NCBI GenBank assembly: GCA_944388665.1
Contig: CALXJQ010000003.1
Location: forward strand, 1-47,095
Length of the DNA stretch: 47,095 bases
From: an uncultured Clostridia bacterium
GTDB taxonomy: Bacteria > Bacillota > Clostridia > TANB77 > CAG-508
Direction of reading: 5' to 3'
In this document: positions 1 through 47,095 of the stretch, one piece after another
Layout of the letters: each line of letters opens with the position of its first letter
Position numbering within the stretch: position 1 is the stretch's first letter
Program-made: the position numbers and the translations under genes
Notes under the pieces: generated by a model
What the model saw: the letters and a program-made list of their open reading frames with translations, nothing else
Database searches by the model: none
What the model was told of the DNA's origin: nothing

Positions 1-97
1 AAACCTCCTTATGACATTTTTATTTTATCATAAGAAGGTTTATTTTTAAACTTTACACAAATTATTCTATATACTCTAAAGACGTGTTTTGCGTACC

Positions 98-128
98 AAA
101 AAAAGAAAGCCACAAAGCTTTCTTTTTT
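98..128 (-). terminator. Intrinsic terminator after acpP
   Basis: AAAAAAGAAAGC-cacaaa-GCTTTCTTTTTT hairpin overlapping the acpP stop, with a U tract on the minus strand. Confidence 0.75.
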
Positions 129-369
129 ATTTTACATGTTCTTTTATGTAGTCAACAACATCTCCTACTGTTGCTACTTTTTCTGCGTCAGCATCTGGAA
201 TTTCTATGTCGAATTCTTCTTCTATAGCCATTACTAATTCAACTATATCTAGTGAATCAGCACCTAGATCATCTATAAATGATGCCTCTAATGTAACGGC
301 ATTTTCTGCAACTCCTAATTGTTCAACTATTATTCCTTTTACTTTCTCTAAAATTTCTTCTGAACTCAT
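127..369 (-). CDS. acpP: Acyl carrier protein
   Basis: [12 protein letters not shown] phosphopantetheine motif; ATG at 369 chosen downstream of GAGGAGG (ORF track start 384 lies inside the RBS). Confidence 0.97.
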
Positions 370-516
370 AATACTAGAGTTCACCTCCTCTCAAGTTAAC
401 AAATACGATTTTATTATTATTAATTATTTGCATATTTCATTTATATTATATGTTTTTGTTTTTGTCAAGTAGATTGGCTAAAATAATTTATTTTATACTG
501 ATAAGTCAGTTACCTT

Positions 517-1560
517 TTATTTATCTTTAGGAATTTTATCAAATTCTTCTATCATTTTATCTACTGCTTTGTTCTCTACAAATTTTTCTGCCTGTATTAT
601 AGTGTATTCAAATAACAGTGCATCACTGCTTCCATGTGCTTTTACTACTGGCTTTTTTACCCCTAAGAATAGTGCTCCGCCATAAGATTTGTAATCCATT
701 TTTTTACTAAATCTCTTTATTGCTGGCAAAGCAGGAACTGCAAGTATTTTGCTAAGTAGGTTTTTAGTCAAGCTTTCTGTTAATGTTCTCTTAACAAATT
801 TACCTAATCCTTCTGTAGTTTTTAAAAATACATTTCCTGTAAAACCATCTGTTACTATAGCATCAATTTTACCTGAAAAAGCATCTCTACCTTCTACATT
901 TCCTACAAAGTTGATATTTAACTTCTCAGCTTTTTCTTTTAACAAATTATAGCTTTCTCGTACTAATTCGTTCCCTTTAGTTTCCTCTGTACCAATATTT
1001 AACAACCCTATCGCAGGATTTTCTATTCCAAAAGTATTTTTTAGATATATGCTAGACATTTGTGCAAATTGCAATAAATTTATAGGTTTGCAATTAGTGT
1101 TTGAGCCAGCATCAATCAATAGCAGTTGGCTCTTATATGCCGGCAATATACCTGCTAAAGCAGGCCTATCTATCCCTTTTATTCTGCCTACTATCAAAGT
1201 TGCGCCAGTTAACAATGCACCTGAATTACCTGCAGAAATGAAAACATCTCCCTGGCCTTCTTTTAACATTCTAAAGCCCACTACCATAGATGAATCTTTT
1301 TTATGCTTTATAGCAACTGTAGGAGTATCTTCCATTTCTATTGTTTCTGTTGCATTTTGTATTTTTAATCTATCTGAAATTTCTTCTATTTCTTTTCCAT
1401 AAAATTCTTTTATTTTGCTTCTTATTACATCTTCTTTGCCTACTAATACTACTTCTGCCTTTACTTTATTTATGCTATTTACAGCACCTTTTATATTGGC
1501 ATCTGGGGCATTATCTCCACCCATCGCATCTAATATGATTTTCACTTTTGATTCCTCCAA
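517..1560 (-). CDS. plsX: Phosphate acyltransferase PlsX
   Basis: LDAMGGDNAP, SAGNSGA, DGFTGNVFLK and KAHGSS motifs; adjacent to acpP. Confidence 0.97.
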   Translation of the reverse strand: MEESKVKIILDAMGGDNAPDANIKGAVNSINKVKAEVVLVGKEDVIRSKIKEFYGKEIEEISDRLKIQNATETIEMEDTPTVAIKHKKDSSMVVGFRMLKEGQGDVFISAGNSGALLTGATLIVGRIKGIDRPALAGILPAYKSQLLLIDAGSNTNCKPINLLQFAQMSSIYLKNTFGIENPAIGLLNIGTEETKGNELVRESYNLLKEKAEKLNINFVGNVEGRDAFSGKIDAIVTDGFTGNVFLKTTEGLGKFVKRTLTESLTKNLLSKILAVPALPAIKRFSKKMDYKSYGGALFLGVKKPVVKAHGSSDALLFEYTIIQAEKFVENKAVDKMIEEFDKIPKDK

Positions 1561-1632
1561 ATCGTACTTATTTCATTATATCGTTAACAGTAATATTTTA
1601 TTATTGTTTTTAGAAAAAAGCAAGTCTTTTTT

Positions 1633-2715
1633 TTAATCCACATATATTTTTTCATCTTTATCATTGATATAGTAATATTTATTTTCATAATAATCATACT
1701 GCAATTTTCCTCTTTTATCATTATCAGATAAATCCAAGTTAAATTCTTTTGGTATGACTTTATTTATTCCTAGCAAAACTGAAAATGCTAAATAATCTTC
1801 CCATAAATATACTTCTATAGCTTTTCTATTTTCAATCAAAGAATATTCTTTCAAGTATTCTTCTAGCCTTTTTAGTTTATCTCTATATTGAATGGCTGTA
1901 CCTGTATACACGTGCGCTTTAGTAAATTTAATATATTCTGCTATTGCAATAATAAAAAATATTACTGACTCTGCAACAATTGTATTCCACATAATATATG
2001 GAAAAATTTCTCCTAAAACATATAGCTGAACACAGTATATAACAATGCATAAAATGAATTCTATAATTATACTTTTACGCTCGTCTTTTGAACTATATTT
2101 CATCATTTCGTCATGAATTAATTTATTTTTTAGAGCCTTTAATAAATCCTTTGAATAATTAATGCCTTTCATATTCAAAAACAGAAGTATTGTTATAGCG
2201 ACCATTAACAGAATAACTATAACAGGACTTATAAATGTCCACAATATAGGTATTAATAATATAGCCAAGAATTCTAGTGCTCTGAAAAAATACTTTCTCT
2301 TTTGCTTAAACTTTTTTGAATCTATTAACTTATCTGCCATCGCCTCTTGAATTATTAGTTCTTTTATGTTCTTTTTATGTGTGGCAATTATATTATTCTC
2401 AGATACTCTCAATTCATTTAATGTTAGTCTACCATCACCATCTGAGTCCATAATTTTTAGGCACTCATATATAAATGTTTCTGATATGCGCAATTTTTTT
2501 GTTCCATTTTTTATGTTTATAACAAGTTCATTTTCATTTGTTTTATTAAGCTCCACGTAACCTTTTTTGTGCAACCTTAAAATGGTACTTATAATGATTC
2601 TATTCAAAACATTTTTTTCCAAAATATCATCATAATAAAGTAAAGCACTTTCGCCCATACTAAAATTTTCATCTATATCATTTCGATTATATTTTTTTTC
2701 CATAATCTCCCCCAA
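1633..2715 (-). CDS. Membrane protein, possibly DUF2207-like
   Basis: About 4 hydrophobic segments; C-terminal LWEDYLAFSVLLG resembles the DUF2207 tail (recognised by eye). Confidence 0.6.
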   Translation of the reverse strand: MGEIMEKKYNRNDIDENFSMGESALLYYDDILEKNVLNRIIISTILRLHKKGYVELNKTNENELVINIKNGTKKLRISETFIYECLKIMDSDGDGRLTLNELRVSENNIIATHKKNIKELIIQEAMADKLIDSKKFKQKRKYFFRALEFLAILLIPILWTFISPVIVILLMVAITILLFLNMKGINYSKDLLKALKNKLIHDEMMKYSSKDERKSIIIEFILCIVIYCVQLYVLGEIFPYIMWNTIVAESVIFFIIAIAEYIKFTKAHVYTGTAIQYRDKLKRLEEYLKEYSLIENRKAIEVYLWEDYLAFSVLLGINKVIPKEFNLDLSDNDKRGKLQYDYYENKYYYINDKDEKIYVD

Positions 2716-2760
2716 TTAAAGTGATTATACCACAAAAACAAATTTTTTTCAAAAAAAATA

Positions 2761-2794
2761 AAAGACTACCAAAATATATATCTTGGTAGTCTTT
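2761..2794 (-). terminator. Intrinsic terminator after tuf
   Basis: AAAGACTACCAA / TTGGTAGTCTTT inverted repeat, then a U-rich tract on the minus strand. Confidence 0.85.
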
Positions 2795-2813
2795 AATGTT
2801 TTTGATATGATTA

Positions 2814-4016
2814 TTATTCAATTATATCAGCAACAACACCTGAACCAACTGTTCTACCACCTTCACGAATAGCGAATCTTAATCCTTTTTCGATAGCGAT
2901 AGGTGTAATTAATTCGATTGTCATTGAGATATTATCTCCTGGCATAACCATTTCAGTTCCTGCAGGTAATTCGATAACACCTGTAACGTCTGTTGTTCTG
3001 AAATAGAATTGTGGTCTATATCCATTGAAGAATGGTGTATGACGTCCACCCTCTTCTTTAGTCAATACATATACTTGAGCTGTGAATTTTGTATGTGGAT
3101 GTATTGAACCTGGTTTACATAGAACTTGACCTCTTTCGATGTCTTTTCTATCTATACCTCTTAATAATGCTCCTATATTATCTCCAGCTTCTGCTTCGTC
3201 TAATACTTTTCTGAACATTTCAAGACCTGTTATAACAGTTTTCTTTCTTTCAGTTGTTAAACCGATAATTTCAACTTCATCACCGATTTTTACTTGTCCT
3301 CTTTCTACTCTACCTGTTGCAACTGTACCACGACCTGTGATTGTGAATACGTCTTCAACTGGCATTAAGAATGGTTGATCAATTGGTCTTTGTGGTGTTG
3401 GAATATAGTTATCAACTGCATCCAATAATTCTTTTATTGGTTGATATACTGGATCATTAGGGTCTTTAGATGTACTTTCTAGTACTTTTAAAGATGAACC
3501 TTTTATAACTGGAACTTCATCACCTGGGAATCCATATTCAGTTAATAGGTCTCTAACTTCCATTTCAACTAATTCTAGTAATTCTGGATCGTCTACCATA
3601 TCACATTTGTTTAAGTAAACAACGATGTATTTAACACCAACTTGTCTAGCAAGCAAAATGTGCTCTCTTGTTTGAGGCATTGGACCATCTGCTGCTGATA
3701 CAACTAATATTGCACCATCCATTTGTGCAGCACCTGTAATCATGTTTTTAACATAGTCTGCGTGTCCTGGGCAGTCAACGTGTGCATAGTGTCTCTTATC
3801 TGTTTCATATTCAACGTGAGCAGTATTAATTGTGATTCCTCTTGCTTTTTCTTCTGGTGCACTATCAATAGCGTCATAAGCTTCATATTGAGCTTGTCCT
3901 TTTAATGATAAATATTTTGTAATAGCTGCTGTTGTTGTTGTTTTACCATGGTCAACATGGCCGATTGTACCAATGTTAACGTGTGGCTTTGTTCTTTCAA
4001 ATTTTGGTTTTGCCAT
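2814..4016 (-). CDS. tuf: Elongation factor Tu
   Basis: [33 protein letters not shown]. Confidence 0.99.
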
Positions 4017-4163
4017 TTTTATATCCTCCCTTTTCGTTTGCTATAGAATTTTTAATTATTCTATGCTCATTTATTTTTATAAATTTAATAACATAATTTG
4101 TATAAGCATTTTATAACAAATTTTTAAAAAAATCAATAGATTTTATATAATTTAGCCTTATTT

Positions 4164-6245
4164 TTACTCTTTTTTACCTCTAGCTGCAACTATGTTTTCT
4201 AATACTGACTTTGGAACTTCTTCATAGTGTGATGGTTCCATTGTATAAGTTCCTCTACCTTGTGTTTTAGAACGCAAGTCTGTAGCATATCCAAACATTT
4301 CAGAAAGTGGTACAAATGCATGAATTTCTTGCATTCCATCTTGGCTATCCATACCTTCCATTCTTCCACGTCTTGAGTTAATATCACCAATAACATCACC
4401 CATATATTCTTCTGGGACTGTTATTTCAACTTTCATTATTGGCTCTAATATAACAGATTTAGCTTGTTTACAGCCTTCTTTAAATGCCATAGAAGCTGCA
4501 ATTTTGAATGCCATTTCTGAAGAGTCAACTTCATGGTATGAACCATCAACTAAAGTAACTTTAACATCTGTTACTGGATATCCAGCAAGTACACCTGTCT
4601 CAGCTGCTTCACGCATACCTTGTTCAATTGGCTTAATATATTCCTTAGGAACTGCTCCACCAACAATCTTGCTTTCGAATTCAATTCCTTTACCTGGCTC
4701 TAATGGCTCCATTTCAAACCAAACGTCACCATATTGTCCTTTACCACCAGATTGACGAATAAATTTACCTTGAACTTTTACTTTGTTTCTAATTGTTTCT
4801 TTGTATGCAACTTGAGGTTTACCAACGTTACATTCTACTTTGAATTCTCTCTTTAATCTGTCTACGATTATGTCTAGGTGTAGTTCACCCATACCTGCTA
4901 TAATTGTTTGTCCTGTTTCTTGATTTGTATATGTTTTAAATGTAGGGTCTTCTTCAGCTAGTTTTGATAAAGCTATACCCAATTTTTCTTGAGCTACTTT
5001 ATCTTTAGGTTCAATAGCTACATCTATAACTGGATCTGGGAATTCCATAGATTCTAATATAACTGGATGGTCTGGATCGCATAGAGTATCACCTGTTGTA
5101 ACGTCTTTTAGTCCAACTGCTGCAGCAATATCTCCAGCAAATACTTCTTCTATATCTTGTCTATGGTTTGCATGCATCTGCAAAATTCTTCCGATTCTTT
5201 CCTTTTTATCTTTATTTGCATTTAATACACTTGAACCAGATACTAATGTTCCTGAATATACTCTAAAGAAACATAGTTTTCCAACAAATGGATCTGTTGC
5301 TATTTTAAATGCTAATGCAGCAAATGGCTCATTGTCATCAGTTTTTCTTTCAACTTCATTTCCATCTAAGTCTACACCTTTGATATGTGGTATATCTAGT
5401 GGTGATGGCAAAAAGTCTACAATAGCATTTAATAATTCTTGAACACCTTTGTTTTTATATGAAGAACCACAAGTTACAAGAACAAGTTTATTAGAAATTG
5501 TTCCAGCACGTAAACCTTTTTTGATTTCGTCCTCTGTTAATTCTTCACCATCTAGGTATTTCATCATTAATTCTTCATCTTGATCTGCTGCTGCTTCAAC
5601 CATTTTGTCATGGTATTCTTTAGCTAAGTCTTTCATATCATCAGGGATTTCAAGTTCTTCAATATCTTTGCCTAAATCATCCTTGTGTATATAAGCTTTC
5701 ATTTTTATCAAATCTACAATTCCTTTGAAGTTATCTTCTGCACCAATTGGTAATTGGATTGGAACTGCGTTTGCATGTAATCTAGTTTTTAATTGGTCAA
5801 CACATAGCATGAAGTTAGCTCCAGTTACATCCATTTTATTAACATATACCATTCTTGGTACATGATATTTATCAGCTTGTCTCCAAACTGTTTCTGTTTG
5901 TGGTTGTACACCACCCTTTGCAGCAAGTACTGTAACAGCACTGTCTAAGACTCTTAGAGATCTTTGAACTTCTACTGTAAAGTCAACGTGTCCTGGAGTA
6001 TCAATAATATTTATTCTATTGTTTTTCCAAAAACATGTTGTAGCAGCTGAAGTTATTGTAATACCTCTTTCTTGTTCTTGTGCCATCCAGTCCATTGTAG
6101 CTTCACCTTCGTGAACTTCACCTATTTTATGTGTTTTTCCTGTATAAAATAATATTCTTTCTGTTGTTGTTGTTTTTCCGGCATCTATATGTGCCATAAT
6201 TCCTATATTTCTAGTTCTTTCTAGTGGGTATTGTCTTACTGCCAT
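4164..6245 (-). CDS. fusA: Elongation factor G
   Basis: [36 protein letters not shown]; position in the str operon. Confidence 0.99.
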
Positions 6246-6350
6246 TTGTATTTATTTCCCCCTCTCTTTCTTGTTTCAACGTTTATACTTTTTCTTCTCC
6301 AATTTTGATTAGAAATGTTCTCACATCTCTGAACCAATCGTAAAACGAAG

Positions 6351-6467
6351 CAAAAGTAGTATATTGTGCATTTTTGTCGAATTATATAGGCTGATGGTGT
6401 ACTCCTTGTACATCGAAGCCTATATAAGAGACGAAAATGTGCAAGATGCTGCTTTTCATTCGTTTTT
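6351..6467 (+). repeat. Long imperfect hairpin (about 120 nt) between rpsG and fusA
   Basis: Nested arms AAAAGTAGTAT/ATGCTGCTTTT, TTGTGCATTTT/AAAATGTGCAA, TTATATAGGCT/AGCCTATATAA, GGTGTAC/GTACATC; the outer arm AAAACGAA/TTCGTTTT extends left to about 6341. Confidence 0.85.
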
Positions 6468-7037
<570 letters not shown>

Positions 7038-7127
7038 TTACTTTTGCGTCTAGTGCTTATATCTATTCTAAATTTAAGTACCTTAATCTAGTAAATTTAG
7101 TAAAATTACAAGCACTTTTTTTAGTTA

Positions 7128-7541
7128 CTATTTCTTTGGCTTTTTAGCTCCATATTTAGAACGTCCTTGCATTCTATCTTTAACACCTGCTGTATCTAAT
7201 GTTCCTCTAATGATGTGGTATCTAACACCTGGAAGGTCTTTTACTCTTCCTCCTCTTATTAATACAACACTGTGTTCTTGTAGGTTATGACCTATACCTG
7301 GAATGTATGATGTAACTTCATAACCATTTGAAAGTCTAACTCTGGCAACTTTTCTTAGAGCTGAGTTTGGCTTCTTAGGTGTAACTGTTTTTACAACTGT
7401 ACATACTCCTCTTTTTTGAGGTGCTCTATTGTTTGTTAGTCTCTTTGTTCTTGAATTCCATCCATGTTGTAGAGCTGGTGCTGTTGATTTTGTTACTCCT
7501 GTTTTTCTTCCTTTTCTTACTAATTGATTAATTGTTGGCAC
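7128..7541 (-). CDS. rpsL: 30S ribosomal protein S12
   Basis: [30 protein letters not shown]. Confidence 0.99.
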
Positions 7542-7625
7542 TTAAATTTCACCTCCTATTTATTTTTACATTAAAATTAAAATATCGTTATAAAATAGTA
7601 TTTAAAACTATTTATAGCGATATCT

Positions 7626-7654
7626 ATTGTATCATTTTTCTATTCGAAAGTCAA
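7626..7654 (-). promoter_or_regulatory. Sigma-A promoter of the str operon
   Basis: TTGACT-17 bp-TACAAT with a TGn extension on the minus strand. Confidence 0.7.
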
Positions 7655-7721
7655 TCAATTTTTTACTTTTTTTGGCAGTTTTGTAAATTTATATATTATC
7701 TTTCGCCTTTGTCTTTATCAA

Positions 7722-9692
7722 CTACCTTTGTTTATCAACTACCTTTGTTTGCTCTTCTTGACTTTTTGCCATCTTAGTTGGATTTGGAGTAGTAGTTTTA
7801 TATCTGTTTTTATATTGAATAGTTTTCACTTTTTGTCCTATTGCATTATTAATTTTGCTTTCATATCTATATGAATTTCTGCCACCCTTATTATGAGCTA
7901 TCAAATTTTGTGCTACTTTATTCACATTTTCTTTAGTCAAGTTTTCATCCTTTCCTAATACTCCCATTCCACGCAAACTATTTTCTAGTTGTTCGTGACC
8001 TGGTCTGCCAATATATGCTGAAAGTTCAGCCGCCTTTCTTTCTTGTTTACCTGCTCCCAACATTTTAACTTTATTTCTTGCAAATAATGATGGGGCTCTA
8101 TAACTTTCCACTTTAGTTCTCATTACCCTCTCTAAGCTAGTTATTCTTCTTTGTTGTAAGAACTTATCTAGTCGATAACTCTTTTGATAAATATGTTTTA
8201 AATCGAAGTCAGGTTTTACCTCTTCTCTTGAAATACTTTCTCCCTTATTTTTAATATAATTCAAAGATTTACTTGCCTTGCTAATATAATCATGAAGATA
8301 TTCTAATTGATCTATATTTCTTATTGAAGTCAACGCCAATATAACACCTGGATTTAATGATTTCATTAATGTTTTTGGTCTTATTTTAAGTCCATTTTCT
8401 TTTATTACTTTATTGCATGTATTTAAAATTCTTGTAGTATTATACAATTCCTTTTTAGCGCTTCTGCCAAGTTCTTTTCCTAAGTTTTTGACTTCAACAG
8501 TCTTTCCATTTACCATTTCAACTACAACTTTATCAGATTTTTCATCTACTAACATACTTTTAATTCTGTCTTGCATAATAGACACAGGTTGTCCATTTAC
8601 CATTTTTATTCCTTTTGTATCATAGTAAGTGCCATTATCTTGTGGCTGAACTTGTGCTGTTTGCTTAGGTGGTTCAACTGAACTTGTTTTTGAAGCAGCC
8701 CAATTAGAATCAAAAGATTTCTCCTTTGGCATAGCCACATTTGGATCAGCTGGATTTTTTGGTTGGTTGGCACCATCTGGGTCAACTAATTCAATTGTGC
8801 TTTTCCATTGATTTGGCTTCATATTTGGTTCTTGCTTTTGTTGTTCAGCATTATCTGTGTCAACTAATTCAATTGTACTCTTCATCTGAGTTGGTCTCTC
8901 ACTTTGTTCTTGTTTAGTTGATTTTGGAGAGCTATCTTCTTTTTCATATTGACTAGTCCAATAACTAATTGCATCTGCAAAATTATTTTCAAGCTCAGGC
9001 TTTACAGTTCTTGTATTTTCACTTGCTCTATTATTATTTATTGCATTATTAATTGGTTCTACACGTTTTTGCCACCTTTGGTTAATTTCTGCTTTTGTTT
9101 TATCGCAAAGTTCTTTTGCTTGTTTTAATTCTCTTAGATTGTCTTGCATTCCACGATATTCTTCAACTAATTTTCTATATCCATCACCATTAATAACATT
9201 GCCATTTGCATCATACTGATATTTATAGCTACTCATTTCAGCAAGTTTAGCTTGTACTTTTGCATTTGCACTTTTTATATCTGAATCAATAGACATAGAT
9301 TCCTGAGTGAATCTTCTCAACATATTGTCATCTAAGTCTCTATTCTGCTTTTCTCTACTATCTTGCCTATCTTTACGTCCAATGCTAATTTGGTCATTTA
9401 AAATCTTTTTTTGATTATTCAATTTTCCATAAGTAGGATCATTTTTAGCTGCCGCAATTTGCCTATCATATTCATCTGCAAGTTGCTTTGATTCAAAAGC
9501 ATTAGTTGTATTACTTAGCATGTTTTTCTTTTCTTGTTCCAATCTTTGTATATGCAAATCAATTGGTTTTAGTTGTTTGTCTATATCTTCTACCTGCTTT
9601 TTCAAGTTTATGTCACTATTATTCCTATCAATTTGTCTTTTCTGTTTTTCATAATCTGCAATCATACTTTTTACATCTTCTAATTTACCCAT
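7722..9692 (-). CDS. Hypothetical protein with N-terminal coiled coil and low-complexity middle
   Basis: 656 aa ORF with GAAGG RBS-like sequence; Q/K/E/D-rich N-terminus; internal repeat (M/W)KSTIELVD(T/P)D; no family recognised. Confidence 0.8.
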   Translation of the reverse strand: MGKLEDVKSMIADYEKQKRQIDRNNSDINLKKQVEDIDKQLKPIDLHIQRLEQEKKNMLSNTTNAFESKQLADEYDRQIAAAKNDPTYGKLNNQKKILNDQISIGRKDRQDSREKQNRDLDDNMLRRFTQESMSIDSDIKSANAKVQAKLAEMSSYKYQYDANGNVINGDGYRKLVEEYRGMQDNLRELKQAKELCDKTKAEINQRWQKRVEPINNAINNNRASENTRTVKPELENNFADAISYWTSQYEKEDSSPKSTKQEQSERPTQMKSTIELVDTDNAEQQKQEPNMKPNQWKSTIELVDPDGANQPKNPADPNVAMPKEKSFDSNWAASKTSSVEPPKQTAQVQPQDNGTYYDTKGIKMVNGQPVSIMQDRIKSMLVDEKSDKVVVEMVNGKTVEVKNLGKELGRSAKKELYNTTRILNTCNKVIKENGLKIRPKTLMKSLNPGVILALTSIRNIDQLEYLHDYISKASKSLNYIKNKGESISREEVKPDFDLKHIYQKSYRLDKFLQQRRITSLERVMRTKVESYRAPSLFARNKVKMLGAGKQERKAAELSAYIGRPGHEQLENSLRGMGVLGKDENLTKENVNKVAQNLIAHNKGGRNSYRYESKINNAIGQKVKTIQYKNRYKTTTPNPTKMAKSQEEQTKVVDKQR

Positions 9693-9782
9693 TTTTTCAC
9701 ATTCCCTTCTTAAGGCTTAATTATAGTTGAAAAAGAATTGCAAGAGTTTTCTTTTGCCTTAATTTTTACACTTCAGTTACTA

Positions 9783-11171
9783 TTATATCAAGAAATCAAA
9801 AAAATTGCAAGAGTTTAGACTTCTTTCGGCAAGTTTCGTATATCTTAATTTCTTATCTTTAATTTTTTCGCCACCTAATTCTGGTAATATACCAAAATTA
9901 GCATTCATTGGCTGAAATTTTTCATTAGGCGTAGAAATATACTTTGCAAGTGCTCCAATTACAGTTTCTTCTGGAAATATAATTTTTTTGTCATCATTAT
10001 TGTTATTTTGATTTTTCATAAAGTCATTACATGCATTTAAAGCAGCAACCATTCCAGACGAAATTGATTCTACATATCCTTCAACACCTGATATTTGCCC
10101 AGCAAAATATATATTTCTATTTTTTTTCAAGTTATAAGTAGCATCAAGTAGTTTAGGTGAATTTATATAAGTATTTCTATGCATAACACCATACTTAACG
10201 AACTCCGCTTCTTTCAACCCTGGAATCATACTAAATACTCTTTTTTGCTCTCCATATTTAAGGTTTGTCTGAAATCCCACAATATTGTAAATAGTACCTT
10301 CTGTGTTATCTTGCCTCAATTGCACAACCGCATAAGGCCTCTTGCCTGTTCTTGGGTCATCAAAGCCAACCGGTTTTAGGGGTCCAAACCTCAATGTATC
10401 AATTCCTCTTTTTGCCATTATTTCAATTGGCATACAGCCTTCAAAAATTTCCCTTTTCTCAAATTCATGTAAAGTCACAACTTCTGCATTTACCAATTCT
10501 TGCCAAAACTTTTCATATTCCTCTTTATTCATCGGTAAATTAATATAATCACTTTTAGTATCTTTTTGTCTTAATTGCCATTCATCTACCGTTTCATCTT
10601 TCTTCTTTTCTTGGCCATATCTATCCCCATAAAAAGCAATATCAAAATCTATGCTATCCTTAGCAACAATTGGCGCTGCTGCATCATAAAAATATAGCTT
10701 ATCTTCACCTGTCATCTTGCGAATCTGTTCAGCAAGGCCTTCAGATGTCAGCGGTCCTGTTGCAATTATCACGATTCCATCTTTCGCCATTTCTGAAACA
10801 TCAGTCACCTCTTCATGCACAACTTCTATTAACTTATTAGATTCAATCCTTTTTGTAACCGCTTCAGAGAACTTCTCTCTATCAACCGCCAGTGCCTGTC
10901 CAGCTGGCACACTTGTCTCAGAAGCAATCTCCATAAGTAAAGACCCTAGTCTTCTTAGCTCTTCTTTTAGTAAGCCGCACGCATTAGTCAACAAATTTGA
11001 CTTAAAAGAATTACTGCACACAATCTCTGCCAATTTGTCACTATTATGCGCAGGTGAATATTTAAACGGTTTCATTTCATATAGCCTTACCATAATTCCT
11101 CTTTTAGCAATTTGATATGCTGCTTCAGTTCCTGCTAGTCCTCCTCCAACCACAGTTATATAATTAACCAT
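9783..11171 (-). CDS. trmFO: tRNA (uracil-54) methyltransferase TrmFO (Gid)
   Basis: [13 protein letters not shown]-binding motif, [25 protein letters not shown]; second ATG chosen by spacing from AGGAG. Confidence 0.96.
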
Positions 11172-11187
11172 ATTCATCTCTCCTTTT

Positions 11188-11214
11188 GAACTTTAAGGAA
11201 CGTCCCCAAAGTTC
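11188..11214. repeat. REP-like palindrome class A
   Basis: GAACTTTAAGGAACGTCCCCAAAGTTC; 7 near-identical copies in the window. Confidence 0.95.
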
Positions 11215-11220
11215 AATCTA

Positions 11221-14200
11221 CTATGCAAATAAGTTTAGTATGTCTTCCTTAGTTAATGTGCTTATGAATGAAGCTTTAGTGTCTAGCATGCTATTTGCTA
11301 AGCTGGCCTTTTTATTTTGCAATTCATATATTTTTTCTTCTATTGAATTTTTTGTTATTAGTTTATATACTTGCACATTATTTTTTTGGCCAATTCTATA
11401 AGCACGATCAGTTGCCTGGTTTTCAGTAGATAAATTCCACCACGGATCATAATGTATTACCATGTCTGCACCTGTTAAGTTTAAGCCAGTACCTCCTGCT
11501 TTTAGAGATATTAAAAATACTTTTATGTCAGGATTTGTATTAAATTCGTCAACTAATCGAATTCTATCATCTACTTTGGTGCTACCTACTAGCTTAAAAT
11601 AGTTTATTTTTCGTTTTTTTAATTCTTTTTCTATAAACTCAAACATCGCAGTATATCCAGAAAATAATAAGATTTTATGCCCTGCTTTTGTGGCATCTTC
11701 TACTACTTCTATACACTGATCTAATTTGCTACTTCCTCCTGTATAATTTTCGATAAATAGACCTGGATGGCAACAGATTTGCCTTAGTCGTGTAAGCGCT
11801 GCAAGGATTTGGATATGGCTTTTTTCATAGCCATTGAAATCAATTTCATCTGCAATCTCTTGCTTTGCTTGTGCAAGATAGGTCAGATAGATTTTCTTTT
11901 GCTCTTCACCCATTTCATTATTTAACACTGTAACTGTTTTTTCTGGTAGTTCTGTTAAAACTTCCTTTTTAGTCCTTCGCAAGATGAATGGTTCAATTAA
12001 CATCTTTAATTTTTTCATAGCATATTGATCGTTTTCTTTTATAATCGGCATTTCATACATTGTTTTGAATTTTTTGTAAGTAAACAAGTACCCAGGCATA
12101 ATATAGTCGAAAATTGACCATAACTCAGATAATGAGTTTTCTATTGGTGTTCCAGTTAGTGCATATCGAGTATCTGCTTTTATTTTTTTCATGGCTTTAG
12201 CATTTTGCGTAGTACTATTTTTTAAGTACTGCGCTTCATCTGCTATTACAAATCTAAATTGATAATCCTTGTATAAGCCTATATCTCTTTTTAATAAGTC
12301 ATAAGAAGTGATAACTAAATCATAATCATCCATATTTTGAATTAATTGCTCTCTTTCTTGTAAGTTTCCTTTAATTACTAGTGTTTTCAGATTATCTGTA
12401 AATTTTTTAGCTTCACTTTGCCAATTAAGTGTTAAAGAACTTGGTGAAACAACTAGGCTTGCTCTTTTTTTTGGCTTATCGCTATCTTCATTAATTACAT
12501 AATCAACTACTACTGATAGCATTTGCAGTGTTTTTCCTAGTCCCATATCATCTGCAAGTATTCCGCCAAATTTATAGTAGTCCAAATTTTTTAACCACCT
12601 AAAGCCCACTTTTTGATAATATCTTAAAACTTTATTCAAGTTTCCAGGAATTTGTAATTCTTCTTCTGCTTGCTCTTTGTCCAATTTATTTATCATATTT
12701 CTATATTCGTTGTTTTTTATAACTTCTGTGCCTTTTATGCCTTTTAACAGCTGATCTAAATACAAGCTTCTTTGCACAGGTAATGTTAATTCACCATTTT
12801 CTATGTCTTCATATTTAACATCCATACCATTCACAAGTTTATCTAAAAAGTCTATTTCTTTGTTGTCCTCAAGTTTTATAAAGCTTCCGTCATTCAAGCG
12901 ATAGTATTTCTTTTTTAACCTATATTTTTGCATTATATCTTCAATTTCAGTAGCATCTAAGTCCAAGTCTTTCAAATCAATAGATAATAAATTATTTTCG
13001 ATTTTGATGCCCAGAGTACCTATTTTAGGCTCTCGTATTTGTTTAGTTTTAAATTTTTCTGTGACTAAGACTTCAAATTTTTGCATATATACTGCAATAT
13101 CTTCAGATAAAAATTCGTAAATTTTATCATTATTAGTCAATATAAACCTTAAATTTTTTGTATCAAACATAAAGCCAGTTTTTCTAAACAAATTTAATGC
13201 TTTGGTTTCTTGAATCATATTTCTAGGAATTTTTACTTCATGTTTTTCATCTAAAGGATTGAATTCATTTTCTCCATAGCAAAACTTTACGTCTGCAACC
13301 AAATAATCATTTTCCTCAAAGTCTAAATAAACTTTTACAACTAATTCTTTTGGCTTATATTTTTCTATTTCTTCTTCAGACAAGTCTTGAATTTCTATTG
13401 ATTTTTTTAATTTAGGTACTATTATTGAAAATAACTTAGAGAGATCCTCCTTACCTAGCATTACTTCTGTTAAATAATTTTGCCTAAATAATTCTAATAG
13501 CTTTAATGTCGATGTTTCAAACTCCTTTGTGCATTTATAAAATTTATTTTTGTCTAATAAATATGTGTAATTTTTTCCCCTAATTATTGCAATATCAAAA
13601 ATATTAATGTTAGGTATTATAGTATATTGATTATCTGATATTTTTTGTAATTTGAATTTTATTGGTGGTTGTTCTCCAGTGAATTCTATTTCACTATTTT
13701 GGAAGTCCTTTTGGAACTTTACTTTTTTTCCTTTTAAGATTTCAAATAAATCATCTATTCCACTGTTTCCCAAAATAATGCTTGTTTCACTTAGTGCTTT
13801 GCCATAATACCTATAATTAGTATTAGAATTCGAATTAGCATATTTTATAATTTCTGCATATTTCATTAAGAAATCTAATAAAGGCTGGCTTTTTTCTTCA
13901 AACATTTCTTTTGTATGCATAAATTGTAATTTTTCACCATACCTATAATATTCCTTTTTCATCATTCTTGTATAGAATTCTGCTAAGTCTTTTATTTTGT
14001 ACATTTTTTTAGTTCCAACTTTAAATTCCACTTTCATGCCTTCTGTAAATTTGTCATAAATTACAACAGGCTCAAGTTTTATTGTTCCTCTTCCTTTTAG
14101 AAGTATATTACCATCAGCTTGATCTTCAATTTCTTCTATTTCTTCATTATAAAATGTGTTCACGATTTGGTTAAAACTTCTATATTTATTCGTTTTATTT

Positions 14201-14274
14201 TTTTCCTCTTCAGTATTCATTATTGAATTATCTATAATATTTTTATTTATTTCCATATCTTCCTCACTTGGCAT
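11221..14274 (-). CDS. SNF2-family (SWI2/SNF2) helicase
   Basis: LADDMGLGKT, DEAQ, LTGTPIEN, SLKAGGTGLNL, QATDRAYRIGQ. Confidence 0.95.
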   Translation of the reverse strand: MPSEEDMEINKNIIDNSIMNTEEEKNKTNKYRSFNQIVNTFYNEEIEEIEDQADGNILLKGRGTIKLEPVVIYDKFTEGMKVEFKVGTKKMYKIKDLAEFYTRMMKKEYYRYGEKLQFMHTKEMFEEKSQPLLDFLMKYAEIIKYANSNSNTNYRYYGKALSETSIILGNSGIDDLFEILKGKKVKFQKDFQNSEIEFTGEQPPIKFKLQKISDNQYTIIPNINIFDIAIIRGKNYTYLLDKNKFYKCTKEFETSTLKLLELFRQNYLTEVMLGKEDLSKLFSIIVPKLKKSIEIQDLSEEEIEKYKPKELVVKVYLDFEENDYLVADVKFCYGENEFNPLDEKHEVKIPRNMIQETKALNLFRKTGFMFDTKNLRFILTNNDKIYEFLSEDIAVYMQKFEVLVTEKFKTKQIREPKIGTLGIKIENNLLSIDLKDLDLDATEIEDIMQKYRLKKKYYRLNDGSFIKLEDNKEIDFLDKLVNGMDVKYEDIENGELTLPVQRSLYLDQLLKGIKGTEVIKNNEYRNMINKLDKEQAEEELQIPGNLNKVLRYYQKVGFRWLKNLDYYKFGGILADDMGLGKTLQMLSVVVDYVINEDSDKPKKRASLVVSPSSLTLNWQSEAKKFTDNLKTLVIKGNLQEREQLIQNMDDYDLVITSYDLLKRDIGLYKDYQFRFVIADEAQYLKNSTTQNAKAMKKIKADTRYALTGTPIENSLSELWSIFDYIMPGYLFTYKKFKTMYEMPIIKENDQYAMKKLKMLIEPFILRRTKKEVLTELPEKTVTVLNNEMGEEQKKIYLTYLAQAKQEIADEIDFNGYEKSHIQILAALTRLRQICCHPGLFIENYTGGSSKLDQCIEVVEDATKAGHKILLFSGYTAMFEFIEKELKKRKINYFKLVGSTKVDDRIRLVDEFNTNPDIKVFLISLKAGGTGLNLTGADMVIHYDPWWNLSTENQATDRAYRIGQKNNVQVYKLITKNSIEEKIYELQNKKASLANSMLDTKASFISTLTKEDILNLFA

Positions 14275-14401
14275 AATATTATATTATAAAATATGCTTAA
14301 AATCAAGTAGAATAATACTAATTTATTCATATTTGGGTATACTTATATTAATGTTATTTATGAATCGTATATGCGATTATTATAAAGGAGTTGAAAAATA
14401 A

Positions 14402-15904
14402 ATGAATTCTGTATGGTTAGATTCTGTAAATAGATTTGATAATTTAGGTTCTTTAAATGAGGATGTTGAAGCTGATATATGTATAATTGGTGCGGGGATT
14501 TTTGGTGCTACTTGTGCTTACTATTTAAGTAAATTAGGTTACAAAACTATAGTTTTAGAAAAAGATGATATTGCAACTAAAACTACAGCTTTTACCACTG
14601 GCAAAATAACAAGTCAACACGGCCTTTTTTATTCTTATTTAATAAAAACATTTGGGCTAAGTTTTGCTAAAGATTACTTTGATTCAAATGAAGAAGCAAT
14701 CAATAATATTGTAAATATTATTGAAGATGAAAAAATTAATTGTGACCTTGAATTACAAAATAATTATGTATATACTGCATCAGCTTCTAGTATACCTGCA
14801 ATTGAAGAAGAAATTTCAGCAGTTCAGTCCTTAGGCGGTTCTTGCGAATTTACTACTACTACAAGTTTCCCATTTAAAATTAAAGGTGCTGCATGCTTTA
14901 AAAATCAGGCACAATTTAACCCTTTAAAATATGTGCACGCTTTGTGCCAAAAGTCTATAGACAGAGGTACTACTTTTTATATTAATACTGTTGCTACTAA
15001 TATTGAAAAGCATGGCGAATTATACCAGACTTTTGCAAATAATCACATCATTACTTCTAAATATGTTATTGTGGCATCACATTATCCTTTTATGAAATTG
15101 CCTGGATTTTATTTTAGTAAGATGTACCAATCTACTTCTTACATTATCGCTATTGATGCTAAAAAAACATTGCCAAACGGAATGTATATTTGTAGCGATG
15201 TGCCTCATTTTTCTTTTAGAACTGCTAAATTTAATGGAAAACGTATTTTGCTAATTGGTGGTTTTGAGCATAAAACTGGACTTCCTGTTTCTTATAAAGA
15301 TAGTTATGGCGCATTAGAAAATGAAGCTAAAAGTTTATATCCAGAGTGTGAGGTTTTATATAAGTGGAGCACTGAAGATTGTATTTCTTTGGACAAGGTT
15401 CCTTATATTGGAAGCTATTCACCAACTTTACCTAATGTTTTTGTGGGCACTGGTTTTAAAAAATGGGGGATGACTTTATCTAATGTTGCTGCAAACATTA
15501 TAGTTGATAAAATCCAAAATGTTGATAATAAGTATGCCGAAATTTATTGTTCTTCAAGATTTGATGCTTTTAAAAATTTTAAAGAGTTTAAAAATATGAT
15601 GGTTCAAAGTGCTAATTCTTTAATCTTTAATAAGTTAAAGCCTAGTGAAGAAGATTTTGAAGAAATTCCAAATGATTCTGGTGGTATTATTCAAATTAAC
15701 AAGGAAAAAGTTGGTATTTATAAAGATGTTAATGGAAAAGTTTTTGCTGTAAAACCAATTTGCACTCATCTTGGCTGTTTACTTAGTTGGAATGATGTAG
15801 ATAAAACTTGGGATTGCCCTTGCCATGGCTCAAGATATGATTTTTCTGGTAAAAATATATATAATCCAGCATTTGATGACCTTGAAACTTATGACATTAA
15901 TTAA
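14402..15904 (+). CDS. FAD-dependent oxidoreductase with C-terminal Rieske 2Fe-2S domain (YhfW-like)
   Basis: IIGAGIFG Rossmann motif; CTHLGC...CPCHGS Rieske ligands. Confidence 0.92.
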   Translation: MNSVWLDSVNRFDNLGSLNEDVEADICIIGAGIFGATCAYYLSKLGYKTIVLEKDDIATKTTAFTTGKITSQHGLFYSYLIKTFGLSFAKDYFDSNEEAINNIVNIIEDEKINCDLELQNNYVYTASASSIPAIEEEISAVQSLGGSCEFTTTTSFPFKIKGAACFKNQAQFNPLKYVHALCQKSIDRGTTFYINTVATNIEKHGELYQTFANNHIITSKYVIVASHYPFMKLPGFYFSKMYQSTSYIIAIDAKKTLPNGMYICSDVPHFSFRTAKFNGKRILLIGGFEHKTGLPVSYKDSYGALENEAKSLYPECEVLYKWSTEDCISLDKVPYIGSYSPTLPNVFVGTGFKKWGMTLSNVAANIIVDKIQNVDNKYAEIYCSSRFDAFKNFKEFKNMMVQSANSLIFNKLKPSEEDFEEIPNDSGGIIQINKEKVGIYKDVNGKVFAVKPICTHLGCLLSWNDVDKTWDCPCHGSRYDFSGKNIYNPAFDDLETYDIN

Positions 15905-15946
15905 CCCCATTTAATATAACACTTTATTATAATCTTATTTGTGTAA

Positions 15947-15983
15947 TAATGCCTCCTAAACATTTTTTGTCTAAGAGGCATTA
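15947..15983. terminator. Hairpin between convergent genes, probable terminator
   Basis: TAATGCCTC / GAGGCATTA inverted repeat abutting the Spo0E-like stop codon. Confidence 0.6.
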
Positions 15984-16154
15984 CTTGACAACTTCTCCAA
16001 CATGAGATTGTCTATTATCATTTAGTTCTTTATAATATTGTGCAATAAGCTCATCAAGTTGTATGCTTAAATTATAAACAATACTATAATCATCTCCACG
16101 TTCAATACTGTCATTTAGTTTATCTCTTAAATCACATATTTCATCATTTAACAT
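15981..16154 (-). CDS. Spo0E-like aspartyl-phosphate phosphatase (57 aa; not in the ORF track)
   Basis: Hand translation MLNDEICDLRDKLNDSIERGDDYSIVYNLSIQLDELIAQYYKELNDNRQSHVGEVVK; SxxLD motif (SQELD-like); GGGGGCGAG RBS-like sequence. Confidence 0.8.
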   Translation of the reverse strand: MLNDEICDLRDKLNDSIERGDDYSIVYNLSIQLDELIAQYYKELNDNRQSHVGEVVK

Positions 16155-16377
16155 TATAACTCGCCCCCATCTTTGTTATTTCTCCCTCGTAAATATAAAA
16201 TACCACATTATATTTCTCAAGTCAAGCATTTTCAAAGGGTTTTAGCAACTTTCGTATGTCATTTTTCTTCATTTTTCGACATCCATTTACAATACAAAAC
16301 GGCATTATTTTTTATACTTCAAATTCATACAAATTCGCTAAAAATTTTTATGCAAAAAATGAGGTCGAATTATCTAT

Positions 16378-17664
16378 TTAACTTTTTACAACTGACAAAA
16401 TTGTTTTGCTTTCATCAAAAACTTCTTTTAAAATTTGTTCCAAATATTGAACTGTTATTCCATCAATTTCCTCCAAATAATCAAAACTATTAATTCCTTT
16501 AAAGTAATCTGCTAAAAACATTCTTGCTATATTAGAAACATCATTATATTCCCTAACATATCCGCCATAAATCATTTTTTTCATTCTTTCGAAGTCATCT
16601 GCATTTATTCCTTCTTTTTTAAATTTATTTACTTCATCTTCAAATTTTTGAAAGACAGCATCTGGGTCTGATGATTGCCCCGCTACAAGCACGTGGGCAT
16701 ATATTTTTGTAAATTCATAGTCTATGCTTGGTTGTCCAAATATTAGTTCATTATCATACAATTCTTTATACAACCTTGAACTTCTTCCAATTAACAAATT
16801 TAATAAAATTTCTATAGCTATATGCCTTTTTACAATTTCATTTTTATTTACTAAAGCACTTGCAAACTCGGTATCTTTTATTGCAATAGTATATAATGGC
16901 TGGCTAACTTCTAGCTTTTGTTCTACTCTTTTTTGCACTATCGTTTTTGGCTCATCTGGATATATTCTTTTTATCTCTCCCATAGCTTTTTTATCTATTA
17001 ATCTTTTTTTAACTTCATTCAAAATATCATTAGGCTCAAAATCACCGCATAATACTAATACCATATTTGATGGATTATAGAACGTATTATAGCATTTATA
17101 TAAAATTTCTTTATTTATATGACTTATGCTTTCAATTGTACCCACAATATCTATTTTTACTGGACTATTGTGATACATTGCATTCATTGCATTTAAATAA
17201 ACTCGCCAATCTGGATAATCATCATACATCATTATTTCTTGACCAATTATTCCCTTTTCTTTTTCCACATTTTCGTCCGTAAAATATGGGTGCTGAACAT
17301 AGTCCATCAATTCATCCATTGCAGGATAAAAATTGTCTGTGCATTCAAATAGATAAGCAGTATGATCATTTGTCGTATATGCATTTGCATCTACCCCCAA
17401 TGCCGTTAAGACATCCAAACTGTTTGTTCCATTTTCTTGTTCAAATAATTTATGTTCCAAAAAATGAGCCACTCCATTTGGCACTTTTGTCTCTTTATCA
17501 TCTCCCGGAGCTATAAATACGCTCTCATTAGAGCCATAATTTGTTCCCCAAATCATATACTTTTTCTCTACTCCAGGCTTTGGAATTATTAGCACAGTCA
17601 ATCCATTTTCCAATTTCTCCATATATACTTTTTCTTTAACTTTTAAATTTTCTATAACTTGCAT
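16378..17664 (-). CDS. ymfH: M16-family zinc peptidase, YmfH-like
   Basis: Inverted zinc motif HFLEH, ANAYT, EKEKGIIGQEI. Confidence 0.88.
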   Translation of the reverse strand: MQVIENLKVKEKVYMEKLENGLTVLIIPKPGVEKKYMIWGTNYGSNESVFIAPGDDKETKVPNGVAHFLEHKLFEQENGTNSLDVLTALGVDANAYTTNDHTAYLFECTDNFYPAMDELMDYVQHPYFTDENVEKEKGIIGQEIMMYDDYPDWRVYLNAMNAMYHNSPVKIDIVGTIESISHINKEILYKCYNTFYNPSNMVLVLCGDFEPNDILNEVKKRLIDKKAMGEIKRIYPDEPKTIVQKRVEQKLEVSQPLYTIAIKDTEFASALVNKNEIVKRHIAIEILLNLLIGRSSRLYKELYDNELIFGQPSIDYEFTKIYAHVLVAGQSSDPDAVFQKFEDEVNKFKKEGINADDFERMKKMIYGGYVREYNDVSNIARMFLADYFKGINSFDYLEEIDGITVQYLEQILKEVFDESKTILSVVKS

Positions 17665-17716
17665 ATTTTTTTCCTTTCTTTATTTAATTTTAGGCATTTA
17701 GGGTTTGCCTATAAAC

Positions 17717-18988
17717 CTAATCTTTTAAGAAATATACCGTATTTATAGCAATTCTATTTGCAATATCCATAATGTCTTGCTTATTTACACTTTGAACCTT
17801 TTTCATATAATCCTCTAAAGATACTTCCTCTGCTGCCAACTCTTGTCCAAAATAGTAAGTAAGTTCCGTATCTTGCTCATCATCAATTGCTTTTATTGAT
17901 GCAATTATACCTGTTTTGGCATCTTCTATATCTTTTTCTGTAAAGTTTCCATCTTTCATATCATCTATTTGCTTTCTTATCAATTCTAATGCTTTTCCAT
18001 AATTTTTTATTTCTATTCCACAATTTACAAAAATATTGCTTTTATATCTCAAATATCTTGAGCCAGCCACATACGCCAAATGTGCTTTTTCTCTGACATT
18101 TTGGAACATTTTAGAATTTGCACTTCCACCTAAAATGCTATTATATAGCAAAGCTGCATAGCGCTTCTCTGGCTTATCCATATTTATATCTAGCCCTATA
18201 ACTAGTTTACCTTGTGTTACTTCCATTGATTCTTGCACAACATTTTCTTTTTCTGGCAAATTTTTATTTAAAGGATTAGGAATGTTATAATTTGCATTTC
18301 TTTCAACCAATTTTTCAATATTATTATTCTTTTTTATTACATCTGATAGTGTAGTTTGAATGTCACCTGAAACGAATATATCTATTTTGCAAGTACTAAT
18401 AAGTTCTTTATAATATTCGTACAAGTTTTTTTCGTCTAACTGTTTTAAATCTTCTACATATCCCAATCTGAACAATCCAAATGGTTCATCTTTATACATC
18501 TCTTCTATGCAACGCTCCAAGCTATAAGTTGCTTTATTGTCAATTTTTGCCTCAATGCGTTGTTTAATATTATTTTTTTCTTGCTCTACATATTCCTTTT
18601 TAAATGCATTGTTTTCAGTATATGGATTAAAAACAATGTCAAATAAACTTTCCAAAGCAATTTTCAAAATTTCCGTATTTTCATTGTTTACAAAGTTATC
18701 ATTTATTGTTTCTATATAAAATTTTATAACTTGATTGTCTCCAGTTTTATCAATTCCACAATCAAAACTTGCTCCATACAATTCTTCCATTTTTTTGCTA
18801 ATCTCTTCTTGAGAAGGCATCGTTTTACTTCCTCTTCTTAGCAATGCTGAAATAACAGCATTTTTAGTTACATCTTCCCTAGTAAGTTTTGTAGTTAAAA
18901 ATACAGCCATCAAATTTGTTTTAAATTTATTCGTACTAATTGTATGAAGTTTTATTCCTTTTTTTAATTCAGTTTCATTATATTGCAT
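17717..18988 (-). CDS. ymfF: M16-family inactive peptidase subunit, YmfF-like
   Basis: KFKTN, LGGSANSKMFQNVREK; lacks HXXEH; paired with ymfH. Confidence 0.85.
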   Translation of the reverse strand: MQYNETELKKGIKLHTISTNKFKTNLMAVFLTTKLTREDVTKNAVISALLRRGSKTMPSQEEISKKMEELYGASFDCGIDKTGDNQVIKFYIETINDNFVNNENTEILKIALESLFDIVFNPYTENNAFKKEYVEQEKNNIKQRIEAKIDNKATYSLERCIEEMYKDEPFGLFRLGYVEDLKQLDEKNLYEYYKELISTCKIDIFVSGDIQTTLSDVIKKNNNIEKLVERNANYNIPNPLNKNLPEKENVVQESMEVTQGKLVIGLDINMDKPEKRYAALLYNSILGGSANSKMFQNVREKAHLAYVAGSRYLRYKSNIFVNCGIEIKNYGKALELIRKQIDDMKDGNFTEKDIEDAKTGIIASIKAIDDEQDTELTYYFGQELAAEEVSLEDYMKKVQSVNKQDIMDIANRIAINTVYFLKD

Positions 18989-19150
18989 AAGTATATTCCT
19001 CCTTCTTCATTATTATACTTATTTTTCTAGTTATTATTCATTTTATCCTTACTGTAGCATATTTTCAAGACATTTTTTCTATTTTAAAAAATAAAAAGAG
19101 AACCTTAGGTTATACAAAAACTATACCTCAACAGTTCCCTTGCATCATAA

Positions 19151-19321
19151 TTAATATTTTCTTTTTCTTGCTGCCTCTGACTTCTTTTTCCTTCTTACAC
19201 TAGGTTTTTCATAATGCTCTCTTTTGCGTACTTCTTGAAGTACCCCATTCCTAGCGCATTGCCTTTTAAATCTTTTCAAAGCATCTTCTATATTTCCATT
19301 ATTAACTTTTATTTCTGACAT
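19151..19321 (-). CDS. rpsU: 30S ribosomal protein S21 (56 aa; not in the ORF track)
   Basis: Hand translation [56 protein letters not shown]; GGAGGG RBS. Confidence 0.97.
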
Positions 19322-19389
19322 TTATACTTTCCCCTCCTTCCGGTCCATACGAAATCTGTATGTGGGATAACCCTTTTAACGATATTTTC

Positions 19390-19418
19390 ATTATACATTA
19401 AAGGTTATAACTTGTCAA
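19390..19418 (-). promoter_or_regulatory. Consensus sigma-A promoter of rpsU
   Basis: TTGACA-17 bp-TATAAT on the minus strand. Confidence 0.85.
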
Positions 19419-19440
19419 TAGCTAAAACTTATAATTTTTT

Positions 19441-19500
19441 GAACTTTGGGGACGTTCCTTAAAGTTCAAGGTGTTTTTTTCCTCCGTCCCCAAAAACATC
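19441..19500. repeat. REP-like composite, class A (19441-19467) + class B (19470-19500)
   Basis: GAACTTTGGGGACGTTCCTTAAAGTTC-aa-GGTGTTTTTTTCCTCCGTCCCCAAAAACATC. Confidence 0.95.
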
Positions 19501-19515
19501 TCTCGTGGCAATTTT

Positions 19516-20037
19516 TTATAGTTCGTACATAACTACCTTATGTTCTTTTAATGATTTTTGAACGTCAATTATCCTTTGATTGCTTGAGCCTCTAAATCTA
19601 AGTTTTATGTCTTTTTTGTCCTCTTCAAATTTTCCATCGACCATCACATCTATGTATGACAATAGCTCTGGCGTTTCTTTCCATTCGTTGTACATTTTCC
19701 CCATTACATCCTTGTCAAATTCATAACCTGTATAGCACCATATATTTTTGTCTGGAAATTTTTCTTTTACTTTTTTTACTAATGGCAATATGCCTTGTTG
19801 ATTTACATGCTCTAGTGGTTCACCACCAAGTAATGTTAATCCTGCAACATAAGGGTGGTCTAGTTCGTTCATAATCCTTTCTTCTTCTTTTTCTGTAAAT
19901 TTATTTCCATAGTTAAAGTCCCACGCTTCGCTATTAAAGCAATCTTTGCAATGGTGATGGCATCCACTTACAAATAATGAAACTCTAACTCCTAGTCCAT
20001 TTGCTACATCTGCTTTTTTTATGTCTGCATAGTTCAT
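19516..20037 (-). CDS. nrdG: Anaerobic ribonucleotide reductase activating enzyme
   Basis: NGLGVRVSLFVSGCHHHCKDCFN radical-SAM CxxxCxxC motif; GGEPL; FRGSSNQR. Confidence 0.95.
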   Translation of the reverse strand: MNYADIKKADVANGLGVRVSLFVSGCHHHCKDCFNSEAWDFNYGNKFTEKEEERIMNELDHPYVAGLTLLGGEPLEHVNQQGILPLVKKVKEKFPDKNIWCYTGYEFDKDVMGKMYNEWKETPELLSYIDVMVDGKFEEDKKDIKLRFRGSSNQRIIDVQKSLKEHKVVMYEL

Positions 20038-20116
20038 TTGTATCACATTCCTTATTTATTATATAATATTTAGGTTTTTTTATATGGGATTTACCTATAA
20101 ACCTTTTATTTTTGCT

Positions 20117-20392
20117 CTATTTTAAAAATAAGAAGTTTTTCATAAATTCATGTGTAAATGGGACAAACCACAATATAGCACCTATAGCCAACATACAAAT
20201 AATTGTAAGAATTACAGCAATTATATCTTTTTTGTCTATTTTTTTCTTTTTGTCTAGCCTTGGCCTATCTGCTATAAGCCTTTTTGTTAATTCGATTATA
20301 CTACCTAAAGTTCCTACTTTAGTTTTTTTAGTTTTTTTAGTTTTTGTGGTTTTATTTTCTTTTTCCTGATTATAATTATTATAATTTTCCAT
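20117..20392 (-). CDS. Small hypothetical membrane protein
   Basis: Basic N-terminus with one C-terminal hydrophobic helix; GGAG RBS. Confidence 0.7.
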   Translation of the reverse strand: MENYNNYNQEKENKTTKTKKTKKTKVGTLGSIIELTKRLIADRPRLDKKKKIDKKDIIAVILTIICMLAIGAILWFVPFTHEFMKNFLFLK

Positions 20393-20515
20393 TATTTTTC
20401 TCCATTTACTTTACATTTTTTCTTTTTAGTAACAAGGCTATTCTATATCAAAAGTAGAAAAATTTCAATAGATTTTTATATTATTCATAATTACTATTTA
20501 CAGCTTATAAATAAT

Positions 20516-20550
20516 AAAAATCCCGAGAGAAATTATTTTCCCCCGGATTT
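20516..20550 (-). terminator. Intrinsic terminator after ftsH
   Basis: Minus-strand AAATCCGGGGGAAA / TTTCTCTCGGGATTT hairpin followed by Us. Confidence 0.7.
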
Positions 20551-20561
20551 ATTGAATAAAT

Positions 20562-22373
20562 TTAATTCTCATTGAAAATTGCTTCAAATTCATCTGCCTC
20601 AATTTTTTCTTTCTCCAAAAGAACTCCTGCAACAGCATGTAGTTTATCTATATGCTCTGATAATATCTGCTTTGCTCTATTGTATCCTTTGTCTACAATT
20701 GCTTTTGTTTCTTCATCAATTATAGCTGCAGTTTCTTCTGAATATTCCTGAGCCTGTGCAAAGTCTCTACCTAAAAATACTTCTTCTTGATTCGTTCCAA
20801 GTGTTATTGTTCCAATTCTATCACTCATTCCATATTTTGTAACCATGCTTCTAGCAATTTTAGTTGCTCTCTCTATGTCATTACTTGCGCCTGTAGAAAC
20901 ATCGTGTAATACTAAACTTTCAGCAACTCTACCGCCAAGAAGTGAAACTATATTTTCTTCCATTTCAGTTTTTGACATAAATGACTTATCTTCAGTTGGC
21001 CTATACATTGTATATCCTCCTGCCATGCCTCTAGGCACTATAGATATTTGATGTACCGGATCTTGTGTTGTTAAGAAATGACTTACTACTGCGTGACCAG
21101 CTTCGTGATATGCAACAAGCTTGTTTTCTTTTTCACTTCTTACTTTTGTCTTCTTTTCTGGTCCCATAGTTACTTTTACCATAGCTTCTTCGATTTCTTG
21201 CATTGTAATTTCCCTTGTATTTTTCCTTGCAGCTAAAAGAGCAGCTTCATTTAATACATTTTCCAAATCAGCTCCAGAAAATCCTGACGTATTTTTAGCT
21301 ATTACTTTCAAATCAACATCATCTGCTAATATTTTCTTTTTAGCATGTACTTCTAGTATTTGCTCTCTTGCCTTTACATCTGGCATTCCTATTACAATTT
21401 GTCTATCAAACCTACCAGCTCTTAATAATGCTTTGTCTAAAACATCAGGCCTATTTGTTGCAGCAAGCACAATAACCCCTTCATTTTCAGCAAATCCATC
21501 CATTTCAACTAGCAATTGGTTCAAAGTTTGCTCTCTTTCATCATGGCCTCCACCTAAGCCTGCGCCTCTTTGACGTCCTACTGCATCAATTTCATCTATA
21601 AATATAATACATGGTGCATTCTTTTTAGCTTGGTCAAACAAATCTCTAACACGTGAAGCACCCACACCAACGAACATTTCTACAAAGTCAGATCCACTTA
21701 TTATAAAAAATGGTACTCCCGCTTCTCCAGCAACAGCTTTTGCCAATAAAGTTTTACCTGTACCTGGTTGACCAACTAGCAAAACGCCCTTTGGAATTCT
21801 TGCTCCCATATCTGTATATTTCTTTGGATTTTTCAAGAAATCTACAATTTCTTCTAATTCTTCTTTTTCTTCATCAACGCCAGCGACATCATCAAATGTT
21901 ATCTTATTTTTCTCAGCAGGTGTCATCATTCTTGCCTTGCTTTTACCAAAAGACATTGTCTTGTTACCAGCATTTCCACCGCTAGCGCCACCCATCATTA
22001 AGAACCAGAAAATAAAGAATATTAACAATAGTCCAAATGGTGTAAGAAGTGTAAGCACTGTTACAAATATTGACTGTGATCTTTCTTCAAGTGTAAATGC
22101 GCCATCTTTTATAAATTCTTCGCAATAACTCATAAAGCTTCCCATATCTGGTATATTTACCTCTTTTGTTATTCTATCATCTTTTAATTGTACTTCTGCT
22201 GATGTGCCATCTGCATTAATCTCTACAGACTCAACCTTGCCCTCATTTATATTAGTAATTAATTCTGAATATTTTAATTTTGAGTCGCTATTTTCTACAA
22301 TTGATGACAATACTACTAAAAATATTACAGCTATTATTAGCCACATCGCTAAAGTTTTAATTCCATTTTTCAA
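20562..22373 (-). CDS. ftsH: ATP-dependent zinc metalloprotease FtsH
   Basis: 2 transmembrane helices, [28 protein letters not shown]. Confidence 0.98.
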
Positions 22374-22567
22374 GATAATTCCTCCTCCAAGTTTTGTTAT
22401 TACATAGATTTCTATTTCTCGCCTATATCTTTTTGATATTCGCCGACTTTCAAAATTCTATATCAAATTCATATAGATTTTATAACACATTCATTTTTCT
22501 TTTTCAATACCTTTTTATATTAATTTTTCTTTACAAATAAGGCACTTGCAAGAAATTTATTACGGAT

Positions 22568-23704
22568 TTACAGCATTGAGGTAAAAAAAATTTTTTTGTC
22601 CTTTACCAAAATTTTTATATTTTTATTTGGAGTCAAATACTTATTTCCAATATTATTTTTACATAACCTTATAATATCCTCCACATTTATTAGACCAATT
22701 GAGTCACTACTACCAATTATATTTGTTATAGTATATAATATAATCCTTGATTTTATTACATTTTTTTGAAGATTAAATTCTTTTAAGTCTAATACAATTT
22801 CTTTTATTTTTTCATCATTTATAGGATCCTTAATTACCCTCAAAAGCATATTTCCGTAGGCTTCTCTCACTTGTTCATCAATATAATTTTGCTCATCACT
22901 AGCCAACTTCGAAAGCCTATCAAAAGTATCAATAATATTTGGGTTAAACTCTTTTTTAATATATGGAATAACTATATTTCGTATCTTATTTCTAGTATAC
23001 TCATTCTCAAAATTAGTTTTATCAATCCTTGGGTTCAAACCATGCTCTTCACAATATCTCTCAATCTCCTGCCTATCACATTCAATCAAAGGCCTAATAT
23101 ATTTGCCTCTCTTAGGTTCAATACCTATCAATCCATTAACTCCACAACCTCTAAACAAATGCATAATTATCGTTTCAACCTTATCATTCTTATTATGTGC
23201 AATAGCAATCTTATTCGCGCCAGTCTCCTTCAAAACCTCATCAAAAAATTCATATCTTGCTTTTCTTCCTGCTTCTTCCACTCCTATCTTCTTATTATTA
23301 GCCAAACTCATCACATCTATGCTTTTCGCATAAAACTTTATGCCATTTTTCTCGCAATACTCCTTAACATACTGCTCATCATCCTTTGCTTCTTCCCTAA
23401 TAAGGTGATTTACGTGAGCCACCACCAAAAAATTTGCCAAGAGGGACGTAGCGTTTTGGCAATTTTTTGCCACTGGGGACGTACCTTTTTGGCAATTTTT
23501 TGCCATTTTGCTACGTCCCTCTTGGCAATTTGTGAAAATAAAATTGTTTTCTTTTTGAAGCTTTAATAAAATGTCCAGCATGCACATTGAATCTGGACCA
23601 CCTGAAACTCCAAGTACAATTTTATCTCCTGGATTTATTAAGTTAAACTTTCTAATAGTATTAGCAACTTTATCTTTTAATGTTATTTTTTGGCAATCAT
23701 GCAT
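22568..23704 (-). CDS. tilS: tRNA(Ile)-lysidine synthetase carrying an in-frame REP-derived insertion
   Basis: SGGPDS PP-loop, AHVNH, ARY, AHNKNDKVET, RPL, RNKIR; upstream of ftsH; start is ATG 23704 or GTG 23713. Confidence 0.95.
   Translation of the reverse strand: MHDCQKITLKDKVANTIRKFNLINPGDKIVLGVSGGPDSMCMLDILLKLQKENNFIFTNCQEGRSKMAKNCQKGTSPVAKNCQNATSLLANFLVVAHVNHLIREEAKDDEQYVKEYCEKNGIKFYAKSIDVMSLANNKKIGVEEAGRKARYEFFDEVLKETGANKIAIAHNKNDKVETIIMHLFRGCGVNGLIGIEPKRGKYIRPLIECDRQEIERYCEEHGLNPRIDKTNFENEYTRNKIRNIVIPYIKKEFNPNIIDTFDRLSKLASDEQNYIDEQVREAYGNMLLRVIKDPINDEKIKEIVLDLKEFNLQKNVIKSRIILYTITNIIGSSDSIGLINVEDIIRLCKNNIGNKYLTPNKNIKILVKDKKIFFTSML
23430..23531. repeat. REP-like class C trimer inside tilS
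   Basis: Three TTGCCA...TGGCAA hairpins at a 33-bp period, each with a GGGACGT core (third one inverted). Confidence 0.95.
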
Positions 23705-23709
23705 AACTA

Positions 23710-24106
23710 TCACCCTTTCTTATCTAATTGCCTCAAAGTTTCTCTGCTTACACCTATTACACTTTCTATTTCTCTATATGAAACACCATAAGTAACTTTC
23801 AATGTATGCACTACTTCTTTTAGTTTTTCTCTGTTTCCCCTTTTTGAAGCTAAAATAGGCGAAATTCCTTGTTCATTCAATTTGTCAATAATTAAATTTC
23901 TGTTATCAGCTTTTTTATCAGTCTTCTCCTCCAAAAATGCGAATTCATTATTTTCTTCTGCATCGCACTCTTTCAAATTGGCACCTTCTATGATTCGTCC
24001 AACACTTTGGTATAATCTTGTTCTATCCGCTCCATACATTTTGGTAAAACTAGAATATTAGATGAAAAAATAGGGATATATTATTGTTTCTTGCTCTTCT
24101 TGTAAT
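23710..24106 (-). pseudogene. Internally deleted REP-associated tyrosine transposase (RAYT/TnpA-REP, Y1 HUH family) remnant
   Basis: Frame 24106-24050 reads ITRRARNNNISLFFHLIF* (like the RAYT N-terminus M.R.AR...FFH). A different frame from 24057 reads YSSFTKMYG... ending in an HTH-like GVSYREIESVIGVSRETL. The HUH and catalytic Tyr/NPV segment is absent. Class C repeats lie on both sides. Confidence 0.7.
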
Positions 24107-24298
24107 TTTTCCTCATTCCTTTCTACAATTTTAATAATAACCCCTTATCATACTCTCTATTTATTTTTAATATAGCCCTTTTTAATTCATCAATATTCGC
24201 TGTTTGATATTCGCTGTTGGCCAAATTTCATTACTTTACAACATTATTTCTAAACACCTTATTACTACCCCTGAATTTTCTTATCATCGTTAGTGTAC

Positions 24299-24327
24299 AT
24301 AATAATCGAAAAATTCCGTTTTGTCAA
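24299..24327 (-). promoter_or_regulatory. Sigma-A-like promoter upstream of the RAYT remnant and tilS
   Basis: TTGACA-17 bp-TATTAT on the minus strand. Confidence 0.65.
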
Positions 24328-24347
24328 TACTTTTTTAAAAGAATATC

Positions 24348-24420
24348 AAAAATTTGCCAAGAGGGACGTAGCTTAATGGCAAAAAATTGCCAAAAAGCTA
24401 CGTCCCTGGTGGCAAATTTT
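24348..24420. repeat. REP-like class C inverted doublet
   Basis: TTTGCCAAGAGGGACGTAGCTTAATGGCAAA + TTGCCAAAAAGCTACGTCCCTGGTGGCAAA. Confidence 0.93.
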
Positions 24421-24440
24421 AAAATTATAAATATTAAAAT

Positions 24441-24618
24441 ATAGCTGTATTTCTATTAAATTTATGCAATGACGAATGCGATTGGAGTGGTTGTAGCCAT
24501 TCTTGATATTAAATAAATGAGGGCGCGCTTCGCGAGAGGCTCGTTTGTTTAATATTTAGAATGGCTAAACCACGCATTGAGCCGAGGAATGAATAAATTT
24601 AATAGAAATATCAGCTAT
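24441..24618 (+). other. 178-nt rod-like hairpin with a central bubble (palindromic element or structured ncRNA)
   Basis: Outer stem ATAGCTG-TATTTCTATTAAATTTAT / ATAAATTTAATAGAAATA-TCAGCTAT; inner stem of about 33 bp, TGGTTGTAGCCATTCT...AAATGAG / CTCGTTT...AGAATGGCTAAACCA. Confidence 0.8.
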
Positions 24619-24639
24619 TATTATAGTAGTAATAGATAA

Positions 24640-24712
24640 AAATTTTGCCATCAAGGGCGTTCATCTTGGGCAAAGCCTTGACAAAAATGAGATGTCTCTG
24701 CTGGCAAAATTT
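24640..24712. repeat. Degenerate class C doublet
   Basis: AAATTTTGCCA...TGGCAAAATTT outer arms with decayed cores (AGGGCGTT, GATGTCTC). Confidence 0.7.
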
Positions 24713-24718
24713 AAAAAT

Positions 24719-24795
24719 GAACTTTAAGGAACGTCCCCAAAGTTCACGAAGAATGTTTTTGAGATGTTTTTTTCCTCCGTCCCCAAAAACACCTC
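24719..24795. repeat. REP-like class A (24719-24745) + class B (24761-24795)
   Basis: GAACTTTAAGGAACGTCCCCAAAGTTC and GAGATGTTTTTTTCCTCCGTCCCCAAAAACACCTC. Confidence 0.95.
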
Positions 24796-24803
24796 ACGGA
24801 TTT

Positions 24804-26138
24804 TTAGTCATCGAATCGTTTTTCGAGGTTTACAAATTTTGTATAGCTTCCAAGCCACAATAGTTCTACTGTGCCAGTTGAGCCACCTCTATGCTTTGCT
24901 AATATAACTTCTGCTATATCCTTTTTTTCACTATCTGGGTTGTAGTAATCATCTCTATACAGAAACATTACAATGTCTGCATCTTGCTCTATGGCGCCAG
25001 ATTCACGTAAGTCTGAAAGCATTGGTCTGTGGTCTGGTCTTTGCTCTACGGCTCTTGACAGCTGTGATACTGCAATTACAGGGACGTTAATTTCTTTGGC
25101 CAATATTTTTAATGACCTACTAATTTCTGAAATTTCTTGTTCACGGCTACCATTTCTTCTATTCGTTCCTTGTATTAATTGCAAATAGTCGATTATAACC
25201 ATACCAATATTTTTTTCAAGTTTCAATTTTCTACATTTAGCGCGGATTTCTGTTACTGAAATTCCTGGCGTATCATCAATGTATATTTCTGACTCTGAAA
25301 GAGGTCCTATTGCTGAAGCGAGCTTAGCCCAGTCGCCTTCTTCTAGTTTTCCTGTTCTCACTTTGTTGCTATCGACCATTGCTTCACTACACAAAATTCT
25401 GTTTACAAGTTGCTCTTTTGACATTTCCAAGCTAAAAATTGCCACAGGCACTTTGGCTCTAACTGCGGCATTTGTAGCAATGTTCAATGCAAAAGCTGTT
25501 TTTCCCATAGCAGGTCTGGCAGCTACCAGTATTAAATCTGATGGATGAAATCCCGCTGTTTTATAATCTAATTCAGTAAATCCTGTTGGAACGCCAGTAA
25601 TATACTGCTTACGATTATATAATTCCTCTAGCTTGGTAAAACTATCAACCAAAACATCCTTTATCGGAGCATATCCCTTCTGATCTTTATCCTGCATTAT
25701 GTTAAAAATTTTCTTTTCAGAGCTTTCCATAATTTCATCAACATCTTCTGTTGGGTCATATCCCAATTCGATAATTTCATTTGCAGTTTTTATCAAATTT
25801 CTTAATGTTGATTTTTCTTTAACAATCTTAATATATTTTGATGCATTAGCCGTAGTTGGCACTTTATCTGGCAACGAAACTATGTACTCCAAGCCACCAA
25901 CTTGTTCGAATTTTCCCATTGACTCTAATTCAGCTTTAACAGTTATTATATCTATCGGTTCTGCTCTATTATACAAATTGTATATTGCTGAATATATAAT
26001 TCTATTATCTTCGCGATAAAAATCTTCTTCTTTTAGGACTTCAATCGCTGAAGTTACAGCATCTTTATCTGTAAGCATACTACCTATTATTGCTTGTTCT
26101 GCTTCAGTATCATGTGGCGGTACTTTTCCTAGCTCCAT
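24804..26138 (-). CDS. dnaB: Replicative DNA helicase (DnaB; DnaC in Bacillus nomenclature)
   Basis: PPHDTEAEQA, AARPAMGKT, IDYLQL, SQLSR, DLRESGAIEQDAD. Confidence 0.98.
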   Translation of the reverse strand: MELGKVPPHDTEAEQAIIGSMLTDKDAVTSAIEVLKEEDFYREDNRIIYSAIYNLYNRAEPIDIITVKAELESMGKFEQVGGLEYIVSLPDKVPTTANASKYIKIVKEKSTLRNLIKTANEIIELGYDPTEDVDEIMESSEKKIFNIMQDKDQKGYAPIKDVLVDSFTKLEELYNRKQYITGVPTGFTELDYKTAGFHPSDLILVAARPAMGKTAFALNIATNAAVRAKVPVAIFSLEMSKEQLVNRILCSEAMVDSNKVRTGKLEEGDWAKLASAIGPLSESEIYIDDTPGISVTEIRAKCRKLKLEKNIGMVIIDYLQLIQGTNRRNGSREQEISEISRSLKILAKEINVPVIAVSQLSRAVEQRPDHRPMLSDLRESGAIEQDADIVMFLYRDDYYNPDSEKKDIAEVILAKHRGGSTGTVELLWLGSYTKFVNLEKRFDD

Positions 26139-26174
26139 CGATTCATTCCCCCTAACTATAAAATTACTCGGTAA

Positions 26175-26621
26175 TTACTCAGCTACAACATTCACTTTTA
26201 ATTTACTTGTGATGCCTTCGAATAATTTTATTTCTACTATATGTACTCCCAATGTCTTTATCGTTTCTTTTACATCAATCTTTTTCTTATCTATTTTTAT
26301 ATTATACTGTTTTTCTAGGTTTTGAGCTATTTCTTTACTTGAAACACCCCCAAAAATCTTTCCATTTTCACCTGCTTTTACAGGTATTTTCAAAGAAATT
26401 TGTGATAACTTTTTAGCTATTTCTCCTGCATTTTCCTTTTCCTGCTCTTTCTGAAATTTAGCAGAATTCAACTTCAATTCCAATTCAGACATATTTCCCT
26501 TGTCCGCAGCAACCGCCAATCCCTTTGGTAGCAGAAAATTGCGTGCATAACCATCAGAAGCATTAATAATTTGATTCTTTTTTCCTACACCTTTGATATC
26601 TGCTTTTAAAATTACTTTCAT
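26175..26621 (-). CDS. rplI: 50S ribosomal protein L9
   Basis: MKVILKADIKGVGK, GYARNFLLPKG, GKIFGGV. Confidence 0.98.
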   Translation of the reverse strand: MKVILKADIKGVGKKNQIINASDGYARNFLLPKGLAVAADKGNMSELELKLNSAKFQKEQEKENAGEIAKKLSQISLKIPVKAGENGKIFGGVSSKEIAQNLEKQYNIKIDKKKIDVKETIKTLGVHIVEIKLFEGITSKLKVNVVAE

Positions 26622-26644
26622 TTATATCACAATCCTTTCTTTTT

Positions 26645-26680
26645 GCCATTAGGTGAACTTTAAGGGGGCCCCCAATGGCA
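26645..26680. repeat. Degenerate chimeric REP (class C arms around a class A half)
   Basis: TGCCATT-aggTGAACTTTAAGGgggcccc-c-AATGGCA. Confidence 0.7.
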
Positions 26681-26685
26681 CATTT

Positions 26686-28701
26686 TTATGTTTCTAGTTC
26701 AGAGAAGTATTCATTTATGCGGTTTATTAGTTCTTGTTTTGTTTCTTCGATTGTCATGTTTTCTACTTGAGCGCCCGCAACGGTTATGTGGCCACCACCG
26801 CCGAGTTTTTCGAGGATTACTTGTACGTTGATGTCGCCTATTGAACGGCCACTTATGCAGACTTTGTCGTCTAGTTGGCCAATGACGAATGAGGCTGTTA
26901 TGTCACTGATAGTAAGTAGTTCATCTGCTGCTTTGGCGCAAACGATGCTTGCATCTTTGGCTTTTTCTTCATAAGTAGAGATGGCTATTGAGCTGTTTAC
27001 TACTTCCGCTCTTTTTACAATGTCTGCTATTCTATTAAAGCTTGCTAAGTCGCTTTGGAACCATTTTTTTACTCTTATGATGTCAACTCCGCATCTACGT
27101 AAGTAAGCTGCCGCTTCGAAGGTTCTTACCCCAGTTTTAAATGTGAAGTTTTTGGTGTCCATCATAATTCCAGCATATAGGCTTTCTGCTTCCATTGTTG
27201 TTAAATTAATATTTTCTTCTACATATTGAATTAGTTCTGTTACTAATTCACAGGCTGAAGAAGCATATACTTCTTGGAATGTGAGTGTAGCTTCTTCTAT
27301 ATAATCAGTACTTCTTCTGTGGTGATCTATTACCACTATCTTTTTTATTTTTTCTAATAATTCTGGCACTTCAACATAATTCTTTTTATTTGTATCAACT
27401 ACCACTAATAATGTATCTTCATCGATGTTTTCTAAAGCTACTTCTTTATTTATAAAAACATCTTCATATTCAGGAAATTTTTCTATAGATTTTCTGTATG
27501 CATCTAATGCTGAAGTGTTGCCCTCTGTAATAATATAGGCATTTGTATTTAATGCTTTTGCTATGCGATAAACACCCATACTAGCTCCAACGCAATCCAT
27601 GTCGGGGTTTGTATGTCCCATTATCATGACTTTTTTTGATTCTTTTATTAGATTTTCCAAAGCATGTGCTACTATTCTTGCTTTTACTTTAGTTCTTTTT
27701 TCTACTTCTTGAGCTCTTCCTCCAAAGAATTTATAAATCTCATTTTCTCTTATAACGGCTTGGTCACCACCGCGGCCTAAAACAACATCCATTGCGGCTG
27801 TTGCAGATTTATACTTTTCTTTATCAGTTGCACCCTCATTAGATACAGCAATGCTTAGCGTGAACTGTACCTTTTCTTTTACATCTATTTCTTTGATTTT
27901 ATCTAATATACTGAATTTATCTTCTTTTATGATGTCCAAATACCTTTGTTCAAAAAGATAAATATATCTGTCTTTTTCTGTTTTTATTAAAACTCCATTG
28001 GTTTTATTTGTCCAATCATATATGCATTTTTCTATTTGTGCAATTACTTGTGGTTTTTCTTCACTCTCTAAGCCTTGCATTGTTTCTTCGTAATTGTCTA
28101 TCATTATTATAGCAATACATGATTTTGAATCCTTGTATTCCTTTTGCAATTTCATATTTTCAGTGTCATCAATAAAGTAAAGCATTATCATGTATTCTTT
28201 TTTTGCTTTCTTTTCTTTTTTCTTTACATTAACATATTTCCCCAAAACCTTATAAGATTTTTCACCGATTTGGATTTGTTTTATAATATCACTTTTAGAT
28301 GTGCCTTGTTTTTCTATTTCTTCTGTTATTTCTTGTGTCAAATCATCTACATAAGTTTTCATATCTATATTAGCAAATTCTGATACAAATTTACTACTTT
28401 TCCAAATAATGCTTCCATTAGTTTCCAAAATTAGCAGTGGAAATGGAGAATTTATCAAGCTAGTTTTAGCTGCTGAATCTACTGTAAGAGTTAAATCCTG
28501 CAAAGTCTCAGATATCTCGCTTTTTCTTTTGTTGTTAGCATAATAACTATATATTAATATTAATATATAAATACATACTGCTGGCAAGATTAATTCTGTG
28601 TTCAGAACACATATTATCACTAGCAATACGAAAATTATAGCTAAATATATTTTTGTTCTTGATACTAAAGTATCGAGAACTTTTCTGCTATTATTTTGCA
28701 T
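26686..28701 (-). CDS. gdpP: Cyclic-di-AMP phosphodiesterase GdpP (DHH/DHHA1)
   Basis: 2 N-terminal transmembrane helices, GRGGDQ degenerate GGDEF, GHTNPDMD, IDHH, GGGGH; gdpP-rplI-dnaB synteny. Confidence 0.95.
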   Translation of the reverse strand: MQNNSRKVLDTLVSRTKIYLAIIFVLLVIICVLNTELILPAVCIYILILIYSYYANNKRKSEISETLQDLTLTVDSAAKTSLINSPFPLLILETNGSIIWKSSKFVSEFANIDMKTYVDDLTQEITEEIEKQGTSKSDIIKQIQIGEKSYKVLGKYVNVKKKEKKAKKEYMIMLYFIDDTENMKLQKEYKDSKSCIAIIMIDNYEETMQGLESEEKPQVIAQIEKCIYDWTNKTNGVLIKTEKDRYIYLFEQRYLDIIKEDKFSILDKIKEIDVKEKVQFTLSIAVSNEGATDKEKYKSATAAMDVVLGRGGDQAVIRENEIYKFFGGRAQEVEKRTKVKARIVAHALENLIKESKKVMIMGHTNPDMDCVGASMGVYRIAKALNTNAYIITEGNTSALDAYRKSIEKFPEYEDVFINKEVALENIDEDTLLVVVDTNKKNYVEVPELLEKIKKIVVIDHHRRSTDYIEEATLTFQEVYASSACELVTELIQYVEENINLTTMEAESLYAGIMMDTKNFTFKTGVRTFEAAAYLRRCGVDIIRVKKWFQSDLASFNRIADIVKRAEVVNSSIAISTYEEKAKDASIVCAKAADELLTISDITASFVIGQLDDKVCISGRSIGDINVQVILEKLGGGGHITVAGAQVENMTIEETKQELINRINEYFSELET

Positions 28702-28741
28702 AAATTTTCTTCTCCTTATTTTTATTATAATATACCATTAT

Positions 28742-28770
28742 ATTTTACTCGGAAAAGGCAGATTTGTCAA
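28742..28770 (-). promoter_or_regulatory. Sigma-A promoter of gdpP-rplI-dnaB
   Basis: TTGACA-17 bp-TAAAAT on the minus strand. Confidence 0.7.
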
Positions 28771-28783
28771 GGCTTTGAAGGCC

Positions 28784-29047
28784 TTATGTGTTATCATTAT
28801 CTAATTTATCCACCGTCTCTTTATATATATCATCTATGTTTTGCGTATTTGAATTATATTCTTGTTGAATTATCTCTATTTGCTTATCTTGCTCAATTGC
28901 TTCTGACCTTATTCTAAATAGCCACGTAGTTAAAACTACAACAAAAAATAGCATAACTACTGTAACAAATAAAGTTGCAGAGCCATTTTCTGAGCTTATT
29001 TTTTTTAATATTCTTCTAAGCATAATTTTATCCTTCTTTCTTTTCAA
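28784..29047 (-). CDS. Small single-transmembrane protein, prepilin-like N-terminus
   Basis: Basic leader, then ENG/SATLFVTVVMLFFVVVL hydrophobic helix; true start may be the ATG of MLRRILKK. Confidence 0.65.
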   Translation of the reverse strand: MKRKKDKIMLRRILKKISSENGSATLFVTVVMLFFVVVLTTWLFRIRSEAIEQDKQIEIIQQEYNSNTQNIDDIYKETVDKLDNDNT

Positions 29048-29140
29048 CTATCAATCATTATTGTTTTCATTATAACAAATACTATTATGCTTTTCAAGAA
29101 ATTTTTAATTTTTTACAATTCATGCTTATATGATCATAAT

Positions 29141-29176
29141 AAAAAGCACCATAACTTTTACATTATGGCACTTTTT
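29141..29176 (-). terminator. Intrinsic terminator after rpoC
   Basis: Minus-strand AAAAAGTGCCATAA / TTATGGTGCTTTTT. Confidence 0.8.
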
Positions 29177-29179
29177 GTT

Positions 29180-32100
29180 TTATTCTTTTTCAGTATTTGC
29201 TGACTCGTCTGCCTTACCTGATTCTTCTGTGCTCAAGTTTTCTGCTGACTCACTTTCTACTCTATCTGTATCTTGTACAGGTGTCTCTTCACTTTTTGCA
29301 TTCTCCTCAACTGTAGCATTTTCAGTTTCTTCAGTAGTTGATGTTTTTGTTGGCATTGTTGTATTTATCTGAATCTCTTGGTACTTCTTCATTCCAGTAC
29401 CTGCAGGGATTAATTTTCCTATAATTACATTTTCTTTTAATCCAACTAAATCATCTGTTTTACCTTTGATTGCCGCATCTGTAAGTACTCTTGTTGTCTC
29501 TTGGAATGATGCAGCTGACAAGAAGCTATCTGTTGCAAGTGATGCTTTTGTTATTCCTAGCAACACACGTTTTCCTGTTGCTGGGCGTTTTCCTTGTGCT
29601 ACTGCTTCTTCATTTTTATCAGCAAATTCATACATATCAATCAATGAACCTGGGAACATATCTGTATCACCATTATCATCAATTCTAACTTTTTTAAGCA
29701 TTTGTCTACCAATAACTTCTATGTGTTTATCATTTATATCAACACCTTGATTTCTATATACTTTTTGAACTTCTGATATCAAATACTCATATACCCCTTC
29801 TGGTCCTTTTACTGCCAATATATCACTTGGATTTATTGAACCTTCTATTAGAGGATCTCCTGCTTCTACAATGTCTCCATCTTTTACTTTCATCTTAGAG
29901 CCAAATGGTATTGTATATGTTTTTGAGTCATCTTTTGATGTTACTACTACTTCTTTCTTCTTCTTTGTTTCTTTTATTTTTACTTTACCAGCAATTTCGG
30001 TAATTATAGCAACACCCTTTGGTTTTCTAGCTTCAAATAGCTCTTCAACTCTAGGAAGACCTTGTGTAATATCTGCTACACCTGCAACACCACCAGAGTG
30101 AATAGTTCTCATAGTAAGCTGTGTACCTGGCTCACCGATTGATTGTGCAGCAATTATTCCTATTGCTTCTCCTATTGATACTAAGTCTCTTCTTGCTAAG
30201 CCCATTCCATAACATTTCTGGCATACGCCATGTTTTGAATGACATCCTAAAACTGAACGTACTTCTAGCTTTTCAATTCCTGCATCAACAATTTCTTCAG
30301 CAATTTTTTCTGTAATCATTGTATTTGTATCAACAATTAGTTTATTAGTCTTTGGATTGTATACGTCCTTTGTTACAAACCTTCCTAATAATCTTTCTTG
30401 CATTTTTTCAATTACTTGATTTCCATCTTTTATGTCATATACCATTATTCCTTCTGTTGTACCACAATCGTGCTCTCTAACAATTATATCTTGAGAAACA
30501 TCAACTAATCTTCTTGTTAGATATCCAGAGTCAGCTGTTCTTAAGGCTGTATCTGAAAGTCCTTTACGAGCACCATGTGCTGAAATAAAGTATTCCAAAG
30601 CATCTAGTCCTTCTGCGAAAGATGACTTAATTGGTATTTCAACTGCCTTACCAGTGGTACTAGCCATCAATCCACGCATACCAGCAATTTGCCTTAATTG
30701 GTTCATATTACCACGGGCTCCAGATTTTACCATCATGTATATTGGGTTCAATTCATCGAAGTTTGCTTCCATTGCATCACTAACTTCTTGAGTTGTATCT
30801 TCCCAAATTTTTATTACAGCTTTATATCTTTCATCATCAGTAATTAAACCACGAAGATATTGTTTTCTTACATTTTCTACTTTTTCATCAGCTTTAGCTA
30901 AAATTTCTTTTTTGCTATCTGGAACTTTAACATCATCCATTGAGAATGTAATTCCTGCTAAAGTTGAATATTTGAATCCTAAAGCTTTTATATAATCTAT
31001 AACTTCTGCAGATTCTGTTAGTCCATGTGTTCTTATAACTTTTTCAATTATTGTTCCCATTGATTTTTTCATAACTGGGAAGTCAATTTCATATTGGAAT
31101 GGATCTTTTTTTCTATCAATAAATCCTAAGTCCTGAGGAATTCCTTGATTAAAGATAATTCTTCCAACACTTGTTTCAATTTTTTTAGATTGCTCTTTGC
31201 CATTAATTTCCTTTGTTATTCTTACGAATATTTTTGCATGTATATCTACATCATGATTTTCAAAAGCCATTATAGCTTCATCAGGGTCTTTAAAATATTT
31301 TCCTTCACCTTTTTCGCCATCTAATGTCATTGTTAAATAATAGCTTCCCAAAATCATATCTAGTCTAGGTGTAGCAACTGGCTTACCATCTTGTGGTTTT
31401 AACAAGTTGTTTGTAGATAACATTAAATATCTTGATTCTGCTTGTGCTTCTAAAGATAGTGGTAAGTGAACTGCCATTTGGTCACCATCGAAATCGGCAT
31501 TGAATGCTTCACAAACTAATGGGTGAAGTTTTATTGCTCTTCCTTCTACTAGTACTGGCTCAAAGCTTTGAATTCCTAGTCTGTGTAGTGTTGGGGCACG
31601 GTTTAACATTACAGGATGATCTTTTATAACATCCTCCAAAACTTCCCATACCTCTGGCTTCAATCTTTCTACCATTCTTTTTGCACTTTTTATGTTTTGT
31701 GCAATATTTCTTGCTACTAGTTCTTTCATTACAAATGGCTTGAATAATTCAACTGCCATCTCTTTTGGTAAACCACATTGATATATTTTTAGCTCTGGTC
31801 CAACTACAATAACTGAACGTCCAGAATAGTCAACACGTTTACCTAACAAGTTTTGACGGAAACGTCCTTGTTTTCCCTTTAACATATCAGACAATGATTT
31901 TAATGGTCTATTACCTGCGCCTGTTACTGGCCTACCTCTTCTTCCATTGTCTATCAATGCATCAACAGACTCTTGAAGCATTCTTTTTTCATTTCTAACA
32001 ATTATTTCTGGTGCTCCTAATTCTAGCAATCTTTTTAAACGATTGTTTCTGTTTATTACTCTTCTATACAAATCATTCAAGTCTGATGTTGCAAATCTAC

Positions 32101-32842
32101 CTCCATCTAATTGGACCATTGGTCTTAAATCTGGTGGTATTACTGGAACAACTTGCATTATCATCCATTCTGGTCTATTTCCTGAAATTCTGAATGCTTC
32201 TACAGTGTCCCATCTTTTGATTAATTTTCCCTTTTTCTGTTCACTTGCATGTTGCAATTCTTTCTTTATTTCTGCAGATAATTTATCCAAATCAATCTCT
32301 TGTAGTAGTTCTCTTAATGCTTCTGCACCCATTTTTGCAACAAATGAACCTTTACCATATTTTTCTTCTGCCTCGTGATATTCTTTTTCATTTAATATTT
32401 GGCATTTTTCAAGATCTGTTGTGCCTTTGTCTATTACTATATATGACGCAAAATATATTACTCTTTCCAAGTTCCTTGGTGAAATATCTAGCATTAAAGC
32501 TATTCTGCTTGGAATTCCTTTAAAATACCAAATATGTGCTACTGGTGCAGCAAGCTCTATATGTCCCATTCTCTCACGTCTAACTTTAGATTTTGTGACT
32601 TCTACACCGCAACGATCACAGACTATTCCTTTATATCTAACTCTCTTATACTTACCACAATGGCACTCCCAGTCCTTTGTAGGTCCAAATATTCTCTCAC
32701 AGAACAAACCATCTTTTTCTGGTTTTAAAGTTCTGTAGTTAATTGTCTCTGGCTTTTTTACTTCTCCTTTTGACCACTCTCTAATCTTTTCATCTGATGC
32801 AATACCTATTTTTAATTTATTAAAAGTATTTAACTCATCCAC
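29180..32842 (-). CDS. rpoC: RNA polymerase beta-prime subunit
   Basis: [12 protein letters not shown] catalytic motif; zinc finger; [11 protein letters not shown]. Confidence 0.99.
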
Positions 32843-32873
32843 TTATAGTATTCTCCCTTCACTTGAATTTTTC

Positions 32874-35800
32874 TTAATCTTCTTCGTCATTATCATTTTC
32901 TAAGTTGTCTTCTGCCAAGTCATTATCAAATAGCATACCGTCATCTTCATCATCTAAATCGTCAAATAATTCGTCTTTACCATCATCTAAGCTATCATCT
33001 TCGTCATCAGCATCATCTGATTCTTCTACATAGCCGTCGTCTAAATCTCCTTCTTCTATTACTTCATCTTCTGATAAGATTTTCTTGTCTTTTTCCGGAT
33101 CATATTCTATGCCATCATCTATATCTTCTTTTAGCTCAAGTTCTTTGTTGTCTTCAGTATATAGACGCACATCTAAGCCTAAAGACTGCAATTCTTTTAC
33201 TAAAACTTTGAAGCTTTCTGGAATTCCTGGCTCTGGAATATTTTCGCCTTTTACAATTGCCTCATAAGTTTTAACACGTCCTACAACATCATCTGATTTT
33301 ACTGTCAACATTTCTTGTAATGTATATGCTGCGCCATAAGCCTCTAATGCCCAAACTTCCATTTCTCCGAAACGTTGTCCACCAAATTGTGCTTTACCTC
33401 CAAGTGGTTGTTGAGTTACCAATGAGTATGGTCCAGTTGAACGAGCATGTATTTTGTCATCAACTAAGTGGTGTAGTTTTAACATATACATAACACCTAC
33501 TGTAATTGGCTTATCAAAAGGATCTCCTGTTCTTCCATCATAAAGAATTGTTTTTCCATCTTCGCTCATTCCTGCTTTTTTTAGTAACTCTTTTACATCT
33601 TCTTCATTTGCCCCATCAAATACTGGAGTAGAAACTTTCCATCCTAGAGCTTTTGCTGCGCCTCCTAAGTGAACTTCTAGTACTTGACCTAAGTTCATAC
33701 GTGAAGGAACACCTAGTGGGTTCAATAAAATATCAATTGGTGTACCATCTGGCATAAATGGCATATCTTCTTCTGGCAATACTCTTGAAATAACACCTTT
33801 ATTACCATGACGTCCAGACATTTTATCACCTACTGAAATTTTTCTTTTTGTTGCTATATAACATCTGATTATTTGATTTACACCTGGTCCTAATTCTTCT
33901 GAATTTTCTCTTGTGAATATTTTTACATCTACAATTGTTCCTGCTTCACCATGTGGTACTCTAAGTGATGTATCTCTTACTTCTCTTGCTTTTTCACCAA
34001 AGATAGCTCTAAGTAGCCTTTCTTCAGCTGTTAGCTCTGTTTCTCCCTTTGGAGTTACTTTTCCTACTAGTATATCTCCTGGGCGAACTTCTGCACCAAT
34101 TCTGATAATACCGTTTTCATCCAAGTCTTTTAACGAATCATCGCCGATATTTGGTATATCTCTAGTTATTTCTTCAGGTCCCAATTTTGTATCACGACAT
34201 TCACAATCATATTCTTCTATATGTATTGATGTGAATACATCTTCTTTTACTAATCTTTCATTTATTAAAATAGCATCCTCATAGTTATATCCTTCCCAAG
34301 TTGAAAATGCTACTAATACGTTTTTACCTAATGCCATTTCTCCATTGCTTGTTGAAGGTCCATCAGCTATTGCATCGCCTTTTTTTACTATTTCACCCTT
34401 TTTAACAATTGGTCTTTGATTTATACAAGTTCCACCATTTGTTCTTTTAAATTTACAAAGTTTATGAACAACTGTCTTACCATTTTTATATTTCATTGTA
34501 ATGCTATCGCCTGTTACTTTTTCGACTGTTCCATCATCTTCGGCCAAAACTAATATTCCTGAATCCTTAGCTGCTCTATACTCAATTCCTGTTCCTACAA
34601 TTGGGCTTTCTGTTATCATAAGTGGAACAGCTTGACGTTGCATGTTTGCACCCATTAGGGCTCTTTTTGCATCATCATGCTCCAAGAATGGAATCATTGC
34701 CGCAGCTATAGAAACTAATTGTTTTGGTGAAACATCAACATATTGCACTCTGTCTCTATCTACTTCAATTATATCATTTCTATATCTAACTCTAATTCTC
34801 TTATTTACGAATCTTCCCTCTTCATCAACTGGCTCTGCAGCTTGAGCTATTATGTAATTATCTTCTACATCCGCACTCATATATTCTACAATGTCAGTTA
34901 ATTTATGTGTTTCTGGGTCTACTTTACGATATGGAGTTTCAATAAATCCATACTCATTGATTTTTGCAAATGATGAAAGTGCAGAAATTAGTCCTATATT
35001 TGGGCCTTCTGGTGATTCTATTGGGCATAACCTTCCATAGTGAGTATAGTGAACATCACGAACCTCAAATCCTGCTCTCTCTCTTGTTAATCCTCCTGGT
35101 CCAAGTGCAGAAATTCTTCTTTTATGTGTTAACTCTGACAATGGGTTTGTTTGATCCATGAATTGTGACAATTGTGAACTTCCAAAGAATTCACGAATTG
35201 CAGATGTAATAGGCTTTGTATTTATTAGAGTTTGTGGTGTTACTACATCTAAGTCTTGTATTGTCATTCTTTCACGTACGACTCTTTCTAGCCTCGTTAA
35301 CCCAATTCTGAATTGATTTTGCAACAATTCGCCTACGCAACGAATTCTACGGTTTGCTAAGTGGTCTATATCGTCTGTCTTTCCAACATTATGTGAAAGA
35401 TTTAGTAAATAGCTTACAGAAGCAATCATGTCCTCAGTTGTAATATGTTTTGGTACTAACTCATTATGCCTTTCTTTTAATACTTTTAGTAAATCTTTTT
35501 TATCTGTATGATCTATTATATCTTTTAAGACATTGTAGTTTACAAATTCTTTAAAATTCAATTCTGAAAGATCAACGTCTGGTAACACTTTGTGTATATC
35601 TACTGTGCCATTTCCGATTACTTTTACTTTTCTATCATTTACCATAATCTCTACAGTATTTATTCCTGAATTTTGAATATTTTCTGCTACTTCTGGAGTA
35701 ATAGTTTCACCTGCTTGTACAAATACTTCTCCTGTCTCACCATCTACAATATCACTTGCAGCTACCTGATTTTTAATTCTAGCAGATAAAGCTAATTTTT

Positions 35801-36632
35801 GGTTAAATTTATATCTTCCGACTTTTGCCAAATCATATCTTCTATTATCAAAAAACAAGCCATTAAACAAATTTTTGGCAGCATCTGCAGTTGGCAATTC
35901 TCCTGGTCTTAATTTTTTATAAATTTCTATTAAAGCCTCATCCTGATCTTTAATTGGGTCTTTTGCAATTGTAGCATTTATTAGCTCCTCATCACCAAAT
36001 AACTCTTTTATTTGATTATCAGTTATTACACCAATAGCCCTCAACAATGTAGTTACAGGAACTTTTCTTGTTCTATCAACACGAACCCAGAAAATATCAT
36101 TTCCATCTGTTTCATATTCAAGCCAAGCACCACGAAGTGGCATTACTGTTGATGTGTAAGTCTTTTTTCCAGTTTTTGTATCAAATTCTTCTGCATAGTA
36201 GCATCCAGGTGAACGAACTAACTGGCTTACAACAACCCTTTCCGCACCATTTATTATGAATGTACCACTATCAGTCATCAATGGAAAATCTCCCAAATAA
36301 ATCTCTTGCTCTTTAATTTCTCCTGTTTCACGGTTAATCAACCTAACTTTTACATGTAACCTTGTTGAATAAGTAGCATCTCTTTCCTTAGCTTCTTCTA
36401 AGGTATATTTAGTTTTGTCCTCCATGTAGTAATCGAAAAATTCAAGAACTAAATTTCCAGAATAATCTTCAATTGGCGAAATATCTCTTAAAACTTCTCC
36501 TAATCCCTCTTTTACGAACCAATCATAAGAATCCTTCTGTACTTGAATCAAATTTGGCATCTCAATATAGTCGCCAACCTTTGCGAAATCTTTACGAGAA
36601 GCTTTCTCGTACTTAACTTCTTTAATTTTCAA
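32874..36632 (-). CDS. rpoB: RNA polymerase beta subunit
   Basis: [44 protein letters not shown]; TTG start after AAAGGAG. Confidence 0.99.
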
Positions 36633-36842
36633 AAAAAACCACTCCTTTAAAAAAATTAAGCAGATTTGAAATATAAAAAAACAATTGTTAAAAGAAGTCC
36701 TTCTTGTCTACAATTCATCAACTACTTACATCAGCCTACCTGCTCCTGTATGCCAATATCCGTAGCAACTCCTCATATCCAATTCCTCTTCTTTTACTTT
36801 TACTTTTGAATATAAGTTTTAATTTGCATAAAAATATATAAT

Positions 36843-36872
36843 ATAATATCACACTTGTCCTAATAAAGTCAA
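36843..36872 (-). promoter_or_regulatory. Probable sigma-A promoter of rpoBC
   Basis: TTGACT-18 bp-TATTAT with a TGn extension. Confidence 0.55.
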
Positions 36873-36893
36873 GTATTTTTCAAAAATTTTTTT

Positions 36894-36926
36894 AGGTGTT
36901 TTTGGGGACGGAGGAAAAAAACATCT
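36894..36926. repeat. REP-like class B
   Basis: AGGTGTTTTTGGGGACGGAGGAAAAAAACATCT. Confidence 0.95.
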
Positions 36927-37188
36927 TGAATTCTCGGTTCATTATCCTCATCAAGAACTTCTAAATCAATTTTGTGGCTCCCTTCCAAAAACAAGTTTTT
37001 GAACTCTTTCCACAAAATTGATAAAGAAGTTCTAAGTGAGTCTAATTCACATTCGAACATATTCCTAAAATAATTACATATATCATCAATAAAATTCTTA
37101 TAAATAGAAAAAACGGTGAGCTTTAAAGAACATTTCAAAAGTTTATTTTTTATTAATAATAGCAAAGATAATATGATAAATAATTTTT

Positions 37189-37215
37189 GAACTTTAAAGA
37201 ACGTCCCCAAAGTTC
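37189..37215. repeat. REP-like class A
   Basis: GAACTTTAAAGAACGTCCCCAAAGTTC. Confidence 0.93.
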
Positions 37216-37264
37216 ACTAAAAAAATATGCTCTAAATGCTGAAAAATAAAGGAAAAATGAAGAT

Positions 37265-37291
37265 GAACTTTAAGGAACGTCCCTAAAGTTC
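37265..37291. repeat. REP-like class A overlapping the stop codon of the AI-2E gene
   Basis: GAACTTTAAGGAACGTCCCTAAAGTTC. Confidence 0.93.
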
Positions 37292-38411
37292 ATTTTTTTG
37301 AAAGTTTATATTCAACGTAATCTTCGACTAGTATTTTTATAACTGCAATTGCTGGAACTGCCAAAAACATGCCAAGTATGCCAAAGTATGCACCGCCAAC
37401 TGTTACAGCAAAGATTACTAATAGTGGGCTTATTTTTAATGATTGGCCAATTATTTTTGGATTGATTATGTTTGCATCTATTTGTTGCAAAATTATTACT
37501 ACAATAATCATCCAAATTGTTTTGCTTAATCCACCTGTAATTAATGTGATAATTGCAGCTATTACGCACGCTATAATTGCGCCGAAATATGGAATCATGT
37601 TAAATATTCCTATTAAAAATCCTAGTAATGGAGCATATTTAACTTGCATTATTGTCAATGCGATTGTTACCAAAATGCCTACTATTACTGCATCTAAAAA
37701 CTGACTAGCTATAAATTTGAAAAATATTTCATTTGAATTGTCAAAGTACTTGTCTAAATTTTTATATGTTCTTTCTTTGAAAAGTGCCTCTGACAATCTT
37801 TTTAAGAATCTTATTATTTTTGATCTTTCTGCTAATATGTATACAGAAACAACAACTGCAACAAATATATCAAATAGACTTGTAACAGCTGATATTGCAT
37901 TTTCAATATATGACAATACCTTATCTACTTGGAAATATTGCTTAATATCTATCCCCTGTATGCTTTTTATGGCATCATTGACTATGTCTCCTTTTAGCCA
38001 AGAATTTTCTGGTAAATCGTTATATTTTTGTATTGCTAGTTCAAAATAGTGTTGAATGTTATTAACTAGGTCTGTTATACTTTCAGCCACAACAGGTATG
38101 ATAAAGTTCATCAAAATTAGTATTATTAAAAATATTATTAAATAAACAGCAAAAATTCCAAGGGCCCTAGCTCTTTTTGAGATAAATTTTAATTTACATT
38201 TTTTGAAGGCTCCTTCAAATTTTCTACATGGCAAATATAGCAAATATGCTATAAACACTCCTGAAAAGAATGGTGCCATTATTTCAAAGAACTTAGTCAC
38301 CACGTTTTTCACACCACTAAAGTCCCCTAGTGCTTTATATACAACTATTACAGCTACAGCTAGTACAAACCAATATAGCCACTTTTTCCAATGACTTTTT
38401 ATTTCACTCAT
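37290..38411 (-). CDS. AI-2E family (PerM-like) transporter
   Basis: Multiple transmembrane helices; NMIPYFGA, QQIDANIINPKIIG, GILGMFLAVP. Confidence 0.92.
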   Translation of the reverse strand: MSEIKSHWKKWLYWFVLAVAVIVVYKALGDFSGVKNVVTKFFEIMAPFFSGVFIAYLLYLPCRKFEGAFKKCKLKFISKRARALGIFAVYLIIFLIILILMNFIIPVVAESITDLVNNIQHYFELAIQKYNDLPENSWLKGDIVNDAIKSIQGIDIKQYFQVDKVLSYIENAISAVTSLFDIFVAVVVSVYILAERSKIIRFLKRLSEALFKERTYKNLDKYFDNSNEIFFKFIASQFLDAVIVGILVTIALTIMQVKYAPLLGFLIGIFNMIPYFGAIIACVIAAIITLITGGLSKTIWMIIVVIILQQIDANIINPKIIGQSLKISPLLVIFAVTVGGAYFGILGMFLAVPAIAVIKILVEDYVEYKLSKK

Positions 38412-38424
38412 CAGATTTCCCCCT

Positions 38425-39180
38425 TTACAAAGAAATTTCTAATCCGATTGGGCAATGGTCGCTTCCCATAATTTCTGGATAAATTTCAGCATTCTGTATT
38501 TTATTTGCAATATCTTTTGAAACTATAAAGTAGTCAATTCTCCACCCTATATTTTTTTCTCTAGCTCGTCCCATGTAAGACCACCAACTATATGCATCTA
38601 CTTTATCTGGATATAGGTATCTAAATGAATCTACAAAGCCTGCATTTAACAATTCTGTCATTTTTTCTCTTTCTTCATCTGTAAAACCTGCATTTCCTCT
38701 ATTTGATTTTGGATTTTTTAGGTCAATCTCTTCATGTGCAACATTCAAATCTCCACACATTATGACAGGCTTTGTTTTATTCAGCTGCAATAAATATTTT
38801 CTTATTTCATCTTCCCACACTTGCCTATATGCTAGTCGCTCTAATTCCCTTTTAGAATTTGGAGTATATATATTTACCATATAAAATTTCTCAAATTCAA
38901 GCGTTATAACTCTTCCTTCTTTGTCATGCTCAGGGATTCCAATTCCATAGCTAATGGCATTTGGCTTTTCTTTACTAAAAATAGCAGTACCTGAATATCC
39001 TTTTTTCTCAGCACTGTTCCAATAACTTTGGTATCCCTCAAAATTCAATTCAATTTGCCCAGGCTGACACTTAGTTTCTTGTATACAAAAAATATCTGCA
39101 TCAGCACTTTTAAAAAAATCACTAAAGCCTTTATTAACACATGCTCTTATTCCATTTACATTCCAAGATATTAACTTCAA
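38425..39180 (-). CDS. exoA: Exodeoxyribonuclease III / AP endonuclease (ExoA/Xth)
   Basis: KLISWNVNGIRA, QETK, GDLNVAH, WRIDY, SDHCP; TTG start at 39180 after AGGAG. Confidence 0.96.
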   Translation of the reverse strand: MKLISWNVNGIRACVNKGFSDFFKSADADIFCIQETKCQPGQIELNFEGYQSYWNSAEKKGYSGTAIFSKEKPNAISYGIGIPEHDKEGRVITLEFEKFYMVNIYTPNSKRELERLAYRQVWEDEIRKYLLQLNKTKPVIMCGDLNVAHEEIDLKNPKSNRGNAGFTDEEREKMTELLNAGFVDSFRYLYPDKVDAYSWWSYMGRAREKNIGWRIDYFIVSKDIANKIQNAEIYPEIMGSDHCPIGLEISL

Positions 39181-39200
39181 TTTATTTTCTCTCCTTTTCT

Positions 39201-39300
39201 GAACTTTGGGGACGTTCCTTTTTGGCACAAAAAAGATGTTTTTTTCCTCCGTCCCCAAAAACACCCAAAAAATGAACTTTAAGGAACGTCCCTAAAGTTC
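39201..39300. repeat. REP cluster: A/C chimera (39201-39227), class B (39234-39264), class A (39274-39300)
   Basis: GAACTTTGGGGACGTTCCTTTTTGGCA; AGATGTTTTTTTCCTCCGTCCCCAAAAACAC; GAACTTTAAGGAACGTCCCTAAAGTTC. Confidence 0.93.
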
Positions 39301-39313
39301 ATTTGTGCACATT

Positions 39314-40261
39314 TTAGTTTACTACAGTAACTGGTAAATACCTTACGCCCCATTGTATTGCTTCTGTTTTTGAATTTACAAATATATCAAGTTTGTTGCC
39401 TTTTATTGCTCCACCTCTATCTTCAACTGTATAGATATGACCGCCTATATTTAATTTTGTTCCAAATGCAAATTGTGAAGATGCAGCAACTGTTCTGCCT
39501 TGAACTGGCTTTGTACCTGAAGCTGTTCTTCCTGTGCCTGAGCCTTCTGCTAAAGTGTATGCTGTTATTTTAAATACTGTACCTCCGGCATTTGCACTGG
39601 TATTTATACTACTAGTTAATGAACTTGATGTTCTAGGTAAACTCATTGACCTTGATGTTGCCTTTTTGCTAATTTGGACTATTTTATCAACAGGTTCTTG
39701 AACTATTTTTTCTGATAAAACAGTTCTTTCTATCTCTTGATTATTTTGATATTTTACTTTATATGTTATTTCTTTTAAGCCTTCTTTTCCTTCTTGTAGT
39801 ACCTTGCTTGTTGTATTTCCATCACTTGCCACTGAATTTTTTGTAATTGTTTCATAAGGTATAGCCTCTTGCTCTACAATTATTTTTTCCGTAATAGGTG
39901 CATAGTTTTCTAGCAATTGATCTAATGTAGTCTGTGTACCTTCCTCAGAAATTTTAGCTATTTGAACTTCATTATATGACTTGTCTGTTATTTTGATGCT
40001 TTGACCTGCTGTAACTTCAGCATCCAAGTCTGGTATTGTCTTTTGATTTTCGTCTAAAATTATATTATTTTCCTTCAAAATGTCTGACACCTTTGTTTTT
40101 GATGTCAAAGCTGTCATTTCATAACCATTTTCCAATGTTATTTTTACATCATTTAATTTTGTGTTTACTGCCATAACTCCTATTCCTGAAATAAGAATTA
40201 GGATAACACTAATGCATATTATTTTCATTATAGAAATCGAAGCTTTTTCTTCTTTTTTCAT
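39314..40261 (-). CDS. YabE-like cell-wall protein with G5 and 3D domains
   Basis: N-terminal transmembrane helix; G5-like IPYET...QEGKEG; 3D domain ITAYT, TASG, VEDRGGAIKGNKLDIF. Confidence 0.88.
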   Translation of the reverse strand: MKKEEKASISIMKIICISVILILISGIGVMAVNTKLNDVKITLENGYEMTALTSKTKVSDILKENNIILDENQKTIPDLDAEVTAGQSIKITDKSYNEVQIAKISEEGTQTTLDQLLENYAPITEKIIVEQEAIPYETITKNSVASDGNTTSKVLQEGKEGLKEITYKVKYQNNQEIERTVLSEKIVQEPVDKIVQISKKATSRSMSLPRTSSSLTSSINTSANAGGTVFKITAYTLAEGSGTGRTASGTKPVQGRTVAASSQFAFGTKLNIGGHIYTVEDRGGAIKGNKLDIFVNSKTEAIQWGVRYLPVTVVN

Positions 40262-40297
40262 AATAAATTTATTACCTCCTTTTTTGGCAACAATTAA

Positions 40298-40326
40298 ATT
40301 ATACTATTTTTTTCTTTTCTTGTCAA
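40298..40326 (-). promoter_or_regulatory. Consensus sigma-A promoter of the G5/3D gene
   Basis: TTGACA-17 bp-TATAAT on the minus strand. Confidence 0.85.
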
Positions 40327-40609
40327 ATTTATGAAAATCCTTATATTATAGTATATGCATAATTTTTCCAGATATAACCATTTTGATGAACTTGTCTCAT
40401 TTCAACACATATAGTTATTTTTTAATAATTTTTTTTTAAATATTACATATTTTTCACAAATTCTACACAAAATTGTTGTATAAGTTTAATTAATATGTTA
40501 TTATCTAATCGTATATAATATATATAAAAAATATTTAGTTGCTTGCTACAGCATTGTGTTTTTTACACTTGCTGGGCGTACTTACAGCAACGGAAATGGA
40601 GGTTTATAT

Positions 40610-41161
40610 ATGGGTTGGATTATACTTGCAATTGTTGTAATTGTTGTTATTGCTGTCATTGCAATGTACAATAGTTTAGTTCAAAGTAAAATTAAAGTTG
40701 ACAATGCATGGAGCCAAATTGATGTTCAATTGCAAAGAAGATTTGATTTGATTCCTAACTTCGTAGAAACTGTTAAAGGTTATATGACACATGAAAAATC
40801 AACATTTGAAAAAATTGCAGAACTTAGAACTTCATGGGCTAACAGCCAAACTGTAGCAGAAAAAGCTTCTATTGATAATCAATTATCAGATGCTTTAAAA
40901 ACAATTATGGCTGTATCTGAAGGTTATCCTGAGTTAAAAGCTAATCAAAACTTTTCAGAGCTATCTGAAGAATTAAGAAATACAGAAAATAAAATTTCTT
41001 TTGCTAGACAATTTTACAATGATACTGTAACTGCTTACAACACAAAATTAGAAGTATTTCCTTCTAACATAATTGCTGGAATTTTTAAATTTAAACCACG
41101 TGATTTGTTTGAAGCAGAAAATGACGAAGCTAGAAAAAATGTAAAAGTAAATTTTAATTAG
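40610..41161 (+). CDS. lemA: LemA family protein
   Basis: YNSLV, AWSQIDVQLQRRFDLIPN, YPELKAN, FPSNIIA; ATG 40610 after GGAGG. Confidence 0.95.
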   Translation: MGWIILAIVVIVVIAVIAMYNSLVQSKIKVDNAWSQIDVQLQRRFDLIPNFVETVKGYMTHEKSTFEKIAELRTSWANSQTVAEKASIDNQLSDALKTIMAVSEGYPELKANQNFSELSEELRNTENKISFARQFYNDTVTAYNTKLEVFPSNIIAGIFKFKPRDLFEAENDEARKNVKVNFN

Positions 41162-41175
41162 AGATTGGAGTAAAA

Positions 41176-42081
41176 ATGTTTAAAAGTATCAAGAAAAACA
41201 AAATAGAGTCTGGCGTTATTGTTGGAATTTTTATTCTTGTCATCACATTAATCGTATATTTTATATGTAATGCATTAAATTTAGGATATCTTTCAATAGT
41301 AATTGCTTTAATAATCTCTATAGCATCAGCTTGGGGCTCTTACTATTATAGTGACAGAATTGTTCTTTCTATGAGCAATGCCAGACCTGCTACTAAAGAA
41401 GAGGATCAAAAATTAGTAAATATTTTAGACGCTTTGATGCTAGCTGCCGGCTTACCATCAAAGCCTAGATTATACGTTGTAGATGACCCTCAGCCTAATG
41501 CTTTTGCTACTGGAAGGAATCCTCAAAATGCTGTAATATGCGTCACAACTGGCTTACTTGAAAAACTAGATTATTACGAGCTTGAAGGAGTTATTGCACA
41601 TGAAATGAGCCACATTAGAAACTATGATATTTTGCTTAGTTGTGTAGTGTCTGTGATGGTCGGTTTTATAGTAATGTTAGCAGACATGTTTTCTAGGCTA
41701 CTTTTCTGGGGTGGACTAAGTGACAATGATAATGACCGTGGCAATGGAAATGTTATTTTAATGTTAATAGGTCTAGTTTGTTTGATTCTTTCTCCGATAT
41801 TTGGTACACTTATGCAACTTGCACTTTCAAGGAAAAGAGAATTTTTAGCTGACAGCACTGCCGTAGAATTTACCCGTAATCCAGAGGGACTAATTTCAGC
41901 ATTAGAAAAGCTCGAGGCAGACCCTAATCAATTGGCTACCGCTAACAGCGCTACAGCCAACATGTACATCGTCAGTCCATTCAAAAGCAACACCAAAGAA
42001 GGTAAGAAAAAGCGTTCCAGCATCTGGTCTACGCACCCAAGCACCGAAGCCAGAATTGAAGCTTTACGAAAACTAGAATGA
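41176..42081 (+). CDS. htpX: Zinc metalloprotease HtpX (M48)
   Basis: PNAFATGRNP, HEMSH, SRKREFLAD, STHP; follows lemA. Confidence 0.95.
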   Translation: MFKSIKKNKIESGVIVGIFILVITLIVYFICNALNLGYLSIVIALIISIASAWGSYYYSDRIVLSMSNARPATKEEDQKLVNILDALMLAAGLPSKPRLYVVDDPQPNAFATGRNPQNAVICVTTGLLEKLDYYELEGVIAHEMSHIRNYDILLSCVVSVMVGFIVMLADMFSRLLFWGGLSDNDNDRGNGNVILMLIGLVCLILSPIFGTLMQLALSRKREFLADSTAVEFTRNPEGLISALEKLEADPNQLATANSATANMYIVSPFKSNTKEGKKKRSSIWSTHPSTEARIEALRKLE

Positions 42082-42175
42082 ACTTGATGTTTGAGGGATG
42101 TTTTTGGGGACGGTGTTTTTGGGGACGGAGGAAAAAAACATCTTTGTTGCCATCAGGGACGTACCTTTTTGGCAA
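42079..42175. repeat. REP cluster: class A stub, duplicated partial B, class B (42112-42142), class C (42147-42175)
   Basis: TGAACTT; GATGTTTTTGGGGAC; GGTGTTTTTGGGGACGGAGGAAAAAAACATC; TTGCCATCAGGGACGTACCTTTTTGGCAA. Confidence 0.93.
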
Positions 42176-42203
42176 TTTTTGTATTGATGGGAAGTTATGA
42201 AAA

Positions 42204-42590
42204 ATGAAGATACTTTGTGGAACAGATATTATTGAAATCAATCGTGTAAAAGATAGCATTAAGCAAGTAGGCGATAGATTTTTGCAAAAAGTGTACACTA
42301 AAAATGAAATTGAATATTGCGAAAGTAAAAAAGTCCAGAAATATCAGCACTATGCTGCTAGATTCGCCGCAAAAGAAGCAACGTTCAAGGCTATTTCTGG
42401 GCTAATTTCTAAATATGATATTTCTTGGAATGATATAGAAGTACTGAATGATGAAAATGGCAGACCTTACTTAAATTTGCTTGGGAAGGCAAAGGGAAAA
42501 ATTATACCTAAAATTAATAGTATAGATATTACAATTTCTCACTGCAAAGAATATGCTGTTGCAAATGTAGTGATATTATTAAATGACTAG
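42204..42590 (+). CDS. acpS: Holo-ACP synthase
   Basis: GTDIIEINR, AARFAAKEA, GRP, ITISH. Confidence 0.95.
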   Translation: MKILCGTDIIEINRVKDSIKQVGDRFLQKVYTKNEIEYCESKKVQKYQHYAARFAAKEATFKAISGLISKYDISWNDIEVLNDENGRPYLNLLGKAKGKIIPKINSIDITISHCKEYAVANVVILLND

Positions 42591-42649
42591 CATTAGTTTT
42601 AGTGCTAATAGTATAGTGCAATAATATTATTTATTTTGGAGGCGGAAAA

Positions 42650-43447
42650 ATGGAATTTTTTGATAGTCACGCTCATTTGGATGATGCAAAGTTCGATTCA
42701 GATAGAGAAAAATTAATTGATGAAATTTATAAATCTGGCGTTACAAAGCTAGTATCAGCAGGATACAGCTTAGAAGGGTCCAAAAAAGGCGTCGAGCTCG
42801 CCAATAAATATGATTTTATTTATACAACAAGTGGCATTTCCCCAAATGATGTTCCAGAGGGCGACGATTTTCCACAATTAGAGAACAATTTGTGGAAAAC
42901 TTTAACAAAAATAAAAGATTTAGCAAAACAAAATTCTAAAGTTGTTGCTATAGGAGAAATTGGCTTAGATTATTATTGGAATAAAGAAAATAAAGACTTA
43001 CAAAAGCTGGCTTTTACAGCCCAAATTGACATCGCAAATGAACTAAATTTGCCAATTGTAATACACACTAGGGAAGCTGTGATGGACACGCTTCAGATTC
43101 TGAAAGAACACCCTGTAAATCAAAAAGGAGTATTTCACTGTTGCCCTTTAAACAGAGAATTAGTAAAAGAGGCCCTAAAGCTAGACTTTTTCATTTCTTT
43201 TGCTGGCCCAGTGACATTCAAAAATTCAAAAAATGCCAATGAAATCGTTAATCTAGTGCCACTAGACCACATTTTAATTGAAACAGATAGTCCTTACCTA
43301 TCCCCTGAACCATTAAGAGGCAGAAGAAATGACTCAAGAAATGTAAAATATATTGCACAAAAAATCGCAGACTTTAGAGGAATTTCCTTAGAAAAAGTGG
43401 CACAAATAACATATCAAAATGCGAAAAAAATATTTAAAATTTCTTAA
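42650..43447 (+). CDS. tatD: TatD family nuclease
   Basis: DSHAHL, GEIGLDY, IHTREA, FHC, ETDSPYL. Confidence 0.95.
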   Translation: MEFFDSHAHLDDAKFDSDREKLIDEIYKSGVTKLVSAGYSLEGSKKGVELANKYDFIYTTSGISPNDVPEGDDFPQLENNLWKTLTKIKDLAKQNSKVVAIGEIGLDYYWNKENKDLQKLAFTAQIDIANELNLPIVIHTREAVMDTLQILKEHPVNQKGVFHCCPLNRELVKEALKLDFFISFAGPVTFKNSKNANEIVNLVPLDHILIETDSPYLSPEPLRGRRNDSRNVKYIAQKIADFRGISLEKVAQITYQNAKKIFKIS

Positions 43448-43449
43448 AC

Positions 43450-43510
43450 GAACTTTGGGGACGTTCCCCAAAGTTCAAGATGCTTTTTTCCTCCGTCCCC
43501 AAAAACACCT
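43450..43510. repeat. REP-like composite A (43450-43476) + B (43478-43510) between convergent genes
   Basis: GAACTTTGGGGACGTTCCCCAAAGTTC-a-AGATGCTTTTTTCCTCCGTCCCCAAAAACACCT. Confidence 0.95.
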
Positions 43511-44742
43511 TATTTTTTAGCGAGCAATATGAAGTTTAGTATGTTTACTATTAATGAAATAATTAATATTACTGCTATTAAAATGGTAACTGTATGGTCT
43601 TTTTCAATGTTTAGTTCTTTGTAAAGGGTGTCATATTTGGCTTTGGCTTCGTTATAGAGTTTTTCTAGCTCGAAGGTTTCTTGGAGCTTGTGGTTTAGGA
43701 TGGTGCCGATTTCGTCTTCGGTTATTTCTTGTATCCACAAGTTTTTGGTGAAGTCGATGAATTTTCTGCGGGCTTTTTTTATTTTTTTTATGTTCTGGAA
43801 GTCTGCGCTGAGTTTTTTTAGATATATTTTTTTGTATAAGTTTAATATATATAAGTAGAAATATTGGTTTTCGAATTCTTCTGGTAATTTAGTGTAGTTG
43901 TTGCTGTCGCAGTTTGAGCTGAATAGCATTACGCCAAGCTTAGAGATGCCAAGTTTTGCATAGTTCCATTTTGAAAAACTTTGTATTTTGTCAAAGTCTA
44001 TTTTTCTAGTATCATCTGATGGCAAGACACTAGCATACTTTGAAAAGTAGTCTTTTACGTTATCAAAGCCTATAGTGTTATTCCAATATTGCTGATCTAT
44101 GCAAGCATAAGAATATGTAAGAAATCTTTCGGTGTCTATGTCAAGCTTAGAGGCTTCGGTATTAGAGCCAGTGATATTATGTATGAATTCTTGAAAGTCC
44201 TCTATGCTTTCGAAGCTATCTGTTTGGATTTTTATGTTATCGTTACTGTTTTGTCTTTCAAATTTGTTGTTTATGTCTCTAAATTTGTAGTTGAAGTCAA
44301 GTATATTAGCAAAGTTGTCCGCATCTTCTACATTTGTTTTTATTGCTAAAAAGCATATTCCTGTGTTAAAACAGATTATTTCTATTTTTTGAATTGTAAA
44401 AAATATGCCTGTACGGTTTCCAACTTTACCTTGTATATCCTGTTTTAGTTGATATTCAAATATATTGCATGGATATTTGCTAAGGATTGCTGCTCTAGTT
44501 TCTAATGGAAGATCTTCTAATTTTTTTAATTTTGCACTGCTAAATGTGAAACTTGAAAATAATATTTCTCTAGCTTTAGGCAAGAAATAGTTGCATATAT
44601 TAAGGTCCTGCCCTTTTTTAAAGATTTTCAATTGACATTTAGGATCTTTTAGTATTTTTAGTATATATTTTTGATATTTTCCATCTTTTATAACAAATGG
44701 ATATATAAAATACGTATACTGATAATTTGTCTTTAGTTCCAT
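43510..44742 (-). CDS. Hypothetical protein with C-terminal transmembrane helix
   Basis: 410 aa ORF, GGAAAGGG RBS, hydrophobic C-terminus; no family confidently recognised. Confidence 0.8.
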   Translation of the reverse strand: MELKTNYQYTYFIYPFVIKDGKYQKYILKILKDPKCQLKIFKKGQDLNICNYFLPKAREILFSSFTFSSAKLKKLEDLPLETRAAILSKYPCNIFEYQLKQDIQGKVGNRTGIFFTIQKIEIICFNTGICFLAIKTNVEDADNFANILDFNYKFRDINNKFERQNSNDNIKIQTDSFESIEDFQEFIHNITGSNTEASKLDIDTERFLTYSYACIDQQYWNNTIGFDNVKDYFSKYASVLPSDDTRKIDFDKIQSFSKWNYAKLGISKLGVMLFSSNCDSNNYTKLPEEFENQYFYLYILNLYKKIYLKKLSADFQNIKKIKKARRKFIDFTKNLWIQEITEDEIGTILNHKLQETFELEKLYNEAKAKYDTLYKELNIEKDHTVTILIAVILIISLIVNILNFILLAKK

Positions 44743-44782
44743 ATTTTTTCCCTTTCCTTCTACGACTTTAAATTATTTATAA

Positions 44783-46315
44783 CTAAGCATCTAATTGATT
44801 ATAGTAATTCATGTTCAAGTCTTTTCCGTAATGCCACCTACCTATAAAATCAATTTGCAAATAATCATCTAAATTGTAAATTGGTTCCTGTACTACATTG
44901 CCCGAGCTATCAATGCTACCCCATTTACCGTCTTTCTTTATGCCGGCAAATCCAAAAGCATTTTGCTCTGTGGCATCATCATATATATAATCTACTACAA
45001 GATTTCCTTCTTTGTCAACAAACCCATACTTTCCATTATTTTTGCTTAAAAATAGAGTAGAACTTGGGTTAACTTCTGCAGCTTGCTTTTCTTCAAAATT
45101 GTAAGTATAATATTTGTAATCGTCGTTCTGTCTTAGCTCCATATATCCTTTATCATCATTCATAGAGATTAGAATTCCCTTTTGCCTAGATGTAAATGTG
45201 TTGTCAAAAATTTCGTTATTAAAATCAGCGTCCTCTGCCACATATAAATCGCCTTTTTCATTATATGAAATCATTGCATAATTAAAATCAATCTTTGTAT
45301 TTCCTTCTAAATCAATTACTCCATATTTTCCATCTTCGTTTGCAATGAAAATTCCTGATTTTGTTTCTTTTAATGAATCGTAATTAGGCTCTATAAGAAC
45401 ATTTCCTGACAAGTCCATAACACCACTTTTTGAATCTTTCATGAAGATTATTCCTGCGCCCTCTGACTTTAATATACCTGTTATTGAATCATATCCACTT
45501 GTCAAAACTTCAGTTCCATCATTTTTTACTAACTTTGTTGTATCATCTTGCTTTACAACATAAAGATCATTGCCAGAGACTTTTTCTATTTCGTCATAAT
45601 TTGGCTCAAGTACAACATTATTTGAAGAATCTACAACACCGTATTTGCCATCTTCTGCCTCAACTATAAAGCCTGATACTGTATCTTTTCCCAAATTAGT
45701 TACATCAATGTATTTTGAATCAACCAATGTAGTTCCAGAATCATTTATAATGCCATAAGCCTCATTTTCTTTTACTTTCAGAACACCTTGAATACCTTGA
45801 ATTGGCTCAATTGCATCATATTTTATCTCTGTTAATTCTTTGCCTTGCAAGTTTATTATTCCATATTTGCCATCTTTTTTTACTTTTAAAACGTTTTTTT
45901 CATACCACGCATTTTGTGCATTATCAACATTTTGAATAGGTTCAACTTGATCATACTGGGTAAAAATTTGCTCGTTTTTGCTGTTTAATGCCAATGTTTT
46001 GTATTCACCAGTATCATAATTCACATCATAAGTACACAAAAACACATCTGTTTTGCTATCTGGAATAACTATCATCTCTGCATAAGATGGAGTTATAACA
46101 TCATTGCCTTTTTGGTCAATTACGCCCCATTTGTTATCTTTAAAACTAGCAAAATAGTCCTTACTTGTTATGCTTTCTTCTGTATCATTTTTAGTGAGAG
46201 TCCCGCTGGCTAAAAGATATATCAATACTACTATTATTACAAATATAAGTAGCACCGCCACCACCTTTTTCTTATTTAAATGTGGTTGATCATCATATCG
46301 TTTTCCTCTACTCAT
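44783..46315 (-). CDS. WG-repeat-containing membrane-anchored protein
   Basis: N-terminal transmembrane helix, then repeats of K(W/Y)G(V/I/F)(I/V)D..G..(V/L)I.P.YD. Confidence 0.88.
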   Translation of the reverse strand: MSRGKRYDDQPHLNKKKVVAVLLIFVIIVVLIYLLASGTLTKNDTEESITSKDYFASFKDNKWGVIDQKGNDVITPSYAEMIVIPDSKTDVFLCTYDVNYDTGEYKTLALNSKNEQIFTQYDQVEPIQNVDNAQNAWYEKNVLKVKKDGKYGIINLQGKELTEIKYDAIEPIQGIQGVLKVKENEAYGIINDSGTTLVDSKYIDVTNLGKDTVSGFIVEAEDGKYGVVDSSNNVVLEPNYDEIEKVSGNDLYVVKQDDTTKLVKNDGTEVLTSGYDSITGILKSEGAGIIFMKDSKSGVMDLSGNVLIEPNYDSLKETKSGIFIANEDGKYGVIDLEGNTKIDFNYAMISYNEKGDLYVAEDADFNNEIFDNTFTSRQKGILISMNDDKGYMELRQNDDYKYYTYNFEEKQAAEVNPSSTLFLSKNNGKYGFVDKEGNLVVDYIYDDATEQNAFGFAGIKKDGKWGSIDSSGNVVQEPIYNLDDYLQIDFIGRWHYGKDLNMNYYNQLDA

Positions 46316-46333
46316 AAGGACCCTCCCATTTTA

Positions 46334-47095
46334 TTATTTTTTATTAAATTTACATACAATAACTGTCATATCGTCTTTGATTTTTCCAAAATTATTATCT
46401 ATTGCTTCATTTAAAACTAAATTAGCTATTTTTTTCGTGTTAACTGTCTCGATGTCTTCTAAAAGATATTTTAGCCATAATTCTTTATTTTTGTACTCGA
46501 TGTTAGCATCTAGTACGCCATCTGTACACATTAGCATTATATCTCCTGATGCTATATCTCTATCGAAGCTTTGAAGATTACTATTTTCAACTATTCCAGT
46601 TGGTAATGAGTTGGCCTTTATTATTTGCACGCTCTTTTTGTTTTTAATATAAGTAGGGCATGCAGCACTTTTGATAAATTCAATGTTGCCTGCATATAAA
46701 TCTATTATTGCAATATCTAGTGTTGCAAACATTTCACTCTCTTGGCTCATTAATGAAGTATTTATTAAATCAAGTGAAATTTCTTTATCAAACCCTGAAA
46801 GCAGCAAATTTTCTAACATCCTTAAAGCCCTGCTACTGCTATTTTTTGCTGACTTGCCTGTGCCCATTCCATCGCTAATTGCAACTAGATATTTTCCATC
46901 TTTTAGCCTGATATTTAGCATGCTATCCCCAGAAAGCTCACTTCCATTTTTAGTTGTTTCTGAAGTTCCTAGTGCCATTTCGTACTTATCATCTGAAATA
47001 AAGTCCAGCTTTTTACCTACGCTTGCTTCATCATTTAAAACTATAGGCTCCCCTAGAACTTGAGTTAAAATCTTTTCAATTGCTTCTATTTTTGC
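46334..47095 (-). CDS. spoIIE: Stage II sporulation protein E, PP2C phosphatase C-terminus (5'-truncated by the window edge)
   Basis: SGDS, ISDGMGTG, FATLD, TDGV, DDMTV; the frame stays open to base 47095. Confidence 0.85.
   Translation of the reverse strand, partial: AKIEAIEKILTQVLGEPIVLNDEASVGKKLDFISDDKYEMALGTSETTKNGSELSGDSMLNIRLKDGKYLVAISDGMGTGKSAKNSSSRALRMLENLLLSGFDKEISLDLINTSLMSQESEMFATLDIAIIDLYAGNIEFIKSAACPTYIKNKKSVQIIKANSLPTGIVENSNLQSFDRDIASGDIMLMCTDGVLDANIEYKNKELWLKYLLEDIETVNTKKIANLVLNEAIDNNFGKIKDDMTVIVCKFNKK

Follow-up and report, generated by a model that had tools for sequence, protein, structure and literature searches.

Whether a short palindromic repeat can alter the way in which neighbouring DNA mutates is the question raised by a 47,095-bp stretch (the window) from a chicken-gut bacterium with a Firmicute-like genome of 1.4 Mb and 30% G+C. 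The stretch carries REP-type palindromic repeats (REPs), and the initial annotation proposed that, on the plus strand, DNA left of a REP is enriched in C and DNA right of it in G. This proposal drew on eight hand-counted 120-nt windows, near and far within the same gene (36 against 19 and 34 against 16 C; 30 against 10 and 32 against 15 G), and all eight counts are exact.

GGGACG repeats and RAYT-like genes

The motif GGGACG/CGTCCC occurs in 204 + 201 copies in the 1,405,889-bp genome, compared with an expectation of ~34.5 per strand (~69 for both), and 319 of the 401 sites examined lie in a hairpin with a stem of at least 5 nt. Outside hairpins, GGGACG is not over-represented in this genome (82 sites vs ~69 expected). 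By calling a unit wherever a GGGACG/CGTCCC site was combined with a stem of at least 6 nt, a definition that degenerate copies can escape, 304 REP units in 194 clusters were obtained genome-wide. These are short imperfect palindromes of 27–31 nt, often paired, which fall into three stem families built on one core, GGGACG, common to all 304 units. Only six units lie inside called ORFs, and unit orientation shows no bias relative to the leading strand (109 vs 99). A conserved GT(A/G)G head was not found 5' of the hairpin foot, where the sequence varies; what is invariant is GGGACG, within the hairpin.

Two RAYT-like HUH (Y1_Tnp) ORFs are encoded in the genome, each flanked by inverted REPs. On contig C5, family-B units stand on either side of the ORF at 4423(+) and 5462(-), and on contig C34 the flanking units belong to family A, at 11041/11117(+) and 12192/12267(-). 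Against a cut-off of 23, the Pfam Y1_Tnp model matches the two proteins with 44.5 and 40.5 bits. Among NCBIfam models, REP_Tyr_transpos (RayT) scores best, with 69 and 65 bits, short of the 80 required by its cut-off, and IS200 reaches just 22 and 17 bits. Both translations contain HAH and Y..H.NP motifs, which we take to be catalytic. For family C, no partner RAYT gene was identified. To our knowledge, the biological activity of RAYTs has remained an open question ever since their discovery.

Composition of the REP flanks

Within the window, the asymmetry is visible at most REPs as an elevated third-position C/(C+T) to the left or G/(G+A) to the right, both read on the plus strand. Left of a minus-strand family-A unit (TGAACTTT..GGGACG..AAAGTTCA; 11186–11216), C/(C+T) in a GIDA-family (trmFO-like) gene reaches 0.33 and 0.41 in two 500-bp bins (10001–11185), compared with 0.19–0.25 further left. 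The cluster at 19439–19498, composed of family A (+) and family B (-, GTGTTTTT..GGGACGGAGG..AAAAACAC), has a weak left halo (0.21–0.23) and a G/(G+A) of 0.38 on its right (19499–20046). Three family-C units (TTGCCA..GGGACGTA..TGGCAA) are inserted in frame within tilS at 23434–23528, and C/(C+T) in the tilS sequence to their left (22501–23433) rises from 0.31 to 0.54. A family-C pair (+,-) follows at 24353–24415 and a minus-strand pair of families A and B at 24718–24791; right of the latter, in the dnaB 3' end (24792–25500), G/(G+A) is 0.42 and 0.36. Between rplI and gdpP lies a degenerate REP-like hairpin (family D17; 26651–26690) that the unit caller missed, followed in the 3' part of gdpP (26691–28000) by values of 0.55, 0.36 and 0.31.

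Further along, a plus-strand family-B unit (36897–36923) is preceded by C/(C+T) values of 0.26 and 0.43 in the rpoB 5' end (36001–36896). Two family-A units on the minus strand (37188–37292), both of which also score as terminator-like hairpins on that strand, are followed by G/(G+A) values of 0.38 and 0.29 (37293–38000). The cluster at 39195–39301 (partial A, B (-), A (-)) has a weak or absent halo on both sides. Left of the REP at 42114, in the plus-strand cluster of family B (+) and family C (+) at 42107–42175, the htpX 3' end (41501–42113) shows C/(C+T) of 0.33 and 0.31. Lastly, the cluster at 43450–43510, made up of family A (+) and an imperfect family B (-), is bordered on the left by the tatD 3' end (43001–43449; C/(C+T) 0.37) and on the right by the 3' end of a 410-aa ORF (43511–44500), where G/(G+A) values of 0.74 and 0.43 form the strongest halo in the window.

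Genome-wide, the proposed asymmetry was confirmed and proved much stronger than hand counts could show. On the inward strand, which runs 5'->3' into the REP, C/(C+T) over 315,447 third codon positions is 0.42 at 50–200 bp, 0.33 at 600–800 bp, 0.26 at 1–1.25 kb and 0.17–0.19 beyond 5 kb, with a fit of 0.185+0.256*exp(-d/1070 bp). The fading that had been noted by eye thus holds, but its length had been put too short, at several hundred bp, against a decay length of ~1.07 kb. In paired comparisons, the near value exceeded the far value in 131 of 144 REP flanks (Wilcoxon p=2e-23). Intergenic flanks free of REPs (n=579) showed no gradient (0.193 vs 0.183). The gradient holds in both gene orientations, in agreement with the earlier claim that the left-side skew disregards gene strand. 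Between far and near, 4-fold sites gain inward C (0.061 to 0.154) and lose T (0.456 to 0.324); synonymous Leu CTN codons increase from 0.302 to 0.457, and codon position 2 does not change near REPs. Inward G/(G+A) drops slightly over the same approach, from 0.214 to 0.144, while C/(C+T) climbs. The skew thus lies at synonymous sites, as had been anticipated, and gene ends without REPs lack it: C3/(C3+T3) at 3' ends is 0.39–0.45 if REP-adjacent (n=106) and 0.19–0.20 if REP-free (n=601), and G3/(G3+A3) at 5' ends is 0.34–0.42 (n=78) against 0.18–0.20 (n=615). Halo polarity is therefore opposite at the two kinds of gene end, and the sign of the skew switches at the REP site. Over all bases the effect is small (inward C ~0.18 at 60–800 bp vs ~0.16 beyond 1.2 kb), so the windows of the initial annotation, which had itself noted that they were hand-picked, overstate the typical raw signal.

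The halo can also be recovered without reference to the repeats, since in a blind scan for two-sided skew switches 30 of 56 fell within 150 bp of a called REP, and at least three of the remainder are degenerate REPs. Its strength rises with the number of units per cluster (0.356 for one, 0.380 for two and 0.458 for three), and family-C REPs show it as well. The origin-proximal and terminus-proximal flanks are equivalent (0.388 vs 0.363, p=0.38), making the halo symmetric with respect to the inferred replication direction. Single units have halos on both sides, with the 5' side of the GGGACG strand stronger (0.381 vs 0.312, p=0.001). The two flanks of a cluster do not covary in halo strength (Spearman -0.11, n=106), and perfect-consensus REPs have halos as strong as those of diverged REPs; for these reasons, neither REP age nor a symmetric double-strand break accounts for the variance in halo strength.

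Direction of change, mechanism and alternatives

The origin of the skew was traced by comparing the genome under study (G000) with the congeners G004, which is REP-free, G043 and G033. At orthologous codons for the same amino acid, G000 has 0.36–0.39 near REPs and 0.19 far from them, and G004 is flat at 0.12–0.15, so that REP-free orthologues lack the skew, as had been foreseen. Substitutions were polarized by three-genome parsimony with G000 and two congeners, at a synonymous divergence of ~25–30% that entails multiple hits. Inward T>C changes, whose build-up on the strand entering the REP had been postulated, amount to 268/891 (0.301) near and 433/3211 (0.135) far on the G000 lineage, and inward G>A changes to 0.241 and 0.150. 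Inward A>G is unchanged (0.127 vs 0.123), C>T is reduced near REPs (5/78 vs 56/236) and A>C, equivalent to outward T>G, shows a small excess (43/967 vs 78/3270). No near/far difference was found in the parsimony counts of the G043 lineage. Because G004 orthologues are flat, T>C changes map to the G000 lineage and position 2 is unchanged, the halo is mutational and REP-anchored, and neither the amino acids encoded nor codon usage nor gene content accounts for it; amino-acid composition, suspected earlier as a confounder, is excluded by the constancy of position 2. None of the refuting outcomes named in the initial annotation was obtained, and its reading of REP-anchored T>C accumulation is supported. 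On the outward strand, which has its 5' end at the REP, G is gained from A and, more weakly, T from C, up to ~1 kb on either side. The change is nearly restricted to synonymous sites, is independent of gene orientation and inferred replication direction, and is specific to genomes with GGGACG REPs.

Altogether, we put the probability at about one half that the halo records, as a cumulative footprint, local mutagenesis that is strand-polarised, begins at REP hairpins and acts through replacement or displacement of the outward strand. Geometry and spectrum suggest that each REP would be nicked or processed again and again, the likeliest agents, by economy, being the two RAYT-like HUH tyrosine enzymes encoded between inverted REPs. 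According to PMC3333891, E. coli TnpAREP cuts single-stranded REP/BIME DNA, on either strand, and forms a 5'-phosphotyrosine link that leaves a 3'-OH. A 3'-OH at the REP could be extended outward, with the outward strand displaced or replaced over a tract of ~1 kb, and PMC2817692 names DNA polymerase I and gyrase as REP binders and also reports faster evolution of rayt genes than of their neighbours. G.T wobble errors in the new patch (dGTP opposite template T, dTTP opposite template G) that escape correction would yield outward A>G and C>T, and in its skew each REP would resemble a miniature bidirectional origin. The halo would be two-sided because REPs are palindromic or paired, leaving either strand open to processing; a nicking trigger would require processing of both strands at single units as well. 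A trigger by HUH nicking and resynthesis is compatible with this geometry and with the two RAYT-like genes between inverted REPs.

As to the chemical step, the polymerase could misinsert bases or the displaced strand could suffer base damage. All 16 NRN neighbour contexts are enriched (odds ratios 1.6–3.9) with no strong sequence motif, a better fit to polymerase error than to a motif-specific deaminase, whose footprint should depend strongly on neighbouring bases and was rejected. The minor excess of inward A>C is also consistent with misinsertion of G into the outward strand. Lower inward C>T near REPs is not predicted by simple added synthesis errors. Several observations count against the proposed mechanism: near-identical REPs and RAYT-like genes in G043 and G033 are accompanied by weak (0.173 vs 0.137) and moderate (0.30 vs 0.22) halos, respectively; family C has a halo and no identified RAYT partner; RAYT-like genes are present in congeners without GGGACG REPs; and no comparable halo was seen around the 17 REP clusters of a sample from E. 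coli K-12.

A somewhat unlikely variant couples initiation at the REP to deamination of an outward strand left single-stranded by displacement, where A would become hypoxanthine and be read as G, and C would become U and be read as T. Deamination would strike the bases actually affected, A strongly and C weakly, both on the outward strand. A search of five genus genomes for endonuclease V found it in none, and an intact UDG is present in G000, so deaminated A would persist and U would be removed, which would explain the dominance of A>G; unrepaired adenine deamination could yield the same excess. However, spontaneous adenine deamination is slow, endonuclease V is missing genus-wide although G004 lacks a halo and G043 nearly does, deamination does not produce the outward T>G changes seen in small excess, and the single-stranded state of the outward strand is an assumption of the model. 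A decidedly less probable process is mismatch repair misdirected by a nick or 3' end that persists at the REP and mimics the nascent-strand signal, whereby MutS/MutL would excise the inward strand over ~1 kb, fixing outward replication errors and over-correcting inward ones. Long-patch mismatch-repair tracts are on the ~1 kb scale, resembling the observed decay, and the predicted rise of inward T>C and G>A and fall of C>T are all seen. The predicted fall of inward A>G is not, and the scheme requires a hypothetical nick. MutL is present, as is the N-terminal half of MutS, the contig ending within mutS.

It is very doubtful that REPs act as Chi-like signals or recombination hotspots, up to which breaks arising elsewhere would be resected, with repair synthesis concentrated 5' of the REP. 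Chi activity has a kb-scale gradient, and the stronger halo 5' of the GGGACG strand would agree with such a role, but the clear halo on the 3' side, the lack of excess outside hairpins, the depletion of GGGACG in G004 (16 vs 36 expected) and the absence of leading-strand bias do not. Divergent transcription or R-loops starting at REPs, which would expose the non-template (outward) strand, have an even slimmer chance. Their geometry would suit, and human promoters have a comparable 5'-end strand asymmetry downstream; yet a scan of five REP clusters gave 39 promoter-like sites against 35.1 expected, none within a REP, the two terminator-like REPs point the other way, and between co-directional genes polarity flips at the REP though transcription does not. 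GC-biased gene conversion is highly implausible, as is the import of foreign DNA with its junctions at REPs: GC3 is higher near REPs and AT>GC change is commoner on the G000 than on the G043 lineage even far from them, but conversion should enrich AT>GC alike on both strands and raise inward G/(G+A) together with C/(C+T), and was rejected since the two transition pairs behave oppositely on one strand, in a decay that is smooth rather than stepwise. The equally remote reading of no local process at all (amino-acid composition, codon-usage selection, gene-end effects or assembly artefact) can appeal to the differing overall G+C and protein domains of the hand-count windows, and is contradicted by position 2, the flat controls and G004 orthologues, the reversal of polarity between gene ends, and independent assemblies from other runs that match REP-flanking stretches (e.g., 24765–26575 and 27695–29767) with 0 differences.

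Significance and comparison with known systems

A broader version of the preferred reading, a local process starting at REP hairpins, is offered tentatively. GGGACG REPs and RAYT-like HUH enzymes may constitute hundreds of "mini-origins" for ~1 kb of outward repair-type synthesis or displacement, approximately doubling the adjoining synonymous T>C rate and raising genome G+C as REPs turn over; selfish repeats would then be a major source of local heterogeneity in mutation rate and composition in a bacterium. If REPs seed strand-specific mutagenesis on a kb scale, bacterial mutation rate and spectrum would vary along the chromosome with distance to selfish repeats, and REP/RAYT would be a measurable mutational cost, or a diversity generator, for housekeeping neighbours (tilS, dnaB, gdpP, rpoB, htpX and tatD in the window). 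The footprint would also provide a readout of in vivo REP processing from sequence alone, its geometry predicting nick positions, tract length and strand, and repeats could create local GC3 or skew anomalies otherwise read as horizontal transfer, expression level or replication origins. In the literature searched on REP/RAYT systems, no description of a flank-wide mutational halo was found.

The closest relatives are the REP/BIME and RAYT (TnpAREP) REPtrons of Enterobacteria and Pseudomonas (REPINs), with which the present system shares hundreds of mostly intergenic, often paired imperfect palindromes and RAYT-like ORFs flanked by inverted REPs. It differs in its conserved motif, located inside the hairpin of three stem families instead of in a 5' GTAG head, in its AT-rich gut Firmicute-like host, in RAYT-like proteins that fall under the NCBIfam RayT cut-off, and in a halo that the literature searched does not describe and that the E. 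coli K-12 sample lacks. The in-frame tilS triplet recalls the Rickettsia palindromic elements, which are inserted in frame in genes, as a palindromic repeat that leaves the reading frame of an essential gene unbroken; it is one verified case, from another repeat family and another host.

Regarding the spectrum, replication from oriC skews the leading strand towards G and T, and mismatch-repair-deficient mutation-accumulation lines show strand-biased transitions. Likewise, on the strand departing from a REP, A is lost to G and C to T, with a polarity switch at the site. An origin-type skew, which is replichore-long and follows the fork, was nevertheless rejected, given that the halo extends over ~1 kb rather than half a chromosome, surrounds ~194 sites rather than one and is independent of inferred fork direction. 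Immunoglobulin somatic hypermutation and the strand asymmetry at mammalian transcription starts are also local, strand-biased A/T mutagenesis within 1–2 kb of a fixed start; these require transcription together with AID or Pol eta, whereas halo polarity ignores gene direction. At the ColE1 plasmid origin, the Pol I mutation footprint is one-directional and decays over ~1 kb from a fixed 3'-OH start. The REP halo has a similar decaying tract, at repeats reported to bind Pol I, and in contrast to that engineered plasmid with its mutator polymerase, it is natural, chromosomal and two-sided.

GGGACG hairpin repeats and their candidate partner genes

The genome carrying the window as its contig C3, that of an uncultured Clostridia bacterium of CAG-508 (G000; 1.41 Mb in 97 contigs, ~30% G+C, 98% complete), contains short hairpin repeats (REPs) of 27-31 nt, in every one of which the motif GGGACG is found. 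These fall into three stem families, namely A (TGAACTTT..AAAGTTCA), B (GGTGTTTTT..AAAAACACC) and C (TTGCCA..TGGCAA). GGGACG/CGTCCC occurs 405 times in G000 against ~69 expected, and a hairpin stem of at least 5 nt accompanies 319 of the 401 sites examined, the other 82 having no stem. Stems of at least 6 nt define 304 REP units, which group into 194 clusters: 100 consist of one unit, 79 of two, 14 of three and 1 of four. Unit orientation shows no bias relative to the leading strand (109 vs 99). In addition, Pfam Y1_Tnp is matched by a 258-aa and a 276-aa ORF, candidate HUH tyrosine enzyme (RAYT-like) genes. In NCBIfam both score highest against 'REP-associated tyrosine transposase', with 69 and 65 bits and thus under the cut-off of 80. 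Each is enclosed by inverted REPs, of family B on contig C5 and of family A on contig C34, which corresponds to the classical REPtron layout; no partner gene was identified in G000 for family C.

Where a gene ends at a REP, GGGACG is on the sense strand in 169 cases and antisense in 119 genome-wide. Beyond the end of the AI-2E transporter gene, the pair of family-A REPs at window 37188-37292 scores as hairpins resembling intrinsic terminators on the minus strand. Three family-C units at 23434-23528 lie in frame within tilS (ORF 22568-23713, minus strand), where they add ~33 residues between the SGGPDS PP-loop and the HVNH block, residues that TilS of the congeners G043 and G004 lacks, and break the Pfam PP-loop match in two. 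Housekeeping genes in the window comprise a GIDA-family (trmFO-like) gene, an SNF2 helicase gene, ftsH, tilS, dnaB, rplI, gdpP, rpoB/rpoC, the AI-2E transporter gene, lemA, htpX, acpS and tatD. An Rfam search of the window returned 0 matches. At 24460-24640, a G+C-rich self-complementary stretch with no Rfam match is flanked by two REP clusters; the gap around it, upstream of dnaB, spans 760 bp and is poor in genes, and public contigs show small indels and variants in the stretch, at 24505-24506 and 24591.

Among assembled contigs, the window stretch was present in 20 public runs from 10 studies, labelled as chicken gut, dust and air metagenomes; the contigs represent near-identical strains, mixed with conserved genes from other organisms. 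REP-flanking stretches were reproduced by independent public assemblies. In four runs, independently built de Bruijn contigs break at REPs within 24001-44000 (e.g., at 24765, 26652, 39255/39275 and 42113/42116), and some public de Bruijn contigs join distant REPs, as expected of repeat-induced assembly.

A third-position gradient centred on the REPs

The initial annotation had described DNA as C-rich to the left of a REP and G-rich to its right, and had proposed T>C change on the inward strand, the one that reads 5'->3' towards the nearest REP. Its eight hand counts were exact on recount. Genome-wide, all-base composition around REPs carries a weak signal (C 0.18 vs 0.16), so the windows counted were among the strongest, and the analysis was therefore shifted to codon positions. 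ORFs were taken stop-to-stop, longest first, with 22 trimmed and 10 dropped for REP overlap, and genes below 300 nt (below 600 nt in the gene-end comparison) were excluded. At REP-adjacent 3' gene ends (n=106), C3/(C3+T3) is 0.39-0.45 near the REP and 0.27 at 300 codons, the 601 REP-free 3' ends being flat at 0.18-0.20. Similarly, G3/(G3+A3) reaches 0.34-0.42 at REP-adjacent 5' ends (n=78) vs 0.18-0.20 in 615 controls.

The full distance profile was built from 315,447 third positions, each read on the strand entering the nearest REP 5'->3'. Inward C/(C+T) declines from 0.42 at 50-200 bp to 0.35-0.37 at 400-600 bp, 0.26 at 1-1.25 kb, about 0.20 at 2.5-3 kb and 0.17-0.19 beyond 5 kb, and does so alike whether the coding strand is inward or outward. 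This gradient, hereafter the halo, was fitted as 0.185+0.256*exp(-d/1070 bp), with a dip of ~0.035 in inward G/(G+A) near REPs in the same analysis. In a paired comparison of 144 flanks free of any other REP for 3 kb (near, 0-600 bp; far, 2-3 kb), inward C/(C+T) was higher near the REP in 131 (p=2e-23), while inward G/(G+A) was 0.144 near vs 0.214 far and higher near in 26 only (p=8e-16). The C/(C+T) ratio in 579 flanks of REP-free intergenic gaps was 0.193 vs 0.183. The paired flanks and the third-position gradient confirm the halo around REPs, and with it the enrichment first noticed by eye. Furthermore, when two-sided skew switches were sought in a blind scan, 30 of the 56 peaks fell no more than 150 bp from a called REP, another 9 fell 150-500 bp away and the other 17 were more distant, at least 3 of these 17 being degenerate REPs that the unit caller had missed. 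Within the window, halos occupy 10-11.2, 22.5-23.4, 24.8-25.5, 26.7-28, 36-36.9, 37.3-38, 41.5-42.1, 43-43.4 and 43.5-44.5 kb, with weak halos left of 19439 and around 39237-39301.

Codon position 2 does not change near REPs, change at position 1 is chiefly synonymous (Leu TTR>CTN, 0.457 vs 0.302), and amino-acid usage differs by no more than a few tens of per cent, in rare residues only. At 4-fold sites on the inward strand, C rises from 0.061 to 0.154 near REPs and T falls from 0.456 to 0.324, with A slightly up and G flat. The decisive control for mutation against selection or gene content is the congener G004, which is without GGGACG REPs (16 GGGACG sites vs 36 expected in 775 kb). Across 463 reciprocal-best orthologues, restricted to codons that agree in amino acid and in their first two bases, the ratio is 0.36-0.39 near REPs and 0.18-0.19 far from them in G000, against 0.12-0.15 at all distances in G004. 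Amino-acid or domain composition is ruled out as the cause by codon position 2 and by these same-amino-acid codons; the halo reflects mutation, not selection or gene content.

The polarity of the substitutions was obtained by parsimony from 96 gene triples (G000, G043, G004) with 17,253 conserved-codon synonymous sites, near being within 800 bp of a REP and far beyond 2.5 kb. In the G000 lineage, inward T>C amounts to 268/891 (0.301) near, 0.187 at 0.8-2.5 kb and 433/3211 (0.135) far, absolute values that are rough owing to multiple hits at this divergence, with a within-lineage near/far contrast that is robust. Inward G>A is likewise higher near REPs (21/87, 0.241, vs 38/254, 0.150), C>T is lower (5/78, 0.064, vs 56/236, 0.237), A>G is 0.127 near and 0.123 far, and A>C is 43/967 near and 78/3270 far. 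T>C in the G043 lineage is flat over the three distance classes (0.104, 0.100 and 0.099). Stated equivalently, on the outward strand, whose 5' end lies at the REP, A is replaced by G and, less strongly, C by T. The inward T>C proposed initially is thereby borne out, and a REP-anchored T>C process is supported. Beyond 2.5 kb from REPs, T>C is 0.135 in the G000 lineage vs 0.099 in that of G043, and A>G 0.123 vs 0.079; the baseline GC3 ratio is 0.19 in G000 vs 0.125 in G004. This raised AT>GC change far from REPs may be a diffuse legacy of REP turnover.

Distribution among relatives and geometry

Orthologue analyses covered parts of the genomes: for G004 775 kb, for G043 290 kb and 8 loci, for the congener G033 316 kb, and for E. 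coli 300 kb. Family A patterns are numerous only in G000 (175 matches) and G043 (51), with any match in 5 of the 61 genus genomes searched; family-B-like and family-C-like repeats were matched in 10 and 11 of the 61, respectively. Besides G000, the genus genomes with GGGACG REPs include at least G031, G033, G037, G043, G046, G055 and G061. In G043, 38 of 49 REP units are identical, about 8 of about 24 testable REP sites coincide with a G000 REP site, and the halo is weak with the same sign as in G000 (0.173 within 400 bp vs 0.137 beyond 3 kb). G033, with 50 units in 35 clusters, has a moderate halo (~0.30 at 200-800 bp vs ~0.22 at 2-10 kb). An unrelated REP-like family of G004 (GTCAA..CGGTGTTTTTYTTGAC), with 43 units in 21 clusters, lacks a strand-asymmetric halo, its flanks displaying a mild symmetric GC3 rise only. 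The most frequent 14-mers in the 775 kb of G004 belong to 78-bp tandem repeats on its contigs C2 (about 161100-161700) and C3 (about 49400-49600). No halo was found in E. coli K-12 (300 kb sampled, 17 REP clusters), where inward C/(C+T) is 0.49-0.51 near vs 0.55-0.56 far, a trend of opposite sign, if any. The halo is thus linked to the GGGACG REP lineage, is strongest in G000 and is not general to REPs.

Around each REP the halo is two-fold symmetric and independent of gene direction. With replication direction taken from gene-strand bias as a proxy (correlation with GC skew 0.97), origin-proximal flanks (n=101) have a halo strength of 0.388 and terminus-proximal flanks (n=99) one of 0.363 (p=0.38). 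Both sides of a single unit carry a halo, that on the 5' side of the GGGACG strand being somewhat stronger (0.381, n=91) than the other (0.312, n=59; p=0.001), and strength rises with the number of units per cluster (0.356, 0.380 and 0.458). Enrichment is seen in each of the 16 neighbouring-base contexts (odds ratios 1.6-3.9). REP copy age was rejected as a determinant of strength: divergence from consensus gave rho 0.09 (p=0.21, 189 flanks), consensus-identical copies have halos as strong as those of diverged copies, and strengths on the two sides of one cluster are uncorrelated.

Candidate mechanisms and known systems

In skew terms, each REP resembles a tiny bidirectional origin, because the outgoing strand turns G/T-rich. 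In the simplest scheme, the hairpin would be repeatedly nicked or processed, and a 3'-OH at the REP would be extended outward for ~1 kb, displacing or replacing the strand with its 5' end at the REP; errors during outward-strand synthesis would be G.T wobble mispairs in both template configurations. A simple equilibrium calculation from the near/far ratios gives added rates of outward A>G and of outward C>T that are approximately equal per site, as expected for such wobble. E. coli TnpAREP is described as cutting single-stranded REP/BIME DNA, being able to do so on both BIME strands, and forming a 5'-phosphotyrosine link (PMC3333891). Pol I and gyrase are reported to bind REPs, and rayt genes to evolve faster than their neighbours (PMC2817692); the faster rayt evolution would be a natural outcome of mutagenic REP flanks.

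The two nearest alternatives keep the REP as start point. The lesion could be deamination on the displaced outward strand, made more credible by an intact UDG in G000 and by the lack of Endonuclease V (PF04493), for which no match was found in the whole genomes of G000, G043, G033, G004 and the congener G006 (absent in 5/5). Alternatively, a REP nick could misdirect mismatch repair, which alone predicts the observed inward C>T drop near REPs, but predicts a drop in A>G as well, and none is seen. Polymerase error, deamination and misdirected mismatch repair are not separable in silico. Repair-gene content (Y-family polymerase, PolA, MutL) does not differ between G000 and relatives; The first two of these occur in G000 as well as in 4/4 relatives searched and therefore do not set it apart. 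UDG matches contain stop codons in G043 and G033 and are open in G000 and G004.

Loss of mismatch repair was set aside as a reading for G000. MutL and MutS2 are present, and although canonical MutS domain V was not found on any G000 contig, the N-terminal 438 residues of MutS (80% identical to that of G043) lie at a contig end (C27:1-1314), so the truncation is an assembly cut and not evidence of loss. One-directional causes (gene transcription, transcription-coupled repair, a fork meeting the hairpin) are excluded because the halo is symmetric, and a promoter scan found no promoter-like site at the five REP clusters scanned. GC-biased conversion is excluded by the opposite shifts of the two transition pairs on one strand.

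REPs and RAYTs are already known; the kb-scale, strand-polarised substitution gradient centred on them is apparently undescribed. Word searches of full-text open-access literature, which are not proof of absence, found no description of a mutational gradient in REP flanks, and we know of none. The nearest comparisons, namely oriC skew, the ColE1 Pol I footprint, somatic hypermutation and Chi gradients, relate to the REP halo as analogies only.

Follow-up and report, generated by a model that had tools for sequence, protein, structure and literature searches.

Three kinds of short hairpin repeat, with one loop word common to all, were found in the window (the 47,095-nucleotide stretch analysed here, from an uncultured gut bacterium of the Clostridia). 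Two of these kinds have single-copy transposase-like genes of their own, and the repeats are therefore best read as a REP-type system: classes A, B and C are probably small non-autonomous REP/REPIN-like hairpin families of single-copy Y1 (HUH) enzymes of the RAYT kind. A preliminary description of this DNA had proposed a REP system lacking the GTAG tag and had named Y1/HUH transposases as the enzymes to look for; the genome bears this out in two RAYT-like genes, each flanked in inverted orientation by one class.

Hairpin classes in the window and the genome

The window contains GGGGACG 14 times, compared with a mean of 0.34 and a maximum of 3 in 100 dinucleotide-preserving shuffles, and the class A arm pattern GAACTTT..AAAGTTC occurs seven times against 0.02 expected. 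All 19 copies listed in the preliminary description (19/19) were located (Table 1), the seven of class A at exactly the coordinates claimed, the six of class B within 1-2 nt of the claimed starts and the six of class C as catalogued; the decayed copies that it mentioned are also present, as decayed or chimeric hairpins (e.g., 39201-39227), and GGGACG does lie inside the hairpin in every class. The units are hairpins of 27-31 nt with a conserved loop, in which the core word is invariant and its surroundings vary from copy to copy. Their single-strand DNA folds of -3.1 to -5.9 kcal/mol indicate weak, AT-rich stems, and those of classes B and C enclose loops of 13-17 nt.

Table 1. Repeat features of the window. 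For hairpins, the strand is that on which GGGGACG reads.
Feature	Position	Strand	Remarks
Class A hairpin	11188-11214	-	directly behind the stop of minus-strand ORF 11221-14274
Class A hairpin	19441-19467	+	2 nt from class B copy 19470
Class B hairpin	19470-19500	-	followed by half a class C arm, TGGCAA
Class C triplet, 4-nt gaps	23434-23528	.	C1(+) 23434-23462, C2(+) 23467-23495, C1(-) 23500-23528
Class C inverted doublet, 4-nt gap	24354-24415	.	C1(+) 24354-24382, C2-like(-) 24387-24415
Long imperfect palindrome	24416-24660	.	10 loci in genome, usually bracketed by class C hairpins; no Rfam match
Class A hairpin	24719-24745	-	flagged terminator-like
Class B hairpin	24763-24793	-	directly behind the stop of minus-strand ORF 24804-26138
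Class B hairpin	36895-36925	+	left bracket of long element 36931-37139
Imperfect-palindrome element copy	36931-37139	+	family length 250-300 nt
Class A direct doublet	37189-37291	-	37189-37215 and 37265-37291, 49-nt spacer, both flagged terminator-like
Chimeric hairpin	39201-39227	+	class A 5' arm and loop, class C2 3' arm
Class B hairpin	39235-39265	-	8 nt from A copy 39274
Class A hairpin	39274-39300	-	8 nt from B copy; behind the stop of minus-strand ORF 39314-40261
Class B hairpin (42112-42142), its 5' arm and core partly duplicated just ahead of it	42093-42142	+	
Class C2 hairpin	42147-42175	+	4 nt from B copy
Two-gene segment	42189-43440	.	inverted relative to G043 and G093; inverted class B flanks in window
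Class A hairpin variant	43450-43476	+	upper stem GGGG/CCCC fully paired
Class B hairpin	43479-43509	-	2 nt from A copy

Confinement of the repeats to the window, which the preliminary description had named as evidence against its reading, was not observed. A catalogue allowing at most four mismatches to each class consensus holds 329 copies across the genome (1.41 Mb in 97 contigs, 30.7% GC), namely 176 of class A, 62 of class B and 91 of class C (47 C1 and 44 C2), and reversed-consensus controls gave no match for any class; GGGGACG itself occurs 231 times genome-wide, compared with about 12.7 expected from base composition. Copies were found in 138 of the 919 intergenic regions, and the classes pile up in the same ones, as had been claimed (odds ratios of 17 for A/B, 6.3 for B/C and 3.1 for A/C). 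Neighbouring copies are strongly polarised, with 31 A(+)A(-) pairs compared with no A(-)A(+) pair genome-wide, and 30 '+ -' pairs compared with one '- +' pair for class C. Targeting of the lagging strand, as in IS200/IS605-type elements, might leave a replication-strand bias; none was seen for class A (75 versus 76) or class C (40 versus 38), and that of class B is mild (34 versus 17).

The earlier proposal that older repeats serve as targets for other classes remains suggestive: the strong co-occurrence of classes, A/B spacings fixed at 2 nt and 8 nt, and half-arms adjoining 21 of the 62 class B copies are all consistent with it, and all of these could also arise from permissive sites, slippage or the spread of composite units.

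The Y1 genes, their flanks and their relatives

A search of the genome with PF01797 gave two matches (46.9 and 43.2 bits, cut-off 23), both outside the window and each single-copy, and tblastn found no third Y1 copy in the genome. The gene on contig C5 (258 aa) lies between B(+) and B(-), and that on contig C34 (276 aa) between two A(+) and two A(-), that is, inverted doublets, so that the predicted association of repeats with a Y1 gene holds for these two classes; the longest flanking inverted repeats measure 41 nt around the B gene and 72 nt around the A gene. In both cassettes the G-rich strand is sense to the gene upstream of it and antisense downstream. The association does not extend to class C, for which neither the PF01797 search nor tblastn found a Y1 gene in the assembly; class C is therefore an orphan in this genome, and is either a family in decay or cross-mobilised.

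Both enzymes carry HUH and tyrosine motifs, and NHAH and YIHxNPVKA are invariant across 15 homologues. Pfam assigns both to Y1_Tnp (E values 2e-11 and 3.5e-10), and the best NCBIfam model was REP_Tyr_transpos, whose cut-off of 80 bits neither reached (69 and 65 bits). E. coli TnpA-REP (4ER8) was the sole PDB sequence match, to which the enzymes are only distantly related (E 8.9e-5), and is also the structure nearest to an AlphaFold model (pLDDT 80.5; TM 0.72 on target), followed by the TnpA structures of IS608 and ISDra2. The enzymes are of the RAYT kind, in a long form with a C-terminal helical (HTH-like) domain, which fits TIRYT or TnpA-Y1 subclass 2.1.

A Y1 homologue is present in 60 of the 81 genomes of the genus, which as related genomes are non-independent samples; the contig set of relatives covered 562 genomes. 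When only intact-ORF loci were counted (n=101), and only hairpins with a perfect stem and GGGAC[GA] in the loop, 81 of the 101 homologues across Bacillota had one beside the gene, 48 of them on both sides and the others on one, and 20 had none under this strict perfect-stem test. Five permuted control words gave 5, 0, 1, 3 and 9 of the 101 loci, and the opposite polarity of the loop word gave 10. The retention of GGGAC[G/A] while the stems change thus favours, on comparative grounds, the earlier suggestion that the core is the recognition signal. Loop types cluster by enzyme clade on a quick ML tree (34 changes compared with a shuffled mean of 62.8, and as few in 0/200 shuffles), and each of the four members of the class A clade has class A hairpins (SH-aLRT 100). 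Homologues throughout Bacillota thus keep the design of a hairpin with this loop word, and each class goes with its own enzyme clade.

Three other genomes with a class A enzyme orthologue, G043, G093 and G094, hold 49, 60 and 23 class A copies, respectively, and no copy of class B or class C. Within the genus, at least 50 GGGGACG sites were found in 27 of 59 genomes with a homologue and in 0 of 21 without (medians of 40 and 5; reversed-word control median 23), so that large GGGGACG populations occur only in enzyme-bearing genomes, many of which have few sites. In addition, the proposed comparison of filled with empty sites showed sites filled in the window to be empty in the sister species G043. 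For example, about 94 nt (A, B and half a C) at 19441 are missing from the orthologous G043 site, and the sites at 42112 and 43450 (A 43450 plus B 43479) are likewise empty there. A further sign of mobility is an imperfect-palindrome element of 250-300 nt with 14 genome copies (89-98% mutual identity, 11/14 bracketed A(+)...A(-)). At the class C triplet, homology to G043 ends at about 23425, indicating that the triplet lies upstream of the real gene start and is not intragenic. In within-species comparison, public contigs break at the repeats.

Position behind genes and alternative readings

On a crude ORF map, copies within 30 nt of a stop codon mostly have the G-rich strand in mRNA sense (56/63 for A, 33/34 for B and 22/26 for C), a bias that favours an alternative we consider unlikely, namely that the hairpins are primarily host 3'-end RNA hairpins or intrinsic terminators, with a secondary link to Y1 or with domesticated Y1 genes. 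Also in its favour, T-rich tails follow 105 of the 176 class A hairpins on the G strand compared with 62 on the other strand, three of the 12 terminator-like sites in 24001-44000 are class A, upper-stem variants preserve pairing (G-U or Watson-Crick) solely on the G strand, and the spacer of doublets is far less conserved than the hairpins; given the bias behind stops, much of the hairpins' conservation could reflect selection for an RNA function. Such a reading nevertheless leaves unexplained why each Y1 gene lies between inverted copies of a class of its own, why the same design surrounds homologues phylum-wide, and why class A tracks enzyme orthologues and large populations occur only with the enzyme. 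The weak stems and long loops of classes B and C, the inconsistent T tail of class B (28/62) and the balanced overall orientation of class A (88 versus 88) also speak against it. The preliminary description had considered copies acting only as terminators to be contrary to its proposal; terminator-like copies do exist in class A, but the inverted flanks of the Y1 genes argue against that being their only role. Since copies look like terminators, a host role in addition to mobility is likely, and is compatible with the REP-type reading.

Other features recall MITEs, solo ends of a DDE insertion sequence, or repeats spread by recombination or slippage without a dedicated enzyme. Longer bracketed elements are present in 10-14 copies; the exchange points of chimeric hairpins fall within shared microhomology; tandem partial duplications affect the class B 5' arm; and an inversion (42189..43440) lies between inverted class B copies. 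We regard this origin as very improbable because the two Y1 genes were the only transposase genes found beside the repeats, no target-site duplication is visible at the filled site when it is set against the empty one in G043, the units are loop-conserved hairpins where a longer element would have terminal inverted repeats, and enzyme and class remain linked from genome to genome. The dispersed doublets and longer bracketed palindromes share the '+ ... -' polarity of the enzyme cassettes and resemble miniature cassettes without the enzyme. Still less probable is that a host regulator or nucleoid protein binds GGGACG in DNA or RNA, with the hairpins as a dispersed regulon signal, since, despite the invariance of the word amid varying surroundings and its rarity relative to its reverse in enzyme-less genomes (median 5 versus control 23), the 329 copies lie behind unrelated genes, polarity around the Y1 genes is fixed, orthologous sites differ between species in being filled or empty, GGGGACG abundance tracks Y1 gene presence, and a candidate binding protein was not found.

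Relation to known systems and a putative mode of spread

The closest known kind, judging by the published passages cited here, is TIRYT/TIRtron (TnpA-Y1 subclass 2.1, Bertels Group 1). The preliminary description was unaware that non-GTAG RAYT-linked repeats with the word GGGGWSAS had already been published under that name (Di Nocera, De Gregorio and Rocco 2013, PMC3733652). In a tentative step, Quentin et al. 2018 (PMC6006769) identify TIRYT with TnpA-Y1 subclass 2.1; they assign this subclass to Bertels Group 1 in their Table 1 and, in the passages cited, report no REP-like sequences near its genes; the corresponding passages of Bertels et al. 2017 (PMC5581495) and of Bertels and Rainey (bioRxiv 10.1101/2021.07.10.451892) have REPINs accompany Groups 2 and 3 only. 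Relative to these passages, REP/REPIN populations are new for the TIRYT/subclass 2.1 group. As far as the published account of TIRYT cited here goes, the two systems share a RAYT-like Y1 enzyme (about 240-280 aa) that has an SS motif and ends in an HTH-like tail, inverted repeats that flank the gene and have a G-rich word in common, and partly self-complementary, moderately abundant families in dimers or clusters; several relatives match GGGGWSAS exactly (e.g., GGGGACAC, GGGGACAG). In contrast to that account, the word here is GGGGACG[G/T], with G and not A at position 7, it lies in the loop of a short hairpin with a co-varying stem, on which the cited descriptions are silent, and three classes coexist, with 329 copies in 1.4 Mb.

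Classical REP/RAYT systems were reportedly treated by Nunvar in 2010, and REP/REPIN with RAYT by Bertels and Rainey in 2011. The present repeats resemble them in being short extragenic palindromes by the hundred, in inverted doublets and downstream of genes, with a single-copy Y1/HUH gene between copies of its own class and several classes and enzymes per genome. Unlike classical REPs, they have no 5' GTAG at the stem foot, hold the conserved word inside the hairpin, have weak AT-rich stems and occur in a low-GC Bacillota host, in contrast to the REP/BIME/REPIN systems with RAYT (TnpA-REP) of E. coli and Pseudomonas (see Messing 2012, PMC3479197). The E. coli residues W94 and Q95, which interact with GTAG according to the cited passage of Quentin et al. 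2018 (PMC6006769), align with F/R in the enzymes here. Read on the opposite strand, the core includes CGTC, and CGTC-tagged REPs are likewise short palindromes, often in head-to-head dimers; as described in the cited passages of Di Nocera et al. 2013 (PMC3733652), however, these have an unpaired CGTC end tag, a CCA tail, stems of 8-9 bp, loops of 4-5 nt and no linked transposase, and are reported from five phyla, Firmicutes not among them, whereas CGTC here lies within a loop of 13-17 nt and two classes have an enzyme. Finally, IS200/IS605 elements (IS608, ISDra2) share the predicted Y1 HUH fold and subterminal hairpins at both cassette ends, and by analogy a single-strand DNA chemistry would be expected. 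They differ in that each gene here is present only once, the two sharing just 36% identity, no tnpB was seen beside them, the tyrosine motif is Y...NP and not Y...Q, and the hairpins are far more numerous than the genes.

From these sequence features we infer binding, a cut site and transposition by the enzymes. The enzyme would bind the folded hairpin on single-stranded DNA and read the loop word GGGAC(G/A) as a family-wide signal, in a role like that of GTAG in classical REPs, and class specificity would come from the stem, perhaps together with the 3' half of the loop. The enzyme would then cut and rejoin nearby, and copies would therefore spread slowly. Many copies were probably then retained or exapted as RNA hairpins at 3' ends, or as weak intrinsic terminators, just behind stops, with the G-rich strand in the mRNA, where alone G-U pairs would lengthen the stem. 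The repeats would thus represent a three-class REP-type system from a little-studied enzyme branch, in an uncultured gut bacterium.

Repeat families in the window and across the genome

The preliminary description had proposed three classes of hairpin repeat (A, B and C) with different arms and a common GGGACG word, and every copy it listed was recovered in the window sequence, both by direct reading and with a consensus catalogue. In the 47,095 bases GGGGACG is found 14 times, while 100 shuffled versions average 0.34, and the class A arm pattern occurs seven times (0.02 expected), at 11188, 19441, 24719, 37189, 37265, 39274 and 43450, exactly as had been described. Using a cutoff of at most four mismatches to each class consensus, the window contains 7 copies of class A and 6 each of classes B and C. 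The same catalogue search of the whole assembly (1,405,889 bases in 97 contigs, of which the window is C3; 30.7% G+C, estimated completeness 98%) identified 329 copies, namely 176 class A (88 per strand, strand being that on which GGGGACG reads), 62 class B, 47 class C1 and 44 class C2, and the reversed consensus of each class gave no match genome-wide. The great majority of the 400 GGGACG sites in the genome fall within class A, B or C contexts. On a crude map of 1,214 ORFs (at least 90 aa, covering 86.5% of the DNA), 308 of the 329 copies are intergenic; many of the remaining 21 are located at the ends of ORFs whose start was probably mapped too far upstream. Numerous contigs of the assembly end within or beside a repeat. 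Since the repeats are probably behind much of the break-up of this assembly into 97 contigs (28 class A copies have a contig-edge context), these copy numbers are lower bounds. Near-identical sequence is present in public runs of eight studies labelled as chicken gut and dust metagenomes; Logan contigs of public runs stop at repeats (for example, at 24766, 39258/39275, 42126/42141 and 43516), and the joints listed from them are cross-repeat artefacts.

The three classes differ in how the common word is placed. Class A is a near-palindrome of 27 nt (29 nt counting the usual flanking T and A), whose G-rich strand folds into a stem of 12 pairs, including G-T pairs, with a tip of 3 nt, and whose opposite strand forms 7 + 3 pairs. 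Class B is a 31-nt hairpin with an A/T stem of 7-8 bp and a 13-nt loop starting GGGGACGGAGG, and class C is a 29-nt hairpin with the stem TTGCCA/TGGCAA and a 17-nt loop. The class C loop is built from two kinds of 5' half and two of 3' half that combine almost freely, being mixed in 37 of 97 classified copies.

Neighboring copies are strongly ordered. Among class A pairs, 35 are A(+)A(+), with a gap of 47-56 nt in 33 of them, 31 are A(+)A(-) and none is A(-)A(+); 24 C1(+)C2(-) pairs are separated by exactly 4 nt in 23 cases and by 3 nt in one; and A-B spacing is often 2 or 8 nt. The 49-nt spacer of the A doublets is homologous across copies, is far more diverged than the hairpins and forms three subfamilies, and loop orientation can be flipped relative to this spacer. 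A CRISPR-like reading of the constant 76-nt doublet period is ruled out by the homology of the diverged spacers to one another. The class C junction TGGCAA-N4-TTGCCA would fit poorly as a sigma-54 promoter, its GG-to-GC spacing being by our count one base short of the consensus. Two larger elements are bracketed by the hairpins. The A-bracketed element has 14 copies in the genome with 89-98% mutual identity, of which 11 have both brackets in '+ ... -' polarity; the left bracket of the window copy is a class B copy. The C-bracketed element occurs at 10 loci with 86-98% identity to the window copy, which is without an Rfam match; across the whole window no Rfam family reached its gathering score.

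Repeat-associated features of the window and the corresponding sites of the sister genome G043
Feature	Window position	Observation
Single class A copy	11178-11220	Orthologous site in G043 (locus L124, contig C75 ~3515-3675) holds a separate hairpin class, with TGTCCAA/TTGGACA as stems
A + B + half-C block	19441-19500	G043 lacks ~94 nt here
Class C triplet	23434-23528	Homology to the sister genome ends at ~23425
C-bracketed imperfect palindrome	24416-24660	Usually class C hairpins on both sides, '+ ... -' polarity; RNA fold of 24431-24625, -77.8 kcal/mol
A-bracketed imperfect palindrome	36931-37139	250-300 nt element
Repeat site	42112-42175	G043 repeat-free
Two-gene segment	42189-43440	Inverted relative to both G043 and the related genome G093; flanked by inverted class B copies at 42112-42142 and 43479-43509
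Repeat site	43450-43509	G043 repeat-free

Two Y1 enzymes and the hairpins beside their homologues

A Pfam Y1_Tnp search of the whole genome identified two genes, both outside the window. The gene on contig C5 (258 aa; the class B enzyme) has inverted class B copies 60 nt upstream and 172 nt downstream, and the gene on contig C34 (276 aa; the class A enzyme) has two class A copies per side, also inverted, with a common flank that reaches 72 nt. A single-copy Y1 gene between inverted repeats of its own class therefore describes classes A and B but fails for class C, since tblastn with both proteins across the genome found no third Y1 gene; the best extra match (contig C58, E 0.067) is spurious and lies inside a threonyl-tRNA synthetase gene. 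These findings support the main point of the preliminary description, which had proposed a non-GTAG REP system. The genes beside the two Y1 genes, which from their translations we take to be an ABC-F-like ORF, a CorA-like ORF and a membrane protein, presumably include no tnpB. The 3' end of the ORF for the class A enzyme contains a class A-like copy with three mismatches (C34:11369-11395, outside the window), and the final ~20 codons of this ORF may be repeat-derived.

The two proteins share 36% identity across their full length and both match Pfam Y1_Tnp; the best NCBIfam model for each is the REP-associated tyrosine transposase (69 and 65 bits, under its cut-off of 80). A sequence search of solved structures returned E. 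coli TnpA-REP (4ER8, E 8.9e-5) as the sole match, and an AlphaFold model (mean pLDDT 80.5) is nearest to 4ER8 (TM 0.72 on target), with the IS608 and ISDra2 transposases next. The model predicts a C-terminal helical bundle at residues 188-255; the only sequence-level HTH match is a weak one to Pfam HTH_24 (E 0.009, under threshold). In an alignment of 15 homologues, the NHAH motif (the HUH histidines), the tyrosine motif YIHxNPVKA and a pair of serines (S140, S141) are all invariant. The columns of E. coli W94 and Q95, which the portions of Quentin et al. 2018 (PMC6006769) considered here place among the residues contacting GTAG, are occupied by F and R (invariant and near-invariant, respectively), a substitution that fits recognition of another word.

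A homologue is present in 60 of the 81 genus genomes sampled (this genome included), and the best 79 loci out of 562 wider relatives come mostly from uncultured gut Clostridia, but also from Sporomusa, Syntrophomonas, Thermoanaerobacter, Lentibacillus, Dorea and others. Filtering 110 loci for an intact ORF by motif removed nine (L012, L020, L024, L037, L038, L045, L073, L076 and L083) and retained 101, which encode 97 distinct proteins, including the two described here. We searched upstream flanks on the sense strand, and downstream flanks on the antisense strand, for a perfect stem of 5-8 bp around GGGAC[GA]. Such a hairpin occurs on at least one flank in 81 of the 101 loci and on both in 48, while five control words (reversed, three permutations and one related) were found at 5, 0, 1, 3 and 9 loci and GGGAC[GA] in the opposite polarity at 10. 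The stems vary (GAACTTT, TGATTTT, TTGCCA, TGTCAA, GGGATT, TGAGACA, CAATCA, GAGTCA and others) and the start of the loop is constant; GGGGACGGTTC is common to distant members. On a quick maximum-likelihood tree with SH-aLRT support, loop types follow enzyme clades with 34 changes compared to a shuffled mean of 62.8, and none of 200 shuffles was as low; because the relatives are not independent, these locus and tree figures describe a pattern and not probabilities. Class A hairpins accompany the class A enzyme clade (support 100) in 4 of 4 rows and GGGACGGAG loops the class B enzyme clade (support 98) in 10 of 12. Class C-like hairpins are found beside a separate clade (L019, L010 and L041) that is not represented in this genome.

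Abundance follows the enzyme as well. Three other genomes with orthologues of the class A enzyme (59-64% identity) contain 49, 60 and 23 class A copies, counted with at most one mismatch, and no class B or class C copies. The exact class A pattern was absent from 30 other relatives, a draw made without G043, where class A occurs. Among 80 other genomes of the genus, at least 50 GGGGACG sites were present in 27 of the 59 with a homologue (at least 100 in 20 of these) compared to 0 of the 21 without one; the medians were 40 and 5, respectively, and the maximum without a homologue was 43. The homologue-free genomes lie below the reversed-word control (median 5 compared to 23 over all 80), which suggests that genomes lacking the system avoid GGGGACG.

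Signs of mobility, chimeric hairpins and a probable host role

Comparison with G043, which is 68-85% identical to the window in aligned genes, indicates that several repeat sites differ between the two genomes (see table). At the L124 site, where only one class A copy is present in the window, the G043 hairpins carry the loop word GGGGAC[A/G] in units 4 nt apart. Both junctions of the inverted two-gene segment are repeat-free in G043, one of them having an ordinary terminator-like hairpin; by parsimony, the inversion would have arisen in the lineage of the window.

Traces of exchange between classes are also found. Chimeric hairpins join an A 5' part to a C2 3' arm (five cases), a B 5' part to an A 3' part (one) and a C2 5' part to an A 3' part (one), with the exchange points within the common core or loop. 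On their upstream side, 21 of the 62 class B copies adjoin a 5' half-arm that ends in TTTG(G)(G) (17 of B type, 4 of A type); these 21 include both class B copies that flank the class B enzyme. In addition, classes share intergenic regions far above independence (A-B odds ratio 17). Chimeras, half-arms and shared regions fit the earlier proposal that older repeats attract new ones, and we infer that older hairpins may have served as true targets. Slippage, spread of composite units or permissive sites could possibly also be behind these features. Finally, targeting of the lagging strand gains no support, because replication-strand bias is absent for classes A and C and mild for class B.

The position and orientation of the copies point to a probable function in the host. 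Of the copies that lie no more than 30 nt from a stop codon, 56 of 63 in class A, 33 of 34 in class B and 22 of 26 in class C have their G-rich strand in mRNA sense. Occupied intergenic regions are most frequent between convergent genes (30 of 106), compared to 90 of 709 for tandem and 18 of 104 for divergent genes. For class A, a T-rich tail follows the G-strand hairpin in 105 of the 176 copies, variants of the upper stem preserve G-U or Watson-Crick pairs on the G strand only, and 3 of the 12 terminator-like sites found by a consensus scan of 24001-44000 are class A copies. Considered against the terminator pattern of a stable stem-loop and a T run, classes B and C have large loops. The placement of copies behind stop codons makes them candidates for shaping transcript 3' ends in organisms without genetics.

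Relation to described systems and the loop word

The repeats and the Y1 genes flanked by their own class support a system that works like a REP/RAYT system. Like REPs, the hairpins are palindromic, short (27-31 nt), numerous (329 copies) and mostly extragenic, and the enzymes have HUH and Y...NP motifs and a predicted Y1 fold. In contrast to REPs, GT[AG]G is absent from the 5' foot, in both consensus and flanks, and the conserved GGGACG lies inside the hairpin instead. Neither the GTAG tag of classical REPs nor the anatomy of CGTC-tagged REPs is present here.

Subclass 2.1 is the largest RAYT branch, and we know of no function assigned to it. The system fits this branch as it has been described. 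TIRYTs (within TIRtrons) are RAYT-like genes whose flanks carry terminal inverted repeats in place of GTAG REPs, and many of these repeats contain GGGGWSAS, some being self-complementary and some forming moderately abundant families; the sections of Di Nocera et al. 2013 (PMC3733652) used here do not mention Firmicutes or Clostridia. The word of this genome, GGGGACGG or GGGGACGT, mismatches GGGGWSAS at position 7, whereas the words of relatives, GGGGACAC or GGGGACAG, fit it exactly. Most TIRYTs are tentatively placed in subclass 2.1 (Bertels Group 1 in Table 1), with a median length of 238 aa, C-terminal HTH-like domains and an SS motif, in the portions of Quentin et al. 2018 (PMC6006769) considered; here, the proteins are 246-276 aa with the invariant SS pair and a predicted C-terminal helical bundle, and NHAH and YIH[NF]NP are close but not identical to the published NH[VYF]H and Y[IV]HLNP or YIELNP.

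In the same portions, five subclasses are accompanied by REP-like sequences and a further two by atypical secondary structures, but no REP-like sequence was detected near subclass 2.1 genes, either automatically or manually (PMC6006769). Likewise, in the parts of Bertels et al. 2017 (PMC5581495) considered, Group 1 is found in Clostridia too, abundant flanking 16-mers occur only with Groups 2 and 3, Group 1 averaging 12 occurrences, and REPINs are tied only to Groups 2 and 3 in the text available of Bertels and Rainey (bioRxiv 10.1101/2021.07.10.451892). The portions considered of RepRanger 2025 (PMC12306157) contain nothing on a GGGACG-loop hairpin family, and in the main texts of the literature searched neither the present families nor the position of the word in the loop was found described. 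Compared to this literature, a clear loop-word hairpin anatomy with co-varying stems, conserved across Bacillota, is new, as is the coexistence of several abundant classes and class-specific enzymes within one small genome.

Other memberships do not agree with the anatomy. CGTC-tagged REPs, as characterized in the sections used of PMC3733652, have an unpaired terminal CGTC, a stem of 8-9 bp and a loop of 4-5 nt and come without an enzyme; here, CGTC is found within a 13-17 nt loop or, in class A, at the stem tip (12 bp). The IS200/IS605 family, with multi-copy near-identical tnpA and Y...Q, often with tnpB, does not match two genes that are only 36% identical, have Y...NP and presumably lack a tnpB neighbor.

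Judging from the sequence comparisons, we infer that the loop word may be what the enzyme reads. In IS200/IS605 and E. coli TnpA-REP, a guide tetranucleotide lies at the foot of the stem, and HUH replication initiators nick within the loop of an origin hairpin. By analogy with the latter, it is conceivable, though we consider it doubtful at present, that this RAYT-like branch reads, and perhaps nicks, a conserved word at the hairpin tip. If so, loop-directed strand exchange, also landing on older hairpins, would have left its footprints in the chimeras that exchange in the common core or loop, in the TTTGG half-arms beside one third of class B copies and in the loops whose orientation is reversed with respect to their surroundings.

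Since contigs break at the repeats, these offer an explanation for some of the fragmentation seen in metagenome assemblies of gut Clostridia. With two enzymes that fit the subclass 2.1 description, each with its own abundant hairpin family, this genome offers the hairpins as a concrete substrate for the biochemistry of that branch, and two enzyme-repeat pairs together with one orphan family provide a natural system for studying specificity, cross-mobilization and decay. If the tip-word reading is true, lasting REPIN-RAYT partnerships would exist with Group 1-type enzymes in Gram-positive gut bacteria, against the published generalization.

Follow-up and report, generated by a model that had tools for sequence, protein, structure and literature searches.

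The tilS gene of an uncultured clostridial bacterium, encoding a tRNA-Ile lysidine synthetase, contains three tandem units of a palindromic repeat that, judged from the open frame, are predicted to be translated as part of the protein. The units are of the REP type, and the likeliest origin of the array is a decayed REPtron, whose downstream arm it would be, borne by the enzyme as a surface loop. The DNA that was analysed, referred to here as the window, is a stretch of 47,095 nucleotides from a draft genome of 1,405,889 bases in 97 contigs with a GC content of 30.7%. A first reading of the window, made from the sequence alone, had pointed out the repeat units in tilS, and here we present a follow-up including the genome-wide repeat family, the TilS proteins and tilS loci of related genomes, same-species alleles and sequencing runs of other studies.

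REP/REPIN-RAYT systems and REPtrons have reportedly been treated by Nunvar in 2010, by Bertels and Rainey in 2011 and by Ton-Hoang in 2012. To our knowledge, the way in which REPs spread, as well as the reason why RAYT genes retain repeats on both flanks, is poorly understood.

The features of the window that are relevant to the analysis, with the basis on which each was called, are the following:

20562..22373, minus strand: ftsH, the conserved downstream neighbour (ORF; the same N-terminus is found downstream of tilS in relatives)
22568..23713, minus strand: tilS, tRNA-Ile lysidine synthetase, 381 aa (ORF and PF01171 at 2e-53)
23432..23530, minus strand: in-frame trimer of the 33-nt repeat, TilS residues 62-94 (repeat search, TRF, AlphaFold)
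23498-23530, minus strand: trimer unit 1, GGGACGTAGC core, forward (codon register)
23465-23497, minus strand: trimer unit 2, GGTACGTCCCC core (codon register)
23432-23464, minus strand: trimer unit 3, GCTACGTCCC core, inverse of unit 1 (codon register)
23710..24039, minus strand: 109-aa ORF, putative C-terminal (HTH) remnant of a RAYT-like Y1 transposase (blastp, tblastn)
24354..24415, no strand: intergenic repeat dimer, inverted, upstream of the RAYT remnant (pattern and orientation comparison)
24645..24673, no strand: weak, degenerate repeat-like hairpin just 3' of the dnaB stop (1 mismatch per arm allowed)
24804..26138, minus strand: dnaB, the conserved upstream neighbour (ORF and synteny)
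42147..42175, no strand: single unit of the tilS repeat family (pattern search of the window)

The in-frame array and the TilS protein

The sequence-only reading had described three 33-nt units that lie in the tilS frame without a stop and span 102 bp or 34 codons. The three stop-free units, giving the peptide NCQEGRSKMAK-NCQKGTSPVAK-NCQNATSLLAN, were recovered by the ORF analysis, the repeat search and TRF, and only the length needs correction, as one flanking codon had been counted in: in codon register the insert comprises 99 nt or 33 codons, from N62 to N94. The repeat search placed the three 33-nt copies at 23433-23465, 23466-23498 and 23499-23531 and additionally returned a 42-nt inverted pair, and TRF gave a tandem period of 33 for the array. 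Every unit has the form TTGCCA-N17-TGGCAA around a GGGACGTA core. Since unit 3 is oriented opposite to unit 1, the RNA of the trimer is expected to fold into a single long nested hairpin (-57.2 kcal/mol, z = -8.3, with 0 of 200 shuffles equally stable). The three evenly spaced Cys residues of the earlier description are indeed present at positions 63, 74 and 85; they are a consequence of the register TGC-CAA, in which the conserved arm TTGCCA is read, and no sign of a function was found for them.

The position of the insert, between the helix after the SGGPDS loop (residues 37-42) and the strand carrying VVAHVNH (residues 97-103), agrees with the first reading, as the PF01171 match of tilS is split at the alpha1-beta2 linker. 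This match reaches 181 bits against a gathering cut-off of 27 in two stretches flanking the insert, and it is broken exactly by the repeat, with profile positions 1-31 corresponding to 23531-23623 and positions 29-181 to 22976-23431. When aligned with the TilS of G. kaustophilus (3a2k), residues 14-55 correspond to chain positions 3-44 and residues 96-369 to positions 49-318. The equivalent of the alpha1-beta2 linker in that structure is 4 residues, as expected from the earlier statement that only a few residues are typical here.

An AlphaFold2 model of the protein, built on a 59-row alignment, has a mean pLDDT of 83.9, and its residues 62-92 fall below 50, bounded by a helix at 40-54 and a strand at 96-102. 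The top Foldseek match of the model is 1wy5_A (E 4.5e-22, target-normalised TM 0.81), followed by further TilS matches to 3a2k_A, 1ni5 and 2e21. The model thus has a normal TilS fold apart from one low-confidence excursion, consistent with the surface loop that the sequence-only reading had considered. The insert would form a 33-residue excursion of the alpha1-beta2 linker, leading from helix alpha1 after the SGGPDS loop to strand beta2, and is probably disordered. By its Rossmann-type topology the domain would have this linker facing away from the PP-loop ATP site.

According to a profile search of the whole draft genome, this tilS is the sole TilS-type PP-loop gene. The other PP-loop matches are a protein with a 242-aa frame on contig C31 and a sub-threshold match on contig C2, and a second tilS was not found by this search of the 97 contigs. 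In an alignment of 59 sequences, 56 columns are invariant, and the protein retains every one of them. Being single-copy, with its invariant residues kept and its frame open, the gene is apparently functional, the enzyme activity being predicted from these features. Of the 32 tRNA genes in the draft, two have the anticodon CAT; tRNA-Ile is missing from the 32 altogether, whatever the anticodon, the tRNA set of this 97-contig draft being incomplete. Taken together, we have high confidence that the insert is a real and tolerated in-frame repeat.

The repeat family across the genome

An exact search with the repeat pattern found 87 copies in the genome and 0 for a reversed-pattern control. An nhmmer profile made from 79 units, with matches accepted to E 0.05, gave 126 units in 80 clusters, including 41 singles, 32 dimers and 7 trimers, and 30 of the 32 dimers are inverted pairs. 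The family is mostly intergenic, with 3 of the 80 clusters inside clear genes, and in 50 of the 80 clusters, between 4 and 6 of the six reading frames are open. Around 61 clusters, the flanks feature an A/T run of 4-6 nt only, neither a target-site duplication of the kind expected for a MITE nor any motif beyond this run being evident in them.

The class represented in tilS has TTGCCA/TGGCAA arms and a GGGACGT core. Its invariant core GGGACGTA includes GTAG when read from one strand and CGTC when read from the other, and it is sited between the arms, not at an end. Two further repeat classes of the genome have the same architecture and the GGGACG core with different arms, one being TGAACTT...AAGTTCA with 164 pattern matches and the other GGTGTTTT...AAAACACC with 15. 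At the gathering score, no Rfam family was found in the window, and the sub-threshold matches on 23380-23580 were rejected as generic long-hairpin (miRNA precursor) models.

Two more coding inserts are present in this genome, of the kind that the first reading had proposed to look for. The RsgA on contig C66 has a repeat dimer, FCQEGRSEMAKNCQKGTSPVAK, in the beta1-beta2 loop of its OB domain, with RsgA_N profile positions 19-52 following after the insert, and a 2725-aa GH94 protein on contig C30 has one unit, NCQKGRSKMAK. In the genus, RsgA loops with repeat peptides occur in 13 distinct N-terminal sequences among the matches listed. All three coding inserts of this genome share the hydrophilic frame NCQ...(M/L/V)AK, which suggests selection on the peptide. 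Further ORFs spanning the pattern are found at C87:1901, a low-complexity ORF, and at C24:15388; a candidate at C22:15247 was discarded as a false pattern match.

The dnaB-tilS locus and its transposase

The PF01797 (Y1_Tnp) profile was searched over 61 genomes. Of the 59 genus genomes with a TilS match, 5 (G014, G033, G036, G037 and G061) have a PF01797 gene, about 250 aa in length, immediately upstream of tilS and in the same orientation. The genes follow each other as rplI-dnaB-[Y1]-tilS-ftsH, and in each of the 15 loci whose flank was long enough, dnaB immediately precedes either tilS or the Y1 gene. A repeat-derived TilS linker is present in all five genomes that have the Y1 gene at the locus. 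The gene is visibly bracketed by inverted repeat units in three of these five (G061, G037 and G014), and there the downstream bracketing unit is the very unit within tilS. In G061, the repeat unit that precedes the Y1 start by 79 nt is the exact reverse complement (29/29) of the tilS unit, and in G037 and G014 the two arms are near-exact inverses, both arms of G014 carrying the private variant GTGCCA. In the three bracketed loci, 187-240 nt separate the Y1 stop from the unit in tilS, and the gap between the Y1 stop and the tilS start is 2-63 nt (G014, G033, G037, G061). In G046, both units persist 243 nt apart and the Y1 gene is absent between them.

The Y1 proteins match NF047646, the REP-associated tyrosine transposase model, at E 1e-16 to 7e-19, and the IS200 model at E 1e-3 or not at all. 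NF047646 is the best family for all four full-length Y1 proteins scanned, yet their 61-69 bits stay below its curated cut-off of 80 bits. For PF01797 they score 36-44 bits with a cut-off of 23, and HUH (H-I/A-H) and YIHxNP motifs were recognised by eye.

At the window's locus, the 109-aa ORF overlaps the tilS start by 4 nt and matches the C-terminal 80-109 residues of these Y1 proteins: with blastp it aligns to residues 164-244 of the G061 protein at 35% identity (E 1.6e-9), and it also finds those of G033 (E 5e-9) and G037 (E 9e-5). The similarity is modest, at 42 bits and 35% identity over 85 aa in a six-sequence database. With tblastn, residues 139-244 of the G061 protein map to 23725-24057; its residues 1-138 did not give a significant match, the catalytic domain being gone. 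PF01797 itself has no match on the window's contig. On these sequence comparisons, the ORF is identified as the C-terminal remnant of a tilS-adjacent Y1 transposase.

From upstream to downstream, the locus consists of dnaB, the weak hairpin, the repeat dimer, the transposase remnant and tilS with its trimer, and relatives have a clean repeat unit at the position matching the weak hairpin at 24645-24673. Because the remnant ORF stands together with two repeat arms, we read the locus as a decayed REPtron. The same genome has two intact Y1 paralogues, on contigs C5 and C34, each flanked by inverted arms, of 46 nt and 118 nt, that belong to the two other repeat classes; three repeat classes thus match three Y1 loci. 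The first reading gave no reason why tilS in particular is affected; the gene is the downstream neighbour of a repeat-flanked RAYT-like gene.

Based on the comparative anatomy of the loci in the genus, we infer that adjacency to the REPtron probably accounts for the location of the insert. In the genus, a RAYT-like HUH-Y1 gene would have its place between dnaB and tilS, with its own repeat inverted on both sides as for other REP-associated transposases. As the Y1 stop abuts the tilS start, the downstream arm would come to lie where an insertion is first permitted, about 180-240 nt further on, and this place would be the alpha1-beta2 linker of TilS. The arm may be tolerated there for two reasons, namely a unit length of 33 nt (11 codons) and a stop-free frame, the peptide of which is hydrophilic, with many Gly, Ser, Pro and Lys residues. 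In the genome studied here, the catalytic domain of the transposase would then have been lost, leaving the 109-aa remnant ORF, with both arms persisting and the copy number of the tilS arm (2 or 3) presumably still shifting, probably through slippage or unequal recombination between units.

Distribution in the genus

To describe how common the insert is, we took frequencies from a random draw of genus genomes and not from the biased best-match set. The draw comprised 60 genomes, with a TilS match in 59 and a linker that was read in frame in 55. Most relatives are without the insert, 45 of the 55 linkers being repeat-free. From SGGxDS to HxNH, these 45 relatives have 21-27 aa, as compared to 57 aa in the protein studied here, and in two outgroup genomes the span is 17 aa. 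The place of the insert is taken by one or two repeat-derived units in nine genomes, namely G010, G011, G014, G033, G037, G046, G049, G061 and G067. Additionally, the TilS of G001 has a decayed copy of the unit found in its sister G014, the contig of G053 stops within the array, and the repeat-derived linker of G036 includes a stop codon and is followed by a later frameshift.

Genomes with at least 6 exact copies of the repeat have it in TilS in 7 of 9 readable cases, the two without being G031 and G055, and for genomes with at most 2 exact copies the figure is 3 of 46. The TilS insert tracks the genome-wide repeat load, a relation that is descriptive only, as kin are not independent. Further, by comparison of the units, the one embedded in TilS always belongs to the subfamily of its own genome. 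In G061, the main subfamily has a CCCGGAAC core without the GTAG or CGTC tag, and the TilS unit, whose TTTAAACCCGGAACC core is read as CHLNPEPLA, is identical in 29/29 positions to a copy on another contig. The TilS unit of G046 agrees in 28/29 positions with another copy in that genome, and the same holds for G014, likewise with 28/29.

A TilS tree was calculated without the linker, using 79 rows at 93% identity and a quick LG+G4 model. The ratio of 37:42 (repeat to none) in this set is inflated, as the search ranked sequences by the words shared with a repeat-bearing query. On the tree, the repeat label has to change 14 times or more, and well-supported branches make 7 or more of these changes unavoidable. 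Rows at the base are without the repeat, and this genome clusters (96*) with four repeat-less rows.

Such a pattern could also arise if the repeats land or persist in any surface loop that tolerates steps of 11 residues and the neighbouring transposase is irrelevant, with the TilS linker and the RsgA beta1-beta2 loop being rare slots that are refilled by whichever subfamily is active. The frequent label changes and the grouping with repeat-less rows are what this explanation would predict, and it agrees with the common hydrophilic frame of all three coding inserts. PF01797 has no match on the RsgA contig C66 or the GH94 contig C30, so permissive slots exist independently of an adjoining transposase. 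However, it leaves unaccounted for that none of the five Y1-bearing loci has a TilS without the repeat, it offers no account of exact or near-exact inverse arms that have private variants in common, and it does not explain why TilS specifically is filled in 7 of 9 repeat-rich genomes. We consider it unlikely, although it is the most serious competitor to the REPtron arm. The REPtron arm, in turn, has a cost of its own: the repeat is in TilS and no Y1 gene is at the locus in G010, G011, G001 (decayed), G046, G049 and G067, and with these six genomes, and Y1 at the locus in only 5 of 59, loss of the Y1 gene must be assumed.

Same-species alleles and read support

The same-species set was a 90%-identity protein cluster with 16 members, in which alleles were counted among the matches listed. 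Seven members have three units (P0001, P0121 with 11 contigs, P0122 with 10, P0124 with 7, P0132, P0134 and P0129), the full-length ones being 378 aa and P0129 a 307-aa partial. Five members of 367 aa have two units (P0123 with 8 contigs, P0125, P0130, P0131 and P0133), and 3 fragment members are without the linker region. The idea that a unit length divisible by three permits invasion of coding sequence is in line with these data, as the 33-nt period is in frame and both 2- and 3-unit alleles exist. The two states are unlinked to an adjacent F/S polymorphism. In the 11 full-length proteins, identity outside the linker is at least 98.5%, and 3 of the 33 insert columns vary, all of them in unit 3, as compared to 5 of the 345 columns elsewhere.

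This variability bears on the possibility that the insert is adaptive, with the hairpin or the Cys peptide tuning tilS, together with downstream ftsH, and being kept by selection. A very stable hairpin (z = -8.3) located 190 nt into the tilS mRNA would fit such a role, as would the persistence of the insert where the family is nearly gone (G010, G011 and G001). Against this, the unit number is variable within the species, the insert is about 6 times more variable per column than the rest of the protein, its copy in G001 is decaying, most species of the genus are without it (45 of 55 linkers), the Cys residues are a by-product of the arm sequence and no Rfam family matches. We therefore regard selection for a function of the insert as improbable.

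The window stretch is present in 19 runs of 10 studies, mostly from chicken gut. Logan contigs of X3 and X5 run from the gene into the array up to 23471 and from the array to the gene start (23502-23713), both with 0 mismatches, and those of X7 include only the latter junction. The whole trimer is not bridged by any Logan contig of X3, X5 or X7, an expected outcome for repeated DNA. In the metatranscriptome X20, a single RNA run, tilS is covered at 23568-23713 only; the repeat-matching pieces of this run continue into unlike sequence and thus derive from other copies.

An assembly artefact and a second intact tilS had been named beforehand as findings that would speak against an in-frame insert in an essential gene; the former is largely excluded by the many independent assemblies and by junctions in the runs of other studies, and for the latter no second tilS was found, with the rest of the protein being conserved. 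A mis-assembled repeat or a tilS pseudogene with its function encoded elsewhere can accordingly be dismissed as very improbable: Logan contigs that end inside the array, a 97-contig draft with an incomplete tRNA set and the stop and frameshift in the relative G036 would agree with it, but about 45 contigs of public assemblies encode 2- or 3-unit TilS in frame, both array junctions are found in sequencing runs from two further studies, with a third study giving the right junction, and the gene is the only tilS, with an open frame, its invariant residues kept and at least 98.5% identity outside the linker.

Implications

With these alternatives weighed, a REP array residing in the TilS linker as the arm of a REPtron is the best explanation overall, and we hold it with reasonable, though not full, confidence. 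Based on this explanation, a more far-reaching proposal is quite possible but tentative: a REPtron arm would persist in an essential gene over speciation-scale time, so that the needs of a RAYT-type enzyme dictate the peptide of a TilS loop, with this loop tracking the subfamily of its own genome and its unit number varying even once the transposase has decayed. The tracking would take place by re-insertion or by gene conversion.

As one flank is locked in the frame of an essential gene, any change to it must preserve this frame. Further, the locus offers 2- and 3-unit alleles, orthologous copies matched by subfamily, decayed copies and a truncated transposase, and thereby represents a compact system for asking whether the enzyme renews its flanking REPs in cis. 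If the reading is true, the dnaB-RAYT-tilS locus would be a natural reporter of REP turnover. The TilS inserts can also be used for gauging how much random peptide is tolerated by a PP-loop enzyme. For annotation, repeat-derived peptides and N-terminal extensions in TilS, RsgA and GH94 proteins of the genus should not be taken as errors.

Comparison with known systems

The family described here has the features of REPs, being a short palindrome in high copy number that is mostly intergenic and often arranged in inverted pairs. A Y1 gene between inverted repeats, the defining arrangement of a REPtron, is seen in G061, G037 and G014 and for two other repeat classes of the present genome, and the window's own locus has the putative C-terminal remnant of such a gene. 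REPtrons and the subclasses of TnpA_REP, including REP insertions inside tnpA_REP genes of subclass 2.4, are covered in the available sections of Quentin et al. 2018 (PMC6006769). As far as these sections and those of PMC3733652 go, the likeness to REPtrons extends to a short palindrome with about 100 mostly intergenic copies and frequent inverted pairs, to a low-copy HUH-Y1 gene between inverted copies of its own repeat and to several repeat classes per genome, each with its own Y1 gene. In contrast to the REPtrons described, one arm would here lie within an essential neighbouring gene and be translated as part of its protein. The conserved GACG/GTAG letters are located mid-unit between the arms and not at one foot as in REPs, the host is a low-GC chicken-gut bacterium, and the Y1 proteins remain under the curated RAYT cut-off. 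In the available text of PMC6006769 and PMC3733652, the word 'Firmicutes' is absent and 'Clostridi' has 0 occurrences in one paper and 2 in the other.

Intragenic REPs have also been described. In the sections available, Di Nocera, De Gregorio and Rocco (2013, PMC3733652) report REPs in frame within ORFs, where they occur singly, as dimers or in clusters and amount to 20-30+ residues; the ORFs are likely still functional, with some being the sole decorated ones in a species and with GTAG/CGTC-tagged in-frame REPs known from several phyla. In-frame insertion is common to both systems, and PMC3733652 in these sections stresses replication and repair genes. A tie between an intragenic REP and an adjoining RAYT was not found in what was available of PMC3733652 and PMC6006769, and a literature search for tilS with 'repetitive extragenic palindromic' returned nothing relevant.

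The precedent invoked by the sequence-only reading, in-frame palindromic insertion, is in print as far as PMC10969869 and PMC3733652 were available. The Rickettsia palindromic elements (RPE) are palindromic selfish DNA found in frame in housekeeping genes with the protein preserved (Ogata et al. 2000, via the accessible part of PMC10969869), and the tilS array resembles them in being palindromic DNA in frame in a housekeeping gene that adds a peptide and leaves the protein intact. RPE are Rickettsia elements of about 100-150 bp, and that part of PMC10969869 names no transposase for them. With a unit of 33 nt, membership of the tilS repeat in RPE was rejected, and it is RPE-like in action only. 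Unlike in RPE, the copy number here varies within a species and a cognate transposase-like gene is located next door. In-frame REPs and REPtrons, each on their own, were thus known already; what is new is an arm that, as the compared sequences indicate, is embedded in an essential neighbouring gene.

Repeat-derived segments in protein-coding genes

The 33-nt repeat that forms the in-frame trimer in tilS of the uncultured Clostridia bacterium (G000) is also read in frame in two other genes of this genome, and a relative of the same genus, G036, carries a repeat-derived linker in its tilS.

G000 contig C66, locus L028:249-1289, minus strand: RsgA with an in-frame dimer of the tilS-type repeat, FCQEGRSEMAKNCQKGTSPVAK
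G000 contig C30, locus L029:276-8453, plus strand: GH94/glucoamylase-domain protein, 2725 aa, with one in-frame unit
G036 contig C9, locus L077, about 1400-1840, minus strand: tilS adjoining a Y1 (RAYT-like transposase) gene, with a stop codon and a frameshift

The RsgA dimer occupies the first hairpin loop of the OB domain. Among the genus RsgA matches listed, 13 distinct N-terminal sequences carry peptides in this loop that derive from repeats of various subfamilies. No Y1 gene was found on contig C66. In the GH94 protein, the single unit reads NCQKGRSKMAK and lies ~40 residues N-terminal to the PF10091 domain. In G036, whose genome is 99% complete, the stop codon falls within the linker of tilS and the frameshift near residue 150. 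Either this essential gene has truly become a pseudogene there, or the draft consensus is in error.

Probable draft assembly gaps

ARAGORN detected only 32 tRNAs across the whole G000 draft, and none for Ile, Ala or Asn, presumably because the rRNA/tRNA operons were left out of the assembly. Repeats of the tilS-array type are probably partly responsible for the fragmentation of draft genomes in the genus. In another relative, G053, the end of contig C68 (locus L044) falls within the tilS repeat array.

Additional repeat classes

A second class, with the pattern TGAACTTT-N13-AAAGTTCA, outnumbers the tilS-type class, with 164 pattern matches in the G000 genome, and one of its frames reads ...NFKERPQSS. 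Its units build the 118-nt inverted arms around the Y1 gene on contig C34, and the Y1 gene on contig C5 is bracketed by 46-nt inverted arms of a third class (GGTGTTTTTGGGGACGG...AAAAACACC).

Window 11187-11215, 19440-19468, 24718-24746, 37188-37216, 37264-37292 and 39273-39301: second-class units
Window 42099-42128: 15-nt tandem, TGTTTTTGGGGACGG x2, related to the third class
G000 contig C5, locus L017, 887-932 and 1939-1984: third-class inverted arms

All three repeat classes of G000 have a GGGACG core in common.
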